A stretch of 64,000 bases of DNA, taken from Dehalococcoidia bacterium (lineage in GTDB: Bacteria > Chloroflexota > Dehalococcoidia > UBA6926). The stretch is from contig CBDBNN010000003.1 of the NCBI GenBank assembly GCA_965207895.1, forward strand, positions 1,111,268 through 1,175,267, given 5' to 3'. Below the pieces are notes generated by a model that had not been told where the DNA came from, did not search any database, and was given only the letters and a program-made list of their open reading frames with translations. Below are positions 1 to 64,000 of the stretch, piece after piece. How positions within the stretch are numbered: the first letter of the stretch is position 1; each line of letters opens with the position of its first letter. Both the position numbers and the translations under genes were made by a program.

Positions 1-157
1 CGACGGTTGGCTCGGTGGACAGGATTTCAAGCAAGCCGCCCGGAGGCAGCGGGTCGATAGCGCGGCGGATGAGCAGCAGGAGGCCGCCGCCACAGTCGAG
101 GCTGCCGCCATCGAGCGTGGTGTCCGGCGTATGTGTGTGCTGCGAGGTCGCGTCCAT
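1..157 (-). CDS. TusA/SirA-like sulfur carrier, partial (runs off the window start)
   Basis: Manual translation MDATSQHTHTPDTTLDGGSLDCGGGLLLLIRRAIDPLPPGGLLEILSTEPTV; TusA-like D-G-x-L-D-C-G motif; not in the ORF track. Confidence 0.7.
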   Translation of the reverse strand, partial: MDATSQHTHTPDTTLDGGSLDCGGGLLLLIRRAIDPLPPGGLLEILSTEPTV

Positions 158-197
158 GGTCGTTACCTAACCGGCACGTCCTGAGAAGGCGTTTCAG

Positions 198-560
198 TTA
201 GTAGGAGATGACCGGCACGCCGTCCGAGATGAACTCGATGAGGGTTGCGCCGCCGACGACAACTGCGCCGTCGATGAGCTTGGCGGGGTCCAGGCCGCGC
301 TTGTTGAAGCAGGGGGCGCAGACGAGGATGCGTCCGCCGCCCTCTACAAAATTGCCCATCAAATGTGAGAGGGGGGCGAATCCCTCCTCGTTGATGTCAT
401 CCGCGTAGCCTGCCTGTGAGACTCGGACGCCCTCCGTGCTGAGGAAGACGACCGTCTCCTTTTCGGAGCCGAGCGCGGCGTTGGCCAGGACGAACGCGAC
501 CGTTGTGCGGTCGGGATCATCGGCGGCGTGCGTGAGGCTGATACAAACCCTATCTGACAT
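198..560 (-). CDS. DsrE/DsrF family sulfur relay protein
   Basis: VVFLSTEGV and ILVCAPCFNKRG motifs; GGAGG upstream of the ATG at 560. Confidence 0.8.
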   Translation of the reverse strand: MSDRVCISLTHAADDPDRTTVAFVLANAALGSEKETVVFLSTEGVRVSQAGYADDINEEGFAPLSHLMGNFVEGGGRILVCAPCFNKRGLDPAKLIDGAVVVGGATLIEFISDGVPVISY

Positions 561-648
561 CTCTTGAGCTACCTCCATCTCTATCTGCTATTCCGGTACA
601 CCCTTCGACAAGCTCTGGGCGAATGGCAATCCAGGATTCTTCTCTTCG

Positions 649-903
649 CTATTTCTGTTCGATCCAGTACTCAGGGTGTTCGGCGTGGCGGAGCTGACGG
701 TTGGTGACACGGCACCACGCGGGGATTTCAAGGGGAGCGGCGATGTCATGGGAAATTAGACGAAAGAGATCGCCGGTCTGAAGGGGTCGAAATCGGAGTT
801 TGAGTTGGATGAGGACTTCGCCGCAACCCATGTGGCCTGCGTCCCATTCCGCGGCAAACGTACGGGCGGCGGCCGTTGCGCCGTCGGTGCTCGCGTCCTG
901 CAT
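649..903 (-). CDS. TusA family sulfurtransferase
   Basis: WDAGHMGCGE and D-x-AA-x-x-EIPAWC motifs. Confidence 0.8.
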   Translation of the reverse strand: MQDASTDGATAAARTFAAEWDAGHMGCGEVLIQLKLRFRPLQTGDLFRLISHDIAAPLEIPAWCRVTNRQLRHAEHPEYWIEQK

Positions 904-983
904 GGTTGAAGTGATTCTCCAGCCCGATTATTCGGTTTGCTTATAGCGTCCATAAGCATATCGCATACGGGAAAGCGTTTCAA

Positions 984-1165
984 AGGTAGGCAGTGCCTAC
1001 AGCCATGGTTCGCGATCTGGATTGAACGGTCTATGGAGTTTATTGGCCGCGTTCCGGCTGGGGCGGTTTGTTGAGGTAGGCGCTGCCTGCAGCCATGGTT
1101 CGCGATTGAGATTGATTCATGAAAGGAGTTTGCTTGCCGCGTTTCGGCTGGGTTGGCCTGTTAAG
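984..1165. repeat. Two imperfect 90-bp tandem direct repeats
   Basis: AGGTAGGC..TGCCT.CAGCCATGGTTCGCGAT...GCCGCGTT.CGGCTGGG starts at 984 and again at 1074. Confidence 0.75.
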
Positions 1166-1170
1166 GCTCT

Positions 1171-1277
1171 AGATTCCTCGACTGCGCTCAGAATGGCAGG
1201 AGGGGGGGCTCCCTCACCCCAACCCTCTCCCCACGGGACAGGGGGCCCCGATGGAATCCGGCTTTCGCCGGAATGAG
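1171..1277. repeat. Cluster of REP-like short palindromic intergenic repeats
   Basis: CCCTCACCC.AACCCTCTCCCC (also ~17831); GGAATCCGGCTTTCGCCGGAATGA (related copy ~2386); GATTC.TC.ACTGC.CTCAG (also ~17943); a further family CCCTTCGACAAGCTC at 601 and 13536, with a degenerate copy at ~24275. Confidence 0.6.
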
Positions 1278-1317
1278 GGAAGGAAGGGAGAGAGTGATTT
1301 GGTTGTAGGATGCGGGT

Positions 1318-2337
1318 ATGAGTGGAGAGGGCCAGAGCGAACAGGTTCCCATCCTGGTGGGGTGGGCGATGGATGAAGTGATTTTGGAGCGGATTGCGGC
1401 GGCGGATTCGCGGGTTAAGTTGCTAAACCGGGAAATTCCGCCTCTTCCTGCCCCGACGCAGTTATGGCCGCCGTTTCCCGAACCTCTGCTGCCGCTGGTC
1501 TCGGAGGCAGAGGTGCTGTTGACGCTGCGACTGCCGCCGGGGGTGCCAGAGTCGGCGCCCAACTTGAAATGGATCCATTCGCAGGCGGCGGGGATCGACT
1601 ATGTGGATCGCTCGCCGGGACTGCTGGACACGAGTGTGGTCATTACGAGTTCATCCGGTGTGCACGCCAGGCCGTTGAGTGAAACCGTGATGGGAGCGAT
1701 CATCGCGCTTGCAAAAGGGTTTCCGCAGGCTTTGCGACGGCAAGGTAGGCATGAATGGCTGCGGTATACGCCCGGGGATATTGAGGGAAAGGTCGTCTGT
1801 GTCGTCGGCGCGGGTAACATTGGCGCGGCCATAGCCGAACGCTGTCGGGCGATGGGTATGCGAGTTGTCGGCGTGCGGCGGGGGCGTCCTGTGGAGGGAT
1901 CGGATGTGGGGCCTTTTCAACGGGTAGTTGGGCAGGCCGATTTAGCTGAGGCACTGGCGATGGCTGACTACGTGGTGCTGTGCGCGCCACGAACGCCTGA
2001 GACCGTGGGGATGATGAGCGCGACAGAGTTCACAGCTATGAAGGAGGGGGCGCGATTCATCAACGTGGCACGAGGCGACCTTGTTGACGAGGGCGCGTTG
2101 ATTGCGGCGCTGGAGTCGGGGCGAGTTGGCGGGGCGTACCTGGACGTTTTCGCGACGGAGCCTCTGCCGGATGATAGTCCGTTGTGGGATATGGAGAACG
2201 TACTGATCACAGGGCATTCGGGGGCGGGGTCGGCGGACCGGGATGAGCGCGTGGTGGAGATCTTTTTGGAGAACCTTAGGCAGTACGTGGGCGGCAGGCC
2301 GCTTGTGAACGTGTACGACCACGCGCGGGGTTATTGA
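1318..2337 (+). CDS. D-2-hydroxyacid dehydrogenase (NAD-dependent)
   Basis: GAGNIG Rossmann motif, INVARG, LDVF..EPL, ITGH. Confidence 0.9.
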   Translation: MSGEGQSEQVPILVGWAMDEVILERIAAADSRVKLLNREIPPLPAPTQLWPPFPEPLLPLVSEAEVLLTLRLPPGVPESAPNLKWIHSQAAGIDYVDRSPGLLDTSVVITSSSGVHARPLSETVMGAIIALAKGFPQALRRQGRHEWLRYTPGDIEGKVVCVVGAGNIGAAIAERCRAMGMRVVGVRRGRPVEGSDVGPFQRVVGQADLAEALAMADYVVLCAPRTPETVGMMSATEFTAMKEGARFINVARGDLVDEGALIAALESGRVGGAYLDVFATEPLPDDSPLWDMENVLITGHSGAGSADRDERVVEIFLENLRQYVGGRPLVNVYDHARGY

Positions 2338-2570
2338 AGGGTTGGCGAAGGATTAACAGATAGGCGGCGCTGGTGCGCCGCACTGGATTCCCGTGTCAAG
2401 CACGAGAATGATGGAAAGGGCGGGAATGACAGCAAGGTGGCGGGCATGACGGACGAAGTGAGGGGCGTATTTGCTACACTATGGCGCGGCTTGTGAGACA
2501 GGTTTGAGCAGATAGCGGCAGGAACAATTCAAAGAACAATGAAATTAGCACTGACCAATCAGGATGAACG

Positions 2571-5309
<2,739 letters not shown>

Positions 5310-5322
5310 CTGAGCTCAGCGT

Positions 5323-5559
5323 TTAGCTGATGAATCCAGCTGCGATGGCGAACAGGCCAGCGGCAAGCGTTGCCCAAAGAGCTGCACCTATTAGGTAAAC
5401 GCGATGACCGAGACGATCAATCTTGTTGCCCATGTCAGGACGGAGGTCGTCAACCTTTCGGTCGATGCCCTGGACGACGAGAACCAGGTCATCTAGCCGC
5501 CGGGTCATCTGTTCGTAGGAACCTTCAAGCCGGCTCAGGCGTTCTTCAACCGTTGTCAT
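5323..5559 (-). CDS. Small coiled-coil protein with C-terminal transmembrane helix
   Basis: Heptad-like N-terminus (EERLSRLEG...IDRKVDDL) and hydrophobic C-terminus; GGAG RBS. Confidence 0.6.
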   Translation of the reverse strand: MTTVEERLSRLEGSYEQMTRRLDDLVLVVQGIDRKVDDLRPDMGNKIDRLGHRVYLIGAALWATLAAGLFAIAAGFIS

Positions 5560-5654
5560 GGGGACCGTTTACTCCCAACCGATGAAACGCGGGGCTCAGG
5601 GATAGCCTTAACCCCGCGTCATTTTCTAGCGAACCGGGTGTGGCCGACAGATGT

Positions 5655-6914
5655 TCATTCGAACTTCGTGAAGACGACGCAGGCGTTTTGGCCGCCGAAG
5701 CCGAAGCTGTTGGAGAGGGCGACGCGAACATCGGCGTCCCGCCCTTCGTTCGGGACGTAGTCGAGATCGCAAGCCGGGTCGGGCGTGGCCAGGTTGATGG
5801 TGGGGTGCAGCGCGCCTTCCTGAATGGATTTGACGACAGCGATAGCTTCGACGCCTCCTGCCGCGCCAAGCGCGTGGCCGATCATGGACTTGGTGGAACT
5901 GACCGGAATCTGGTAGGCTCGGTCGCCGAAAACGGCCTTGATGGCAGTTGTTTCTGCGGCGTCGCCCAGGGGTGTGGACGTTCCGTGCGCGTTGATGTAG
6001 CTGACCTCAGAGGGGTCAATGCCGGCGTTGTCGAGCGCCCATCGCATGGTGCGCGCAGCGCCTGCGCCGTCATCGCGCGGCTGCACAAAATCGAAGGCAT
6101 CGTTGGATGCTCCGTACCCTGCGACCTCCGCGTAGATGGTCGCGCCGCGCTCCTGTGCGTGCGACAGGGACTCCAGCACGAGGATTCCCGCAGCTTCCGT
6201 CGGGACGAATCCGTCGCGGTCCGTGTCGAATGGGCGTGACGCGCCGTGCGGGTCATCCTTACGCTGGGAGAGGGCACGCATGGCGCAGAACGCGGCGAGG
6301 CCCTGCGCGCAGATGGACGATTCTGAGCCGCCAGAGATGATGATGTCTGCGCGTCCGGCGCGGATCATATCAGCGGCATCACCGATGGCCTGCGTTCCCG
6401 CGGCGCATGCGGTGATGACGGTGTTGTTGTAGCCGACGAGTCCGAGCGCCATGGCGACGTTCGCGGCGGCCATGTTGGGGAGCATCTTGGACATATAGAT
6501 GGGGCTGACCTTGCTCCATCCACGCTCGTAGAAGATCTTGCTCTGCTCCTCCGTGTCCGGATAACTGCCGATCCCGTTGCCGAGGAGGACGCCGATGCGC
6601 TCCACGTCTGCGGTTTCGAGGTCGATGCCGGCGTCGTCAACGGCCTGTCGCGATGCAGCTACGGCGAGTTGAGAGAAGCGGGCGAGCCGTCGCACCTGCT
6701 TGGCAGGCATGTACTCGCTGGCGTCGAAATTGCGGACTTCACCCGCGACAACGCAGGGGAACTCTGATGCGTCAAAGCTCTCAATGTATTCGATTCCGCT
6801 CCGGCCTTCGATAAGTCCGTTCCAGTACTCATCGATGGTGTTGCCGAGCGGGGTCAGGGCACCCATACCGGTGACTACGACCCGCTGATCCGGGGTTCGG
6901 TCCTGCGCTGCCAT
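5655..6914 (-). CDS. fabF: 3-oxoacyl-ACP synthase II
   Basis: TACAAG, NAHGTST, KSMIGH, NSFGFGGQN. Confidence 0.95.
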   Translation of the reverse strand: MAAQDRTPDQRVVVTGMGALTPLGNTIDEYWNGLIEGRSGIEYIESFDASEFPCVVAGEVRNFDASEYMPAKQVRRLARFSQLAVAASRQAVDDAGIDLETADVERIGVLLGNGIGSYPDTEEQSKIFYERGWSKVSPIYMSKMLPNMAAANVAMALGLVGYNNTVITACAAGTQAIGDAADMIRAGRADIIISGGSESSICAQGLAAFCAMRALSQRKDDPHGASRPFDTDRDGFVPTEAAGILVLESLSHAQERGATIYAEVAGYGASNDAFDFVQPRDDGAGAARTMRWALDNAGIDPSEVSYINAHGTSTPLGDAAETTAIKAVFGDRAYQIPVSSTKSMIGHALGAAGGVEAIAVVKSIQEGALHPTINLATPDPACDLDYVPNEGRDADVRVALSNSFGFGGQNACVVFTKFE

Positions 6915-6959
6915 TCCTGCTACTCCTTCCTCCGTCTCCCGTTTGTCGGGTTGCCGTCT

Positions 6960-8345
6960 CTAATAGGCGGATTCGTCCGGCTTGACGCCGAGCACATGCT
7001 CCCGCGCCTCAGCCACAACGAACAGTGAGCCCGTGACGAGGATGAGCGCGGAGGGGCCACCCTCCAGTTCTGCCCGTTCAATGGCCGCCGCGACTGTGTT
7101 CTCCGGCCGCACGGGGACTCCCGCCTCCCATAGTGTATCTGCTATGTCATCCGGGGACATGGAGCGCGGGCTGCGGGAACTAGTCGCGAACGCGCCGGTG
7201 GCGACGGTGCCGATTTCTCGAGCAATGCCGCTCACGTCCTTGTCCGATGCTGCGCCGAGCACCAACTGAACCTCTCGCCCCGGAAACGTTTCACGTATTG
7301 TCTCAGCCAGCCGCGTTGCGGAGTAGGAGTTGTGCGCGCCGTCAGCCACGATTAGTGGGGATTCACTAAGAATCTCCATGCGGCCGGGCCACGTGACGCC
7401 GCTGAATCCGGTGTAGGTGTCGTCGTAGGGAACGGGGTAGTGGAGATCACGCAGGCGCTCCAGCATGGCCATTGCGAGCGAGGCGTTTTCAAGTTGATGC
7501 TCTCCGAGCAGGCTCGTTCGGAGTTGGTGCTCAATTGGGCGATCACCGATTTGTCCCCACATGGCGAAGTCCTGACCGGATAGCGTGGCCTTTTCGGGTC
7601 GCCAAAAGACATCACGGCGGAGCAACGTTAGCGGCGCTCCCAATTCATGGCTGCGGTTGATGATGACTTCTGCGGCGTCGGATTCCTGTGGGGCAGAGAC
7701 AACCGGTACGCCGGACTTGATGATGCCCGCCTTTTCGGTTGCGATTTCGCGGATCGTCGAGCCGAGAAACGCCTCATGGTCGAGGCTGATGGACGTGATG
7801 CCGGTGACGGCGGGCTCGACGACGTTGCTGGAATCAAGGCGGCCCCCAAGTCCCACCTCGATGACCTGCATTTCAACGTTCTGTGCTCGAAAGGCAACGA
7901 ATGCCATCGCCGTGAGGGCTTCAAAGGTGGTGATGCTGCCGTATGAACCGTCCGCGTTCACGGCGTCAACTGCCGGTCTGACGATGCTTGCTGCGTCGAC
8001 GAAATCCTGTTCAGAACAGGGATAGCCATTGACAGCGATTCGCTCACGGATGGTGTGGAGGTGAGGAGAGGTGAACAGTGCGGTGCGGTAGCCCGAGGTG
8101 GTGAGGGCGGCGGCAAGAAGGGCGCACGTGCTGCCCTTGCCCTTTGTGCCTGCGACGTGCAGCGTGACGGGCCCGACGTGCGGATTGTCCAGTCGGTGCA
8201 GGAGTGCATGGACGCGGTCGAGATTCCAGCGGCGGGTCGCGATCGGAACGTCGGAGCTTTCGCGGTCCGTCGGGTCTGAAGGCGCGACGGGGCGTTCAAA
8301 GTTGGTCATGCCGAGCAGCCATGCAACGGCTTGGGAATAGTCCAT
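6960..8345 (-). CDS. folC: Folylpolyglutamate synthase/dihydrofolate synthase
   Basis: HVAGTKGKGST, FTSPHL, EVGLGGRLD, DGAHN. Confidence 0.93.
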   Translation of the reverse strand: MDYSQAVAWLLGMTNFERPVAPSDPTDRESSDVPIATRRWNLDRVHALLHRLDNPHVGPVTLHVAGTKGKGSTCALLAAALTTSGYRTALFTSPHLHTIRERIAVNGYPCSEQDFVDAASIVRPAVDAVNADGSYGSITTFEALTAMAFVAFRAQNVEMQVIEVGLGGRLDSSNVVEPAVTGITSISLDHEAFLGSTIREIATEKAGIIKSGVPVVSAPQESDAAEVIINRSHELGAPLTLLRRDVFWRPEKATLSGQDFAMWGQIGDRPIEHQLRTSLLGEHQLENASLAMAMLERLRDLHYPVPYDDTYTGFSGVTWPGRMEILSESPLIVADGAHNSYSATRLAETIRETFPGREVQLVLGAASDKDVSGIAREIGTVATGAFATSSRSPRSMSPDDIADTLWEAGVPVRPENTVAAAIERAELEGGPSALILVTGSLFVVAEAREHVLGVKPDESAY

Positions 8346-8431
8346 GGATTGAGTATAGGGCGCGCCGCCGGACAGATTCACTCGGCTACAATGAGATGCG
8401 TACACACACTTATGGAGTTTTGGCTAACGTC

Positions 8432-11116
8432 ATGACGTCTGAAATGCCGCAATATCGAACGGGCCCGGAGTTGCGAGAGCTATTCCTCAGCTTCTTTGAG
8501 TCCAAAGGGCATAGCCGCATGCCGTCGTCGTCGCTTGTGCCGCATGATGACCCAACACTGCTATTCACGACCGCCGGCATGGTGCAGTTCAAGCCTTATT
8601 TCCTGGGGCAGTCCGAGCCGCCGAATGTTCGCCTGACGACGGTACAGAAGTCATTTCGAACCACCGACATTGGCGAGGTTGGGGATACGACGCACCTGAC
8701 GTTTTTCGAGATGCTGGGCAACTTCTCATTTGGAGATTATTTCAAGAAGGGCGCAATTGAGCATGCATGGGAACTCTGCACCGAGCGCCTGGGTCTAAGC
8801 CCAGACAGGCTGTGGGCGACTGTGTACACAGACGATGATGAGGCGGCGGGACTATGGGAACAGACGGGGGTGCCGTCGGAGCGTATTCAGCGCTTCGGCG
8901 CGTCTGATAATTGGTGGGGGCCTGCCGGCAACAGCGGGCCGTGCGGACCGTGTTCCGAGATTCACTATGACCTGGGACCCGGAGAGCCGTGCGATCAAGA
9001 CCCCTGCGGCCCGAATTGTGAATGCGGCCGTTTCGTGGAAATCTGGAATCTCGTGTTCATGGAGTTTGACCAGGCAGAGGACGGTACACGGACGCCGCTT
9101 GAGCAGAAGAATATCGACACCGGTATGGGACTGGAGCGTTTGGCAGCGATCATCCAGCGCGCCGAGAATATCTATTCAACAGACCTCTTCCAACCGCTCA
9201 TCGCGTCCGCTGCGTCTATTGCGGGCACTGAATACGGCAAGGATGCGGATACGGATCGCGCGCTGCGAGTGATGGCAGAGCATGCGCGGTCGGGCGCGTT
9301 CCTGATCATGGACGGCGTGACGCCGGGGAATGAGGGACGCGGTTACGTGCTGCGGCGGATGCTGCGGCGGGGAATTCGGTTCGCGCAGGGCCTGGGTGTG
9401 AATGAGCCGTTCCTGGGCCGGATAATCACGGACGCGGTTCTTCCGCTGATGGCCCCGGCCTATCCGGCGCTCAATGACGCTCTCGACCATATTGTGCAGA
9501 CGGTGACGCGCGAGGAGGAGCAGTTCCAGCGAACTCTTTCCGTGGGGACGGCGCTGCTCGATGAGGTGATGGTGCGGGTGGAGTCGGACGGGGAGTCCGT
9601 TGTGCCGGGCGACGAGCTTTTCCGCCTTTACGACACCTACGGTTTCCCGGTGGAACTCGCGGAGGAGATTGCCCTTGATCGTCAGATGAGCGTTGACCAT
9701 GACGGTTTCCAGCGCGAAATGGAGGCGCAGCGAAACCGAGGCAGAGCAGCGACTTCGTTCGGTGGCGGGGCTGAAGGATCGGAGGCATATCGGCTGCTGT
9801 CCAGTCTTTCGACCCAATTCACGGGCTATGAGGTCGCGCGGGATGAGAGCAATGTCACCGGTCTGATTGTCGGCGGGGGAGTGACAGAGACAGCTTCGCA
9901 AAATCAACAAGTGGAGATTGTGACGGCGCGAACGCCGTTCTACCCAGAGGGCGGCGGGCAAGTAGGAGACGTTGGCGTGATCCGTGGGCCTGCCGGTCTT
10001 GCCCGGATTACCGACACGCAGCGGCCCGTCGGAGAGCGGCCCGATTTTGTTATTCACATCGGTGTGGTGGAAGAGGGTACGTTGAACGTTGGGGACAGGG
10101 TGACGCTTGAGGTTGATCCTGCGGCGCGGGCGCAGGCGACCCGCCACCACACGGCGACGCATCTGCTGCACGCGGCGCTTCGCTCCACGTTGGGTGGGCA
10201 CGTGAGACAGGCCGGATCGTATGTCTCACCGGATCATCTGCGCTTCGATTTCTCGCACACGGCCTCTCTGAATGAGCACGAGATTGCGGCCATTACACAT
10301 GCGGTCAACGCGAGGGTAATTCGGAACATCGCCGTCCAATCTGAGGTGCAGCCGATCCAGGACGCGCTGGCATCCGGGGCGCTCGCCTTCTTTGGCGACC
10401 GGTACGGCAGCGAGGTGCGCACGGTTTCCATTGACAGTGAGGATGAGGGAGCACCATTCAGTCACGAGCTCTGCGGCGGCACTCACGTTCACGCCACAGG
10501 TGAAGTGGGGTTTATCTACGTCGTTGGAGAGAGTTCAATCGGCGCGGGGATGAGGCGGGTGGAGGCGGTGGCAGGTTCGAACGCGGACCAGCTTCTGCGT
10601 GATCGCATGTCCGTACTCGAGCGGCTGTCTCGTCAATTGACGGTGCCGGTGGAGGAGATCGAAACGCGGATTGCGGACCAGATGGCGGAGTCGGAACGGC
10701 TGCGCCGGCGGGCTGAGGAACTTGAGCGAGAACGGGCGCGCTCACAGATAGAATCATTGCTTCCGCAGGCGGTGCAGGTGGGCGAACCGCCTGTGACGCT
10801 GCTCTCGGCTCGGGTGGAAAATATCGCGTCGGCTGATCTGCTGCGGGATGTTGCGGACAGAACGCGAGCCGAGCTTGGATCAGGAATCGTCGTACTTGGC
10901 GCGGATGTTGGCGGGAGACCGTCATTGGTGTGCGCAATCAGCGCGGATATCGTTGAACGGGGAGGCACCTATGATGCCGGACGTATCGTCAAAGAGACAG
11001 CGGCAATTGTTGGCGGCGGGGGAGGTGGACGCAAGGACTTTGCAAGCGCGGGTGGGCGTGACGCCTCCAAGCTGGATCAGGCGATAGCAGCGGTGGCGGG
11101 GATAGTGACGGGGTAG
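8432..11116 (+). CDS. alaS: Alanine--tRNA ligase
   Basis: DPTLLFTTAGM, HLTFFEMLGNFSFGDYFK, DTGMGLER, HTATHLL, ELCGGTH, C-terminal GGGGG; start chosen at the ATG at 8432. Confidence 0.97.
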   Translation: MTSEMPQYRTGPELRELFLSFFESKGHSRMPSSSLVPHDDPTLLFTTAGMVQFKPYFLGQSEPPNVRLTTVQKSFRTTDIGEVGDTTHLTFFEMLGNFSFGDYFKKGAIEHAWELCTERLGLSPDRLWATVYTDDDEAAGLWEQTGVPSERIQRFGASDNWWGPAGNSGPCGPCSEIHYDLGPGEPCDQDPCGPNCECGRFVEIWNLVFMEFDQAEDGTRTPLEQKNIDTGMGLERLAAIIQRAENIYSTDLFQPLIASAASIAGTEYGKDADTDRALRVMAEHARSGAFLIMDGVTPGNEGRGYVLRRMLRRGIRFAQGLGVNEPFLGRIITDAVLPLMAPAYPALNDALDHIVQTVTREEEQFQRTLSVGTALLDEVMVRVESDGESVVPGDELFRLYDTYGFPVELAEEIALDRQMSVDHDGFQREMEAQRNRGRAATSFGGGAEGSEAYRLLSSLSTQFTGYEVARDESNVTGLIVGGGVTETASQNQQVEIVTARTPFYPEGGGQVGDVGVIRGPAGLARITDTQRPVGERPDFVIHIGVVEEGTLNVGDRVTLEVDPAARAQATRHHTATHLLHAALRSTLGGHVRQAGSYVSPDHLRFDFSHTASLNEHEIAAITHAVNARVIRNIAVQSEVQPIQDALASGALAFFGDRYGSEVRTVSIDSEDEGAPFSHELCGGTHVHATGEVGFIYVVGESSIGAGMRRVEAVAGSNADQLLRDRMSVLERLSRQLTVPVEEIETRIADQMAESERLRRRAEELERERARSQIESLLPQAVQVGEPPVTLLSARVENIASADLLRDVADRTRAELGSGIVVLGADVGGRPSLVCAISADIVERGGTYDAGRIVKETAAIVGGGGGGRKDFASAGGRDASKLDQAIAAVAGIVTG

Positions 11117-11132
11117 GATTCTGCCGGTCGGA

Positions 11133-11543
11133 CTACTCAGAGCGGTCGAATGGGTTGAGGACCGGGATGCCAAGTTGTTGGAAGTCGCGCACGTTGCGTG
11201 TGACGACGGTCAGCGAATTCACGATGGCGGTGGCGGCGATGAGGGCGTCCATCAGTAGCCTCTCAGGCTGACGATGCATCAGCCTCGCCCATACACGGAA
11301 AGCGTCCGCGTTGGCGGGCAAGACTGTGAAATCCGTCAAGACGGATTCTAGCCACTCCTCTATTTCCCCGGCCCTGGCACCATCCCGTTCTCGTAGGTTT
11401 TCGATCCCAGCCTGAACCTCGCCAATAGTCATAGCGGAGATGTATAGGCGCCCCATCGGGACACGTTCCGCCCACTCAAGCACTGCCGGATTTGCGTGAG
11501 CGCGACGAAACTCCGATATGACGTTTGTGTCGAGGAGGTACAT
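11133..11543 (-). CDS. vapC: VapC-like PIN domain toxin
   Basis: YLLDTNVISE, DALIAATA, VVTRNVRDF. Confidence 0.92.
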   Translation of the reverse strand: MYLLDTNVISEFRRAHANPAVLEWAERVPMGRLYISAMTIGEVQAGIENLRERDGARAGEIEEWLESVLTDFTVLPANADAFRVWARLMHRQPERLLMDALIAATAIVNSLTVVTRNVRDFQQLGIPVLNPFDRSE

Positions 11544-11552
11544 CGGATGTGG

Positions 11553-11849
11553 TTAGGAGAATGTAGGCGGCGGACGACGCCTGTACTTTCGACGAGATGG
11601 AATGGGCAAATCAAAGCGGGGACCCGGAGCGAGGACCCAATCTTTCAGGGTTCGTGGCTTTTGCCGTGCCTCTGAGTTCTCATTTTCCTCCAGTTCCAGC
11701 CACTGTTGGTACGGAACGACCACCACGGCTTCAATACCGCGCTTCGTTACGATCTGCGGGCCGTTCTCAAGCGTGTCTTCCACCAGCGCACTGAACCGCG
11801 CCTTTGCTTCTTGTAGTTGCCACTTGTTCGTTTGATCACCCTCACTCAT
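11553..11849 (-). CDS. Phd/YefM family antitoxin
   Basis: WQLQEAKARFSALV...GPQIVTKRG; directly upstream of the PIN toxin. Confidence 0.9.
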   Translation of the reverse strand: MSEGDQTNKWQLQEAKARFSALVEDTLENGPQIVTKRGIEAVVVVPYQQWLELEENENSEARQKPRTLKDWVLAPGPRFDLPIPSRRKYRRRPPPTFS

Positions 11850-11876
11850 GATGACCTCCGGGTTTGGAATTGGTTC

Positions 11877-11904
11877 AATTGACTAGTCATCAGACTAGTC
11901 AATT
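11877..11904. promoter_or_regulatory. Perfect inverted repeat, probable TA autorepression operator
   Basis: AATTGACTAGTC-ATCA-GACTAGTCAATT just upstream of the antitoxin start. Confidence 0.75.
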
Positions 11905-11978
11905 ATGGATGGAATGTCAACAGTATTGTCCTACACCCTGTGTATCAGATTCTGGCGCAGGCCAGAATGACGGGCGTT

Positions 11979-12776
11979 CTAATAAGTGATGGCGGTTGTG
12001 GAGCCGCCGTCGACGGCGATGGTTTGGCCTGTGATTGCGCCGCCGGCAGGGGATGCGAGGAGCATGGCCAGAGCACCAATATCCTCCGGATGAATCATAC
12101 GGCCCACAGGAATGGCAGATGCCAAGCGCGATTCGGCCTCCTCAAACGTTCCCCCGTTGCGTTCCATCTCCGACTCCACCCTGGGGCGGTTTCTCTCCGT
12201 GAGGACCGCGCCCGGATGAATGACGTTGACGGTGATGCCGTGCGGGCCGAGTTCTGTAGCCATATTCTTGCAGAGGGCGGCCAGTGCGGAGTTGCGTACG
12301 CTCGCGCTGGCGGAGCCAATCTGGCGCGACGATGCGCCACCAACGCCGATGATCCGCCCGTAACCTGATGACTTCATGTGAGGAACGACGGCCTGCGCGA
12401 GCCGCAGGATACCGAGAACCTTCACATCAATGGCGTTGCCCAAAGAGGTCACGTCCAACTCAGAAGGTGTCCCGGGCAGCGCTCCAACAACATCGACTGC
12501 TGAGCTGATAACAGCGTCGATTCGTCCGGTTGCGTCGAGAACAGACCGGACAGCGGTTGCAACGGATTCAGCGTCCGTGACGTTCATCTCGGTGGTGCGG
12601 ATATCCACGCCTGAGCGTGACGCAATCTCTGCTTTCGTTTGCTCAAGCCGATCGCGTCCCCTCGCGGAAATCGTCACGTCCGCGCCTTCTCGGGCGAACT
12701 GCTCGGCGACAATCGATCCTATTCCGCCGCTGCCTCCGGTGACGAGGACGCTCCGGCCTTTGAGGTCAAGTTCCAT
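11979..12776 (-). CDS. Short-chain dehydrogenase/reductase (atypical active site)
   Basis: TGGSGGIG, ITVNVIHPG, ITGQTIAVDGG; SxxxN in place of YxxxK. Confidence 0.88.
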   Translation of the reverse strand: MELDLKGRSVLVTGGSGGIGSIVAEQFAREGADVTISARGRDRLEQTKAEIASRSGVDIRTTEMNVTDAESVATAVRSVLDATGRIDAVISSAVDVVGALPGTPSELDVTSLGNAIDVKVLGILRLAQAVVPHMKSSGYGRIIGVGGASSRQIGSASASVRNSALAALCKNMATELGPHGITVNVIHPGAVLTERNRPRVESEMERNGGTFEEAESRLASAIPVGRMIHPEDIGALAMLLASPAGGAITGQTIAVDGGSTTAITY

Positions 12777-12781
12777 GTGGC

Positions 12782-13465
12782 TCAGTCGCGCTTGAGGTTG
12801 TCGAAGATGTTTTCGAGGTTGGCAGGCGGTGGGCCGTCGCCCTCGATAACCTCGAAAGTCACCTCACGGACCACGTGCTCTGCCGCGTCGCAAATGGCAA
12901 TGCACACATTGGCAACAGACTCCCGGCTGATAGATCCGTGGAGGGTGTCGTCCTGTCCAACCTCAATGGACTTAGTGCCGCCCGCATCATCTGAGAGGCC
13001 GCCGGGCCGAACGATGGCATATGAGAGTCCGCTACCACGCAAGTAGTTCTCACCGAACATCTTCCAGCGCAGGACGTTCTTGAAGCGGGAGTTCAGGTCA
13101 TGGTCGCTTTGTGTGACTCCAATGGAGGACACGAGCACGAATTGGCGAATGTGGCCGTGCTCCGCGGCGGCGTTCACGAGTGTGTGCACGCCCTGGTAGT
13201 CGACCCTTTCGGGTTCGCCGTCCGGGAACTTTGCGCCGACGGTTGAAATGACGTAGTGAGCTCCCTCCGCGGCCTCAAAGGCGGCGGCGTGGTCGGCAAT
13301 ATCACCGACGAAGATGCTGAGGTTGTCCGGCGTTCCGAAGATTTCCCGGAGCTTGCGCCCGTTCCTGACGAATGCGCGTACGTTCTCACCCCGATCAAGC
13401 AACTTGCGGGTGACGTGCATACCGACGCCGGATGCGGCGCCTGCGACCATGTAGGTGTCTGGCAT
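12782..13465 (-). CDS. NAD(P)H-binding atypical SDR (NAD_binding_10/NmrA-like)
   Basis: VAGAASGVG, VRAFVR, LVSSIG, IVRPGGL, ISRESVA. Confidence 0.85.
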   Translation of the reverse strand: MPDTYMVAGAASGVGMHVTRKLLDRGENVRAFVRNGRKLREIFGTPDNLSIFVGDIADHAAAFEAAEGAHYVISTVGAKFPDGEPERVDYQGVHTLVNAAAEHGHIRQFVLVSSIGVTQSDHDLNSRFKNVLRWKMFGENYLRGSGLSYAIVRPGGLSDDAGGTKSIEVGQDDTLHGSISRESVANVCIAICDAAEHVVREVTFEVIEGDGPPPANLENIFDNLKRD

Positions 13466-13580
13466 AATTCCCCCTTTCTTCGAGCTTAGCGAGTCGAGGG
13501 GAGATATGGCAATTGGGGTGACACGATCAGGGCGACCCTTCGACAAGCTCAGGGTGAACGGTGTGGGCTATCCTTGTGGT

Positions 13581-14003
13581 ATGAGCGGACGAATCATTGC
13601 GCTGGATCTTGGCAAGGCCAGGAGCGGCGTTGCCGTGTCTGATCCGACACAGACCATCGCCCAACCGCTTGATCTGCTGCCCGGGGCGGACGCACCCACG
13701 TTTGTTGAGCAGTTGGGGAGTGTTGTCGCGGAGTACGAGGCGGAGCGCGTGATCGTCGGCATTCCCCGAACGATGGACGGCCGCATGGGTAAGATGGCGT
13801 ATTGGGCGGAGGGAATTCGCCGCGCCTGTGAACGCGGACTGTCCGTGCCCGTTGAGGGCAGGGACGAACGGCTGTCTACCGTGTCTGCCGAACGGGCCAT
13901 GAGGGATGCCGGCAGCGTTTCGAGCCCGGCGGATTCGGTTGCTGCGGCTGTCGTTCTGCAGGCGTATCTGGATGAACTGAGGATCCGGGATGGGGCGTCA
14001 TGA
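13581..14003 (+). CDS. ruvX: YqgF/RuvX pre-16S rRNA nuclease
   Basis: IALDLG...GVAVSD, VGIP, DERLST, DSVAA..LQ.YLD. Confidence 0.9.
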   Translation: MSGRIIALDLGKARSGVAVSDPTQTIAQPLDLLPGADAPTFVEQLGSVVAEYEAERVIVGIPRTMDGRMGKMAYWAEGIRRACERGLSVPVEGRDERLSTVSAERAMRDAGSVSSPADSVAAAVVLQAYLDELRIRDGAS

Positions 14004-14839
14004 CGTCTCGTGTTGGAATCATCGGCTATCCACTTGGGCATTCCATTTCGCCAGTGTTTCAGCAGGCGGCTTTTGACGAACTCGAAATCGATGCCCGCTA
14101 CGAGACGTGGGCGACTCCTGCAGATGAACTTGCCGCGCGTGTTGAGTCACTGCGGGCGAATGACGTGTTGGGCGCTAACGTGACGGTGCCGCATAAGCAG
14201 GCTGTCATGCCTTTTCTGGACGAGATCCTGCCAGTTGCGGAGTCTATCGGCGCGGTGAACACGATCATCAATCGCGATGGTTTTCTGATCGGAGCAAATA
14301 CGGACGCGGGCGGTTTCACCCGGTCGTTGGAGCAGGAGGCACGTTTTACCGCGGCGCGAAAGTGTGCCCTGATTGTCGGGGCGGGGGGAGCGGCACGAGC
14401 CGTCGCGTTCGGCCTCGCCTGGGAGGGTGTTTCGGAGCTGATCTTCGTCAATCGGACGCCGGAAAGGGCGTCGGAGTTGGCAAATGACGTATCCCAGGCG
14501 ACCGCGACGGAAACGCGAGGTGGCGGCTTTGAGGACATCTCCGGTAGCGACGGAATTGACCTGATTGTGAACTGCACCTCTATGGGCATGGCGGGCGGGC
14601 CGGACCCGGACGGCATGCCGCCGGTTGAAGGCTTGCTCACGCGCGGCGTCCTCGTATGTGACCTTGTTTACAATCCGCAGGAAACACCGCTACTGGCACT
14701 TTCTCGTGAAAGAGGCGCGTTCGTGCTGGGCGGGATCGGAATGCTGGTGTACCAGGGCGCGGCATCGTTCGAGTTCTGGACAGACCACGAGCCGCCGGAG
14801 GACATCATGTACGCGGCGGCTCTAAAGGCACTGATGTAA
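14000..14839 (+). CDS. aroE: Shikimate dehydrogenase
   Basis: HSISP, NVTVPHK, GAVNT, NTD, GAGGAARA, DLVYNP. Confidence 0.95.
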   Translation: MTSRVGIIGYPLGHSISPVFQQAAFDELEIDARYETWATPADELAARVESLRANDVLGANVTVPHKQAVMPFLDEILPVAESIGAVNTIINRDGFLIGANTDAGGFTRSLEQEARFTAARKCALIVGAGGAARAVAFGLAWEGVSELIFVNRTPERASELANDVSQATATETRGGGFEDISGSDGIDLIVNCTSMGMAGGPDPDGMPPVEGLLTRGVLVCDLVYNPQETPLLALSRERGAFVLGGIGMLVYQGAASFEFWTDHEPPEDIMYAAALKALM

Positions 14840-14889
14840 TCTGAATAGTGGACGGAATGAACCATGCAGGCAGGAGCTGCTGACACTCA

Positions 14890-16122
14890 ATGGGACAATT
14901 TCGATTCTTGACGGCCGGAGAGTCGCATGGGCCGGGCCTGACGACAATCGTTGAGGGCGTACCGGCGGGTATTTCCCTGTCTGAGGACTATATTCGGCAG
15001 GATCTGGCGCGGCGACAGCGGGGCTATGGGCGCGGGGCGCGGCAACAGATCGAGACAGATCGCGCCCGCATCTCTTCGGGTGTGCGGCACGGGCTGACGC
15101 TCGGCGGGCCGATCGCCATGTTCGTTGAGAATCGCGATTTTTCGACGGGCACGGGGCCAGACGGCGTACCGTGGGTAGATGAGATGTCCATCGAGCCGTC
15201 GGATGTTCCCTTTGAACCGATTACCAAGCTGCGGCCCGGTCATGCCGACACGCCGGGGATCACCAAGTATTCGCATGATGACGCGCGGAACGTTCTTGAG
15301 CGGTCCAGCGCACGGGAGAGCGCGGCGCGTGTGGCGGCAGGAGCGGTGGCGCGACGATTCCTTGAGGAGATCGGCATAGAAGTACATAGCCACGTTGTTG
15401 GGCTTGGGGGCGTGGTGGCCGCGCCGCAGGAGGCCATCGACTGGGTGCAGCTTGAGGAATCTCCGGTTCGATGCGCTGATCCGGTGGCGACAGAGGCCAT
15501 GATCGAGGCCATCGACGCGGCGCGGAATGAGGGCGACAGTTTGGGTGGCGTGTTCGAGGTCATCGCTACCGGTGCTCCGATTGGCTTGGGCTCGCACATT
15601 CAGTGGGATCGCAAGCTGAGTACACGACTTGCGGCCGCTGTAATGAGCATCAATGCCGTCAAGGGCGTGGAGTTCGGGGCAGGTTTTGACCAGGCAGCAA
15701 TGCGCGGTTCAACCGTGCATGACGTGGTGAAGCCCATCGATGAATGGGACAGGAATCCCGACGGGACTTGGGTGCGTCCATGGCCACGGCGATCCAACAA
15801 CTCCGGTGGGCTTGAGGGCGGAATGACGACGGGCGAGCCGGTTGTTGTGCGGGCCATGGTCAAGCCCATCGCGACGATTATGAATGCGCTGGAAACGGTG
15901 GACCTTCGGACGGGCGCCAAGGTGGATCGGGCGCATTATGAACGCAGCGATATCACATTCGTGCCCACATGCGCGGTGATTGGCGAGGCGATGGTCTGCA
16001 TCGCGCTGGCAGACGCCGTGTTGGAGAAGTTTGGCGGCGACCATCGAGATGAGACGGTGCGCAACGTTCGCGCATACATGGAGACGGCGGGGCCGAGCCA
16101 TGCGCCCGCGTCAACGATCTAG
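14890..16122 (+). CDS. aroC: Chorismate synthase
   Basis: TAGESHG, RPGHAD, ERSSARE, GGLEGGMT, ERSD. Confidence 0.96.
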   Translation: MGQFRFLTAGESHGPGLTTIVEGVPAGISLSEDYIRQDLARRQRGYGRGARQQIETDRARISSGVRHGLTLGGPIAMFVENRDFSTGTGPDGVPWVDEMSIEPSDVPFEPITKLRPGHADTPGITKYSHDDARNVLERSSARESAARVAAGAVARRFLEEIGIEVHSHVVGLGGVVAAPQEAIDWVQLEESPVRCADPVATEAMIEAIDAARNEGDSLGGVFEVIATGAPIGLGSHIQWDRKLSTRLAAAVMSINAVKGVEFGAGFDQAAMRGSTVHDVVKPIDEWDRNPDGTWVRPWPRRSNNSGGLEGGMTTGEPVVVRAMVKPIATIMNALETVDLRTGAKVDRAHYERSDITFVPTCAVIGEAMVCIALADAVLEKFGGDHRDETVRNVRAYMETAGPSHAPASTI

Positions 16123-16131
16123 GGTTCTCGT

Positions 16132-17814
16132 GTGTCCGCGCCACGACGCAATATCTATCTGATTGGGTTTTCCTACACGGGAAAGTCCACTGTCGCGAGA
16201 CAGATTTCCGTCAATCTGCACATCGATTTCGCCGATATTGACGAACTCGTTGAATCCCGCGCCGGAAAGAGCATCCCGGAGATTTTCGCCACTGAGGGAG
16301 AGTCCGTTTTTCGGGAGTTGGAATCCGAGGTGCTGCGGGAAGTGTCGCAGTGGCCGAACATGGTCGTCGCGACAGGCGGCGGCATCGTTCTTGATCCTGA
16401 GAACCGTGCCGCCATGCAGCGCACGGGCGCGGTAATCAGCCTTGAGGCGCAGCCTGCGACTATTCTCGCGCGGATGCAGGCGGATGAAGCGGATGCTACC
16501 GAGCGACCGCTGCTTGCTTCCGGCGATCCGCTTGGTCGGATTGCGGCGCTGAAATCGAGTCGGCAGGCGGCCTATGCCATCGCTGATTCAACGGTGAATA
16601 CTGACCGACTGACGATGGACGAGGTGGCTGTCGCGTCGCAACGCGGAGCCGAAAAGGGCTGGGAACGCCTGGCTGCGGGGCAGTTGCTGGAGCCCGTCGC
16701 TGATGGTGACGGGGACAGCGATGTCGCGTTCAGGGTGAAGACGGAGACGGCGGCGTATCCGATAGTCGTTGCGCCGGGCGCGCTGGAGACGCTTGGGCAT
16801 CGAATGAGCGAGCTCGGTTTGTCGGGCAGGGCGTGTGTGATCACGGACAGCGGCATACCCGGACAATGGCGAGAAACAGCGCTTGGTAGCCTGAATGAAG
16901 CAGGGTTCGATCCGCTGCTGCTGGAGATTCCTGAAGGCGAGACATCCAAGAACCTGGCGCAGGCCGGCGAGTTGTTTGCAGAGTTGAGCAGCAACCGAAT
17001 TGAGAGACGCGACGTAGTCGTTGGGCTTGGCGGCGGCGTTGTCGGAGATCTGGCGGGTTATGTGGCCGCGACCTATCTACGAGGAGTTGCATTCGTGCAG
17101 GTCCCGACAACCCTTCTTGGCATGGTTGACGCTTCTATAGGAGGGAAGGTGGCGATCGATCTGCCGTCTGGCAAGAACCTTGTCGGCGCGTTCTATCAGC
17201 CGCGCCTAGTCCTGTCAGACACACGAACCCTGGACACGTTGCAGCCGCGACAGCTCACGGCAGGGTGGGCCGAGGTCATCAAGACCGGTGCTATTTTCGA
17301 CGCGGAGCTCTTTGAATATCTTGAGACCAACGTAAAAGCCATTCTCGCAGGAGATGAGGCAATGCGGGCACATGCCGTGCTGCGTTGTTCTGCAATCAAG
17401 GGGCGCGTCGTTTCACTGGACGAGCGGGAGATGACGGGGCTGCGGGCGCGGCTGAATCTTGGCCATACGCTCGGGCACGCGGTCGAGAACGCACTCGAAT
17501 ACACAGGAATTCTTCACGGGGAAGCCGTCGCAATCGGGACGAGCTTTGCGGCACATCTGGCCGAGAGGGTAGGGTCGATTACAGCAGAAGAACGACAGCG
17601 GCAGATCGATCTTCTGAATGCGTATGGTCTGCCGACAACTGCGCCGGAAGGACTGGAACTATCTGATATTCAAGCCGCGCTGGCCGTGGACAAGAAGGTG
17701 GAGGCAGGGCGGACACGATGGATCCTGTGTGACGGCATAGGACGAGGTCGCTTGCGGGCTGATGTGCCGCCGGATGTGTCAGATGAGGTGTTGAAGGCGT
17801 TTCTGGGGGGGTAG
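16132..17814 (+). CDS. aroKB: Shikimate kinase / 3-dehydroquinate synthase fusion
   Basis: N-terminal GFSYTGKST and ATGGG; C-terminal GGGVVGD, PTTLLGMVDASIGGK, LNLGHTLGHA. Confidence 0.93.
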   Translation: MSAPRRNIYLIGFSYTGKSTVARQISVNLHIDFADIDELVESRAGKSIPEIFATEGESVFRELESEVLREVSQWPNMVVATGGGIVLDPENRAAMQRTGAVISLEAQPATILARMQADEADATERPLLASGDPLGRIAALKSSRQAAYAIADSTVNTDRLTMDEVAVASQRGAEKGWERLAAGQLLEPVADGDGDSDVAFRVKTETAAYPIVVAPGALETLGHRMSELGLSGRACVITDSGIPGQWRETALGSLNEAGFDPLLLEIPEGETSKNLAQAGELFAELSSNRIERRDVVVGLGGGVVGDLAGYVAATYLRGVAFVQVPTTLLGMVDASIGGKVAIDLPSGKNLVGAFYQPRLVLSDTRTLDTLQPRQLTAGWAEVIKTGAIFDAELFEYLETNVKAILAGDEAMRAHAVLRCSAIKGRVVSLDEREMTGLRARLNLGHTLGHAVENALEYTGILHGEAVAIGTSFAAHLAERVGSITAEERQRQIDLLNAYGLPTTAPEGLELSDIQAALAVDKKVEAGRTRWILCDGIGRGRLRADVPPDVSDEVLKAFLGG

Positions 17815-18016
17815 CTGCCAGTGACCTCCCCCTCACCCTAACCCTCTCCCCAAGGAGAGGGGATTTTGGGGTTCGCGTTCGGGCATGAGTGGCTAAATGG
17901 TTGGCCTGCCACGCTCCGTTATTGGCGACCTATCGGGACTTAGGATTCTTCACTGCCCTCAGTGTGACAACGGCCACGATTTGCGCGCGGGGCGTGGCGT
18001 CACTATATTTGGCATC

Positions 18017-18454
18017 GGCGAGCAGGGCCGGGGGCCGGATGGCCGCGCAGGCCGCTACGGCGGCCTGGGAGGAAAGTCCGGGCTCCATGGGCAGGGTGCT
18101 GGGTAACGCCCAGGCGTTTCGCGGTGTTATGCCGCGGGGCGACGGATAGTGGCACAGAGACGAAACCGCCGATGGCCTGACGATTCGTCGTTGGGCACAG
18201 GCAAGGGTGAAAACGGGCGGTAAGAGCGCCCGGCTGACCTCGCGGTGACGCGGCGGCGGCCAAACCCCACCTGGAGCAAGGCCAAATAGAAGGACGCGCG
18301 TTGAAAGACGGGCAGGGGAACGCCCACCCCGTCCTCGGGTAGGCTGCTTGAGCGTCGGCGCAAGTCGGCGCCCAGATGGATGGCCATCGACCGGTTGGCG
18401 GTGACGCTGGCCGGGGACAGAACCCGGCTTACAGGCTCTCAGGACCTGCTCGCC
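18017..18454 (+). ncRNA. rnpB: RNase P RNA, bacterial class A
   Basis: GAGGAAAGTCCGGGCTCC near 18069, ACAGAACCCGGCTTAC near 18417; terminal pairing GGCGAGCAGG/CCTGCTCGCC; promoter TTGCGC(17981)-N17-TATATT(18004). Confidence 0.95.
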
Positions 18455-18474
18455 AATCAGGAACGAGCTATGCC

Positions 18475-18885
18475 TTATGCGAGCGGTGTGACGAAACCTG
18501 CGGCCTGGAAATCAGTGTCGAACGTGAGGGCGTGGCGGATTTGGCGCTGCTCCATGGCGAGGAAACTGGCGCAATCGGTCAGGCTGAAGCGTTGATCGAG
18601 ACGCTGCGCAAAGAGCTGCACAGTGGCGTCAAACTGTTCAGGGGTCTGTGGGATAATGGTGACGTTGGGGTCGTTCCGCAGCCTGTGCAGGTGATCTAAT
18701 ACTGCCACGCGAGCTTGAGGTCCCCGGCGGGACAGCGCCGCGAAAACTTCAACGAGAACCATTTCTGTTGTGACGACCCTGTAGCCCGTGAATGCTTGCA
18801 GGCCTCCCCTCGCCACCCCCGTGTATTGATCACGATCATCCAATATCGCGATGAAGAAGCCTGCGTCTAAGAAGACCTCATTCAT
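18475..18885 (-). CDS. PIN domain (VapC-like) toxin
   Basis: VFLDAG, VLVE, FSLTDCASF, ALTFDTDF. Confidence 0.9.
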   Translation of the reverse strand: MNEVFLDAGFFIAILDDRDQYTGVARGGLQAFTGYRVVTTEMVLVEVFAALSRRGPQARVAVLDHLHRLRNDPNVTIIPQTPEQFDATVQLFAQRLDQRFSLTDCASFLAMEQRQIRHALTFDTDFQAAGFVTPLA

Positions 18886-19157
18886 TCCTCTTCGGATACC
18901 TTGGGATGGCCATAGAGATAGTGTTTGTAGTTGATTGAGAGGTCTGTTGGGGCATCATCGAAAGCGCCAGGGTATTTCTTGTGGAGATTGGAGATCCACC
19001 AAAAGGTGGGATGCATACCCGGCGGTGGGTCCCCCACGCCAAGGTCTGCCCATAGTTCCCGCTTGAAGGTCAGTGTCTTCTCATCCACCGCGTCCTCGGC
19101 CTCCCTCCCGTCCGACTCGTCCACCGTTAGGCCGTCCTGCGGCAGAGCGTCATTCAC
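18882..19157 (-). CDS. Putative antitoxin (acidic; C-terminal PTDLSINYKHYLYG)
   Basis: Overlaps the PIN gene by 4 nt; acidic, disordered composition. Confidence 0.6.
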   Translation of the reverse strand: MNDALPQDGLTVDESDGREAEDAVDEKTLTFKRELWADLGVGDPPPGMHPTFWWISNLHKKYPGAFDDAPTDLSINYKHYLYGHPKVSEEE

Positions 19158-19279
19158 GCGCCGGGCTGCTGCGGCTCGTTAGTGGGTACGTAGACGTTAA
19201 CCTCCCGCCCTTCCTCAAGATCGAGAGGCTCAAGCGGCGTAAGGACGCCGTTTTCGTAACGAGCGCGGATAGTTGCCAT
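19154..19279 (-). CDS. DUF104/AF2212-like antitoxin domain peptide (41 aa)
   Basis: Manual translation MATIRARYENGVLTPLEPLDLEEGREVNVYVPTNEPQQPGA; TAATG overlap with the glutaredoxin stop; below the ORF-track length cutoff. Confidence 0.7.
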   Translation of the reverse strand: MATIRARYENGVLTPLEPLDLEEGREVNVYVPTNEPQQPGA

Positions 19280-19527
19280 TACAGGCCCAGCAGCTCCTCG
19301 TATTCGTCCTTTTTGAAGCCGATGATGGCCTGGCCATCTACGACGAGGGTTGGGACGGACATACTGCGGTAGTTTTGGACGAGCTCAAGCATGTAGTCGC
19401 GGTTCTCGACAACGTCTTTGGATTCGTAGCCGATGTCGTGGTCGGCGAGGAAACGCTTCGCGACTTCGCAGTCGGGGCAGTTTTCCTTCTTGGTGTACAG
19501 GACGATGGTCTTGGTTTGCGTTGCCAT
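19279..19527 (-). CDS. NrdH/glutaredoxin-like protein
   Basis: YTK..CPDC, SVPTLVVDG, IIGF. Confidence 0.88.
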   Translation of the reverse strand: MATQTKTIVLYTKKENCPDCEVAKRFLADHDIGYESKDVVENRDYMLELVQNYRSMSVPTLVVDGQAIIGFKKDEYEELLGL

Positions 19528-19537
19528 TGTTTTCTCC

Positions 19538-20002
19538 TTAGACCCCGACGGCTTCGCGGACGTTCTTCATTGCGGCGATGATTTCATCCGTGTCAAGGAC
19601 GGCTTCCATGATTTCGACCTGCTCCTGATAGACGGCGGCGTCGAACTGGCTCTTGACCTCTTCTTCCAGCACGTGGAAGACGGGGAGGCCGAGCGCGATT
19701 CCCGCCAGCGGGCCGACCCAGGAGGGATCGCCCTCCGTCACGGTGCGCGCATAGACCTCGGCGCTCTCCGGCGTTGGTGAGCCGAGCAATACGACCATAT
19801 CGTCTGCGCCGTGCGTATCGACCGTTGCCTTGATTCCTTCTTGACCTTCAAGGTCAAGTGCTCCGGCGGCGGTTCAAACAAAGCACTGCGTCTGCACCAT
19901 CACCGGCTCTGCGCCGGCGCTGCGGACGCAGGCCTCAATGGCGGGGCCGGGTACGCCGTCCCGCTCCCCGACGATGATCACTCGCTTTCCCGCAAGGTCC
20001 AT
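19538..20002 (-). CDS. grdA: Glycine/sarcosine/betaine reductase selenoprotein A (Sec TGA at 19874-19876)
   Basis: Two ORF-track pieces join in frame across TGA: GERDGVPGPAI...QCFV-U-TAAGALDLEGQ...VVLLG..TVTEGDPSWVGPLAG; canonical CFVUTAAG motif; hairpin 15 nt downstream. Confidence 0.92.
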
Positions 20003-20072
20003 GTCACCTTCTCCCTCTCTCGCACGGCGGGAGTGTCCCGCTAGTGCACATAATACGCCAATTACGAGAGGA

Positions 20073-21524
20073 TTACCCCGCGCCCGGGTTCGCCTCCAGG
20101 ATGAAGGACTCGCCATCAGACATGTGGGTCATGCGTCCAAGGAACAGGCTGCCCTTCGCCAGGAACATCGAGTACTGGTAGTCGCCTGCGCGCAGGTCAT
20201 CGAGCGCATGGGCCATGAACGGCATGGCGGAGGCGACGTGGCCCTGGGTGGGTGAGAAGCCGGGCATGCCGTGCTCCTCGACGAACTTGTCCCTCGATTC
20301 GGAGCCCTTTGGAATCTGGCCGTGCTGGGCGGCAAGGGCGGCGATGAGGCGGTAGTTGGTGCGGGGAACATTGCCGCTGCCCGCAGTGTCCGTGATCTCC
20401 GGGTTGTGCATCTCCGTGGCGTACTTGGCGATGTCCTCAAAGCGCAGGCCGAGCCGTTCAAGTGGATCCGAGACAAGCGCCTCAACGATGGCCTGCTGAA
20501 CGGAACCCGCCCCGACGGTGTGGCGGCCAACACTGTCAAGCCGGAGCATGGGGCTTGTGCCGTCGTCGGGGCCCATCAGGACGGCGAAACCGGCGAGCAT
20601 GTCCTCCATGACGGGGATTTCCTTGGCGAGATGGCCTCGGTACTTCATTCCGAGTTTGGCCAGTGAGCAGCCTCCGACCACAGCTACTTCAGGGAAGACG
20701 CCGGACTGTACAAGGCTGCCGCCAACAACCATTGCGTGGACGGGCGCGCAGCAGAATGCCTTGACGTCTGCGCCGGTTGAGTTGACGCACGCAGCGGCTT
20801 CAGCAACGGCCTTGCCAAGGTTGCCGCCGCCGCGGTTATAGCGGTCGCCGATGGCTTCCTCCCCTGAACCAATCACATATTGGAGACCGGCCGGGTCCGT
20901 GCCGGATTCGGCAAGCACGGAGCGGAGAGCCATGGTTGCGGTGGCCTTTACGGCAAGGTTTTCAAGCAGGATGTCCGGGGCGAGAGAAGCATCGTCCACG
21001 TAGTCGGTTTGTACCAGGCCAATGGTCTCGCCGTCACGCGTCAATAGTGGAATCGCGCCCTCCCGGGATGACAGCCTCTCTTCAATGCGCGAGTAGGGGA
21101 CTCCCTGGATTCGCTCTATCTCCCCGTCGGTGACACGGGGGTGGCTGCGAAGTTCGGCTGCGACGCGGGCGGCATAGCCCTCTTCAAGCAGGACGAGATC
21201 GAACTCGTCGGCGGCTTTGAGCAGGCCGTGGAATTGATCTTCGTTGACGAGTTCGCCGTGGGGGCCACTTGTCGAATATTCGGCCAGCATGTTCTCATAC
21301 CACGGCGCGGCGGCAGTATTGAGATTGTCCGGCTTCATGTTGCCGAGCAGTACCTGGTGCGGGGCGTAGGCGGCTGCGTCATCGAAGGACCGGAGACTAC
21401 CCTGAATGTCCTGCCAGACGCTGTGGTTGCCGTGGATCTCTCTTGTGGGCTTTGATCCGTGCCTGACAAGGCCCGGTGTGTGGGCGAGAAAGAACCTGAT
21501 ATCCCTGACGACGGGGTGGCTCAT
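20073..21524 (-). CDS. grdC: Glycine reductase complex component C subunit beta-like
   Basis: EEAIGDRYNRGGGNLGKA, DVKAFCCAP, KLGMK, PTQGH, KGSLFLGRMT. Confidence 0.88.
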   Translation of the reverse strand: MSHPVVRDIRFFLAHTPGLVRHGSKPTREIHGNHSVWQDIQGSLRSFDDAAAYAPHQVLLGNMKPDNLNTAAAPWYENMLAEYSTSGPHGELVNEDQFHGLLKAADEFDLVLLEEGYAARVAAELRSHPRVTDGEIERIQGVPYSRIEERLSSREGAIPLLTRDGETIGLVQTDYVDDASLAPDILLENLAVKATATMALRSVLAESGTDPAGLQYVIGSGEEAIGDRYNRGGGNLGKAVAEAAACVNSTGADVKAFCCAPVHAMVVGGSLVQSGVFPEVAVVGGCSLAKLGMKYRGHLAKEIPVMEDMLAGFAVLMGPDDGTSPMLRLDSVGRHTVGAGSVQQAIVEALVSDPLERLGLRFEDIAKYATEMHNPEITDTAGSGNVPRTNYRLIAALAAQHGQIPKGSESRDKFVEEHGMPGFSPTQGHVASAMPFMAHALDDLRAGDYQYSMFLAKGSLFLGRMTHMSDGESFILEANPGAG

Positions 21525-21681
21525 GGGGACTCCCTTTTTGACGGTGAACACGCCCCTCAAACAGATTTTCCCGAGGGCCGTTTCACCATATTATGTCGTT
21601 GACAGAGGCTAGCAACGCCGCCTAATGTGTGTCAACGTGAGAGGGCTATTTTGAGGGCCTAAATCACGGGGGAGGATTGGG

Positions 21682-22944
21682 ATGAAACTCACTCTCGCAA
21701 TCCATGAGGTTAGCGACGCGAAACTGGGTTCGGGAACGTCGCTCGAAAATGGAACACTGACGGTCGATGCCGATGAGCTTCGAGAGGCCATCCTTGAGGA
21801 TCGTCGTATTGAGAGTGTTGACGTAGAAGTTGCGAATCCCGGCGAGCCCTGCCGTATAGGCGTCGTATTTGACATTCTCGAGCCGCGAGCCAAGGAGCCG
21901 GGCACGGGCAGCGATTTTCCCGGTCTGCTTGGGCCAATGGCCATGGCGGGGCAGGGCACGACACACGTGCTGCGCGGAACGGCCCTCACAGTTGTCGATG
22001 CTCAACAGGAACCGGGCATCGCGTCAAAGATGATGGAGATGCATGGGGAGGCGGCGGCCAATTCACCTTATGGAAACCTACATCACGTTGTCATTGTTCC
22101 GCACATGATTCCCGGAACACCGCGCCACGTGGAGCTGAACGCTCTTCGGCTGGCTTCCGCACGGGCGACGGTCTTTCTTGGCAGCGCCGGCATCGGCCAA
22201 AACCCTGACTCCACCGAGGATTTTGAACTTGATGGGCCGTCCACGGATCGCGAAGGGGTGCCGCGCATCGCTTTTATCGGGCAGATTCACGGCCACCAGA
22301 TGGTCGTGGAAGAAGATGAGCGCATCTTATATGGCAGCAACACTGAAGGGATGATCCCCGTCACTATGCATCCGAACGAGTGGCTGGACGGGGCGGTTGT
22401 CTGCTCGTATTGGGTGATGCGCGTGGAGACGTATTTCTATCAGAATCACTCGATCATCCAGGAGCTGTACCAGCGGCACCAGGCCGGTGAGATCAATTTC
22501 GTGGGGACTGTGGCAACGGTTGCGGCTTCTCTTGAGGCGGACCGCAACAGGAACTGCCTGCTTGCCGCGCACCAAGCCAAGTGGAACCTCGATGCGGACG
22601 GCGTTGTGCTGACCAAGTACGGTGGCGGCGCGCCGCACGTGGATATGGGTGAAACGGCTCGAATCTGTGAGGCGCTGGGGATGAAGACCGTCGTGCAGGT
22701 GTCTGACTCCTCCGGTGACAGGCGGGCGGAGTCCGCAATGCTGTTCAACTATCCGGAAGTGGATGCGATTGTGTACGGCGGCGGCGGTGACATCGCCTGG
22801 GACGTCGAGCCGGTGGAGCGAGTGATTGCGGGTTCTCCAGCCGTCGCGCAGGCGCTTGCGCAGATGACGCAGATCCCGGCGCAGGCTCTGTGCGGCGTGA
22901 CGAATCAGCAGGGCGCATCGGTCGTGCGTGCGGTGGTGTACTGA
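21682..22944 (+). CDS. Reductase complex component B subunit, GrdE/GrdG/GrdI family
   Basis: DILEPRAK, FPG, HPNEWLDGA, YQNH, ADGVVLT; directly upstream of the grdB-like gene. Confidence 0.85.
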   Translation: MKLTLAIHEVSDAKLGSGTSLENGTLTVDADELREAILEDRRIESVDVEVANPGEPCRIGVVFDILEPRAKEPGTGSDFPGLLGPMAMAGQGTTHVLRGTALTVVDAQQEPGIASKMMEMHGEAAANSPYGNLHHVVIVPHMIPGTPRHVELNALRLASARATVFLGSAGIGQNPDSTEDFELDGPSTDREGVPRIAFIGQIHGHQMVVEEDERILYGSNTEGMIPVTMHPNEWLDGAVVCSYWVMRVETYFYQNHSIIQELYQRHQAGEINFVGTVATVAASLEADRNRNCLLAAHQAKWNLDADGVVLTKYGGGAPHVDMGETARICEALGMKTVVQVSDSSGDRRAESAMLFNYPEVDAIVYGGGGDIAWDVEPVERVIAGSPAVAQALAQMTQIPAQALCGVTNQQGASVVRAVVY

Positions 22945-22990
22945 GCGGCGGAGGCGGCGCGTTCAGGGCGAGAGGAAGAGGAGGCCGGAG

Positions 22991-24268
22991 ATGAAAGTCG
23001 TTCATTATCTGAACCAGTTCTTTGGCGGACTGGGCGGCGAGGAGCACGCAGGTGTCGGACCGGAGGTTCGCGCTGAGGCCGTGGGCCCCGGGCGTCTTTT
23101 GGAGCAGGTGCTGGGTGACGACTCCACCGTCGTCAAGACGATCATCTGCGGCGACAACTATGCCGCCGAGAACCTCGAAAGTGTCATGGAGCTAGTCGTC
23201 AATGAAGTGCGGGACTCGGGCGCTGAACTGTTCGTGGCGGGGCCGTGCTTCGTGGCCGGGCGTTATGGCGTCGCGGCGGGCGCACTGTGCGCGGCAGTGC
23301 AGGCGGAGTTGGGCATTCCCGTCGTGACCGGTATGGGAGTAGAGAACCCGGGCGTTGACCTGTATCGGCAGGAGCTGTACATCGTCGATTCCGGCGAGAA
23401 CGTCGCTGAGATGCGAGACGTGCTGACGAGGATGGCCGCCATCGCAAAGGTGACGGCCTCCGGCGAAGACGTGGGCCGGCCGGCCGAGTGGGGTTATATT
23501 CCGCGTGGCATCATGCGGGACGAGATTGTGGAGGAGACGGCGGCGGTGCGTTTGGCGAATATGATTGTCGCCAAGACGCAGGGACAGCCGTACGAGACGG
23601 AGTTGACGCAGACTGGGTTCGAGCCGATTCCTGCGCCGCCCGCTGTTCCTGATCTGAGCAACGCAACGGTCGCCATCGTGACAGACGGCGGACTTGTTCC
23701 GGCAGGGAACCCTGACAATATGCCCGCCATCGCCTCAACGATCTGGGGATCGTATGACATTGCGACCGTCGACAATCTTGAGGCCGAGGATTATGAGGTT
23801 TATCACCGCGGGTATGACAACCGCCACGTGCTGAACGACCCGGACCGGCTGGTGCCGGTTGATGTTCTCAAGGAACTTGAGAAGGCTGGTGAGGTTGGCA
23901 AGGTCTATGAACAGTTCCTGTCCATGACCGGCCTCGCCAACCCGATTGCGAACAGTCGGCGAATCGGTCAGGAAATTGCGGAGAATCTCAAGAACGCCGG
24001 AGTTGACGCAGTGATCCTGACGTCAACTTGAGGGACGAGCACTCGCAGCGGCGCTGCGATCGCGACGGAACTTGAGAAGGCAGGCATTCCCGTGGCGCAG
24101 GTGACGGCGGTGACGCCGGTGGCAAAGATGGTCGGCTCCAACCGCGTTATTCAAGGCAAGGGCATTGTGTATCCGCTGGGCGATGCCGAGCTTGATGCCG
24201 AGGAAGAGAAGGACCTGCGGCGCTCAATCGTGCGGCAGGCGTTAGAGGCGCTCAAGACGGAGGTGTAG
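22991..24268 (+). CDS. grdB: Glycine/betaine/sarcosine reductase selenoprotein B (Sec TGA at 24029-24031)
   Basis: HYLNQFFGG, CGDNY, AGPCF.AGRYG; ORF continues in frame after VILTST-TGA as GTSTRSGAAIATELEKAGIPV...EV, stop at 24268; SECIS-like hairpin 24043-24059. Confidence 0.9.
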
Positions 24269-24325
24269 GGTTTCCCCCGACAAACTCAGGATGAGCGGCC
24301 TCGAAGGCGCCGGTGGGCAGGGATG

Positions 24326-24688
24326 CTACTTAAGGCGGACCGCAGGAAGACGCTTTAGTCGCTGACTCACAGGGTCGACTTCTATACCGACTGACTCAAG
24401 GGCTGTGACGCCGAGTAGAGGCTCTACGCCGGGCTCTCCGTAGATGATCGTTCCGTGCACCAACTCCCCCATGAACTCGATTCGGGCACCGGTAATGTCC
24501 AATGAAAGCTCGCTGCCGTCTGCTAATTCATAAATCCGTTTGCCCTCTGGCTCCACCCCTATGGCTTCAAGGTGCTGGCGGGGGACAAGGGAATCGGTCG
24601 CGCCGGTATCGACCAGGAACAGGCCCTCCCAGTACTTCTCAGGATCAGCGGGGTTGGTGATTCTTACGGTGACGTGCGTTGCGCCCAT
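24326..24688 (-). CDS. Clan AA aspartic protease (retropepsin-like)
   Basis: LVDTGA and LLGVTALE motifs. Confidence 0.85.
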   Translation of the reverse strand: MGATHVTVRITNPADPEKYWEGLFLVDTGATDSLVPRQHLEAIGVEPEGKRIYELADGSELSLDITGARIEFMGELVHGTIIYGEPGVEPLLGVTALESVGIEVDPVSQRLKRLPAVRLK

Positions 24689-24798
24689 GTTCGTTGCCTT
24701 TCCGGGTGCTTTCCAGAGTTTGGAAATGTTGCTAACTGTCTTACATGATACGCGCAATACGATTGACTTCGACGGGGTAAGCGGTGTTGCCCGCCCCT

Positions 24799-25551
24799 CT
24801 AGAGCGGCGGCAGTTTCCGGCCGGCCTCGCGTAAGGCTTTCCGCCTTTGCTGCGCATCCGGCATGGCGTCGGACACGTACTCCCAGTAATCCCGAGAATG
24901 GTTGTGGTGCGTCAGGTGCGCGAGTTCGTGGACGACGATGTACTCAATGAGTTCAGGCGCGAGCATCATGACGCGCCAGTTGAATCGGAGAGTGCCGTCT
25001 GCTGAGCAACTGCCCCAACGCTGCTTCTGATTCCGGATGAGGACCTTCGACAATTCGCCATGCCCCAGTTTGGGCCACCACCGTCTCACGAGTTCAAGGA
25101 GTTGTTGAGAAGCGCGATCCCGATACCACGTGGTTATGGCGGTGCGAATGGCGTCCGTTCGTTGCTCACCGTCGAGGCTGGCGGGAACCGAAACGTGGAA
25201 TCGCCCGTAGCTGAATCGGACAGTCGTTTCCGAATCATGGGAGAGAGCGACGGCAAGGGGCGTGTCCTGGCCGAGGTAGGGCAATGTTTCGCCGCTGACG
25301 AATCGCTTTGGAACGGGTTTCCGTGCCTCGTCTGATAGTTGGCGCAGAATCCATGGGGTTCGGCTGCGGACGATGTCATCCAACTCACGGGCCGGGGTCC
25401 TGGTCGGCGCGGCAACAATCACTTCGCCGTTGACAACGCTGATCTGAACTGTCTTACGCCGCCGGCGGCTGCGGCGCACCGTGTAGTTGATGGCGGTTGG
25501 CAGGACTATTTTCGAGCTGACGATTCCCTCTGGGAGCTCTCCCACAGCCAC
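24799..25551 (-). CDS. YgjP/SprT-like zinc metallopeptidase (DUF45)
   Basis: RWGSCS, FNWR, YIVVHELAHL..NHS. Confidence 0.88.
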   Translation of the reverse strand: MAVGELPEGIVSSKIVLPTAINYTVRRSRRRRKTVQISVVNGEVIVAAPTRTPARELDDIVRSRTPWILRQLSDEARKPVPKRFVSGETLPYLGQDTPLAVALSHDSETTVRFSYGRFHVSVPASLDGEQRTDAIRTAITTWYRDRASQQLLELVRRWWPKLGHGELSKVLIRNQKQRWGSCSADGTLRFNWRVMMLAPELIEYIVVHELAHLTHHNHSRDYWEYVSDAMPDAQQRRKALREAGRKLPPL

Positions 25552-27494
25552 TCAACACCCTCGTTCTTCGTGATTTTGACGGCCGGCCGGCCTTTCAGGA
25601 TGTGGTTGACATACCTGACCGCATCATCAGCACACGAACTGCAATAGCCATAGGAATTGACCAGCCTCGACGTGATGTTCCTCCAACGCTGTGTCCAGTC
25701 GGCGCGCTGCCTGGAGAAGCGGGGGCGAGTCAGGTTCTTATTGAGAGCGTCCCGCGAGATGAGGAGTCGCTTTTCGATGGCTTCCTTGAGGCGAGGCTCG
25801 GAGTCGTATTCGAAGGGTTTGCCACTGTTCTCCCAGGCGGCCACTGCTGCGCTTATCTCACGTCGAAATGCTTCCTTACTTCGATCAGTAACCCCGTGGA
25901 CACGCTCTATTTGTCGCATGTCACGCTCTCTTTCGGCATCGGCGCGGGTGGGCCTATAGTCATCCCTGGCGATGTCCTCCAAATACTCACGGACATCAGC
26001 GAGGTAGCGGTTAAGCAGTTCCCTGGCCTTCGCTTCGAACCCATCCTCACTAGCCATCTGCACGTCCCGAATGGCCAAGTCGTCGTACACCTTGACGGCG
26101 TCAGTAACAAGCGCGACCTTTGTCGCGATATCGGCCTCGAAGCTGACGTTCTCGTCCAGGCCTTCCCAAAGGCTCCTCAGAGCGCCCAAAGGAGTGATGC
26201 ACTCGACGTTAGGCTCGCTTGCTGCCGCTCCTATGCGGTTCATCACATATCTGGGCGAGATTCCGGACATGCCCTCCATCGGATGTTGGCGCTTCATCTC
26301 ACGGGCATCTTGCCGAGAGAAGTTGGGCACAGGGTTACCATCGTAGAGGCGTAGTTTGTCCAGCATCGACATGCCGTGGCGATCAGGCGGATCCAATCGT
26401 GCCAATACGGCGAATGCACTTGCCACCTTGAGGGTTAACGGTGCAAGGCACGCACTCCCCATGAGGCTGGATTCCGTCATCTTTTCGTAAATCTTGACCT
26501 CTTCCGTCACCTTCAGGTTGTAGGGGATGTTCACCGCGATGATGCGATCCTTGAGGGCTTCGGAACTCCTGTCCCGGGAGAACTCCTCGAAGTCGCCCTG
26601 ATTGGAATGACCAACTATGGCCTCGTCGGCGTAGACAGAGCCGAACCGTTCCATCTTGATGGTCTGCTCCTGAGCCAGGCTCAGGAGTGTGGTCAACAGA
26701 TGCCTGTCAGCCTTGAACATCTCGACCATCTCAATCATGCCGCGGTTAGCGACGTTGAGCTCTCCGTCAAGCCTAAATGCCTTGCCGGCAACCTCAAGCC
26801 GATCACCCTCAAGTTGGTCGGTATTGACACTGCCAACAAGCAGAGAGTCTGAGGGGTTAGGGTTGTTGGCCATGAAATAGCCAATGCCAACCGCCCCTCG
26901 TTCTGAGAACGTCACGCGCTCTACAGGCACGTCCGCGTAGCGGCCCTGATATTTGGAATTGACGATGTAACGGCACCGCGGACAAAGGTCGCCCTCTATG
27001 TAGATGCCGCGTTCTTTACGGAGTTGAGGTCTGAGTTTCTCAGGTATCAGAAGTAAGGGGTTACACTGCATCGGACACCCCTTGATAGCGTAGACGATGC
27101 CCTCGTCGCTTCTGGAGTGAGCCTCCATGGCACGCTTGATGAGTTCAGTAACCGTGGACTTGCCGCTAGCCGGTGGGCCAAGGAGCAGTAAGATTCGTTT
27201 ACGTACTTCGAATCGCTGCGCAGAGGCGGCAAAGTACTGAACGATGCGATCCAGCGGCTCCTCCAGACCAAAGATTTCATCCTTAAAGAGATCGTAAACA
27301 CGGTCGCCGTCAGGCGTAACATCCGAGCCCTTGGCCACCATGGCTTCGTAGATGAAGGCATGCGAGAGTCGGTTCTTTGAAGGGTCTTCCAGGACGATGC
27401 GAAGGTAATCCTTGAAAGTTCCTTCCCAAGAGTACCTGGTTGCTTCGCTCTCGGCCTCAGAGATGATGGCCTCGACGGTAAGTTCACCTGACAT
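25506..27494 (-). CDS. PrkA/YeaG family AAA serine protein kinase
   Basis: GPPASGKS, GCPM, CPRC, GELNVANRG, EMFK, EGMSGISPRY. Confidence 0.88.
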   Translation of the reverse strand: MSGELTVEAIISEAESEATRYSWEGTFKDYLRIVLEDPSKNRLSHAFIYEAMVAKGSDVTPDGDRVYDLFKDEIFGLEEPLDRIVQYFAASAQRFEVRKRILLLLGPPASGKSTVTELIKRAMEAHSRSDEGIVYAIKGCPMQCNPLLLIPEKLRPQLRKERGIYIEGDLCPRCRYIVNSKYQGRYADVPVERVTFSERGAVGIGYFMANNPNPSDSLLVGSVNTDQLEGDRLEVAGKAFRLDGELNVANRGMIEMVEMFKADRHLLTTLLSLAQEQTIKMERFGSVYADEAIVGHSNQGDFEEFSRDRSSEALKDRIIAVNIPYNLKVTEEVKIYEKMTESSLMGSACLAPLTLKVASAFAVLARLDPPDRHGMSMLDKLRLYDGNPVPNFSRQDAREMKRQHPMEGMSGISPRYVMNRIGAAASEPNVECITPLGALRSLWEGLDENVSFEADIATKVALVTDAVKVYDDLAIRDVQMASEDGFEAKARELLNRYLADVREYLEDIARDDYRPTRADAERERDMRQIERVHGVTDRSKEAFRREISAAVAAWENSGKPFEYDSEPRLKEAIEKRLLISRDALNKNLTRPRFSRQRADWTQRWRNITSRLVNSYGYCSSCADDAVRYVNHILKGRPAVKITKNEGVEWLWESSQRESSARK

Positions 27495-27582
27495 AAATCC
27501 CTCACACTGCCATGAGATCGAAGTGCCCTGCCGACTGGCTTATGGCGTTCGCCAACGCGCCAGCCGGCAGGCCTGTTTCCGC

Positions 27583-28143
27583 TTAAGTGGCGACCGAGGT
27601 GAGCGCCCAGAGTCCCACAAGTCCGGTGACTGCACCGCCGAAGAGCAGGAACCATCCCGCAACCAGTCTCAGCACCTGGTATTCAAAGGCCATGTAGAAG
27701 AACACGAGACCGGAGATGACGGCGAGCAGGAAGGGCACGATCGACATGGAGAGCCAAATGTCCAGAGAGTGCTCGAACACCCCGCCGTCAGCCATTGAAA
27801 TTGCGAAAATCAGGAATACGGCAAAGGACGCTACGGACAGGAAGGCGCTATAGAAGCCGATGGCTCTCGTGTCGAGATCCCAAATGCCGTGACTTCCTAC
27901 TGCCACAGCGTAGATAGCCCAGAGGACTATGAGTGCAGTTAGTGCGGTCAGCAACTCAGTCGAGCCTTCGCCGGAAATCAGCGTCGGCGTTATGGTTGTG
28001 CTGAACATGAAGGTTCCGAGAGCTAACAGACCAAGGACTGCAATGAGCACGCCAGTGGTTCGCCCTTCGGAATACAAGCCGAGTACATACCAAGATTGTG
28101 AAAAGAGCGCTGCTCCTATCAACAAGAAAAAGATGCCTTCCAT
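27583..28143 (-). CDS. Multi-pass membrane protein, AmiS/UreI channel-like
   Basis: About 6 TM segments; LDTRAIGFYSAFLS resembles the AmiS/UreI DGRGLGWY motif. Confidence 0.5.
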   Translation of the reverse strand: MEGIFFLLIGAALFSQSWYVLGLYSEGRTTGVLIAVLGLLALGTFMFSTTITPTLISGEGSTELLTALTALIVLWAIYAVAVGSHGIWDLDTRAIGFYSAFLSVASFAVFLIFAISMADGGVFEHSLDIWLSMSIVPFLLAVISGLVFFYMAFEYQVLRLVAGWFLLFGGAVTGLVGLWALTSVAT

Positions 28144-28350
28144 GCCTTCCAGTCCTCCTTCAGCTTCACTGTGGTAAGGGTCGATCCCATCTGTGCCACG
28201 TTGCGACATCTGAAACTGACAAAGTCAGCCAACAAAATCCTACACAATCTTGTCGTATAAATCCAATTGCGAAGATTGGGCATCTGCTGAATACCACGCT
28301 ATAGTGATGGCTGAACGCAGCCGCAAAAATCTTGATTTTGTCGAGTCTCG

Positions 28351-28422
28351 TGGGCGATACAGGAATCGGAACTGTGATCTCTTCCGTGTGAAGGAAGCGC
28401 TCTAAACAGCCGGTCAGCGCCT
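28351..28422 (-). pseudogene. Degenerate tRNA-Val(CAC) / integration-site remnant
   Basis: Reverse complement ...TTTAGAGCG-CTTCC-TTCACAC-GGAAG-AGATC-ACAGTTCCGATTCCTGT-ATCGCCCA: anticodon arm and 3' acceptor strand intact, T-loop and 5' acceptor strand degraded. Confidence 0.7.
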
Positions 28423-28506
28423 CGTGCGCCATGCCCTTCCATGCATAAAATCGTAGAATCGTTAGGAAGACACTTTCACGACAACTCATCATTGGACAAG
28501 AAGTAC

Positions 28507-31500
28507 ATGAAGATTAGCCTGGATTCAAAGTTCGCTCTCATCTATGTGATATTGACCATCGTGGCGCTTCTCGCGCTCGCGGCCTGCAATAACAGGGATG
28601 AGCCCACCCCCACGCCGGAACTCACAGCAACCGCGGCTCCAGTCGCTACGGTCACTGCGGTTACGCAGCCTACGGCTACCCCTGTGCCAACTGCGACGCT
28701 ATCCCCGACGAGCGAACCCGCGGCGACTGTTTATCCGGTTCCTACTCCCAGTTCAACTCCCGCGCCGGAGCCCGATGTTCCGCTGGCATTCGACCCAAAT
28801 GTGATCCGGGGCACCCTCTCCAACGGCCTAAGCTACTATATTCGCCACAATGAGGAGCCGCAGGGCAGGGCGCAGATTTCCCTTGCCGTTAAGGCCGGCT
28901 CCGTCCTTGAGGCGGACGACCAGCAGGGCTTGGCCCATTTCGTGGAACACATGGCCTTCAACGGTACCGAGCGCTTCGCCAAGCAGGAGATTGTCGAATA
29001 TCTTGAGTCCATCGGAAGCACGTTCGGCCACGATCTGAACGCCCGCACCGGCTTCGACGACACCCTGTATTTCCTTGAGATTCCAACCGACAGCCCTGAA
29101 ATCACTGAGACTGCTTTCCAGATCCTCAGTGACTGGGCCTTCTCGATATCCTTCGATCCGGAAGAGGTGGATCTTGAGCGCGGCGTTGTCCTGGAGGAAT
29201 GGCGCCTCTCCCAGGGATTCGATTCTCGCCTCCAGAAGAAACTACTCAACCTCCTTTTCGGCGACTCGCTCTACGCCAGCCGCGCCCCCATCGGCCTTAC
29301 CGGGATTATCGACAACGCCACGGCGGAGAGCCTTCGTGCCTACTACGAGCGGTGGTACAGGCCCGACCTGATGGCCGTTGTCGCCGTGGGCGACTTTGAC
29401 GTGGAAGTCATCGAAGCCAAGATCAAGCAGCACTTCGCACCACCACCGGAAGGCGAGGCCACGCAAGAGCGCGCTGCCGGTGGAGATGCCACCAGCAGGC
29501 CGCTCGTCGATGTTCCGGGCCACGAGACCCCGCTCATCGAGGTGTTCACAGACCCCGAGTCGCCCGCCACCCAGTTCGTACTTATCCGTAAGCTCCACCC
29601 CGAAAAGGGACAGGACTTGGCTGCGTTCCGACGCCAGGTTGTAGAGAATCTCGGGTTCATGATGCTGAACGCGCGGCTCTTTGAGCGCGGGCAAACCGCC
29701 GAACCGCCGTACATCACTGCCAGCGCCGGACGTTCTCCTTACGTGTATACGCTGGACATCGCCACGTTCTCGGCCTGGGTCGAGACGGATGGCGTTGAGG
29801 TGGGCCTCGACGCCATGCTCGAAGAGATTCAGCGCGCCCACCAGCACGGCTTCACCGCCGGCGAGCTGGAGCGCGAGAAAAGCAATCTGCTCAGCGCGGT
29901 TGAGAGCCAGTACAAGGAGCGTGACCAGGCGCCATCGGCCGCACTCTCAAACGGCTACACCAATCACTTCTTCACAGGGTCGCCGGTTCCCGGCATCGAG
30001 GCCGAGTGGCAGATCTACCAGGAGCTGCTGCCTCAAATCTCACTGGAGGAATTTGCAGGCGTGACGGAGTCCTGGGCACAGACCGAAGACCTCGCCCTCC
30101 TGGTAGTGCGTCCCGAAGAAACCGATGTTGCCGGCTCCGATGTCGACCTCAGCTCGACGTTGCTGACACAGCTCCGGACGGCCAATGCCCTGACAGTGGA
30201 GCCTTACGCTGACGACCTCGGCGACATCACCTTGCTGGCCAATCTGCCGGAGCCGGGAACCATCACCGCCGAAGAGCGGATCGAATCCATCGATGCCGTG
30301 AAGTGGACGCTGTCCAACGGCATCACAGTGATCGCCAAGCAAACCGACTTCCGCGACGACGAGGTGTTGTTCAGAGCCTTCAGCCCCGGTGGGCACTCGC
30401 TCGTCACGGATGAGGAACACCAGTCTGCTCTTTACGCCGCCACGCTCATCGTCGGCAGCGGCGTGGGCCCGCACGACAAGGTTACCCTGGACAAACTGCT
30501 GGCCGGCAAGAGGGTTGAGGTGACCCCATACATCGAAGAACTGTTCGAGGGGTTCAGTGGCAGTGCCTCTCCTGAGGACTTGGAGACACTGTTCCAGCTC
30601 ATTACGCTGTACGCTACCGAGCACCGGCTTGACCCGGATTTCTTCACCCGGTACGAGACGAGACTGCATAGCGTTGCCGAGTTCCGCGCCGCTGACCCCG
30701 ACTCAGTCTACTTCGACCACGTGAATAGGGTTCTCAGCCAGGGACATCACCGCGGGCGGCCCCTCTCTGTTGAGGTGCTGAAGGAGTTGGATCTGGAGGC
30801 TGCGGAGTCCGTCTATTCCGACCGTTTTGCGGACCTGGGCGACGCGACGTTTGTCTTCGTTGGCGCCTTCGATTGGGACATGCTGCGGTCATTGACAGAG
30901 AACTATCTGGCCGCCCTGCCGTCCAGCGGGCGTGTTGAGGAATGGCGAGATGTCGGACTCGACCCGCCTACGGGTGTGGTAGACGAAGTAGTCCGCAGCG
31001 GCGTGGAGCCGCGTAGCAGGACGATTCTGCTGTACACCGGCGACATGGACTGGAGTCGCCAGGAGGCTCTCACAATTGATGTGGCCGGCGAGATTCTCGG
31101 TATCCGTCTGCGCGAGCGAGTGCGCGAGGCACTCGGCGGCACCTATAGCATCGGCGTCGACACAAGTGGCACTGAAGCGCTGCCGGACCCCGAGTACCAG
31201 GTCTACGTCCTCTTCGGCAGCGACCCTGATCGCGTTGAAGAACTCAGTGGCGAGGTGTTTGCCCAGATTGACTGGCTGCAGATGGGCGGCGAGCAGAAGT
31301 ACCTCGATACTGTCAAGGAACTGTTCAGGACGAACCGCCAGGAGCAGCTACGGGAGAACGGATTCTGGCTGAACGAGATCCGGATGACTGCACAGCGTCG
31401 AGAGTCTTTCGATGACATTGTCGCCTATGACGACTGGCTGGAGGCGCTGACACTTGAGCAGGTTGCCGCCACAGCGGAGCGCTACCTCATTGATTCCCGC

Positions 31501-31536
31501 TACGTACGCGTCGTCCTTCTCCCCGAAGAGGAATAG
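28507..31536 (+). CDS. M16 family zinc protease (PqqL-like) lipoprotein with Pro/Thr linker
   Basis: LAAC lipobox, PT-rich linker, GLAHFVEHMAFNGT, LNART. Confidence 0.92.
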   Translation: MKISLDSKFALIYVILTIVALLALAACNNRDEPTPTPELTATAAPVATVTAVTQPTATPVPTATLSPTSEPAATVYPVPTPSSTPAPEPDVPLAFDPNVIRGTLSNGLSYYIRHNEEPQGRAQISLAVKAGSVLEADDQQGLAHFVEHMAFNGTERFAKQEIVEYLESIGSTFGHDLNARTGFDDTLYFLEIPTDSPEITETAFQILSDWAFSISFDPEEVDLERGVVLEEWRLSQGFDSRLQKKLLNLLFGDSLYASRAPIGLTGIIDNATAESLRAYYERWYRPDLMAVVAVGDFDVEVIEAKIKQHFAPPPEGEATQERAAGGDATSRPLVDVPGHETPLIEVFTDPESPATQFVLIRKLHPEKGQDLAAFRRQVVENLGFMMLNARLFERGQTAEPPYITASAGRSPYVYTLDIATFSAWVETDGVEVGLDAMLEEIQRAHQHGFTAGELEREKSNLLSAVESQYKERDQAPSAALSNGYTNHFFTGSPVPGIEAEWQIYQELLPQISLEEFAGVTESWAQTEDLALLVVRPEETDVAGSDVDLSSTLLTQLRTANALTVEPYADDLGDITLLANLPEPGTITAEERIESIDAVKWTLSNGITVIAKQTDFRDDEVLFRAFSPGGHSLVTDEEHQSALYAATLIVGSGVGPHDKVTLDKLLAGKRVEVTPYIEELFEGFSGSASPEDLETLFQLITLYATEHRLDPDFFTRYETRLHSVAEFRAADPDSVYFDHVNRVLSQGHHRGRPLSVEVLKELDLEAAESVYSDRFADLGDATFVFVGAFDWDMLRSLTENYLAALPSSGRVEEWRDVGLDPPTGVVDEVVRSGVEPRSRTILLYTGDMDWSRQEALTIDVAGEILGIRLRERVREALGGTYSIGVDTSGTEALPDPEYQVYVLFGSDPDRVEELSGEVFAQIDWLQMGGEQKYLDTVKELFRTNRQEQLRENGFWLNEIRMTAQRRESFDDIVAYDDWLEALTLEQVAATAERYLIDSRYVRVVLLPEEE

Positions 31537-31810
31537 TGCCCGTTAATCAGTTCCACAGGTGGCCCAGACGCCGGAGCGAGAGACTGTGGAGCCGGATGAA
31601 CGAACCTCAGAGCTGCCACATGGCCGCTGATAGCAGGAGCGACGAGGACTATCCGTGACGATTGTGCCGGTCTACATCTTGAGGAGAAGGCGCAGACCTG
31701 AACGATGCGCTTTTGAACTTATCTTCTTTCACAGGTGTTCAGGCTGACGAGCATCCGTGCTTATCACAGAGTGGGCAGGGGGCTTCAGCAGTAGATCTAT
31801 TGCAAGAAAC

Positions 31811-31841
31811 GGTATGGGCGATACAGGTCGATACTGCGAAC
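31811..31841 (+). other. att-like half-site 1 (GG-N13-ATACTGCGAAC)
   Basis: GGTATGGGCGATACAGGTCGATACTGCGAAC; shares TGGGCGATACAGG with the tRNA-Val remnant at 28351. Confidence 0.65.
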
Positions 31842-32026
31842 CACCTCTAGGTTCGTGAAGGAATGATGGAACCTGGAACCGGGTAGGGGGACCCGTCCGG
31901 ACACTATGAACGAGGCTTCAGCACCGCCGTACACTTAGCCCGGATGAGCAATCCCCTATGTTTCCGACCGAACCTGCAATAAAAGATTTCCCGGTTGGAT
32001 TCGACTACGCAATGAGTTTTGTCTGT

Positions 32027-32515
32027 TCAGCTTCGGTCGGCAAGCCTGCCGTCGAGAATCAAAAGCCCGGCCTTGTCATCACCGATAAGGGTGAGATCGT
32101 CGATGATGTCCTGAGCGGCCTTTTCCTCTTCCACTTGCTCTTCAACAAACCACTCAAGGAAGACGTGTGAGGGGTAGTCAGAGTGCTGCTGGGCAGTTCG
32201 GTACAGGTTCTCAATCATTCCGGTGACCTTGCGCTCATGCTCAAGTGACGCCTTCATCGCGCCAAGGCAGGAACCGAAATCCTTGGGCGGCTCCGCAAGC
32301 GACTGCAGGGTCACACGGCCGTCACGGTCATTGATGAAGTCGAAAAACTTCATCGCATGGGTGGACTCCTCCTTTGACTGGAGCACCATCCAATGAGCGA
32401 AACCGCGCAGATTCTCTGCTTCAAAGTAGGCGGCCATGGCGAGGTAGAGGTGCGACGCGTACAACTCCGCATTTAACTGCTCATTGAGGACTTTTTCCAT
32501 CTCCGGATGAATCAT
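32027..32515 (-). CDS. ftnA: Non-heme ferritin
   Basis: LNEQLNAELYAS..YL, EESTHAMKF, LEHE, WFVEEQVEEE. Confidence 0.92.
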   Translation of the reverse strand: MIHPEMEKVLNEQLNAELYASHLYLAMAAYFEAENLRGFAHWMVLQSKEESTHAMKFFDFINDRDGRVTLQSLAEPPKDFGSCLGAMKASLEHERKVTGMIENLYRTAQQHSDYPSHVFLEWFVEEQVEEEKAAQDIIDDLTLIGDDKAGLLILDGRLADRS

Positions 32516-32639
32516 TTCCGCCTCCCGATCACGCGATTCAACTGTATACATCTCTTATATGAGACTAATTGAATTATACAGAGTTTTTACAAGAATCTAT
32601 ACTTATTTGATGAAATGTTATTCAAGCTCACTTAACACT

Positions 32640-33329
32640 TTAGTAGGCACGATAATGTTCTTCAACTCGCCCTGTGAACAGCATTGCTCCAATGACAATC
32701 AGCCAGACAAAGAAGATGATGCCCGTTAACTGGTGGACCGTGACGAACTCACGGACCCAGATGAGCTGCATTGCTGCGCCGAGTACTGCGGATATCGGCG
32801 CAACTATCCGCAGCCTCCCTCCGACTCTGTATTGATACGGCGACGCGGCAATTAGCGCCAGGCCGGCAGCCGAGAAGCCCGCGACCCCCGTAAGCCAACG
32901 AATGGTCGCGATGGTCTCGTTGAATGACCCGGCGGATTCATCGCCACCCGGCAGCGATACCGCCAGAACGATCGCAAGCAGGCCGGAAATGATGGTCAGC
33001 ATGCCCGAAATGCCAAAGATTGCGGGAACGACGGGTGTCGCGAGGCGTTCACGAATTATCCATGTTCGCGAGAGATACAAAGCGGCAACCGCGAGTGTGA
33101 CTCCGGATGCCAGCCGACCGGCTCCGCTCAATGCATACGGGAATCTACTGTCTGCGATTCCCTCAAGGGTTTCCTGCAGCGTCTCGCCATCGGCGTCTGC
33201 GGCCACGCGCCCGGCAACGGCAACCAACGTCGTTAGGGCCGTCAGTATCAGCAACAAGCCTGCAGCGCGCGCTGCTCTGTCAGGCTCTTGCCGGGCAGAA
33301 GATTCTCCACCGTTGGCGCTTTGTTGCAA
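32640..33329 (-). CDS. Membrane protein (DUF4386-like)
   Basis: About 6 hydrophobic helices; no diagnostic motif. Confidence 0.55.
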   Translation of the reverse strand: MQQSANGGESSARQEPDRAARAAGLLLILTALTTLVAVAGRVAADADGETLQETLEGIADSRFPYALSGAGRLASGVTLAVAALYLSRTWIIRERLATPVVPAIFGISGMLTIISGLLAIVLAVSLPGGDESAGSFNETIATIRWLTGVAGFSAAGLALIAASPYQYRVGGRLRIVAPISAVLGAAMQLIWVREFVTVHQLTGIIFFVWLIVIGAMLFTGRVEEHYRAY

Positions 33330-33561
33330 CTCGCCCTCCTTCGGTGACCAGTGGCTCGTTAGGCGACCCGGCGAAATATTAAGCTACCTTAATATTCTTG
33401 CAACGGACAACCTACGCTGTCCACTCAGGTCATCGTATGAAAGGAGCAACGCGCTCCTACTTCTCGTGCTGTACCATCAAATCGGAGCCATGCCTACTGA
33501 CACCGCCAAGCTGCGCGCTGCCATCCTGGAGCTGACGGCGAACGCTGCCGACTAAGAGTTG

Positions 33562-34251
33562 CTAAACCGGCCCGGAGACGCGGATATGCTGAGCCCACCG
33601 GGTGGGAATGGTGACGCTTTCCTCTCCAACCTTGAGTGTGAGGTGGCCGGCTCTGAGATCAAGCTCTTGAACAACCACCTCGTTACCGGGCGTAATCCCA
33701 TTGTCATGGACGAAGTGAAGCAGCTCGCTATCGTCTTCACCTTCCTCTGTGATGCGCCAGACGACAATCGTCTCGCCGACGCTGGTGTCAGTCATCTTGC
33801 GAGCGCCGAGGAGCCGCTGTTCATCAGCTGATCCGGGGAACGGGTTGCCGTGAGGGCAGGTCGTCGGATGCCCCAGGGACTCGTAGAGATGTTTCTCGAG
33901 TTTCGATGACAGTGTGTGCTCCATGTGCTCCGCTTCATCGTCTGCGTCCGCCCAGTCGTAACCCAGGCTATCCACGAGCAGTCTTTCAATGAGGTAGTGA
34001 CGGCGAATGATAGACTCGGCTATCTCTCTCCCTTCTGGCGTCAGCTGAATCCCTGTGTTCTGGTCGATGACAGCAAGGCCCTGCCGCTCCATCCTCTGAA
34101 ATGACTGAGTCACCGCTGATGCAGACACGCCCAATCGTTCAGCGAGACGTGAACCAACAACTCTCGATCCTTCCCGAACGGTGGTGTAGATGCGGATCAG
34201 GTATTCTCCCTGAACCGCGCTTGTACCCTGGGGCGATTCGTCTCTGGTCAT
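33562..34251 (-). CDS. DtxR/MntR family metal-dependent repressor with FeoA-like domain
   Basis: EYLIRIY, LAERLGVS, IIRRHYLIERLL, EHMEH, CPHGNPFP. Confidence 0.92.
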   Translation of the reverse strand: MTRDESPQGTSAVQGEYLIRIYTTVREGSRVVGSRLAERLGVSASAVTQSFQRMERQGLAVIDQNTGIQLTPEGREIAESIIRRHYLIERLLVDSLGYDWADADDEAEHMEHTLSSKLEKHLYESLGHPTTCPHGNPFPGSADEQRLLGARKMTDTSVGETIVVWRITEEGEDDSELLHFVHDNGITPGNEVVVQELDLRAGHLTLKVGEESVTIPTRWAQHIRVSGPV

Positions 34252-34446
34252 GTACCTGTAGTTCCTCCGGATTTCTGTTGCGTTTCATTGTACGACGGTC
34301 CGCCCACCGACGATCTTTCAGAACTGCTGTCGTAAGCTGATTGTTCCGAGAAGCCGGTCGTGTCCTCCCTGTGGCTGTGCTCATGAGAATGATCGATACG
34401 GCAAAAGGAGGAAAATCTTGTGGGCGAATCGAAAGAAATGTGAATC

Positions 34447-34477
34447 GGTATGGGCGATGCGGGTCAATACTGCGAAC
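34447..34477 (+). other. att-like half-site 2
   Basis: GGTATGGGCGATGCGGGTCAATACTGCGAAC, 28/31 identical to the site at 31811. Confidence 0.65.
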
Positions 34478-34707
34478 TGAGCGCGTGTTTGAGCTGGTCG
34501 TGTAGTAGCAAACGCTCTTCCAAGCGCGATCTTAGCCCGACGGACTTGCCGGTTTCTGCCAACAAGTTTGGCTGCTATGACGACAACCTGAGCCCATTGG
34601 TAAGGATTGCCCTCATATACTGAACAGACCGCGTCAGTTCTTAAGAAGCGCTGTGGCCCCGGCCCAGGCAAGATGGATTCGAAAGGATTGGCTAAACTGC
34701 GCAAGTT

Positions 34708-37700
34708 ATGGTGCATCCAAGAGTTGGCAGAACCGAGTTAAGCAAGCCTATAGGGATCGCGGTCCTAATCGGGCTTATCTTTTTGGCTCTTGTTGCCTGG
34801 GCTCATTTGTGGGATGGAGGTCCGCTGCACTCTGTGTTGGCGCAAGACGCGCAGCCCGTCATTCATTCGATAGAACCGGCGCCTCCCACCTGCCTCGTCT
34901 TGCGTTCCAATGCCTCTTCAGAAAGAACACTCATTATCAATGGGGTGGATCTAAATTCCATGTCGGATTCACGGCTTCAGATTCGAAGACGTTTGGATAC
35001 GAGAGACCCGTACTTCATCTTCGGGCCGGAGGTCAATTGGGAAAGCCCGAAGCGCATCACCCTTGATCTGGGACTGCTGACTGAAAACCTGGACCATTCT
35101 CCAGTGTTCTTTCTCCAGGTGCGCCTGTTGGATGAGGACGGGAGAGGACTCTCCAATTGGTCGGATTATTTCTTGCTCGCCAAAGACGAGGCTTCATGCG
35201 AAGCGGCGGTACCCCCACCGACCCCAACTCCTGCTCCGGGCACGCTCCCCGGCGCATATCCCGTAAGAGGAGTGTCTGGAGACCTGTGGGCAGATGTCGT
35301 TTTGGGAAAGCCGGATTTCGCGCAGATAGCCCCAAAGAGTGTCGTGCCATTCAAAGTGAACAATCCCGGGGGAGTTGTTGTTGACCGTTCGGTCGAGCCG
35401 GGCAGGGCCTACGTCTGGGACTCCGGCAACAACCGAATTCTTGGAATTGATCTTGGCGAATGCTATGCCGGCGATGGCGGTTGTCCTGCCACCATTGTCA
35501 TAGGGCAGCCGTCCGGTTACGACCACTCGGCTTGCAACGGAGACAGTGGAGTCCAGCGATTTCCGTACCGAGCGCAGGCCTCTGCTGAGACCTTGTGCGG
35601 CGTGCCGGATCACTCCCTCAGCCCGTGGGAGGCCTATTCCTTCGTGACGATGGAGGTAGACAATGATGGAGCTCTGTACGTTCCTGACTCCTTCAATCAC
35701 AGAGTCTTGAAGTATGAGAATCCCTTTGAGACTGACACACTAGCCGATGAAGTCTGGGGGCAGGATGATTTTTCCGGCATGGTGTGCAACCGAGGCAATC
35801 TCGAAAGACCTACGGCCGAGACTCTTTGCTTCCACTCCGACTCGGTTATCTTCACGCTGAATCGTTTCGGGTCCGGTGTGGAATTCGATGCAGATGGAAA
35901 CATGTGGGTAGCAGATACCGGCAACAACCGTGTTCTGCGATTTCCTACAGATCAAGCCACAGGAGAACCCGCCAAGACCGCGGACCTCGTGCTGGGTCAA
36001 TCAGCTTTCACAAGTGCAAGCCCGGGAAGCTTCCTAAGCGGGATGCATGCTCCTTCGTCCGTAACCTTTGATTCGGAGGGGAACTTGTATGTGGCGGATG
36101 CCGCCAACGACCGGATTCTATTATTTGAACCACCATTCGAATCCGGGCAGAGGGCGACAACCACGTTTGCCAGTGAACTCCATCATCCGACGTCCGTAGA
36201 GTTTGATCCATTTGGCCGCGGTATATGGGTTGTTGATGCAGGGAATTATATGGTCGAACTCTGGGACCCGACCGGAACCAATGTAGTTGCAGTTCTCGGA
36301 AAGCACTCATTCATGCCGGACAAAAGGTGTGGCCCGTCACTGGGTGGAGTTCCCGGAGGGGCGCAATTCTGCCGGCTCGGAGGGAGTGTTGGGATAGATA
36401 GTCAAGGAAATGTACTGGTTCCGGTCTATCACGATGTGGCCGAGGTCTTTCGATTCCCAACCAGTGGCGTGGAACACAATAGTGTGCAGGGGGTCGATCC
36501 TGCGGGTCGCCTCTTCTTCCCACCATCCGAAGACAACTTCAGAGACAGGTATGGAATTCATTCCCCGCGAGGTGTCGCAACATGGAGGGATCAGCTCATC
36601 GTCTCTGACACGAAGAGACTCATGTATTGGAACGGACTGAACACACTGAGCAACGGACGGCCCGCCGACGGCGTGCTTGGGGATACCTACGCGTTTGGGG
36701 AATGGCAGTATTGCTGCGGTCCGATCAATGTTGACGAGGCGGGCCGGCTGTGGGTGCTGTCATTCGAAGGCAGGAAATTCATTGACGTCTATCAACTGCC
36801 TCTGACTGAGTACTCCGTACCGCTTCATACCATTTGGAAGGAGTCGGTCTCATTCCCGGTACTGGGGACTAATGACCGGATTGTGCTGGGGGCACGCGTT
36901 TTTGGCGTTGCACCGGTAGGTAAAAGTGATCTTCTCTGGCTCAGCGATACGGACAATCATCGTGTCCTCCGTATTCGTAATCCACTGACAAATCCCGTGG
37001 TTGATGTGATTCTTGGTCAGAAGGATGCTGAAGGCACACTGTGCAATCAGGGTTGGACCGGGAGCCTCAGGCTGGACAGACTCTGTTACCCAGGCGGGCT
37101 GTCGATTGACAGGATGGGGAATCTATACGTCTCAGACCACGCCCTCGAAATCGAAGGCAATTTCCGCCTCCTAATTTTCATGGCGGGATCAACACCTACA
37201 GATAACCACCAAGCAGTTTTCGGGCCGCTGGCGACATCCGAGTTCAGGCGCTCTGCAGTGGGAAGACATAATGTATGGGCCGATCCCTGGGAACCAACTG
37301 CGGTTATTCAGAAACACACCAAGAGCCTTACAGCGGCAACGTGGGACCCCGCATTCGACAGCGCAAACCGTATGGTTGTGGGTTACAACGCCTATATTGG
37401 CCCCAGATTCGTGGGGGTCTATGAAGATCCTCTTGACGGACGAGAACTACCCGACTACTTCCTCAACGACTACGGGTCAATGAACTTCACAACAATCTTC
37501 GACGATAACGACAACCTCTATGTGGGAGACATCAATCGCGGCCGTGTACTCATGTACCTGAATCCCTTTGACAATCAGCAACAAGCGCCAATGGAAGTTT
37601 CGGAATCAAGTGAAAACGTTCCGAGCCCCGAATACCCCATACGGATTGAAGCGGTGGATCCGATCCCTCCTTTCTGCCTGGCTCGTCATTCCAACAACGT

Positions 37701-38310
37701 TTACGAGACCACACTGGAGTTGAAAGTCGACCAAGTTCCGGATCCTGCCTCGACACTGGAATTCCGTAAGGTGACATCGTTATTCCGGGAATTCATTGAC
37801 ATGAGAAACCCCTCGGTACAGATCGAGGATTCAGTCATCACTATCAAAGGAATGCGGTGGTGGAGGCGGTTCTGGCCCCACGTCGGCCGCGCGACGTTGA
37901 CTGTCAGGGTCCTTTCGGACGGCGAACCAATCTCCAATTGGTCTCCGGCATTCCTTGTGGCCGACAATGTTGGTGCCTGCGGCTTCGCGCTGCCCACACC
38001 TACTCCAACGCCCAAGCCAACGCCAACCAACACTCCGATCCCGTCGCCCACACCAACTGCCACTGCAACGGCAATTCCTACACCGACGCCAACCCTGACG
38101 CCGACCATCGTGTCGACTCCTACTCCCACTGAAATACCGGCTCCTTCACCCACAGTTCCACCGATATCCCCAACACCCGAGAGGGAAACCCTGGAGACGG
38201 ATGAGAGTGTCTCTGAGATGCCACTTTGGCCACTCATTTCGGCTATTGTCGCTGTGGTCGGTGTGACAGTCGCACTCGTCTACATCGTGAGGAGAAGGCG
38301 CATGACCTGA
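34708..38310 (+). CDS. Surface-anchored NHL-repeat (beta-propeller) protein
   Basis: Signal/TM; repeated YV.D..N.RVL NHL motifs; PT-rich stalk; C-terminal TM followed by RRRR. Confidence 0.85.
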
Positions 38311-38421
38311 GCGACCTTCGTCTTTGGACGCATCTTCGTCTGAATTGTCTTTGGCCGCGTGGTATCCATGCTTATCGTGAGGTGATCAGGAGGCTCCAAC
38401 AGTGGATGTAGCGCAGGAATA

Positions 38422-38452
38422 GGCGTGGGCCAGAGCCTACCGAACTGCGAAC
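38422..38452 (+). other. att-like half-site 3
   Basis: GGCGTGGGCCAGAGCCTACCGAACTGCGAAC with the same spacing; the preceding ~100 bp also align with 31705-31810. Confidence 0.55.
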
Positions 38453-38646
38453 TTTTCGATGGGAAGTCCCAATATAGACGGGGGGTCCCTCAGCGACGGG
38501 CCTTGCCAAATCAGAGGTCGATCAAAATGGGGTACCCATCGAGAGCGAAGTTTAGCTCCTGATGGGACTTGCCATCTTGTGTTTGGCATTACTTCAGCTT
38601 ATAGTGTAAGGAGTCAGCTGCCTAGTGACGTGGAGGTGTTATTGCC

Positions 38647-38901
38647 ATGTTCGAATCTAGCATAACCATCAAGGGCCAGACAACGTTGCCCAAGGCCGTC
38701 AGAGACTCATTGGAGGTCAAGGCAGGAGATAAGGTGCGCTATGTCATCGTGGATGAGGGAGTGCTGATCATGCCGGTACGCCCCACCAGCCGGCTCTTCC
38801 GCAGCTTGAAGTATGACGGACCTCCCGTGAGCCTGGAAGAGATGGACAATGCCGCCGCAGAGGGAGCAATCGAAAGATGGAAGCAATCGACGCAAACGTA
38901 A
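38647..38901 (+). CDS. AbrB/MazE/SpoVT family antitoxin
   Basis: ITIKGQTTLPKAVRDSL. Confidence 0.88.
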   Translation: MFESSITIKGQTTLPKAVRDSLEVKAGDKVRYVIVDEGVLIMPVRPTSRLFRSLKYDGPPVSLEEMDNAAAEGAIERWKQSTQT

Positions 38902-39275
38902 TCCTGCGGTACCTCGTGGGTGATAACCCTGAACAGGAAACTGAGGCCCGCGCCCTGATGGATGGATTGACGCCTAGCAATCCGGGCTTCATCTGCCGGG
39001 AGGTCGTTATCGAGGTGGCCTGGGTACTAGAGCGGAGCTACCACTTCACGCGAGGTCGGGTCGCCGAGGCATTGATGGACTTGACGGCCTCGGACAGCCT
39101 CGTAGTGGAGAATTCGGATGATGTGGCTGCTGCCGCGCACCGCTACCGCCAGGGAGGCATTGGTCTGTCGGACCTCATGATCCTTTCGGCCGCTGAGCGG
39201 GAAGATGCCATTCCACTGCACACCTTCGACCGCAGGCTTGCCCGTATGGAAGGGGCAGTCCTAGTAGGGCACTGA
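38877..39275 (+). CDS. PIN domain (VapC-like) toxin
   Basis: IDANVILRYL, E..WVL, LSD.MI, TFDRRL. Confidence 0.9.
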   Translation: MEAIDANVILRYLVGDNPEQETEARALMDGLTPSNPGFICREVVIEVAWVLERSYHFTRGRVAEALMDLTASDSLVVENSDDVAAAAHRYRQGGIGLSDLMILSAAEREDAIPLHTFDRRLARMEGAVLVGH

Positions 39276-39396
39276 TCGGCAGGGGAATAGCCATGAAGGG
39301 CTTACAGACTCGAATCAGAGGGGACCGCCGGTCTGTATCGCGAGTTCTCGTTCGTTCCAATTGCTCCAAGCGTGCGGGGAATTGCCAGGAGCATTG

Positions 39397-42300
39397 ATGC
39401 CACGCCAGACAGAACCTAACGCCAACAACGCCTTGGGCAGCCTACTCCAAACCATGCTGCCCCGCAGCCAGGTATATTCCGAAAACACCCAGGCCATCTC
39501 CGGCCAGCCCGGTCTGCGCCCCGACATTATCGTAGCCGCATCTGGACGCTCGCCTATAGTTATCGAGGCCGAATATCTTCCCGCTCGCACCGTCGAACCG
39601 GAGGCCAAGTCCCGTCTCGGTTTGGAGGTGGCCACCAACGGGCGAATCATAGAAGCTGCAATTGCGCTTCGCTATCCAGATGCGATTGGTGAGACCCGTG
39701 ACCTGCCAGAAGCCCTGTCAGCTACCAGCCTCTCCTACTGTGTCTTTACCGAGGAGGCAGAGGGCATCAACCGATTCCCGGGGTCGGGTTGGCTGGATGG
39801 TTCCGTGGAGGACCTGGCTGACATGGTGAGGCTGGTGTCGGTCCCGCAGCGCGCCGTACACCAAGCTGCTGCCACGCTCGAAGAGGGCATCGAAGGGGCA
39901 GCAAAGCTCTTGGACGAACTCAACGAGACCCGCTCCGGCATGACCAATGACATATCCCGGCTATTGGGGATGTCCAATGTGCCCCAGACACGCCGCATGG
40001 CCTGCGCCATCATCGCCAACGCACTTGTATTTCACGAACGCATCGCGGGGATGCACATGCAGGTCAAACCTTTGGCCAAGGTCTGCGGGGACGGCGTACT
40101 CAATCCCCAAGGAGAGGTCTTAGCCGCTTGGGAGACGATCCTGAGCATCAACTATTGGGCCATCTTTGCAATTGCCAAGGACATCCTGGAGCAACTGGGC
40201 TCTGGCGATGCGGCCAGACTGCTGAGACGACTGAGAGACACCGCCCAGGCCGTCAACGCGACAGGCGTGGACAATGCCCATGACCTGACCGGCCGTGTCT
40301 TCCAAACGCTCATTGCCGACCGCAAGTATCTGGCCACCTTCTACACTCTGCCTGCATCTGCCGAGTTACTGGCGAGGCTGGCCGTCGCCAAGATGGAAGG
40401 CGTGGACTGGTCCAGCACCGAGGCCATTGGCAAGCTGCGCATCGGCGACTTCGCCTGCGGGACGGGAGCGCTGCTCTCGGCGGTCTACGAGCAGATCGCC
40501 GCCCGCCACGAGCGAGCCGGAGGCGACTCCGTTGCGTTGCACAAGGTCATGATGGAAGAGGTCCTCTACGGCTGCGACGTCATGCCCTCGGCGGTCCACA
40601 TCACCGGCGCCACCCTCTCCGGCGTCGAGCCGTCCGTTCTCTTCAACAAGTCTCGCCTTTACACCATGCCCTACGGCCGTATGAAAGACGGCAGCGTAGA
40701 GATTGGCTCCTTGGAACTTCTCCAATCCTCCAATGTGCTGACATTGTTCAACACCAGCGACCCGGCCATGCGTACGGGAAGCGCTGGGCAGGAGACGGCT
40801 GCTCAAATACGCGCCGAGTTTCCTGATGCGAGCTACGACCTCGTCATCATGAATCCACCATTCACTAGAGCCACGAACCACGAGGGCGCACACGCAGACA
40901 TCACCAATCCTGCCTTTGCGGCGTTCGATGCTACCCGTGAAGACCAGACGGCTATGGGCAAGAGAGCAAATGAACTCGCGGACGACACTTGCTATCACGG
41001 CAACGCAGGCATCGCTTCCGCTTTTGCGGCTCTGGGCCACAAGAAGCTCAAGCCCGGCGGCGTCCTGGCCCTGGTGCTCCCACTATCCATAGCAAACGGA
41101 CTGTCGTGGCGTCGCTTTAGGCGCATGGTTGAGCGAGACTATAACAGCGTTGCAGTGTTCAGCATTGCGGCAAACGGCTCGCAGATGTCCTTTTCGTCTG
41201 ATACAGGGATGGCGGAATGCTTGATAGTCGCACGTAAACGGAGGCCCTATGAAAGACGCGACTACCAAGCGCGTTTCGCGTCGCTCCAACACAGACCGCG
41301 GGGACTTGGGGACGCAAGTGCCCTCTCGACCAAGATTTCTCAGAGTGACGCCGTTCGAGGGATCGAGAGCGGACCATTCGGCGGAACTCGCTTGATGGTA
41401 GGAGGAGAATCTAGCGGGGAGATTGTGGCCATGCCCCATAGGGTGAGAGGGCGGAATTGGGGCGCGGTGCGACTTTCCGACTACTCCCTCGCCCAGACCG
41501 CATATGGCCTCTCTAGGGCCAGGCTTTGGCTCCCAGGCCAACCATCTTCCGTTCCGATTAGAACGACCTTGCTGGGCCGGGCCGGGCGCCTTGGTTTCGT
41601 AGATAGAGATATCACAGGGCCAGCCCCGCGCGGACCATTCGACAAGACTGACCCAAGCCCAACGGCCACTTACCCCGCCCTGTGGAACCACAACGCAAGT
41701 CAGGAGACGCGTATAGTCTGCATCCCGGACTCCCAATTGCTCGTCAGAAACGGCATGGAAGATAGGGCCAACAAGATCTGGGCTACCGCCAGCCGATCCC
41801 ACCTGAACCGTGACTTCACCTTCGGTTCACAGGCTCTCGCTGCGGCGTTTACGGATACGGAGTCCATTGGCGGAAGGGTGTGGCCCAACATCGTCTTCCC
41901 GGATAAGAGATTCGATTACGCTATGTCAGTGTGGGCCAACTCCACCCTGGGGTTGCTCTTGTACTGGTATCACGCCAGCCGCCAGCAATCGAGCAAGGCG
42001 AGCATGACCATCCGCTCCGCGTTAACTCTCCCGGTGCTGGATCTTCGCGCCCTCACCGAGGATCAATCACTGATGGCGGCAACGATTTTCGCAGAATTCC
42101 GAGACAAGGAACTCAAGCCGGCCTACCTCGCGGACGCCGATCCCAATCGCGCTCTCTTGGACCGGCGTGTCGTCTGTGACCTCTTGGGATTCGACGATGG
42201 CACCTATGAGGCTGTGCGCCGTCTGGCCGCAAAGTGGTGCGCCGAGCCGTCCGTACATGGCGGGAAGGCGCGCCCAAAGTCAGCTCGACTCATTGTTTGA
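39397..42300 (+). CDS. Single-polypeptide N6-adenine methyltransferase with N-terminal PD-(D/E)xK-like domain (type IIG-like R-M)
   Basis: DFACGTG (motif I), IMNPPF (motif IV), FYT; N-terminal RPDII...IVIEAE; C-terminal target-recognition-like region. Confidence 0.75.
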   Translation: MPRQTEPNANNALGSLLQTMLPRSQVYSENTQAISGQPGLRPDIIVAASGRSPIVIEAEYLPARTVEPEAKSRLGLEVATNGRIIEAAIALRYPDAIGETRDLPEALSATSLSYCVFTEEAEGINRFPGSGWLDGSVEDLADMVRLVSVPQRAVHQAAATLEEGIEGAAKLLDELNETRSGMTNDISRLLGMSNVPQTRRMACAIIANALVFHERIAGMHMQVKPLAKVCGDGVLNPQGEVLAAWETILSINYWAIFAIAKDILEQLGSGDAARLLRRLRDTAQAVNATGVDNAHDLTGRVFQTLIADRKYLATFYTLPASAELLARLAVAKMEGVDWSSTEAIGKLRIGDFACGTGALLSAVYEQIAARHERAGGDSVALHKVMMEEVLYGCDVMPSAVHITGATLSGVEPSVLFNKSRLYTMPYGRMKDGSVEIGSLELLQSSNVLTLFNTSDPAMRTGSAGQETAAQIRAEFPDASYDLVIMNPPFTRATNHEGAHADITNPAFAAFDATREDQTAMGKRANELADDTCYHGNAGIASAFAALGHKKLKPGGVLALVLPLSIANGLSWRRFRRMVERDYNSVAVFSIAANGSQMSFSSDTGMAECLIVARKRRPYERRDYQARFASLQHRPRGLGDASALSTKISQSDAVRGIESGPFGGTRLMVGGESSGEIVAMPHRVRGRNWGAVRLSDYSLAQTAYGLSRARLWLPGQPSSVPIRTTLLGRAGRLGFVDRDITGPAPRGPFDKTDPSPTATYPALWNHNASQETRIVCIPDSQLLVRNGMEDRANKIWATASRSHLNRDFTFGSQALAAAFTDTESIGGRVWPNIVFPDKRFDYAMSVWANSTLGLLLYWYHASRQQSSKASMTIRSALTLPVLDLRALTEDQSLMAATIFAEFRDKELKPAYLADADPNRALLDRRVVCDLLGFDDGTYEAVRRLAAKWCAEPSVHGGKARPKSARLIV

Positions 42301-42604
42301 CAGCCTCAGCACAAGGATCCAACACGTTGCGGTTGAAGTGTGATGTAGCTGCAATGATGAGGAAGGAGAAGGCAGTGGCTAGATTGGAAGGCCCGGACAA
42401 ACGACACTTTGAAATCGTTCCCCACCCAGCCATCAGGGGGCAGCACGTTCTGGGGGAGTTCGTCGCCAGCCTCAGCGCTGGAGGCAGCTACGTCCTTCGC
42501 AGATACTGGACATTTGAAGAGGTCTATGAAGCTCTAGAGGGCTTCAGGCAACTATAGGTTGGTTTTTGCTGCTGTATGGGTCCGATAGAAGGTAGAAGCA
42601 GAGG

Positions 42605-45586
42605 ATGAGTCGCGCTGGAAGAGCAAGTCTCGGATGGAAGCTGATGGGTTGGCTCAGGCAAACGGTCACCCTTGCAGCGGTCATGGTTTTCATGACGGCC
42701 CTTCTGTCGTGCGGCGACGCATCAGACACGGTGAGGCTCGCAACCACAGGCGACTACCATCCGTTCAACTTCATCAACGAAGCCGAGCAGATTGACGGCC
42801 TTGAGAGGGAGTTGGGCGACGAACTCTGCCGCAGGGCTGAACTGGAGTGCGAATGGGTCCTGAATGACTGGGAGTCCATGATCCCTGACTTGGTGGCGGA
42901 GGATTTCGACGCCATCATCGCCGGCATGAGCATCACGGACGCCCGGGACGAAACCATCGACTTCACCCAGCCCTACTATCCGCCGGAGCCTTCGGTCTAC
43001 CTAGCGGTGGCTGGCGCGGGCGATGAGGCGACCCAGGGGAGATTGGGCGCGAACGCAAACACCATCTACTCCGACTATTTTACAAGAGAGGGCATCCCGT
43101 TTCGGTCCTTCGACGTGTCGGAGGATGACCACCTTGAAGCACTGTTCAAAGGCGATATCGACGCAATCCTCGTAGATCACGCCTACGCCGTCCAGAAGCG
43201 GGAGGAGTACGAAGGCAGACTGAATGTCGTGGGTCCTTCGATTCTCTTGGACCGCGGCATAGGCATAGGCTTGCGCAACGACAGTGAACTGTTGGCGAAG
43301 CTGAACTCTGCCTTAGCGTCCATGAAGGCCGACGGCTCGCTAGATGCCCTCATCGTCAAGTGGGTGGGCGAGGACGCAGCGACGTTCGGTAGAATCTCGG
43401 TGTCGTCCTCTGTACCAGCGCCGCCCGCCACGCCTGCGCCCACATCCACGCTGCCTCCCGAGCCGACTCCCACCCCTGAGCCACCATCCGCGCAGGAATT
43501 GCTGGACGCGACGACTGCGGCCATGAATAGCGTCGAGTCAGGCCACGGTGAGGTGGACGTGGCCGTCAAGTTGACGCAGGCGAACGAGACGGTGGACTTG
43601 ACATTGAGGATCGTGGGCGACTTCCAGGTCCCGGACCGCAACCAGGCGCAGCTCAGCTTCACCGCCGGCGGCATCACCGTGGAGTTCGAGGCGATCACCA
43701 TCGGCGACAAGACCTTCATGACGGACTTCATCACGGGTGAATGGACCGGCCTGCCCACGCTGCCCACGCCCTTCGGCAACGAACTGCTGGCAGCCGGGGC
43801 ATTCGGCACCGACTTCGGCTCGGAGGTAACCCAGGGGTTCGTCCCGGTAGGCGAGGAAAGTCTCGACGGCGAGAGCGTCTACCATCTGAGAGGCCCCGTG
43901 TCGGGTGAGGTCCTCGCCGAAATGCTGAACGATCCCAGCATCGGGAACGGCGAGGGCGAGGTGGAATACTGGATCGGGGTCGGAGACAGTCTCGTGCGCA
44001 AGGTCGTGATTGAGATGGAAGTGACCGAGGAAGACCCCATCACCAACACCACCGTTATGATGGCGATGACGGCCGTCACGGTTCTGTCCAACTACAACAA
44101 GCCCGTGGATATTCAGGAGCCGGAGGTGGAAGGCGAGGGCGTGTTCGGTGGGGACGACCATGGAGACTTTCTTGACGAGGCCACTACTGTAGCCCTCGGA
44201 GAGAGCGTCGAAGGCAACATATACGACACTGACTACGACCATGACTATTTCAGGTTTCAGGCCGAGGAGGGACAGAACTACGAAATAGTGGTAGACCACG
44301 GAACCCTAGAGTAAGCCTTGTTGACGCTCTACAACTCTACTTGGGAAGCGCTGACGTGGAGCGATGGCGACCAAGACGGCCGAAGCTCTCGGATTACGTG
44401 GGTTGCCCCCGACTCCGAGTGGTACTACGTTCTTGTCCAAGGCTACGGGTCCCCGGGTTCCTATTCCCTGACGGTCGTTCCCACCAGTGCTGCCACGCCA
44501 ACCGCTACTCCCACACCTGAGCCCACGGCCACCAGCGCCCCTGAGCCCGCCTACTCCATGCAACCGCACGTGTTCCTGAGAGTCGTGCTGGTTACGGAGG
44601 ACTGGGTGCCGTTCTCCAACCCAGGCGGCTGGACGCAGGCGGTGCCGCAGAAGGAGAGCGCAACGCTCCGGTATTACGAAGCGGCGATATGGGAGGAGAT
44701 GGACTCCGTTCACCTCTACGCCTTCCCCAACGACTACGATCCGCTCTACGGCGTCTTGGGAGACGTGTCCAAGGACGATATGATCGCCTACCGGGAGCAG
44801 TACTCCTTGAGCGTCCACACGGGGATGCCGGAGGAGTCATCGGATGAACGGAGCGACTTTCTGCGGAGCGCGTTCGAGGACTTCGCAGCAGTGCTAGTGG
44901 AACGCCATCCTCAGGCGGAGCATCACTTCATGTTCAGCGGCCATGGCGGCCCCGGCGGCGACCTCTTCGCAACGCAGATGAAGAACGCTGACGCAGATGC
45001 TTTTCTCGGGTCGTGGACGCGGCACTTGGGCAGGCCCTTGGGCGTCATCGACATGGGCGGACCGTGCAACAAGGGCGGCTACGAGGACCTAGCCAACTTC
45101 TGCAAGCACGCCCGTTACTACGTGGCGTCCGATCTGCCCAACGGTGGGTATTCGATGGACGAGTGGACGCCGGAGAAGCATTGGGAGACCAGCGAGGCGA
45201 AGCAGTACCACCGCATCCTTGCATCGAACGACACCCTGGAAGAGGCGCTCATCGAGCGCGTCAACCTTCGCAGGACGGACTACGAGTATTCCAGGCAGAA
45301 CCAGGCGAGAGACAGGGTGGCGCAGGCAAACTACGTGTACTCCTGCGTCGCCTTCAAGGACTTCAGCGCGGCGTTCGAGACCTTCCTCGACGACGCGACT
45401 ATTCCATACCCCTTGCATGACCTGTATGAGTTACTCGTGAGGCATCCGGCGCCGTCCAGCCTGCTGGAGAAGTTCCAGAAGGTCATCGTGCACGCCGTAG
45501 ACAACCGGGATTTCTTCGAGTGGAGCTTCCCTGCAAACGGCATGATCTCGCCGCTGGAGCGCATCTATCAGCGGCAGTCGCAGTAA
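42605..45586 (+). pseudogene. Multidomain lipoprotein (polar amino-acid SBP + LppX/LprA-like + PPC + clostripain-like peptidase) interrupted by an in-frame TAA at 44312-44314
   Basis: ORFs 42605-44314 and 44318-45586 share a frame; the stop falls inside a PPC domain (DHDYFRF...GTLE*ALLTLY...GSYSLTV); C-terminal FSGHGG and DMGGPC. Confidence 0.65.
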
Positions 45587-46587
45587 GTGGATTGGGGACC
45601 CGGGAAGGAACGTTGAAATGCCCGCCGATGTCCACCAAGCGATGAAATCGCGATTGCCCGTTGTGGCCGTTGGCCCGCATAGCGTGTTACGCGGTTACTT
45701 TTCCCTCGCGCTAAACAAGGTCGCCTAGCAGTCCGGTAGGGAGTGTCCAATAGGGAGGGCGTTCATATCCTCGCGCCAGCTCACAGCGTGTCCGGCTCGT
45801 TCCGCTTAAGGTCGGGGCGACCACGCCGTCTCGCGCCTCAGGGTACAACTTCCTACAATACAATCAATACAACAAAGTTGCGATGGAGCGTCAACTACTC
45901 ACTTGCCAAATTGCTCGTTCCAACCCCCGTCTCCCGACTGTTTCCTGTTGGAAACGGCCCTCATTGTATTCTGCAATGTAGTTTGATTCTCCTTACAGCC
46001 CGTGTAGGGTGAAAACCGTCCCTGAGCGATTGTAGTCTGACGCGTCAGCCCTTGCGCAGACACTCGCTTCGGCGTCGGTGCGCCCGACATCTCATTGATC
46101 TTCGCCGACTGGGGTTTCATCCCTCGTGCATCTCACCTACAGGCGCACGATATACCACTGATGTACCACGCTTCCCGACCTTCCCGTGTACAACATGTAC
46201 CACTTCAGCTAGGGCGCATGTACCACCCGTCGCAACCGGCCCCCGACAAAAAATGTTCGCCGTCATCGTCCCATAGGGGGCTGGATTCGCCCCGCGTCAG
46301 CTTTGAAAACCGCCCCGATGTACAACATGTACACGGGTTCGTTTCCGTGTACTGCCCCCTGACGTCCAGCTCGACTAATCCCAAGGTCATGGGCTGACGC
46401 ATCAACGGGCTAATGGTCCCATTACATCAATGTAGTCCCCTGCGAGGGGCTACAGGCGCGTAGTCCCTTCCGAGGGATACCGCTCGCTCTCCCAGGTCCG
46501 CAGACTGGTCTAAGGACGCCGGACATCCGGCGTCAACGGCGGTGAGGCCAGTCTGCAATCCCGCCGAGACCGACACGGAGGAGCGGG

Positions 46588-46800
46588 ATGAAGAGGTCCG
46601 TTAGAAAGAAACCAACAGCGTGCGTTCCTAAGTCACCGAGGAAATCATCGCCAGGGTACACCGCCGCGCAGCGAGAGCAACTGCGGCGTGCGCTACGTAT
46701 CCTGGCCCGGATGATCGTCCGCGCTCATCTGCGGGGTGAGATACCCGAGGCAGCGTCGCCGTCCACGAAGCCGCCGTCAGAGAAGGGGTCCGGCGGATGA
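46588..46800 (+). CDS. Small basic protein of mobile element A
   Basis: YTAAQREQLRRALRILARMIVRAHL is homologous to 55554-55820; GGAGGAG RBS. Confidence 0.6.
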   Translation: MKRSVRKKPTACVPKSPRKSSPGYTAAQREQLRRALRILARMIVRAHLRGEIPEAASPSTKPPSEKGSGG

Positions 46801-46985
46801 ACCGCCATGAAGCAAGCCCCGAATCCTCAACGCCGCGTCATCCTGGCGGCGGCTCAGGGCATCGTGATCACGGCCCCACCCCTACCACAAATCCCACCCC
46901 ATAACAACGGCTTCCAAGGCATTACATGCGAGCAATTTCCCGGTCAAGATGGGATGTTGGGACATCAGCAAGTTGAGGCATCGGA

Positions 46986-49031
46986 TTGGTAGCCACAGAT
47001 ACACGAACACAAGCATCGAACGGCGCGGCGCAGGCCGGAGCGGACCTCGACGGGGCGGTCCGGGACTACGTGCGCACCTACGCCGTGCTGCATGGCAGGC
47101 CCAAGGCGGCCGAGGCCCTCGGCGTCTCCCGCCACACCCTGTGGCGTTTCCTCAACCGGGGCCACGCGGGGCGGGCCATACCCCGAGCGGTGCTGGAACG
47201 CGTGGGCAAGAGCGCAGAGGCGCTGGAGGACGCTGAGGAGCGGTTGATACTCCAGGCGCAAGCCAAACGGCGACTGAAGGACGGCGGCCCGGTCGCCGAG
47301 CGGCGCACACGCCTTCTGCGCGAGGCCCTTGAGGACGCGCTGCGGCTGCTGTGCGCAACGCCCCTGGCCACCGTGGACGAACTCTCCCGCTTCGGCAGAG
47401 TCCCCACCTCCACTATGAGAGAACGCCTCGGCAAGCTCGCCAATCGGGGCCTGGTGGACTCCGTGTCGCACCAGTTGAGCGTTCTTGGCTCTCGACCCCA
47501 GCGCCGCTACTTCCCCACGAAGCAGGGCATCGTCGCCGGAGGGAGGATCGAGCACGGCACGGACCACTTCCTCAGCGAGTATCCGGTGTCCAGGCAGTGG
47601 TTCCGGCTGCTGGCCGAGCGCATGGACGCCGTGGCCGTCCTCTACCGCGTCGCCGCCATGATCGCCGACGCAGACCCGCATGAGAAGCCCGTGCGGGTGG
47701 ACCACTACCGCAGCGGCCCCTACGACATACTGCTCACTCTGTCCGGGGGACGCTCCATCGGCATCATCCGCCAGGGTGCGACCCTACCCACCTCCAACCT
47801 GCGCTACCGTCTCAGGAGCATAGAGCGCCTCCCCAGCCGGGAGAGGCCCTTCGCCACCCTGGTGCTGACCCACGCCGACCAGGCCACCCGCAGGGCGATA
47901 CGCTCACTGGGAGACCCCTCGGAGCACCGCAGGACCTTCGCGGCGACGGAAGGGGAGCTTCTGGCCGTTGCCCACACCGGCGCCGTCTGGCAACAGTGCG
48001 GAGACGGACGGGACAACGACCCGCCCGTGCGCATCGACCCCGGCGCGTCTCTTAGGAGCATCCTGGCGTGGATGGATCGGCTGTTGGACTCGTCCCATTC
48101 GTCCTTCCGCGACAACCCGAGGCCAGATCTCGAAGACCTCTACTCCTCCCGTGTGAAGGCCGCCATGCCGGAGCCTGCCCAGCAACTCACGTCCTCTATC
48201 TCGGCGCGGCTAACACGCGTCGGGAAGGACGCCCTGGACCTGCTGTCGGCATGGCCCCTGTGCACCCGTGAGCAGCTTGCGGGGCTGATGGGCGGCGTCA
48301 CCCTGCGCCGGGTCAACCAGGTGATCCGCTCCCTCCGTGAGCACGACCTCGTGCTGGAGGACGGCTCCCTCCTCATGCTCACCGACGAGGGGCTGACGCA
48401 CCTGGCCCGCCGGGACCGGGCCGCCGTCGGCCTCACCCTCGACCGCTGGAGCCCCGAACCATCGGACTCCAACCCCAACGTCTACGCAGGGACGGCCCTG
48501 CGTGCCCTGGCCGCCCAGTTCCGCCACCACGCCGGCGTCGTCGGCTTCGCTTCCGCCCTCTCAGCCGAGGTCGCCCGCTCCCCGGACTACGACCTGTTCG
48601 ACCTGCTGCCCACCCACCGCTCCAGCATCGGATACCGCTACGACCAGACGACCTACGCCATCCACCCCGACGCCTCCTTCACCCTGGAGTACAGAGGCGA
48701 GTGGCGTCCCTTCCTTCTGGAGTTCGAGCGGAGGGCCACCACGCCGAAACGCATCCCCAAACGCCTGAGGTCCTACCGACGCTACTTCCGGAGCGGCTGG
48801 GCAAAGCGAGACCACGAGGGACACCTGCCCCACGTGCTCTTCGTCTTCGAGTCCCCCGACAGCGAGACCGCCTTCCTCGACATCGCCGACAGCGTGGACG
48901 ACGCGCCCATCGTCACATCGAACACTGTGGACCTTGCCGAGCATGGCGTCCTGGGCAAATCGTGGATACTGCCGCCCCCATATTCCCTCCACAGAAGGCC
49001 CCTGGCCCTGACGTATCAGCCTGCGCAATGA
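46986..49031 (+). CDS. HTH + replication-relaxation (Replic_Relax)-like protein
   Basis: N-terminal HTH (AAEALGVSRHTLWRF), winged-helix segments, HH.GV, HPDA...FLLEFER. Confidence 0.65.
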   Translation: MVATDTRTQASNGAAQAGADLDGAVRDYVRTYAVLHGRPKAAEALGVSRHTLWRFLNRGHAGRAIPRAVLERVGKSAEALEDAEERLILQAQAKRRLKDGGPVAERRTRLLREALEDALRLLCATPLATVDELSRFGRVPTSTMRERLGKLANRGLVDSVSHQLSVLGSRPQRRYFPTKQGIVAGGRIEHGTDHFLSEYPVSRQWFRLLAERMDAVAVLYRVAAMIADADPHEKPVRVDHYRSGPYDILLTLSGGRSIGIIRQGATLPTSNLRYRLRSIERLPSRERPFATLVLTHADQATRRAIRSLGDPSEHRRTFAATEGELLAVAHTGAVWQQCGDGRDNDPPVRIDPGASLRSILAWMDRLLDSSHSSFRDNPRPDLEDLYSSRVKAAMPEPAQQLTSSISARLTRVGKDALDLLSAWPLCTREQLAGLMGGVTLRRVNQVIRSLREHDLVLEDGSLLMLTDEGLTHLARRDRAAVGLTLDRWSPEPSDSNPNVYAGTALRALAAQFRHHAGVVGFASALSAEVARSPDYDLFDLLPTHRSSIGYRYDQTTYAIHPDASFTLEYRGEWRPFLLEFERRATTPKRIPKRLRSYRRYFRSGWAKRDHEGHLPHVLFVFESPDSETAFLDIADSVDDAPIVTSNTVDLAEHGVLGKSWILPPPYSLHRRPLALTYQPAQ

Positions 49032-49776
49032 CCACGTTCTCCGTTCCGAACCCTTCCAATAGGGGCTGTCCCAGCAGCTTTGCTGGGACAACTTGCACAG
49101 GTGACCGGTCACCAATCTCCGCTACCGCGCTTAGATGTACAATCCGTTGCAGAACCGACCGGTCAGGCCAGTTTCCCCGCTGCGTCACACACCCCCGTCA
49201 CCATCGCCCCTCAGCTACGATCCCTGCCTACGACAGCCTCGCCCGGAGAACTCCGACTGAGCAGCAACTTGCCACAGGAGCATGTTCCAACTTCCCCACC
49301 GAGCCGTTCCCAGGACTTCCTATAGGGGACAAAAGGGCATTCCCACTACTTACCGTGTCAGCCCCCAACAGCTCCCAAAAGTACAATTCGTTGCAGAATA
49401 GGCGGGAGCGCCGATTACGCCGACTTCCACCTGTTGGACGCTCTCGGCGGGATGACCGGTCACTAATCTCTCTGCCGCCCTCCAAAGAGGTGTCCGCATT
49501 GCTTGCTGCGATGTGGCTCCGATGTGGCTATCCTGCCGACTTGCATTTCTGCAACTGACGCAAATCCCTGTACACCCCCACGACATCAAAACCGGCCTCC
49601 GAAGGCGTTCCCGGCGGCTTCAGAAGGGGTATCGACCGCCTCAACCTGCCCCCACCGGATCGCTCGTAGCGATGTCGCCTGGCCCGATTCTCGCCATCTC
49701 TCCCTTGACGGCAGGACTGCGGTTGCGAGATGATATAGAGTAAGACGCAGTGCCATATCAAGGGACAAAAGGAGCC

Positions 49777-49992
49777 ATGCCCGTCAAGCCCAGGAACACC
49801 GACACCGTAACCTTCTCGCTGCCGCCGGAGACTGCGCAGGAGCTTCGGGACGTGGCAACGGATGAGCAACGCACCGTGAGCGAGTTGCTCAGAGAGGCCA
49901 TACGCCTCTACATGGAGGAACGTGAGTGGCGCATAAAGGAGCGGATGCAACGACGGCGTTCACGCCAAACGAGACAGGACAGGGAAGGGTAA
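49777..49992 (+). CDS. Ribbon-helix-helix (CopG-like) regulator
   Basis: VTFSLPPE...RTVSELLREAIRLY. Confidence 0.85.
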   Translation: MPVKPRNTDTVTFSLPPETAQELRDVATDEQRTVSELLREAIRLYMEEREWRIKERMQRRRSRQTRQDREG

Positions 49993-49994
49993 AG

Positions 49995-51089
49995 ATGAGT
50001 CAGACGAATGACTGCACTCCCGTGGCCCTGTACACCAGGGTGCCGTCCCTCGTCGTCGTGCCGTTCTGCCTTATCGTCGTGATTCTTGCGGGTTGCGCCC
50101 AGGAATCTGCCCCCAACGAAACCGACCCCGTGATCGTGGGGTTGATCACCAAGACCGAAGGCAACCCCTTCTTCGTCACCATGGCCGAGGCGGCGCTTCA
50201 GCGTGCCGAGGAGCTTGACGTCGAGCTGCGCACGTACAGCGGCGCCTACGACGGGGATGCACAGGCGCAGATAGCGGCCATCGAAGAACTGGTCGGGGCG
50301 GGGGCGAAGGGCATCCTCATCACCCCGTCGGACCCGCTGGCTCTAGAACCGGCGGTCGCGCAAGCGCGTGCGGAGGGCCTGCTGGTGATCGCCCTCGACA
50401 CGCCCTTCGATCCGCCGGACACGGTTGACGCAACCTTCGCCACAGACAACTTCCGGGCCGGTGAGCTGATCGGCATCTGGGCACGGGAAAAGCTGGGACC
50501 GCTGGCGGCTCAGACCCGGATCGCGACGCTGGACGGCTACGAGACGCCGGTCACCGTCGATGTGATGCGCAACCAGGGCTTCCTCCACGGCTTCGGCATC
50601 GACATCAAGGACCCGGGGAGGAAGTACGACGAGGACGACCCGCGCATCGTCGGCAGCGCTACCACCATGGGCGCGGAAGCAGGCGGGCGCAGCGCGATGG
50701 AGCGCCTGATGCGCATGGACCCGTCGATACGACTGGTGTACGCCATCAACGAGCCCGCGGCGGCGGGAGCATACACGGCACTCCGTTCCATGGGGCTGGA
50801 GCGGGAGGTGCTGATCGTTACCATCGACGGTTCCTGCTCCGGCGTGAGCAGCGTCGCCAGGGGTGAGCTTGGAGCCACCGCAATGCAGTTTCCGGTCCGC
50901 ATGGCAGTGCAGGGCGTCGAAGCCGTGGTCGAGTTCGTACGGACCGGACAGAAGCCACAGCCCCCAACCGGGCGCGACTTCCACAATACGGGCGTGACGT
51001 TGGTGAGTGCGGAGCCGGTCGCCGGTGTGCCGTCCATTGACACCGAACAGGCCCTGACGGAGTGCTGGGGGGCGAGTCCAGCGGGGTGA
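49995..51089 (+). CDS. Sugar ABC transporter substrate-binding lipoprotein (FrcB/RbsB-like)
   Basis: LAGC lipobox, ITKTEGNPFF, ATDNF.AG, INEP.A.G, TIDG. Confidence 0.85.
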   Translation: MSQTNDCTPVALYTRVPSLVVVPFCLIVVILAGCAQESAPNETDPVIVGLITKTEGNPFFVTMAEAALQRAEELDVELRTYSGAYDGDAQAQIAAIEELVGAGAKGILITPSDPLALEPAVAQARAEGLLVIALDTPFDPPDTVDATFATDNFRAGELIGIWAREKLGPLAAQTRIATLDGYETPVTVDVMRNQGFLHGFGIDIKDPGRKYDEDDPRIVGSATTMGAEAGGRSAMERLMRMDPSIRLVYAINEPAAAGAYTALRSMGLEREVLIVTIDGSCSGVSSVARGELGATAMQFPVRMAVQGVEAVVEFVRTGQKPQPPTGRDFHNTGVTLVSAEPVAGVPSIDTEQALTECWGASPAG

Positions 51090-51142
51090 GCAGACTCCGC
51101 TCTCGCGACACCGACAACATGACCAATATGAAGGAGAAGCCA

Positions 51143-52936
51143 ATGAGTGAACGAACCGACCTGATACCCGTCGCCCTCTACGCCAGGGTCTCCAGTGACC
51201 GCCAGGACGTGGACCTGTCCGTGGCCGCCCAGATGCGGGCGCTCAGGGACTACGCCCAGAAGAACGGCTACGTCGTGGCAAGGGAGTACGTGGACGAGGC
51301 CGAGAGCGGCAGGATCGCCGACCGGCCCCAGTTCCAGAAGATGCTGGACGAGGCGGGCAAGCCCGAGGCCCCGTTCCAGGAGATTTTGGTCTGGAAGTTT
51401 AGCAGGTTCACCCGCAAGCGGGAGCACGCCGTCGCCTTCAAGTCCATGCTCCGCAGACGAGGCATCCGCGTCGTCTCCATCACCGAGCACGCCGACGACT
51501 CTCCCACCGGCAAGCTCATGGAGGCCATCATCGAGTCGGTGGACGAGTTCTACAGCGCCAATCTCGCAGAGGAGGTCTCCCGTGGGATGCGGGAGGCCGC
51601 GTCCAGGGGCTTCTGGGTCGCCACCTTCGCCCCCTACGGCTACCGCAAGGTCTACGTCCAGGACGGGGCCAAGAAGCGCCCCAAGCTGGAGCCGGACCCG
51701 CCCGCCGACGCCGTGGTCAAGCGCGTCTTCGACATGGCCCTCCGGGGTCAAAGCTCCCTGGACATTACCAAGACCCTCAACGCCGAGGGCGTCCCCTCTC
51801 CCAGGGGCAAGCAGTGGCTCAAGAGCGCCGTCCACACCATGCTCACCAACGAAGCCTACACCGGCGTTCTGGTGTGGGGAACCAAGGCGAAGGAAAACGG
51901 GGAGCCGGTGCGGGTGGAGAAGGCGTTTCCCGCCCTCGTCTCCAAGACCAAGTACCGCCAGGTGAGACGGCTCCTCAAGTCCCGCGCTCCCAAGGTCGTC
52001 CACCCCCGCCGGGCCTCCAGCCCCTACCTGCTGAACGGGCTGGTCAAGTGCCAGAGGTGCAGGAAGGCCCTCACCGCCGCCGAAGCCAAGGGCGGCAAGT
52101 ATACCTACTACGTCTGCCACTCCCTGCTCAAGAAGGGCAGCGGCGCCTGCACCACCCCCAGGCTCAACGCCAAGCGATTCGAAGGACTGATTGTGGAAAA
52201 CATCCGGGACAACATCCTCACCGAGTCCAACATCACCGAACTGGTCAAGATCGTGGACGAGGAGATGGACGGGGTGGCCAGGGAGCAGCGCCAGCGGCTG
52301 AAGGTCGTCGAGGAGGAGCTGGATGAGGTGAAGCGGCGGCTGGGGCGCATCTGGCAGGTGATCGAGACGACCGAGATCGAGATGGCCGACGCCACGGACC
52401 GCATCAAGGAGCACCGGGAGCGCAAAGAGAAGCTGGAGGCCGCCGCCGAGGATGCCAGGGCCATGCTGTCGAAGCGCAGGGTGACGCTGGACAAGGTGGA
52501 GACCATCGCGGCCTTCGCTCTGGACATGAGCAAGTTCCTCAGGAAGAGCGAGACCACCGAGTCGCGGGCCTTCATCCGGTCCTTCGTCAGCGAGATCGAG
52601 GTCAGGCCCGGCAGGGCGACGATCCACTACAGCATACCCACCCCGGAGGACTCTCCCATAGGCGGGGCTGACCTTGCGGAGGTCACCCTCGGCAGGGGAG
52701 TTCGCAGTATGGGAGTCGCTGGTGGGCTACCGTTTACGGAAGATACCACCGAGCCGTTCAGCGGTATCTGCTGCACTTTTTTTCCTGGAATCAAGCTATC
52801 GTCCGGCATGGGGACGGCGTATCGGACGACGGCGTTGTCAGGCAGGAGTTCGATCTCCCTGACGAAGGTCTCGATGAAGGCCCGGCGCTCGGTCAGCTCG
52901 CTCTCCTTCAGGAACCTGCTCATGTCCTTGGCGTAG
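51143..52936 (+). CDS. Large serine recombinase (element A)
   Basis: YARVSS, KFSRFTR, APYGY, zinc ribbon CxxC...C...C, coiled coil; the last ~70 codons read antisense into the other recombinase. Confidence 0.93.
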   Translation: MSERTDLIPVALYARVSSDRQDVDLSVAAQMRALRDYAQKNGYVVAREYVDEAESGRIADRPQFQKMLDEAGKPEAPFQEILVWKFSRFTRKREHAVAFKSMLRRRGIRVVSITEHADDSPTGKLMEAIIESVDEFYSANLAEEVSRGMREAASRGFWVATFAPYGYRKVYVQDGAKKRPKLEPDPPADAVVKRVFDMALRGQSSLDITKTLNAEGVPSPRGKQWLKSAVHTMLTNEAYTGVLVWGTKAKENGEPVRVEKAFPALVSKTKYRQVRRLLKSRAPKVVHPRRASSPYLLNGLVKCQRCRKALTAAEAKGGKYTYYVCHSLLKKGSGACTTPRLNAKRFEGLIVENIRDNILTESNITELVKIVDEEMDGVAREQRQRLKVVEEELDEVKRRLGRIWQVIETTEIEMADATDRIKEHRERKEKLEAAAEDARAMLSKRRVTLDKVETIAAFALDMSKFLRKSETTESRAFIRSFVSEIEVRPGRATIHYSIPTPEDSPIGGADLAEVTLGRGVRSMGVAGGLPFTEDTTEPFSGICCTFFPGIKLSSGMGTAYRTTALSGRSSISLTKVSMKARRSVSSLSFRNLLMSLA

Positions 52937-54318
52937 GCCGTGATGGTATTCACGTCGTCGAGGACAGCCCTACGCCGGGCCAGGATCGCCCTCGCCCCCT
53001 CTGCGGCGGACTCAAGGCGCTGCTGCCGCTCCTTGTGGTCCTGGATGCGGTCGGCGAAATGGGCCATGTCGAACTCGGTCGTCGTCTCCACCAGCTCGTA
53101 GAGCCGGTCGAGCCTGCCCCGCACGTCGGCAAGCTCCGACTCGATGGTCTCCAGCCGCTTGCGCTCATCGCCGGCCACGTCGTCCATCTGCTCGTCCACC
53201 ACGTTGACCAGGCTCCGGATGTTGCCCTCGGTCAGGATGTTGGAGCGGATCAGCCCGACTATCAGCTCCTCGAACTGACGGGCGTCCACCCTGGGCGAGT
53301 CGCAGGAGCCTGGGGCGCGCTTCACGAAGGAGTGGCAGACGTAGTAGGGAAAGGTGCCCCTGCTGGAGTAGCGGCCAGAGAGCGCCCTCCTGCACCGGTA
53401 GCACTTGACCAAGCCGCTCAGCAGGAAGGTGCTTCCCACCCTGCGGGGGTGGGTGTTCCTGGGGGCGCGGGAGCGCATTATCCTGTTCACCCGGTCGAAC
53501 TGGTCCCCGGTGACGGTGGCGGGGAACGCGCCCTCCACCCGCACCGGGTCTGCACCGTCGCTGGCGTTGTTGCCCCATACGAGGGTTCCCAGGTACGCTT
53601 CGTTTCTGAGGATGTTGTGGACGGTGGGCTTGTTCCAGAGCTTCCCCCTGGGGCTCTTGATGCCCTCGTCGTTGAGGATGCGGACTATCTTCATCATCCC
53701 CTTGCGGGACTCGGCCAGGTCGAAGATGCGCTTGACGACGCCGTTGGTTTCGGGGTCGGGTTGGAGGGTGGGCCTCTCCTTGGGGCCGTCCTGGACCTTG
53801 ACCTTCCTGTAGCCGTAGGGTGCCATGGGAGCGACCCAGAAGCCGCGGGACGCCGCCTCCCTCATGCCCCGCAAGACCTCCATCCCAAGATTTTCCGAGT
53901 AAAACTCGTCCACGGTCTCGATGATGCCCTCAAGCAGCCTGCCGGTGGGGTTGTCCTCGGCCTGCTCGGTGATGGAGACGACGCGGAGGCCCTTTCGTCT
54001 GAGCATGGACTTGAGCACGACGGCGTGCTCCCGCTTGCGGGTGAATCTACTGAATTTCCAGACCAAAATCTCCTCAAAAGGGGCCTCGGCTCTCTTGGCC
54101 TCGTCGATCATCTTCTGGAACTCTGGGCGGTTCAGCACGCGTCCGCTCTCCGCCTCGTCCACGTACTCCCTGACGACCTGGTAGCCGTTCTTTTGGGCGT
54201 GGTCCCTGAGCGCCCTGAGCTGGGCGGAGACGGACAGGTCCACGTCCTGTCTGTCGCTGGAAACCCTAGCGTAGAGGGCCACGGGCGTGCGGTCGGTCTG
54301 TTCGGTCTTGCTGCTCAT
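52627..54318 (-). CDS. Large serine recombinase (element B)
   Basis: YARVSS, KFSRFTR, APYGY, CYRC...YYVC...C; paralog of 51143-52936. Confidence 0.93.
   Translation of the reverse strand: MSSKTEQTDRTPVALYARVSSDRQDVDLSVSAQLRALRDHAQKNGYQVVREYVDEAESGRVLNRPEFQKMIDEAKRAEAPFEEILVWKFSRFTRKREHAVVLKSMLRRKGLRVVSITEQAEDNPTGRLLEGIIETVDEFYSENLGMEVLRGMREAASRGFWVAPMAPYGYRKVKVQDGPKERPTLQPDPETNGVVKRIFDLAESRKGMMKIVRILNDEGIKSPRGKLWNKPTVHNILRNEAYLGTLVWGNNASDGADPVRVEGAFPATVTGDQFDRVNRIMRSRAPRNTHPRRVGSTFLLSGLVKCYRCRRALSGRYSSRGTFPYYVCHSFVKRAPGSCDSPRVDARQFEELIVGLIRSNILTEGNIRSLVNVVDEQMDDVAGDERKRLETIESELADVRGRLDRLYELVETTTEFDMAHFADRIQDHKERQQRLESAAEGARAILARRRAVLDDVNTITAYAKDMSRFLKESELTERRAFIETFVREIELLPDNAVVRYAVPMPDDSLIPGKKVQQIPLNGSVVSSVNGSPPATPILRTPLPRVTSARSAPPMGESSGVGML
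52700..52749. other. Recombination junction/att site between the two recombinase genes
   Basis: GTTCGCAGTAT-N13-GG(52724-52725)-N13-GAAGATACCAC; left arm is the reverse complement of the ATACTGCGAAC arms upstream. Confidence 0.65.
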
Positions 54319-54335
54319 GTGTGCGTCCTCCTGTT

Positions 54336-54533
54336 TCATTTGCTCTTGTTTCTGCGGGCCTCGGCCCGTTGTCGGCGTTCCTGGATGCGCCACTCCCTCT
54401 CCTCCATGTACAGGCGTATGGCCTCGCGGAGAAGCTCGCTCACGGTGCGCTGTTCATCCTTGACCACCTGCCGCACCTGTTGGGCCAGCTCCGGCGGCAG
54501 AGAGAAGGTGATGGTGTCGGTGGTCCTGGGCAT
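54336..54533 (-). CDS. Ribbon-helix-helix (CopG-like) regulator
   Basis: Paralog of 49777-49992, identical over DEQRTVSELLREAIRLYMEEREWRI. Confidence 0.85.
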   Translation of the reverse strand: MPRTTDTITFSLPPELAQQVRQVVKDEQRTVSELLREAIRLYMEEREWRIQERRQRAEARRNKSK

Positions 54534-54575
54534 GGTGGGTATCATCCCCTTTTTTGCCTGTCGAGATATCGCTCA

Positions 54576-54616
54576 GTCTTACTCTTATCATGAACGAATC
54601 AGGCCGCCGAGTCAAG
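54576..54616 (-). promoter_or_regulatory. Putative sigma70 promoter and operator of the RHH-recombinase operon
   Basis: TTGACT-N17-CATGAT followed by AGAGTAAGAC; equivalent TTGACG-N18-GATGAT..AGAGTAAGAC at 49705-49746 (+). Confidence 0.5.
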
Positions 54617-54667
54617 GTTCGCGCCCCTGTATCGGGCAGTCCAAACAGGGTAAAATCGGGGCGAGAT

Positions 54668-55450
54668 ATGTCTACGCTGAGGCTCATCCTGTTGGAGGTA
54701 TTCAGGCGGTTTCTGTGGAAGCCGCTGCTGCTGGCGATCATGGTCGCTGGCCTGGCGGCTACGCTGCTCGCGTGCAGCGACGACGCGGAGCCGGTGCTGC
54801 TGGCCACAGAGGGCGACTACCGCCCCTTCAACTTCATCAACGACGACGGTGAGATCGACGGGCTGGAACGGGAGCTCGGCGACGAGCTCTGCCGCAGGGC
54901 CGGGCTTGAGTGCGAGTGGGCGCTGAACGACTGGGAGAGCATGATCCCGGACCTTGTGGCGGGGGAGTTCGACGCCATCATGGCAGGCATGAGCATCACC
55001 GACAAGCGCGACATGACCATCGACTTCACCGAGCCGTACTACCCTCCCACTCCCTCCGTCTACCTGGCACTGTCGGGCGCGGGCGACGATGCAGTTGAGG
55101 GTAAGCTCGGAGCCTACGCCAACACCATCTACTCGGACTACTTCACCGAACGGGGCATCGCGTACGTGGAGTTCAACGACGAGGACGACCGGCTGGCGGC
55201 GCTTCTGAACGGCGACATCGACGCGATGCTGGTGGACCACGCCTACGCCACGGACAGGCTCTCGGAGTACGAGGGGCGGCTGACCGTAGTCGGCCCCTCC
55301 GTGCTGCTGGACCGGGGCATAGGCATAGGCGTGCGCAACGACAACGAGTTGCTGGCGAAGCTGAACTCTGCCCTCGCGTCGATGAAGGCGGACGGTTCCC
55401 TGAACGAGCTCATCCGCAAGTGGGTGGGCGAGGACGCCTCGACCTTCTAG
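54668..55450 (+). CDS. Polar amino-acid ABC transporter substrate-binding lipoprotein
   Basis: LLAC lipobox, TEGDYRPFNF, FDAIMAGMSIT, DFTEPYY; close paralog of the N-terminal domain of 42605. Confidence 0.88.
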   Translation: MSTLRLILLEVFRRFLWKPLLLAIMVAGLAATLLACSDDAEPVLLATEGDYRPFNFINDDGEIDGLERELGDELCRRAGLECEWALNDWESMIPDLVAGEFDAIMAGMSITDKRDMTIDFTEPYYPPTPSVYLALSGAGDDAVEGKLGAYANTIYSDYFTERGIAYVEFNDEDDRLAALLNGDIDAMLVDHAYATDRLSEYEGRLTVVGPSVLLDRGIGIGVRNDNELLAKLNSALASMKADGSLNELIRKWVGEDASTF

Positions 55451-55553
55451 CCGGCGCCGCCGGAGAATCTGCCCGCCCATACTCAGGGCGGTGGTCGCAT
55501 CGGTCGCCCTCTGGCTGGTGGAGTTTCTTCCCTCATGCCGCATCGCAGCAGCC

Positions 55554-55820
55554 TCAGACGCCATGCTCTTGACCTCGCTCGGCCTCAAGGCCATCTAGCT
55601 TCCGTCCCTCGCCGTCGTCCTCAATGGCTTGGGGCCGTGGCGATGTTTCCGCCCTCTCCTCCAGGTAGGAGCGGATGGCGACGCGGGCCAGGATGCGCAG
55701 CCCCTTCAGTACCGCCCTGCGATGCTGTGGGGTGTAGGACGGCATGGAAAGCTCCAGGGCCTCTTCAAGCTCCCGGCCTCTGAGCGTCTTTCGTCTTCTC
55801 TTTTCTCTGGTGTCTTTCAT
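55554..55820 (-). CDS. Small protein of mobile element B
   Basis: YTPQHRRAVLKGLRILARVAIRSYL is homologous to 46588-46800. Confidence 0.6.
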   Translation of the reverse strand: MKDTREKRRRKTLRGRELEEALELSMPSYTPQHRRAVLKGLRILARVAIRSYLEERAETSPRPQAIEDDGEGRKLDGLEAERGQEHGV

Positions 55821-55929
55821 GGGTCACAATCGCAGCGGTCAATCGTCGGGCCGCTGGCCTCTCGTTGTCAGGTATGGGAGTGGTCCGCCATCGCGGACAG
55901 GCGGGACGCAGCTTCAGGTTGTGTCATCG

Positions 55930-56196
55930 CTATTCCTCCAGTCTGAAAAGGTCGTTGAAGTCGTCCACTCCCAAGGCCTTCTGCATCCGCTCCCGGATGC
56001 GGCCGGAAGGGGCTCGCCCCGCGTTCACCAGCATCGAGAGGTAGCCGGGGCTTATCCCGGTCTCCCGCGCGAGCCAGGACTGGGAGCGGTTCAGCAGAGC
56101 CAACCGCCTCCAGAGCGCCGCCGCGTCGAGCCGGACGACCGCCCGTCCTCCACGCCTTCGGTGATCTTCCTGCTCGTTGGCCTTCAGTGGTTTCAT
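55930..56196 (-). CDS. XRE family HTH regulator
   Basis: SQSWLARETGISPGYLSMLVNAGRAPS. Confidence 0.85.
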   Translation of the reverse strand: MKPLKANEQEDHRRRGGRAVVRLDAAALWRRLALLNRSQSWLARETGISPGYLSMLVNAGRAPSGRIRERMQKALGVDDFNDLFRLEE

Positions 56197-56238
56197 CGTT
56201 CCGGCTCCTATCGGTTCAGCGATTCAAGGGAGTTGCAA

Positions 56239-57990
56239 CAGAGTCTGAACAAACGAAACGGGGTTGAATACTAGCCACGACGACGTGGGACGGAAGGGGG
56301 TGCTGGACGCCCCTCCCTCCGGCTCCCACCCTGCGGGAATCTTGGAAATCGGCCTCCGGCCTGATGCACCGTGGGTGTACAGGAGATCGAGTTTTGTCTG
56401 TGATACGTCAAACGGGTCGCTGCAAAGCTGAAACAGGGGTAAATCACCTCCCTACCGGACGTAACCTGTGAACACTTCGTTGAAAGTCCCCAGTCCGGTT
56501 GAAATCGAGAAAATGCGATTGACGTGGGGGTGCATGACGCGGCCCAAAATCGGCGGCCAATCGGAAAACGGGCCGAAAAAGCCGTTCGATGTGGGGGTGC
56601 GTGCCGTCCGGCGAAAGACTGACCGGACCGGAGCGTAGTTCCCGGTGGAATGAGTCGTCCTGCCGAACGGAGCTTCAACTTCAGCGCCAACTCGCTCACC
56701 TCCTGTGGTTTGCTGTGGTTCATCGGATCGCAGCCCTTGCCAGAGAGTGTGAACAAATCAAGCGCCGAAAAAGACCTCACGCATGGTGGCACCACGCATG
56801 GTCTGCAATCGGGGAGCCGTTTCTTGCAGTAGCGGGGGTGTACAGGAAATGGAGTTTGGTGACTGACTGGTCAAAGTCGTGATTTCGTAGCTGAATCAGG
56901 GGCAAAACCCTCTCTACTGGACGTGAGCGGTGAGCAATCTGGTGAAAGGGCGGATTCCGGTCTCCGATGACAAAAAGAGGCTTGAGGTGTGGGTATGTGA
57001 CGCGGGCAAATTCGGCGGCCCGATGACAAAAGCGGCCCAAAAGGCCGCTTGAGGTGGGGGTGCGTGACGCCGGACGGGATAGATTCCGAAGCCGGAACGA
57101 GTTCCCCGTCAAGAACGAAGAGTCGATGAGGACGACCCAACACGGCGTCGAGGACGGCGGGGACTTCGAGAACGTGTACCACATGAGACTCTTGGACCTC
57201 CTGAAAGAGCTGGCGTGAAAGCTGGGCAACGACAGCACCGAGGCACGCTTCAACGGGCCGCAGCACTCCGCAAGAGAGTGTGAACAACGGATATGCGATC
57301 CGGAACCTCCCATGCGCAGGTGCGGAGATGCACCTGCACGCGTGGGGTTACGAAACCGCACCCTTCGCGCTGTAGCTGGGGTGTACAGGGAAGTGGTGTT
57401 GGGTTGGAAAATCCAAGTGAGGTCATTTCGTAGCTGGAGCAGGAGGAAATAGCCTCCTATTGGACGTAACTGGGAAGCACTTTGGGGGAAGGGCTCCTTC
57501 CGGCAGTGACTTGGAAAACCACGGTGTCAGAGTTGGATATTCCAACTGCGAAGACATGGGCCGGACTTGGAAGAGTCTCGAATGAAACTTGGATTCTCCA
57601 GGTGAGAAGGCTTTGGACACGCGGGAGAGTGTGAACAAACGAAAAACGCTTGGATACTATCCACGGTGTGCATCGCCAGTGATGCACCCTCCGAGGTCGT
57701 CGTGAATCGCCCTGACAGACGCAGTGGTAGGGGTGTACAGGAAACTGAGTTTTGTGAGGAATCGAAGAGTCGGTCGCGGCAAAGCTGAAATAGCCGTAAA
57801 CAGCCCCCTACAGGACGTGCTCAGTGAACGACTTTTTGAAAGAGTGCGTTCAGGTCAATCTGCTCAAAACCCGTTGGATGGTGGGGGGCACGCATCGCGG
57901 GAAGTCGGCGGGTGGAGCGTAAAACGGGGCGATAAACACCGGGGACGTGGGGGAGTATGACGCCGGGCGGCAACCGGGGGCCAACGGCCT
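56239..57990. repeat. Four degenerate long non-coding repeat units (periods 463, 543, 352 bp)
   Basis: GAGT(G/C)TGAACAA, then GGGTGTACAGG (56373, 56836, 57379, 57731), then AGCTG...CTANNGGACGT, in the same order in each unit. Confidence 0.8.
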
Positions 57991-59349
57991 GGCCGGGATG
58001 GTGTGGAGACCGTGATAGGACCGGTCAATAGCTCCTGGTCGTCACTGGATGGGACTTGGCGCAAGGCCGCGCTCTCCGGCACGCGGAGGGCACGGGAGAA
58101 TGGGGAGTGTATGGATACACTGAGGCGCTTGCTGTCCCTGTGGCTATGGTCGAAGTGACAGGCTTGACTATGCACAAGGTCGGATCGTCAAGGATGTGAA
58201 CTTTAGTTGAAGTGGATATGAACTAAATCAACCGATCTGGGCCATAACGCCGTCAAAGCCTTCTCAACGCCGCGACGGTCTGCTAATAATGGTTGCACTG
58301 TTTGGCTTTCTCCAAGGTTTCCGACCATAGAAACCTGGGTGCGTGATCCCTGTTGCACGGGCTTTGCCCAAGAGGGAATGCTGGCGATGCGGAGTGACAA
58401 GCCCTTCGCAACCAGCGCGGGCCGATTCGACGGAGTGAACAAGCCCTCCGTTCTCGGCTCAGTCCAGAGGGCTGAAGTTTGACGTTGGTCCTTCACCCGC
58501 TGGGCAATCGTCCGGCGCATCGGAGTTGATCGCTCCGGTTGCTGGGCACAGGTCCAACGGCTGGGGTTGATCACCTCAACGTCGGACCCATGGGACTCGG
58601 TGTGCGTTCAGCGTCTCGCCCCCGGCAAACTGGTTGAAGTGCGCCTGTCGCCTCGGCTAGTTCAGCATGTCTGCGGTCAGGCTGGCAAACAGCTAGGCTA
58701 CAGCTTCGCAACGCGCCGGTCTGTAGCTCTGAGCAGGCTGGCCGCTTCACGTCCCGCAGCTTTCCCGTTGTCGTTGTTCACCTCGGGCCGGACTGCGTCC
58801 TCTTCTCGTTGCGTCATCCTGTGGTTTGCGCCGCAGGTCAGACGCTTCCCCTCATCGCGGCTTCTTCCCGACTGACGATGCTCGTCCTGGGCCGAGCTGC
58901 GCCTTTCGCATTCCACTCCGTAACACGCGTCCGGCATTCGACCGTGGGCGGAGTGCGTCTTCCGTCGAACGATCCCATCACGCACGCACAACCCACGCCA
59001 CGGATGCCGCGCGGGTCAACAACCAGAAGGAGGTGCACATGCACATTGAGTAACCGGTAGGCGAGGTCGAGGGCGTCGCAGTCTGCTTCGGCAGCTTTGG
59101 CGTCTCGACATACGGCCTGGAGTCCACTTCGTCGCTGACGATCGGGGCTTCCGGCTTCTCGCATACAAGACCCATAGCAGTTGGCGAGCACAGGGCCGCT
59201 TCTCTTCACCAAGAGGAGCGGCCCTTCTCTTTGCAAACACAAACCCACGGAGACAGTCCCGGCATTCGGGACAACCAATTCGAGCGGGACTGTCTCCACC
59301 CCACGGGGGTGGTGGGCCGTCCCGCTTCTTCATTGAAAGGAGAAGCGAC

Positions 59350-60507
59350 ATGACGACGGCAACCACGACGAGGACCAATAGGACCAAGGACACGGAAACC
59401 ACGACGGATGCGGCGGCGCCCGCCGAGCGCAGGGGCAGGCCCGAGAGCGAGCTCAGGGCGGCGGCCCGCAAGCGCGGCCTCACCTTGAAGGAGCTTGCGG
59501 CCCTGATGGGCGTCAGCGCAAGCCACCTGTCCCAGGTCGGCACAGGCAAGAAGCCCTGGACCCCCAACCTGCGGGAGAAGGCGATGGCCGTGCTGGGAGA
59601 GGTCCCTGGGCAGGGGATCGTCTACCGACAGACCCGCGAGGTAGATGCAGAAAGTACCTTCATCCGGGAGCGCGCACGCGAGATAGGAATCACCATGCTG
59701 GAACTGTCCGACCGGTCGGGAGTGAGCTACGGCTACCTGACGCAGGTGGCAAGGGGACGCCGGAACATGGGACCCAAGGTGCAGGCCAGCATCGAGTCGG
59801 TCCTGAACGCTCCGGCCAGGGTCGCCCCCGCACAGTGCGCCAACCGCCAGGGTGACGTGATCGAGAGTGAGGCCAGCAGCTTCATCAGGGAGACCGCCCG
59901 CGCCCTCGGACTAACCATGAGGGAGCTGGCCGAGAAGGTCGGCGTGTCCGCCGGGTACCTCAGCCAGGTGTCCAGAGGGCACCGTAGCATGGGGGTGAAG
60001 CTCCAGGCCAGGGTCGAGGCCATGCTTGGGGGACGGGCGAAGGTCGAGTCCGCCATGTGCCCGGACATCGACCGGCAGTTCATCTGGGAGCGGATGGACG
60101 AGTTGAACGTGAGCCAGAACGAGGTGGCGCGTAGGGCGGGCATCAGCTCCGGCCACCTCTCCCAGATCATGAACGGCAGAAGCACCCCGTCAGCCGTGGT
60201 CCTCAGGAAGCTGCACGGGGCGCTGTTCCGGCGGGCGGAGGACTCGGAGCGGGTGATGCCCGTGGCCTTGAAGGTGCTGGGCTGGAAGAAGGGGGAGCGC
60301 AGCGGGATGGTGGTGCACGGCGCTCGCGGCAGGGATGGCACGGCCAGGGGCGGCGCGGTCCGCGTCGGCGGGCGCGTGCCCTGGGGAGCGGAGGTGGAGT
60401 ACGCCTTCCGCGCCGGGTACGACGGCGCAGGGAAGGTGTCCGTGGATCACGTGGTCGCCCCGGGCTACTCCGCACTGCTGACACAGCCCCAGGCCGGAGC
60501 CGCGTAA
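59350..60507 (+). CDS. Protein with four tandem XRE-type HTH domains and an unknown C-terminal domain
   Basis: Four repeats resembling LT.xELAxxxGVSxxxLSQ; GAAAGGAG RBS. Confidence 0.82.
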   Translation: MTTATTTRTNRTKDTETTTDAAAPAERRGRPESELRAAARKRGLTLKELAALMGVSASHLSQVGTGKKPWTPNLREKAMAVLGEVPGQGIVYRQTREVDAESTFIRERAREIGITMLELSDRSGVSYGYLTQVARGRRNMGPKVQASIESVLNAPARVAPAQCANRQGDVIESEASSFIRETARALGLTMRELAEKVGVSAGYLSQVSRGHRSMGVKLQARVEAMLGGRAKVESAMCPDIDRQFIWERMDELNVSQNEVARRAGISSGHLSQIMNGRSTPSAVVLRKLHGALFRRAEDSERVMPVALKVLGWKKGERSGMVVHGARGRDGTARGGAVRVGGRVPWGAEVEYAFRAGYDGAGKVSVDHVVAPGYSALLTQPQAGAA

Positions 60508-60678
60508 GGAAGACGGCCCAGAGTAGGCCGCACACACAACGAGGCCCGCACATGCGCGGGCCTCGCATATCCAACAAGACGCCTGGGGGCGTTGCCGGGA
60601 CCCCAGCGCTCCCACGGGGGGCCGCCCTGCGGGTTCCGACGGCGTCCTCCGGTCACCAAGCATCAGGAGGACGACACC

Positions 60679-60890
60679 ATGAACCTCGGAGACTTCATAG
60701 ACACCTATCGCAACGCCGTCGCCCAGCGGGTGATGGCGTCCTACCCGCCGCTGTACCGGCCCCCGCATCAAGTGCGGGACAGGCTCTCGGAGAACGGCGG
60801 CGAGTTGCCCCGCCTGCTCAGGAATCCCTGGGGGCGCAGGCCGACGCCATCAGGGGCGCGGCCCTCTCCCTACAGACCCACCCGGTCAGC
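60679..60890 (+). pseudogene. Truncated, frameshifted N-terminus of a probable mobile-element helicase
   Basis: AGGAGG RBS; MNLGDFIDTYRNAVAQRVMASYPPLY...LPRLLRNP continues in another frame as LGAQADAIRGAALSL, then runs into the convergent gene; helicase call is recall-based. Confidence 0.5.
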
Positions 60891-60925
60891 CGTACGCGGT
60901 GCAGTAAAAAGGCGACATGCCATGG

Positions 60926-61462
60926 TCAGCGTGATTGACGGATTCTTGCCCACATCCAGAGCGTCCCGCCGGCGCCTACCGCCGCCAGCGTGGCCACAAT
61001 CAGGCCCGTCTTCACCAGGGTGAACACGGCGGCCAGCCAGGTCAGCGGAGAAGGCTCACCGTCGTAGCTCAGGGCTAGCGCAGCGATGGTGGTATTCTCC
61101 AGCACGTCCGCAAGGGCGAGGGCCAGCGGCAGCAGGTACAGCGGCGCTCCGCCTCGAAAGAGCCGGAACAGCAGGACGGCGAACAGCAGGCCGTACGAGG
61201 CCGGAAAGAGCATGTCGACGGTGAGCGCGGTGGTCGCATAGACGACCCTTGCGCTGGCGTCGAGCCGGTCCAGGGCGTCGAAGAGGGCCGCCGCCTCTGC
61301 GGGTGTGTACCAGCCTCGACCGTCGAGCAAGTCCAGTCCTCCCAGCCGCGTCTGCCGCCAAGCGAGTCCCGCCACACAACCGACGACGCCATTCAGGGCT
61401 GCGACCGTCATTCGCCAGGTTGCGAATCGCTCCACCATCCTGCCCATCTGCAATGCCTTCAC
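60926..61462 (-). CDS. Membrane protein
   Basis: About 4 TM helices; LLDGRGWYT, DMLFP..Y, ADVLEN. Confidence 0.7.
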   Translation of the reverse strand: MKALQMGRMVERFATWRMTVAALNGVVGCVAGLAWRQTRLGGLDLLDGRGWYTPAEAAALFDALDRLDASARVVYATTALTVDMLFPASYGLLFAVLLFRLFRGGAPLYLLPLALALADVLENTTIAALALSYDGEPSPLTWLAAVFTLVKTGLIVATLAAVGAGGTLWMWARIRQSR

Positions 61463-61520
61463 CTCCGCTAAACCGGGTGTCTCCTCAGGACCTGCCCATC
61501 ACCCGCCCCACGGCCAGCGC

Positions 61521-61554
61521 AAGGGGGGCCTGCGACATTGCCGCAGGCCCCCTT
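61521..61554. terminator. GC-rich hairpin, possible terminator
   Basis: GGGGGCCTGCG-ACATTGC-CGCAGGCCCCC downstream of the Calx-beta fragment; no clear U-tract. Confidence 0.4.
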
Positions 61555-61584
61555 CCGTTCTCTTGCCGGTCCGGCCGGGCCGGA

Positions 61585-61745
61585 CTAGTCGTCGTCCACG
61601 ATCGTCATGGTTCCCACGGCGTCGGGCGGGTAGAGGGTCCCGGGCAGGAACGCCTCCACCACGAAGTACTCGTCCGGCTCCTCATCGTCGTCGTGCTCCA
61701 GCCACACACAACAGCGCCGTCTTTTCCCGGTCTCCCAGGTACACC
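61585..61745 (-). pseudogene. Orphan C-terminal Calx-beta domain fragment
   Basis: WLEHDDDEEPDEYFVV...GTMTIVDDD* parallels the end of the adjacent adhesin, CLEQDTKDEPDEYFTV...IMTIVDDD*. Confidence 0.65.
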
Positions 61746-61985
61746 CCGTCCGTCCATATGTAGGCGTGGCGACACTCGTCGAGGCGACTACCCCGTCATT
61801 CTTGGTACTCAGCCTCCCAACGACTCTTGCAGTCTCACGATCGCTTGCTGGATGCGGTGTATAAGGGTAGTGGCAATCCAGTCTCGGTGGCGGACATGGA
61901 TTGATACGGGAACGACAACGTTGCTTCGCTGCGCCTCTTGGCAATTGCTTAATGGGTGCGCGGAGTGTGCCGACGGCGCTGCCGC

Positions 61986-64000
61986 TTAGTCGTCGTCCAC
62001 TATGGTCATGATTGCCTCTCCGTCACCCAAAGTGGCTCCATCCAGCGAATACTCATCCAGAATCACGGTGAAGTACTCATCCGGCTCATCTTTAGTGTCT
62101 TGTTCCAGGCATATCTCAAATGTTTTGCTGGTCTCTCCAGGAGCGAATACCGCAAGGTCGGTTGCGGACTTGTAATCAAGGCTGGTAGCGCGTTGGTCCG
62201 CACTGGCTAGGGGCAGGGTCAACCACCTTACCGTTACCTCTCTGCCCGATGCTGTGGAGAGGGTTACCTGAAATTCCAGCAGCCCGCCCTCCGTTTCCGA
62301 CCCATCCCCAACGGACACGGTCGGCGAAGCGTCGTCGTCCGCTACGTTGACTGTGGCTGCACCGTGGGAATTGGACAGAGTGTAACCGTCGCCGGATTTC
62401 AGTGTCGCCGTAATCGACCCTTCCAAATCGTCCAGCAAGTCGTCAGTGGTGGCAATGGTGAGGGTCACGCTGCTGCCGGGGGAGACAACGACCGTCTTCG
62501 GCCCCGTGAATGCGTCATAGTCACCGATGGATTCAATGGCTACGTTTACAGAAAGGTCACCTGACGGTGCATCCGGATGCGCCTCACTGGCGCTGATGGT
62601 GAATACGGCGTCTTCACCCTCCGTAATATCTTGACCAGCAGTAATGCTCACTACCGGCTTGGGAAGGTCGTTGTCCAGTACGTTGACCCTGGCTTCGCTT
62701 TGAGAGGCATCCACCTGGTAGTCATCGCCCGCGATCAACGTAGCCGTTACCGAGCCATCGACTTCATCGTTATCATCGTCGGTGGTGGCAATGGTGAGGG
62801 TCACGCTGCCACCGGGAGATACAGTAACCGTCTTTGACCCGGTGAACGCCACATAGTCACCGCTGGTCTCGATGGTCACCTCTACCGAAAGGTCATCTGA
62901 TGGCGCGCCGGGAGGCACCGCGCTCGCCTTGATGGTGAATACGACATCGTCGCCCTCGGTTATATCGCCATCTGCGGTAATGCTCACTACCGGCTTGGGG
63001 AAGTCGTTGTCCCTTATGGACACAGTGGCCGTCTTATCGGAGGGAGACATTTTGTACTCTTTGCCTTCCATCAGGGTCACGGTCAGCGACCCGTCGGGCT
63101 CGTCAACATCGTCATCGGCAGTGGCAACTGAAAAACTGGTTGTGCCACTGGTAGAAACGGTCACCGTTCTTGAACCGGCGGTTGCCCCGTAATCGCCGCT
63201 GGCCCCGACCATTACGCTCACCGGCAGGTTGCCCGTTGGCTTCGGGTTGGCCTTGACAGTGAACTGGGCCGTGCCGCCTTCGACGATATCGCCGTCGGCT
63301 TGGATGCTCACTACCGGGTTGGGGGAGTCGTTGTCTATCACGCTGACCGTAGCTGAACCCATGGAAGCGGACACCTCGTAAGGATCGGGGTAAGGATTGT
63401 ACTCATCGTGCGGATAGATCCTTACTATCAGAATCTCGTTGTCCTCGTCCTCATCATCGTCTTCTACGTACACGTAGTTTGTTATCTCGGTAAGGCTCCA
63501 GATGAATTGCTCGGCTGCTACTCCTATACGTTCTTCCTGGCCATCATGTCTCCTGTAGATACCCATGTAAACCAAGATCTCGGTATCCTCGGTCCTGGGG
63601 CTGGCTTTCAGGGTGTAGGCAAATCTACCCCCTTCACTGACCTGGTCAGGGCTTACAGTTATGCTCACCACCGGCACAACTTTAACCGGCTCCATTTCGT
63701 CGTTGTCCATGATTCTTATGGTGTGTTCCGATTTGTCAGAGGCAATCGAAACGCCAGGCATTCCCGGTCTTGGATTCATGATGGAGAACACCAAAGTCTC
63801 CGTGGGCTCGGCAACCTTGTCGTCTATGGTGTCTATGGTAATGGAATAGCGCTCCATCCCGGCTGGGATGGTCAAGGAGTGCATCGCCACGTAGTCTTCT
63901 CCGGCGACGACGGTGCCGCCTACTACGCAATCCACAGTCACGTCATCCTGGTGAGCTTTGCTCAGGAAAAACGAGACCGTCGCCTGATTCCCCTCCTCTA
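61986..64000 (-). CDS. Calx-beta repeat surface protein/adhesin, 5' end outside the window
   Basis: Repeated PVVSITA..DITEG...TIATTDD..DE.DGS...V.DND units. Confidence 0.88.
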   Translation of the reverse strand, partial: EEGNQATVSFFLSKAHQDDVTVDCVVGGTVVAGEDYVAMHSLTIPAGMERYSITIDTIDDKVAEPTETLVFSIMNPRPGMPGVSIASDKSEHTIRIMDNDEMEPVKVVPVVSITVSPDQVSEGGRFAYTLKASPRTEDTEILVYMGIYRRHDGQEERIGVAAEQFIWSLTEITNYVYVEDDDEDEDNEILIVRIYPHDEYNPYPDPYEVSASMGSATVSVIDNDSPNPVVSIQADGDIVEGGTAQFTVKANPKPTGNLPVSVMVGASGDYGATAGSRTVTVSTSGTTSFSVATADDDVDEPDGSLTVTLMEGKEYKMSPSDKTATVSIRDNDFPKPVVSITADGDITEGDDVVFTIKASAVPPGAPSDDLSVEVTIETSGDYVAFTGSKTVTVSPGGSVTLTIATTDDDNDEVDGSVTATLIAGDDYQVDASQSEARVNVLDNDLPKPVVSITAGQDITEGEDAVFTISASEAHPDAPSGDLSVNVAIESIGDYDAFTGPKTVVVSPGSSVTLTIATTDDLLDDLEGSITATLKSGDGYTLSNSHGAATVNVADDDASPTVSVGDGSETEGGLLEFQVTLSTASGREVTVRWLTLPLASADQRATSLDYKSATDLAVFAPGETSKTFEICLEQDTKDEPDEYFTVILDEYSLDGATLGDGEAIMTIVDDD

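Follow-up and report, generated by a model that had tools for sequence, protein, structure and literature searches.

A probable tandem array of large serine recombinase islands at a tRNA-Val(CAC) hotspot in a Dehalococcoidia genome

The window, the whole 64-kb stretch of Dehalococcoidia DNA that was analyzed, carries a series of unrelated gene blocks downstream of PrkA and AmiS. Homology between the AmiS-side flank and related genomes stops at 28270-28297. To the right lies the scar of a recombinase gene 3′ end (28328..28350, plus strand), the apparent P arm of another recombinase type (CTTGATTTTGTCGAGTCTCG), which directly adjoins a decayed tRNA-Val(CAC) gene on the minus strand (28351..28411). 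The motif GGTTCT-N8-TCAAGTCTGG recurs to the left of sites in relatives, and in intact recombinase genes it makes up the 3′ end of the coding sequence. The tRNA-Val pseudogene has lost its D arm, scored 26.6 bits against the Rfam tRNA model, below the gathering score of 29 bits, and was not called by ARAGORN; it shares 92% identity with tRNA-Val(CAC) of relatives. The functional tRNA-Val(CAC) gene of this genome is on another contig, adjoined by a different recombinase. Within the contig, no tRNA gene was found at the right end of the array.

Three modules follow the pseudogene, and no recombinase match was identified between 28351 and 51061. Module 1 consists of an M16 peptidase gene (28441..31536, plus strand; Pfam Peptidase_M16 and Peptidase_M16_C), which occupies other loci in relatives. 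Beyond it, alignments identified a remnant of an NHL gene 3′ end with its downstream flank (31568..31814, plus strand), a copy of ∼38200-38425 that forms the left arm of junction 1; the NHL end of relative G012, together with the first 13 nt of its tRNA-Val, aligns to 31550-31827. Module 2 (32027..34251, minus strand) encodes by Pfam a ferritin, a membrane protein, and a DtxR-family repressor. The ferritin and DtxR genes are single-copy in this genome and are found ∼5.5 kb apart at another locus in four relatives (G006, G003, G002, and G011); a rearrangement may have trapped them as core genes, in which case they would not be cargo. Module 3 (34708..38310, plus strand) encodes an NHL-repeat protein (Pfam NHL) with a C-terminal membrane anchor, and this gene neighbors tRNA-Val(CAC) in G013, G007, and G012. 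The modules hold one to three or more genes on either strand, with their own upstream regions. Arrays with intervals lacking a large serine recombinase (LSR) gene were also present in three relatives (G007, G009, and G032).

The right part of the array is a 14.3-kb stretch (38426..52725, plus strand), both ends of which are homology breakpoints. Pfam identified MazE/PIN genes, an Eco57I-like methylase, solute-binding proteins, a Replic_Relax protein, and, at the right end, recombinase A (51062..52936, plus strand; Resolvase, Recombinase, and Zn_ribbon_recom), whose ORF reads through the att center. The gene for recombinase B (52627..54393, minus strand) is convergent with that of A and overlaps it. 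PF00239, PF07508, and PF13408 matched both ORFs, and both translations contain ALYARVSSDRQ, which we take to be the catalytic serine motif near the N terminus. Recombinase A also matches the solved structures of SPbeta YokA, TP901-1 integrase, and TnpX; the genome has 11 LSR matches. This succession of blocks (M16 peptidase; ferritin, membrane protein, and DtxR; NHL; MazE/PIN, Eco57I-like, and further genes) agrees with the earlier note on this DNA, which had described cargo blocks between sites and modules without a recombinase gene, of which there are three.

The sites that separate the blocks share the motif TGGGC-N11-RW-ACTGCGAAC, with exact matches in the window at 31815-31841, 34451-34477, and 38426-38452, all on the plus strand. 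The same three repeats had been reported earlier, with coordinates beginning 4 nt before those used here (31811, 34447, and 38422). The chance expectation for TGGGC-N13-ACTGCGAAC was 0, and 0 matches were obtained among 100 dinucleotide-preserving shuffles. Site 1 (31815..31841; center GG, 31816-31817; ACTGCGAAC, 31833-31841) and site 2 (34451..34506; center GG, 34452-34453) are putative Val-type P′ half-sites. Site 2 continues into a conserved 30-nt extension, with which it gave 87 to 95% matches in G009 (two), G015, and G017, and the homology of the NHL module of G007 begins exactly at 34451. Site 3 (38426..38452, plus strand; center GG, 38427-38428), also a putative P′ half-site, forms the left end of the 14.3-kb stretch. 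The 9-mer ACTGCGAAC alone has 21 copies in the 2.14-Mb genome versus ∼16 expected from 4^9, and 6 of the 21 are in att contexts. The complete motif occurs only four times in the whole genome, three of these within the window, and is therefore not scattered genome-wide; a scatter of that kind is what the earlier note had named as speaking against its reading. A profile built from the sites of relatives only recovered the same four genome sites and two weak matches ∼107 to 110 kb upstream of the window.

A mirror image of this arm is located in the 3′ end of recombinase A, where it had been placed earlier: GTTCGCAGTAT at 52700-52710 is followed by 13 nt and the GG at 52724-52725. The corresponding P arm (52700..52725, plus strand) reads GTTCGCAGT-N15-GG and comprises GTTCGCAGT, N11, TGGT, and the central GG. 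Comparison of site 3 with the P arm (52700-52723) gave 18 of 24 dyad matches for the reconstructed attP of the 14.3-kb stretch. At the junction 52724-52725, the right arm is the 3′ end of recombinase B, and an inverted repeat is centered at 52724.5. Among 47 recombinase 3′ ends with exact GTTCGCAGT, TGGT preceded the center in 46 and the center was GG in 42; with constant spacing across all 47, the symmetric ∼50-bp attP that had been postulated takes the form GTTCGCAGT-N15-GG-N15-ACTGCGAAC. Judged by these arms, the three motifs are most likely half attachment sites (P′) of the attP of an LSR family.

The site family was found in 17 of 22 genomes of the genus, with 69 matches at ≤1 mismatch (40 of them exact) compared with 29 for the reversed control. 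The right flanks of the sites are conserved and the left flanks are variable. In the genus, 35 of 44 LSR 3′ ends adjoin a convergent tRNA gene (Met, Ala, Lys, Glu, Ile, Val, or Arg), and in the class 47 of 80 LSR loci adjoin the 3′ end of a tRNA gene, the genomes compared being members of one genus and class and not independent; over both sets, the targets were Met, Ala, Lys, Glu, Ile, Val, Arg, and Leu. Exact GTTCGCAGT was positioned 20 nt ahead of the tRNA end in 18 of 18 class cases and 17 of 18 genus cases, the exception being the tRNA-Lys of this genome, where it is at 22 nt and CCA is not encoded. Copies of recombinase A with 92 to 94% identity were located at tRNA-Val(TAC), tRNA-Ala(CGC), tRNA-Ile(GAT), and a recombinase-gene 3′ end. 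From these comparisons, the LSR family appears to be common in uncultured Dehalococcoidia, with islands inserted next to tRNA genes; tRNA-Val, the target first suggested, is a genuine one in relatives in its CAC form.

Empty and occupied states of one target could be aligned at tRNA-Lys, which is an empty attB in G013 and G012 and is occupied in G007. In the latter, attL consists of flank and P′, and attR of P and tRNA. Only TGGGCC is common to attB, attL, and attR, and the crossover would be locatable no finer than the shared core TGG(G). Recombinase genes have left scars in the junction flanks of G007 and at 28328-28350. In the window, homology with G031 and G008 begins at 38425; the G031 copy (91.8% identity over 1,011 nt) matches up to 52726 and there runs on into tRNA-Ile, and homology to the recombinase B type of G004 begins at 52720. 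In G004, the NHL end runs directly into the recombinase-B 3′ end, joining the two flanks of the 14.3-kb stretch. At tRNA-Lys and in G031 and G004, the breakpoints fall within a few bases of the GG, the position at which the earlier note had proposed to look for them. On this evidence, 38426-52725 appears to be a complete integrative element, inserted into a junction of the NHL end with a recombinase-B 3′ end and not into a tRNA gene.

We consider it probable that the region is a tandem array of LSR islands at a tRNA-Val(CAC) hotspot and that the sites are their P′ half-sites (GG-N15-ACTGCGAAC). Sequence comparison shows that the P arm (GTTCGCAGT-N11-TGGT-GG) falls within the last codons of the LSR gene and that tRNA gene 3′ ends are the insertion points. 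Once an element has inserted, its LSR gene runs into the tRNA from the opposite strand, with the TGGT of this gene restoring the ACCA, and the P′ arm stays at the far end of the element. Crossover would take place at the GG. The array would then begin with the recombinase 3′-end scar and tRNA-Val pseudogene, followed by the M16 peptidase and NHL-end remnant, site 1, the ferritin, membrane protein, and DtxR genes, site 2, the NHL gene, site 3, the 14.3-kb element with recombinase A, the GG at 52724-52725, and the outward-facing recombinase B of the next element. New elements may enter hybrid junctions because the enzyme would mainly read one target half. To our knowledge, canonical LSRs recombine attP with attB only, and insertion at hybrid junctions would need relaxed specificity. 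Sequential build-up at regenerated att sites, as first envisaged, does not fit the internal junctions, which are P/P′ (attP-like) hybrids and not regenerated attB. The antisense 3′ end of the tRNA-Val remnant does share TGGGCGATACAGG with site 1, as had been observed. The remnant is nevertheless on the wrong side to be the attB of the modules, since it is found at the left, its body directed into the array, and the elements of this family are always on the tRNA 3′ side.

It is also conceivable, if unlikely, that the modules with no recombinase (M16; ferritin to DtxR; NHL) constitute genuine cassettes, individually excised and reinserted in trans by recombinase A or its relatives in a serine counterpart of the integron. 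An intact P′ site starts each module, a second NHL-end remnant lies left of site 1, and in G017 the genes from ferritin to DtxR are found between a Val-type P′ site and tRNA-Val. Moreover, three different right partners of the NHL end were seen: in this genome it is joined to the P′ arm of site 3, in G004 to a 3′ end of the recombinase B type, and in G013, G007, and G012 to the tRNA-Val body. However, the NHL module is always at one chromosomal locus, and insertions beside it can explain its varying neighbors. The right ends of the recombinase-less modules have no recognizable P arm at the required spacing, and there is no GTTC at −24 before site 2 or 3, which makes it questionable whether the enzyme could excise them. 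The recombinase-gene scars in G007 and at 28328-28350 point to decay, so the modules may be decayed elements and not designed cassettes. When the three sites were folded as DNA on both strands, no attC-like hairpin was evident (z, −0.5 to −1.3 versus shuffles), and the multigene modules on both strands, with upstream regions of their own, are likewise not what cassettes would predict. Integrons combine a tyrosine integrase with attI and a Pc promoter, use single-stranded hairpins as attC sites, and hold mostly promoterless single-gene cassettes. The array resembles them in its gene modules parted by recombination sites, whereas a tyrosine integrase with attI and a Pc promoter, hairpin attC sites, and single promoterless co-oriented cassettes are all absent; without a platform integrase and attI, the integron-like array of the earlier note was not upheld. 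As parts of an LSR island array, the recombinase-less modules would mostly be decayed or trapped elements, at best moved together with a neighbor by cis-mobilization.

The 3′ ends of tRNA genes are classic targets of tyrosine integrases, and 13 nt are common to site 1 and tRNA-Val. Even so, it is highly improbable that such an enzyme made the junctions, with the shared tRNA 3′-end core (TGGTGGGC...) as overlap region and the recombinase-gene overlap incidental. Tyrosine recombinase PF00589 matched only two genes in the genome (C3:729975 and C2:84158), neither within the window, and the gene that adjoins the tRNA is an LSR gene in 35/44 and 47/80 cases. In addition, the far-end motif recurs in mirror orientation, at fixed spacing, in the LSR 3′ end, and attB and attP at tRNA-Lys have only TGGGCC in common. 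A functional RNA or regulatory element (tRNA-like 3′ end or terminator) not linked to recombination is the least credible reading: the minus strand of most copies ends in ...GCCCACCA, as a tRNA 3′ end might, but Rfam gave no match at the gathering score or at E values up to 5, the fold energies were no better than those of shuffles, the N11 spacer varies without compensating changes, and synteny breakpoints coincide with the motif.

For the LSR islands, a relationship between attB and attP can be proposed. In the tRNA half of attB, the T-loop TCGAAC occupies +13 to +18 from the center, and in the attP arms CGAAC occupies +20 to +24, so that the T-loop match is shifted outward by 6 bp; a difference of about 5 bp between attB and attP has been described for LSRs. 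We tentatively propose, at somewhat less than even confidence, that one LSR lineage reads common tRNA features (T-loop and ACCA end) via attP arms that mimic the T-loop with this outward shift of ∼6 bp, and that it includes a subfamily in which two convergent recombinase genes overlap at their 3′ ends and enclose the attP there; integration would part the two genes to opposite ends of the element, altering both C termini.

Phage LSRs (Bxb1, phiC31, A118/LI, TP901-1, and SPbeta) usually have one target site inside a protein-coding gene, and the prevailing view is that a serine integrase has a single target site in such a gene. The family described here has the same domain set, a ∼50-bp attP forming an imperfect inverted repeat about its central dinucleotide, and minimal attP-attB identity, but the 92 to 94% identical copies of recombinase A are at several tRNAs. 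SCCmec and other CcrA-CcrB composite islands depend on serine recombinases, with ccrA and ccrB co-oriented, and insert at the 3′ end of rlmH (orfX); they form tandem composite arrays with ccr-less pseudo-elements, with two recombinases for one site. Serine recombinases, 3′-end insertion, tandem arrays with recombinase-less members, and two recombinases per site are shared with our array, which, by contrast, has tRNA targets and a convergent pair of recombinase genes that overlap each other across the site.

The array is a close cousin of the tmRNA-gene (ssrA) arrays of Dehalococcoides, where the same logic is already described (McMurdie et al. 2011, PMC3146451). Those islands carry a gene for a ∼540-amino-acid CcrB-like serine recombinase, DsiB; its 3′ end runs across the target RNA gene on the complementary strand. 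The islands are arranged in tandem, with repeats of the target's 3′ end at their borders. Many lack integration genes, and cis-mobilizable elements joining by accretion were proposed (PMC3146451). The accretion of tandem LSR islands suggested by the earlier note therefore held, while the concept itself was already in print. Both systems belong to the same bacterial class, have a recombinase 3′ end overlapping the target RNA gene on the opposite strand (35/44 and 47/80 here), and include tandem islands, some without integration genes. Our recombinases, likened to DsiB by its description in that report, differ in targeting many tRNA genes and not ssrA; no recombinase match lies beside the tmRNA gene of this genome (C2:47427-47789). 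The six-gene integration module (DsiA, RecF-like, ParB, and Mom) was not seen in Pfam scans of the 14.3-kb element, which has Replic_Relax, MazE/PIN, and Eco57I-like proteins instead. Relative to the ssrA islands, the new features would be the many tRNAs targeted, the T-loop mimicry, and an attP inside overlapping convergent recombinase genes.

Prochlorococcus tycheposons are likewise islands of cargo genes next to tRNA genes, found in small marine genomes; successive integrations displace older elements inward, and degenerate elements and partial tRNAs are scattered in the islands (bioRxiv 10.1101/2020.12.28.424599). In that account, tyrosine recombinases serve 910 of the 937 elements and LSRs only the rest, whereas the whole family here appears LSR driven, with a flanking repeat of a few bases plus the mimic arm.

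The LSR family would account for the variability of islands beside tRNA genes in a large uncultured group of Dehalococcoidia and would carry the mechanism known from Dehalococcoides ssrA islands over to ordinary tRNA genes. It would be out of the ordinary for an LSR family to recognize the universal T-loop and CCA end and to occupy a dozen different tRNAs. If T-loop and ACCA reading is correct, nearly identical enzymes could insert at many tRNA genes and at the half-tRNA-like junctions left by earlier insertions, and any tRNA gene could be an open-ended platform for gene accretion by serine recombinases. Because tRNA genes occur in every organism, such enzymes may be of interest for genome engineering. 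The empty, occupied, and accreted junctions constitute a concrete set of ∼50-bp substrates for direct tests. Several members of this Dehalococcoidia group come from sponge-type bins.

The pattern TGGGC-N11-RW-ACTGCGAAC matched the + strand of the window exactly at 31815, 34451 and 38426 (sites 1, 2 and 3, respectively) and was found in none of 100 shuffled controls. All three sites fall between gene blocks that an earlier note had named, confirming its claim that sites of a common layout separate unrelated cargo. The leftmost block carries PrkA and an AmiS-like gene on the minus strand and is followed by a tRNA-Val(CAC) remnant (28351-28411; 26.6 bits against an Rfam tRNA threshold of 29 bits, D arm absent), an M16 peptidase gene, a minus-strand block encoding ferritin, a membrane protein and DtxR, and a gene for an NHL-repeat protein. 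To the right of the NHL gene are MazE/PIN, an Eco57I-like methylase, two solute-binding proteins and a Replic_Relax protein, and then two convergent large serine recombinase (LSR) genes, A (51062-52936, + strand) and B (52627-54393, − strand). The sequence GTTCGCAGTAT is present at 52700-52710, and 13 nt further on is a GG at 52724-52725. The 2.14-Mb genome holds four copies of the full motif, three in the window and one on another contig (C2:486672); a profile built only from sites of relatives recovered the same four copies plus two weak matches far upstream. As the bare 9-mer occurs near chance frequency (21 genomic copies versus ∼16 expected, 6 of the 21 in att contexts), its match in recombinase A could, taken alone, be due to chance, which the comparative data exclude.

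Of the 22 genomes available for the genus, 17 carried members of the site family, and 69 matches with at most one mismatch (40 of them exact) were obtained compared with 29 for a reversed control. When the copies were aligned, ∼40 nt of the right flank was conserved, in two classes, and the left flank was variable, which indicates that the site is the left terminus of something extending rightward. TGG precedes most copies, and the minus strand then reads ...GCCCACCA, resembling a tRNA 3′ end. Homologues of recombinase A were present in 19 of the 22 genomes, with up to 11 matches per genome. Recombinase 3′ ends from the genus (n = 44; 40 fetched and 4 from the genome holding the window) were examined using ARAGORN and the 9-mer. 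A convergent tRNA gene abutted the recombinase gene in 35 of them, the tRNAs being those for Met, Ala, Lys, Glu, Ile, Val and Arg, and of the 18 cases with both features, 17 had exact GTTCGCAGT at a distance of 20 nt ahead of the tRNA end. In the 18th, tRNA-Lys of the window's genome, the distance is 22 nt, as the gene lacks an encoded CCA. Across the class Dehalococcoidia, a convergent tRNA was located beside 47 of 80 loci encoding recombinase relatives, and the 20-nt distance was found at all 18 loci with both tRNA and 9-mer. TGGT preceded the centre in 46 of 47 exact 9-mer occurrences, and the centre itself was GG in 42, AG in 3 and AC in 2. The arm in the recombinase 3′ ends exactly mirrors the GG-N15-ACTGCGAAC half carried by the three sites; the symmetric 50-bp attP (the site of the element) proposed in the earlier note was thus recovered from independent elements (47 recombinase 3′ ends). 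Counted from the centre, the T-loop TCGAAC occupies positions +13 to +18 in all tRNA rows, and CGAAC of the attP arms occupies +20 to +24. In LSR attP half-sites, the zinc-ribbon motif is placed ∼5 bp further out than in attB half-sites (those of the empty target). That the sites are att sites is strongly supported.

Empty and occupied forms could be compared at tRNA-Lys(TTT), as the chromosomal sequence flanking a three-site array of the relative G007 directly adjoins this tRNA in two others, G013 and G012. Here, attB reads ...gggacaT GG GCCGCCCGGGGGTCGAACC, and the hybrid junctions left by insertion read ...ggggctgT GG GCCTAGAGGGATGATACTGCGAAC (attL) and GTTCGCAGTaccatccgaggtggt GG GCCGCCCGGGGATCGAACC (attR). 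The partner sites have only TGGGCC in common, placing the crossover within those six bases. Identity this short fits the action of a serine recombinase, and symmetry singles out the GG within it. The fourth motif copy of the window's genome, C2:486672, is of the variant seen in tRNA-Lys arrays and is located 40 kb short of the end of contig C2. A 5′-truncated recombinase gene (C3:10785-11951) abutting tRNA-Lys(TTT) was found at C3:10785-12020, 11 kb into contig C3. These two contigs may be adjacent, with a ∼52-kb element or array across the gap.

The segment from 38426 to 52725, bounded by site 3 and the P arm (the other attP half) in recombinase A, is a 14.3-kb element. The attP reconstructed from its two ends has 18 of 24 dyad matches, and the same pair was listed among the inverted repeats of a repeat finder (I13). 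Homology to the window in the relatives G031 and G008 runs from 38425 onward, and their left flanks are unrelated. G031 carries a recombinase copy 91.8% identical over 1,011 nt, in which homology to the window ends at 52726 and is followed by tRNA-Ile(GAT). In G004, the downstream flank of NHL and the 3′ end of a recombinase-B-type gene meet directly, joined at T|GG|, with homology to recombinase B of the window (90.5%) beginning at 52720. As the NHL flank and the B-type 3′ end are contiguous, G004 represents the empty site for the 14.3-kb element. The insertion point of the element was the junction of two earlier pieces and not a tRNA. Recombinases 93 to 94% identical to A, with a P arm identical or differing by one base, were identified in three further places, at tRNA-Val(TAC), at tRNA-Ala(CGC) and at another non-tRNA site. 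An open reading frame at 54554-55450, belonging to the element right of recombinase B, shows 74% nucleotide identity to a portion of the solute-binding gene at 42605-44314 (self-match C3:1166038-1166714).

The left part of the array consists of recombinase-less modules. Three relatives, G013, G007 and G012, share the order PrkA, AmiS, a Val-type P′ half-site (the type of sites 1 and 2), NHL and tRNA-Val(CAC), and homology of G007 to the window starts exactly at 34451. In a further relative, G017, the ferritin-to-DtxR block occupies the position between the P′ site and tRNA-Val, and the window has the ferritin-DtxR and NHL blocks in tandem. Module differences between genomes with breakpoints at the sites, which the array proposal needed, therefore hold. 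Sites 1 and 3 also have in common a left flank of ∼180 to 250 nt, composed of the NHL C-terminal anchor and downstream region. The NHL end of G012 together with the first 13 nt of its tRNA-Val aligns to 31550-31827, the alignment ending where the P′ arm diverges from the tRNA. The tail of the NHL protein (38263-38310) is a hydrophobic stretch followed by RRRR, and its second copy is located out of context at 31655-31701, after the M16 peptidase gene (VYILRRRRRP, then a stop codon). Between the end of the G017 homology upstream of DtxR (34292) and site 2 are 158 nt (34293-34450), which open with the core in inverted form, GCCCACC, and contain GTGGGCGAATCGAA at 34420-34433, resembling a collapsed tRNA 3′ end.

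Using tblastn with recombinase A (E ≤ 1e−20), intervals lacking a recombinase match were also found in the arrays of G007 (two, ∼2.4 kb each), G032 (four, 8 to 24 kb) and G009. Scars of recombinase 3′ ends make up junctions inside the G007 array and, in the window, the stretch of 23 nt immediately left of the tRNA-Val pseudogene; hence, at least some recombinase-less modules are decayed elements. The ferritin and NHL modules lack GTTC at the P-arm position of their right ends. Ferritin and DtxR are single copy in the window's genome and are found at another locus in four relatives. The tRNA-Val pseudogene is located to the left of the array, and its body points toward the modules; elements of this LSR family are always on the 3′ side of the tRNA. 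A functional tRNA-Val(CAC) at C1:200054-200130 is abutted by another recombinase. For the origin of the pseudogene, the M16 gene and the duplicated NHL end, several inversion and accretion scenarios were considered as candidates. No tRNA remnant or P arm that could close the array on the right was identified by motif searches or Pfam scans of the sequence between 52000 and the contig end. In G008 (C1:327597-330453), a tRNA-Val(CAC) sits inside an array, flanked by P′-type sites at 2.3 kb on the left and 410 nt on the right. This arrangement is similar to that of the pseudogene in the window and suggests that arrays can carry tRNA copies along.

The convergent genes of recombinases A and B share ∼300 nt at their 3′ ends (within 52366-53083), each tail being encoded antisense to the other gene, and the centre of the inverted repeat they form, 52724.5, is the GG, placing the att centre exactly on the symmetry axis. 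Overlapping pairs were also identified in five relatives (G003, G006, G031, G032 and G033), and at a further seven loci from the class-wide set (L100, L101, L106, L109, L114, L139 and L140); the arrangement is conserved across Dehalococcoidia. Class-wide, "long" recombinases, in which the match reaches approximately residue 587 to 624 of A, had no neighbouring tRNA at 24 of 26 loci, and those carrying the 9-mer face the 3′ end of another recombinase instead. Beside tRNA-Val(CAC) in G004 is a 55.7-kb segment (C1:1180095-1235799) with outward-facing recombinase genes at both ends, a B-type gene by NHL and one of another type abutting the tRNA. This is how a two-recombinase element integrated via an attP between both genes would be expected to look. 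We infer that some elements carry two recombinases flanking attP, and that a convergent pair within a chromosome is either the intact attP of such an element or a seam between two accreted elements.

The label "integron-like cassette" proved only loosely apt: modules do vary between genomes at the sites, but DNA folds of both strands at the sites were no better than shuffles, giving no hairpins, and some junctions carry recombinase scars. No tyrosine recombinase gene was found near the window, the two in the genome both being distant. A functional-RNA reading was rejected, as Rfam at gathering score returned only RNase P (18027-18447), an E-value search of 28000-39000 returned only the tRNA-Val pseudogene and one spurious match, and pairing of the motif as T-arm plus acceptor of a tRNA-like RNA failed on inspection by eye. 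The RNase P RNA is of bacterial class A (222 bits).

The array follows the same logic as the tandem islands downstream of ssrA in Dehalococcoides, as these are described by McMurdie et al. (2011, PMC3146451). There, the CcrB-like serine recombinase DsiB overlaps ssrA on the other strand by its last ∼70 bp, and many islands without integration genes were proposed to be cis-mobilisable through accretion. Tycheposons (bioRxiv 10.1101/2020.12.28.424599) are alike in integrating successively beside tRNAs, although mostly by tyrosine recombinases. Apart from the minority of LSR tycheposons, a limited open-access search returned no description of a serine integrase family targeting tRNA 3′ ends. SCC composite islands are a further analogue. 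Features new here are the use of many tRNA genes as targets, attP arms that mimic the T-loop, the 3′ end of the recombinase gene itself as the source of ACCA, a documented case of insertion into a hybrid junction, and the overlapping recombinase pairs.

Read data from the source sample (four runs of one sample from one study, as assembled contigs) were placed on 33500-53499. No joints at the sites were seen over this interval; assembled contigs drop rare variants and so are silent on excision. The joints listed had a shorter side of 20 to 31 nt and lay away from the sites. One 7,180-nt contig extends leftward from 38454 through site 2 and, judging from its length, beyond site 1, and ends 2 nt after site 3. 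Over 46800-53499, the part with Replic_Relax, binding-protein and recombinase genes was covered at summed depths of hundreds to thousands, compared with ∼10 to 25 for its neighbours, which suggests that many related elements from other organisms were present in the sample.

Follow-up and report, generated by a model that had tools for sequence, protein, structure and literature searches.

Two large serine recombinase (LSR) genes, A and B, run into each other in the 64,000-nt stretch of DNA analysed here (the window), and we put at roughly 85% the probability that the bases 52724-52725, at which both lose their conserved sequence, are an att crossover joining two neighbouring integrative islands of a single Dehalococcoidia-specific family. 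This reading draws on the anatomy of the site, both boundaries of the island that carries gene A (island A), an empty site in a relative, and the recurrence of the arrangement at other loci, all of which were observed. The features are collected in Table 1.

In the proposed explanation, attP would straddle the end of the integrase gene: the P arm (25 nt) would supply the last ~9 codons of the gene, the 2-bp crossover would fall in the codon after the P arm with no stop codon upstream of it, and the other half-site (P') would lie at the far end of the island. The asymmetric core, TGGT-GG-GCY / RGC-CC-ACCA, matches the tRNA acceptor end CC-ACCA. In a type I island the gene would sit on the arm adjoining the tRNA body and hence read antisense into the tRNA, whereas in a type II island it would sit on the other arm and hence point outward, into DNA that lies downstream of the tRNA. 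The two types would form tandem stacks in which every site is oriented alike; if a type I island came to lie outward of one of type II, both integrase genes would converge on one site, and each would read on into the antisense strand of the other. Here, island A lies between the integrase end of island B and the host flank left of 38427. Such stacking of islands of either polarity would be expected to yield several kinds of junction, convergent pairs among them.

Table 1. Features of the two islands, their integration modules and att half-sites, and of the array on contig C1 (window coordinates unless prefixed)
Feature	Position	Strand	Remarks
Reciprocal junction of island A, attL-like	38427..38428	.	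flank ..GGCGT, then GG, then P' arm
Island A	38429..52723	+	14.3 kb; empty site in L016, arm pair
Conserved P' end of island A	38429..38477	+	includes 25-nt inverted arm 38429-38453
Replication-relaxation family protein, conserved module upstream of family LSRs	46986..49031	+	homologs in 63 loci
Ribbon-helix-helix (RHH, CopG-type) gene, island A integration module	49750..49992	+	
ORF A, LSR, type I polarity	51062..52936	+	624 aa
P arm of island A, within A 3' end	52699..52723	+	25-nt half-site ending TGGT
Central (crossover) dinucleotide	52724..52725	.	GG on A strand, CC on B strand
P arm of island B, within B 3' end	52726..52750	-	25-nt half-site, ..GGTAGC before CC
ORF B, LSR, type II polarity	52627..54393	-	588 aa
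Island B, left end 52726	52726..64000	-	extends at least ~60.5 kb by homology to L019
RHH gene directly upstream of LSR B	54336..54545	-	
Small ORF, conserved upstream of B-like and other family LSRs	55554..55820	-	
HTH_3 gene, conserved upstream of B-like and other family LSRs	55930..56196	-	
C1 arm	C1:10452-10476		
Type II island X, LSR at left end	C1:10479-33628		
Type I island Y, LSR at right end, then tRNA-Val(tac)	C1:33631-48452		

The convergent genes and their probable shared crossover site

The open reading frame list of the window has A and B overlapping over 52627-52936, which agrees with the 310-bp convergent antisense overlap reported in the preliminary description; the true start of ORF A is probably an ATG near 51140. 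The proteins are 58% identical across 558 residues and the genes ~72% identical at the DNA level. Resolvase, Recombinase and Zn_ribbon_recom domains were found in both by domain search (catalytic domain PF00239, E 8e-33 for A and 4e-33 for B; PF07508 and PF13408 in each), the nucleophile-serine motif YARVSSDRQ lies near either N-terminus, and the N-terminal domain is of a type that matches the solved TP901-1, TnpX and SPbeta/YokA structures. An AlphaFold2 model of the homolog P0012 has long helices after the zinc ribbon, predicted with moderate confidence. The source genome holds at least six members of this multi-copy family.

The conserved part of A ends at codon 555 (52724-52726), and the last 69 codons are antisense of B; that of B ends ..NGSPP at 52725-52720, and the last ~30 codons are antisense of A. 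When homologous recombinases were aligned, the similarity of A to four own-genome paralogs stopped at residue 555, the GGG codon. Counting back from 52724-52725, the C-termini correspond codon for codon (VRSMGVAGG in A, VVSSVNGSP in B), as had been described, and the two bases are the first two of the codons for Gly555 in A (GG) and Pro557 in B (CC), which upholds the earlier assignment of a common crossover position. Relative to its own gene, B therefore has CC, the complement of the GG of A; this is the flipped central dinucleotide of the preliminary description, and it accounts for the convergent orientation of A and B.

Flanking both bases at equal distance are homologous half-sites, the 25-nt arms. 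The P arm of A is identical at 19/25 bases to the inverted arm at 38429-38453, and that of B at 20/25 bases to the arm on contig C1; in the arm test, ten or fewer mismatches were reached by random 25-mers in 0.1% of 2000 draws. Across the family, divergence begins exactly at the crossover, beyond which comes a tRNA, a host flank, another island end or another LSR gene, and the tail of A past codon 555 varies with context. Paralog and tRNA junctions thus agree with the half-site anatomy in placing the att crossover inside the integrase 3' end of each element, as first proposed. Its position is indicated by the arm symmetry, the tRNA junctions, the empty site in L016 and contig breaks at 52720; the half-site symmetry is centred on 52724-52725, and the comparative breakpoints fall within CCAC, these shared 4 nt being the finest resolution of that comparison. 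From the sequences we infer that recombination is catalysed by LSRs A/B at exactly 52724-52725. The 310-bp antisense overlap of two intact-looking genes arises because the att site sits inside the integrase gene, and this one simple rule accounts for an arrangement that looks odd at first sight.

Island A, its empty site and the proposed array of island B

The preliminary description proposed a search beyond 64 kb for the reciprocal junction, which instead lies inside the window at 38427-38428. Arm scans showed those bases to be followed by an inverted copy of the A arm and by the conserved P' stretch that also comes after other type I genes; a circular island A would give gene A the end ..PEPTELRTFRWEVPI plus a stop (TAG, 38475-38477) from the P' end. 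In the related genome L016, a B-like LSR gene (~86% DNA identity) ends ..GGTAGT-CC-ACC, and directly past it lies the homolog of window positions 38426 down to 34612, with homology beginning right after the CC. Because the B-like gene there adjoins the homolog of the flank left of 38427, L016 is an empty site for A; discrete ends, an inverted-arm att pair and this empty site together mark A as an integrative island. Either A would have been inserted next to a resident B, or it would have been lost in the L016 lineage. The earlier claim that one element had inserted into the site of the other in inverted orientation holds for the adjoining insertion, given the empty site in L016, but not for the inversion, as the att sites are all direct.

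A second copy of the 92-nt P' end occurs at C3:10384-10475 and counts against our explanation. A further site, S1 (28352), where a decayed tRNA-Val comes after a P' arm resembling those of type II, was considered as the reciprocal product of 52724. It was dropped, since L016 places that junction at 38427 and window positions 28271-34612 form a separate 6.3-kb difference from L016.

Left to right, island A carries a MazE/PIN pair, an Eco57I-like methylase, an SBP_bac_3 protein, the Replic_Relax protein and the RHH gene, then a sugar-binding lipoprotein to which an LSR 5' remnant is fused, and finally LSR A. Toxin-antitoxin pairs, methylases and solute-binding proteins are among the cargo of the stacked islands.

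Assembled contigs point to variation at the same place. In a near-identical strain, contig L013 has 99.7% identity to window 57464-52720 and stops at 52720; a contig from a sponge metagenome follows 52991-52720 exactly before going on with 438 nt of other sequence, and another contig also stops at 52720; protein P0001 is identical to B until ..NGSPP and differs thereafter. The assembled Logan contigs of four runs contained alternative junctions on the B side. Among them we found neither a circle junction nor an empty site from this strain, and no piece bridging 52724 was listed, the uncovered parts being uninformative. Most runs containing this stretch bear a sponge or marine metagenome label.

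The right end of island B was found neither in the window nor in the rest of contig C3, and ARAGORN found no tRNA in the last 110 kb of that contig. Contig C1 is a tandem array in which all sites read GG on the + strand and which closes at tRNA-Val(tac). The end of C3 and the start of C1 carry tandem repeats that are 83-85% similar, and the tRNA end of the island B array rests on a putative join between them through these repeats; island B would then end at C1:10476, and tRNA-Val(tac) would close an array of four islands. Mimicry of a tRNA by the B arm was considered and rejected: on a matrix built from 24 distinct tRNA flanks, it scored -23.9 against a random median of -28.3 and a 95th percentile of -13.1, and this poor fit counts against our explanation. 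The third type II arm class reached only -8 to -13 on the tRNA-flank matrix.

Recurrence in the family and competing readings

Relatives numbered 466 in species-representative genomes; the best 80 of these, used as related loci, are all from Chloroflexota/Dehalococcoidia, and the census comprised those 80, the own-genome loci and the window. It yielded 106 gene ends with a recognisable site, 63 of type I and 43 of type II. Type I genes, like A, end ..TGGT-GG and usually run antisense into a tRNA 3' end, whereas type II genes, like B, end ..GC-CC-ACCA, in the tRNA sense. Among the type I ends, 28 enter tRNAs of eight kinds and 17 face a converging type II gene; the remaining 18 are neither (six spurious, one a further pair at a locus edge, two at tRNA remnants, six followed by an inverted arm and three unexplained). 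Type II ends converge with a type I gene in 17 cases and are followed by an inverted arm in 15, by an unrelated flank in ten (nine of these flanks begin ACCA) and by a contig end in one. In the source genome, tRNA-Val(cac), tRNA-Val(tac) and tRNA-Lys(ttt) are entered antisense by paralogs, which cease to resemble A at ..TGGTGG, a sequence complementary to the tRNA CCACCA. Near-identical enzymes occur at Ile, Lys, Val, Ala and Met tRNAs, and judging from these junctions the family enzymes appear to accept many tRNA acceptor ends.

The polarity of the gene relative to the core switched at least five times, and type I/type I and type II/type II tandems are present in L047 and L023. The LSRs are preceded by a conserved module (Replic_Relax at 63 loci, RHH at 65, HTH at 45). 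Because the same convergent arrangement was found at 17 loci in the census, that of A and B is not due to chance. The observation that pairs always unite type I with type II was dropped as evidence, as it follows from the definition: convergent genes on one non-palindromic dinucleotide must read complements, so the pairing is no independent test. None of the 17 pairs has a tRNA within 10 kb, and in the 80 loci we saw no tRNA with a gene-less type II P' arm behind it; both results count against our explanation.

The frequency of pairs (17/43 type II ends and 17/~57 genuine type I ends) could also mean that A and B are a co-evolved two-integrase module of one element, sharing a common attP and moving or acting as a unit, with each enzyme binding the half-site encoded by its own gene. 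A homologous A-like/B-like pair in another genome (L026, one of the 17 loci) and the lack of a tRNA near any pair would suit such a module. However, partners are promiscuous, the main type I arm pairing with three type II arm classes, and near-identical LSRs are found at a tRNA or at a partner (e.g., L030/L032, branch lengths ~0.003). B-like genes also occur without A, at a host flank (L016) or at other island ends (L014-L023), a near-identical strain has its B-like gene beside a different neighbour, and A owns a matching inverted arm 14.3 kb away. We therefore consider a single module improbable.

Two further readings concern the join itself. Recombinase genes facing each other across a recombination core might be expected of a phase switch, in which recombination at 52724 flips a segment and swaps the C-terminal tails, and one run X15 contig does join 51623 to 53740 on opposite strands. 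That joint is best read as a cross-match between paralogs, as its shorter side is only 31 letters long and it lies in paralog-conserved regions. The three sites in the window (28352, 38427 and 52724) and the three on contig C1 all read GG on the + strand, the genome scan revealed no inverted partner site, and strains differ by the presence or absence of a neighbour, not by inversion. With all sites in direct orientation, which is the geometry of tandem insertion and excision, nothing points to the invertible segment that the preliminary description had envisaged, and we give an inversion or phase switch very little credence. Least probable of all, indeed scarcely credible, is a chimera created in assembly from two paralogous recombinase genes, even though the family is multi-copy, with six or more members in the genome, and the short-read contig L013 breaks at the junction: A and B share no repeat at the join beyond the 6-bp core and are only ~72% identical at the DNA level, independent assemblies, complete chromosomes among them, show the same type of join at 16 other loci, the junction fits the half-site geometry of the family to the base, and both a reciprocal junction and an empty site exist.

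Under the preferred reading, a junction of two islands, the residues past the crossover depend on the adjoining DNA, so the earlier statement that integration alters both C-terminal tails is sound. A more speculative idea, to which we lend only slight weight, is that the true C-terminus of the integrase is encoded across attP and that the enzyme thereby senses integration, with a change in activity, stability or directionality. Joining P to P', in an excised circle or at a same-polarity junction, would produce a short, conserved hydrophobic peptide end of fixed length (classes seen or predicted: ..RTFRWEVxI*, ..SRTFxLxFxLxx* and ..RTIFEMWL..), and integration at a tRNA, a host flank or a facing integrase gene would exchange it for arbitrary sequence. 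At the A/B junction the replacement tails are 69 (A) and ~30 (B) residues. Were the idea correct, the convergent type I/type II junction would be the sole array junction to disable both neighbours at once. Past the P' arm, entropies at codon positions 1/2/3 are 0.86, 0.62 and 0.99 in the SRTF class (n=11) and 0.08, 0.51 and 0.83 in the FRWEV class (n=5), and in the IFEM class (n=5 distinct sequences) that of position 2, 0.63, is below the other two; such codon-position variability is only weakly coding-like and no more than suggestive. An AlphaFold2 model of P0012 with a 17-residue cross-att tail had a mean pLDDT of 66, with tail blocks at 38-55 (61-sequence alignment), values that carry no information on docking of the tail.

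Relation to known integration systems

The analysis provides predicted attP, attL and attR, precise to the base, for a large uncharacterised serine integrase family (466 relatives), and serine integrases with known sites are wanted as genome-engineering tools; targeting of tRNA ends is unusual among them. Tandem stacking also shows a route by which tens of kilobases of cargo can be gathered in these uncultured bacteria.

Phage LSRs (phiC31, Bxb1, A118, TP901-1, SPbeta) share their domain architecture with A and B. Work on Bxb1 and phiC31 established sites of two inverted half-sites in which the non-palindromic central dinucleotide alone sets polarity. In phages, however, attP is usually intergenic and attB usually in a protein-coding gene, whereas in the A/B family the integrase gene itself contains attP and a tRNA end serves as attB. 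An attP within a gene, such that integration alters the C-terminus or splits the gene, is familiar from mycobacteriophage integration-dependent immunity and from SSV1-type archaeal integrases; both systems use tyrosine integrases, and the affected mycobacteriophage gene is the repressor. The SCCmec recombinases CcrA, CcrB and CcrC resemble A and B as large serine recombinases that direct islands to the 3' end of a conserved gene; their cassettes can also be composite or tandem. The ccr genes are internal to the cassette and do not overlap att, and the target is rlmH (orfX), not a tRNA. CcrB is the best NCBIfam match of A and B, at 131.4 and 120.8 bits, far below the curated cut-off of 900, and by that cut-off neither is a Ccr member.

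Closest are the ssrA islands of Dehalococcoides (McMurdie et al. 2011, PMC3146451), from which, in the part of that paper available, a serine integrase gene (DsiB) overlapping att and adjoining, neighbouring islands are already known. The islands belong to the same bacterial class, and as described there, DsiB is a CcrB-like large serine recombinase at the island edge; the 3' end of its gene lies over att, the stop codon is reached only beyond the island and sometimes within a neighbouring one, its C-termini diverge, and islands build up in tandem at one RNA gene. Here, too, the integrase 3' end lies over att and the stop falls outside the island. The same partial account (PMC3146451) gives the DsiB target as the tmRNA T-loop with a 20-bp direct repeat, whereas the A/B family uses the acceptor end (CC-ACCA) of at least eight tRNA kinds, among them tRNA-Lys, Ile, Val, Ala and Met, with a shared core of only 4-6 bp, and no LSR end overlaps a tmRNA call by ARAGORN in the window, contig C3 or the loci. 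The DsiB module, in that description, includes a small second serine recombinase, DsiA (PMC3146451); the module of the A/B family comprises Replic_Relax, HTH, a small ORF and RHH, RHH proteins are encoded upstream of both A and B, and tblastn of the window returned only A, B and the 5' remnant and no DsiA-like small serine recombinase. The available text describes a single DsiB gene polarity, against two in the A/B family, and does not include convergent overlapping integrase genes, the comparison being by description (PMC3146451). A literature search of main texts found no account of tRNA-targeting serine integrases with overlapping convergent genes. New relative to the ssrA islands are thus the tRNA acceptor-end target, the two polarities and the overlapping convergent genes.

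Probable crossover core in the integrase gene ends

The convergent genes for the two large serine recombinases (LSRs), ORF A and ORF B, overlap by 310 bp in the ORF listing, as the preliminary description had it, and both products contain the three domains of an LSR (Resolvase, Recombinase, and Zn_ribbon_recom). The proteins are 58% identical over 558 residues, and a homologous ribbon-helix-helix (RHH) gene precedes each of them. In the alignment with homologs that had been suggested there, the similarity of A to four own-genome paralogs stops at residue 555 (codon 52724-52726). When all gene ends were aligned, a fixed dinucleotide was found to follow an arm of 25 nt, GGTTCT-like in its outer and GTCAAGTC-like in its inner motif. 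A-like (type I) ends read ..TGGT-GG-GCC.. and B-like (type II) ends read ..GGC-CC-ACCA..; the two cores are opposite strands of one asymmetric core, and the arms of both types are equally distant from the dinucleotide. In the window, A's arm lies to the left of the dinucleotide and B's arm (as its reverse complement) to the right, and the coordinates and codon-for-codon match of the C-termini proposed from the sequence are therefore right, the family alignment centering on the same two bases. Three own-genome paralogs read antisense, without a stop codon, into tRNA-Val(cac), tRNA-Val(tac), and tRNA-Lys(ttt), and their conserved sequence closes with ..TGGTGG, complementary to the 3' CCACCA of the tRNA. 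The core of the proposal that the integrase gene holds att within its 3' end was also correct.

The best 120 database homologs (530 to 708 aa) are alike until ..NGG or ..SPP and thereafter split into a small set of tail types that recur: some tails are antisense to a tRNA, some antisense to another recombinase, some short and conserved, and others unrelated. Related loci were the best 80 of 466 confirmed relatives, all 80 in Dehalococcoidia/Chloroflexota assemblies. The census yielded 106 gene ends with a recognisable site, 63 of type I and 43 of type II. Twenty-eight type I ends, and no type II end, run antisense into a tRNA (Lys-ttt and Ile-gat, six each; Val-cac and Val-tac, four each; Ala-tgc and Ala-ggc, three each; Met and Val-gac, one each), 17 of each type face a gene of the opposite type, and one type II end (no type I end) meets a contig end beyond the centre. 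The other 18 type I ends comprise six spurious matches in stop-terminated relatives, one more pair at a locus edge (L090), two tRNA remnants, six with an inverted arm next (1-8 mismatches to a family arm), and three unexplained. The other 25 type II ends are followed by an inverted arm in 15 cases (1-9 mismatches) and by an unrelated flank in 10, nine of which begin ACCA; 10 or fewer mismatches occurred in 0.1% of 2000 random 25-mer draws. That pairing always joins type I to type II follows by definition and carries no test value; what is informative instead is that either polarity is also found alone, with the same arm and core.

Sequences from close strains are assembled contigs, and show the existence of other junctions, not their frequency. 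Locus L013 matches 57464-52720 with 99.7% identity and stops at 52720; a 710-nt sponge metagenome contig is identical to 52991-52720 and continues into 438 nt of other sequence; a contig from another sponge metagenome terminates at 52720. The homolog P0001 equals B until ..NGSPP and is different beyond.

All family genes in the census lack a stop codon ahead of the crossover. The median distance between centre codon and stop is 17 codons at tRNAs, 16-18 in the "other" classes, and, in convergent pairs, 116 for type I and 32 for type II genes. Among the database homologs, FRWEV-type tails have exactly 15 residues in 14/15 and SRTFxL-type tails exactly 17 in 10/12, both with alternate positions hydrophobic; beyond the arm, codon-position variability is weakly coding-like, and an AF2 model was uninformative on the tail. 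The predicted circle form of A ends ..GGPEPTELRTFRWEVPI with its stop in P', the half-site at the far island end; those of two further own-genome islands, X and Y, end ..SRTFAISFKLEV (then stop) and ..RTIFELWMG.., respectively. Second integrase genes in L034, L035, L042, L049, L073, L075, and L081 are more distant relatives with no TGGT-GG / CC-ACCA core, and terminate at their own stop codon (..LDGSAL, ..STRQ, or ..NNQ) just before the arm would continue, so the missing stop is a trait confined to the core family.

Island A and its neighbours

The reciprocal junction, which had been expected beyond the 64 kb, was found inside the window in a scan with all known arms. It consists of host flank (..GGCGT), GG, and an inverted copy of A's arm (19/25 identical), followed by a conserved stretch also seen after other type I genes with ..TELRTFRWEV.I-stop tails; these define the extent of island A. 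Besides LSR A, it encodes a MazE/PIN pair, an Eco57I-like methylase, and solute-binding, replication-relaxation, and RHH proteins, and it has a sugar-binding lipoprotein gene to which the 5' remnant of an integrase gene is fused.

Positions of the features (bare coordinates, window; C1 and C3, contigs of the same genome)
Feature	Position	Strand	Remarks
ORF A	51062..52936	+	624 aa
ORF B	52627..54393	-	588 aa
Central dinucleotide	52724-52725		between the arms of A and B
Outer site of island A	38427-38428		GG
Island A	38429-52723		14.3 kb
Region of the integrase remnant fusion	49926-51190		island A
Solute-binding paralog	42605-44314		island A cargo
SBP_bac_3 gene	54554-55450		island B
Duplicated units	56370-56646, 56833-57109		island B
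Lone arm	28325-28351		right-pointing
GG after lone arm	28352-53
Region of lone arm and tRNA-like remnant	28325-28411
Stretch absent from L016	28271-34612		6.3 kb
Leftmost arm of array	C1:10452-76
Island X, type II	C1:10479-33628		arms 19/25 alike
Island Y, type I	C1:33631-48452		then tRNA-Val(tac)
92-nt P' ends	C1:10385-10476, C3:10384-10475		96.7% identical
A-like partner	L026:11601-15775

Locus L016 has a B-like gene, about 86% identical in DNA, with the end ..GGTAGT-CC-ACC; directly next to it come the counterparts of window 38426-34612 (the NHL-repeat gene) and 28270-22069, in that order, the flank homology starting immediately after CC. A B-like gene thus stands directly on A's outer flank, which makes L016 an empty site for A, and the core of the proposal that one element sits at the other's site was right. 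Because L016 joins the B-like end directly to the flank, the alignment places island A exactly between B's crossover and the flank, as an insertion would, or else the L016 lineage may have lost A precisely; the comparison resolves the breakpoint to a shared CCAC.

The fusion gene in island A begins, after the left RHH gene, with the integrase's first 17 or so codons (..TPVALYTRV), whose reading frame runs on through a lipoprotein signal peptide into a Peripla_BP_4 sugar-binding protein. The 5' sequence of roughly 50 nt is present again where LSR A restarts after it, so that the binding-protein gene has an imperfect direct repeat of the integrase start on either side. Further left, the lone arm, which resembles a type II P' arm, is followed by GG and the decayed remains of what resembles a tRNA-Val(cac), truncated at the 5' end (26.6 bits with the Rfam tRNA model, whose gathering score is 29; no ARAGORN call). 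It stands at the left edge of the stretch absent from L016, which encodes an M16 peptidase, ferritin, and an iron-dependent repressor.

In the integration module (Replic_Relax, HTH, small ORF, RHH, LSR), the first four components were present in 63, 45, 37, and 65 loci, respectively. Island B's module is split between RHH gene and small ORF by the SBP_bac_3 solute-binding gene, which takes the place of a shorter spacer in B-like loci and has a 74% identical paralog in island A. Upstream of its HTH gene, a roughly 280-bp unit is present twice (about 70% alike, 463 bp apart).

Tandem arrays

If the tRNA is placed to the right, type I islands would have P' on the left and the gene on the right, and type II islands the opposite. 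Type I then type II would bring gene against gene, I then I a gene against the next P', II then II P' against the next gene, and II then I P' against P'; arrays would end as flank-P' or flank-gene on the outer side and gene-tRNA or P'-tRNA on the other. Tandem stacking accounts for every junction class, the A-B overlap being the type I-type II case. L047 is a type I-type I tandem with tRNA-Lys at its end, and L023 a type II-type II tandem. C1 carries such an array, in the order arm, X, Y, tRNA-Val(tac), and every centre in it reads GG on the + strand. Neither the suggested invertible segment nor the suggested switch is supported.

The leftmost C1 arm is 20/25 identical to B's arm and so, from this similarity, a good candidate for B's own P'; B's arm has no likeness to a tRNA 3' half. 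All convergent pairs are more than 10 kb from the nearest tRNA, and the final 110 kb of C3 contain none. The C3 end (1389-bp tandem repeats) and the C1 start both lie in repeats of about 1.4 kb, 83-85% alike; if they are joined, the order would be flank, A, B (about 28 kb), X, Y, tRNA-Val(tac). The C2 end and C3 start overlap (99.9% over 6055 nt), and C1, C2, and C3 are probably one circle broken at repeats. A 92-nt end (P' arm plus adjoining sequence) occurs on both C1 and C3, each copy stopping exactly at the GG centre; beyond it the contigs are unrelated, C1 having an integrase gene (L005) and C3 other sequence, then a 5'-truncated integrase reading into tRNA-Lys.

Target range and known systems

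Nearly identical LSRs occupy different tRNAs or lie against a partner gene, so that the enzymes seem to require little more than the core of the acceptor end. The polarity of the gene with respect to this core also seems labile, with at least five changes on a FastTree of 91 LSRs (shuffled mean, 29). Integrases of L052, L061, L068, L070, and L071, 0.014-0.025 branch lengths apart, sit at five tRNA species (Ile, Lys, Ala, Met, Val), which points to a tRNA body that is recognised in a very relaxed way. The A-like partner in L026, the only other A/B-type pair, has a very long branch (1.11), odd composition, and an island of at most about 4 kb, and is probably a decaying copy.

The literature searched contained no description of tRNA-acceptor-end serine integrase islands with two polarities and convergent overlapping genes. 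SCCmec CcrB is the best-scoring match for A and B, yet far below the cut-off, and their catalytic domains match solved TP901-1, TnpX, and SPbeta-type integrases. The closest described system is the Dehalococcoides ssrA island family (PMC3146451), in which attL overlaps dsiB, the gene for a CcrB-like serine integrase, the stop of this gene is found beyond the island and sometimes in the next one, and islands stack in tandem; whether the tail matters was also asked for dsiB in that paper. The ssrA islands target the tmRNA T-loop, whereas the A/B family targets the tRNA acceptor end, lacks the 20-bp repeat and a DsiA-like partner, and has two gene polarities, which result in convergent, overlapping integrase genes.
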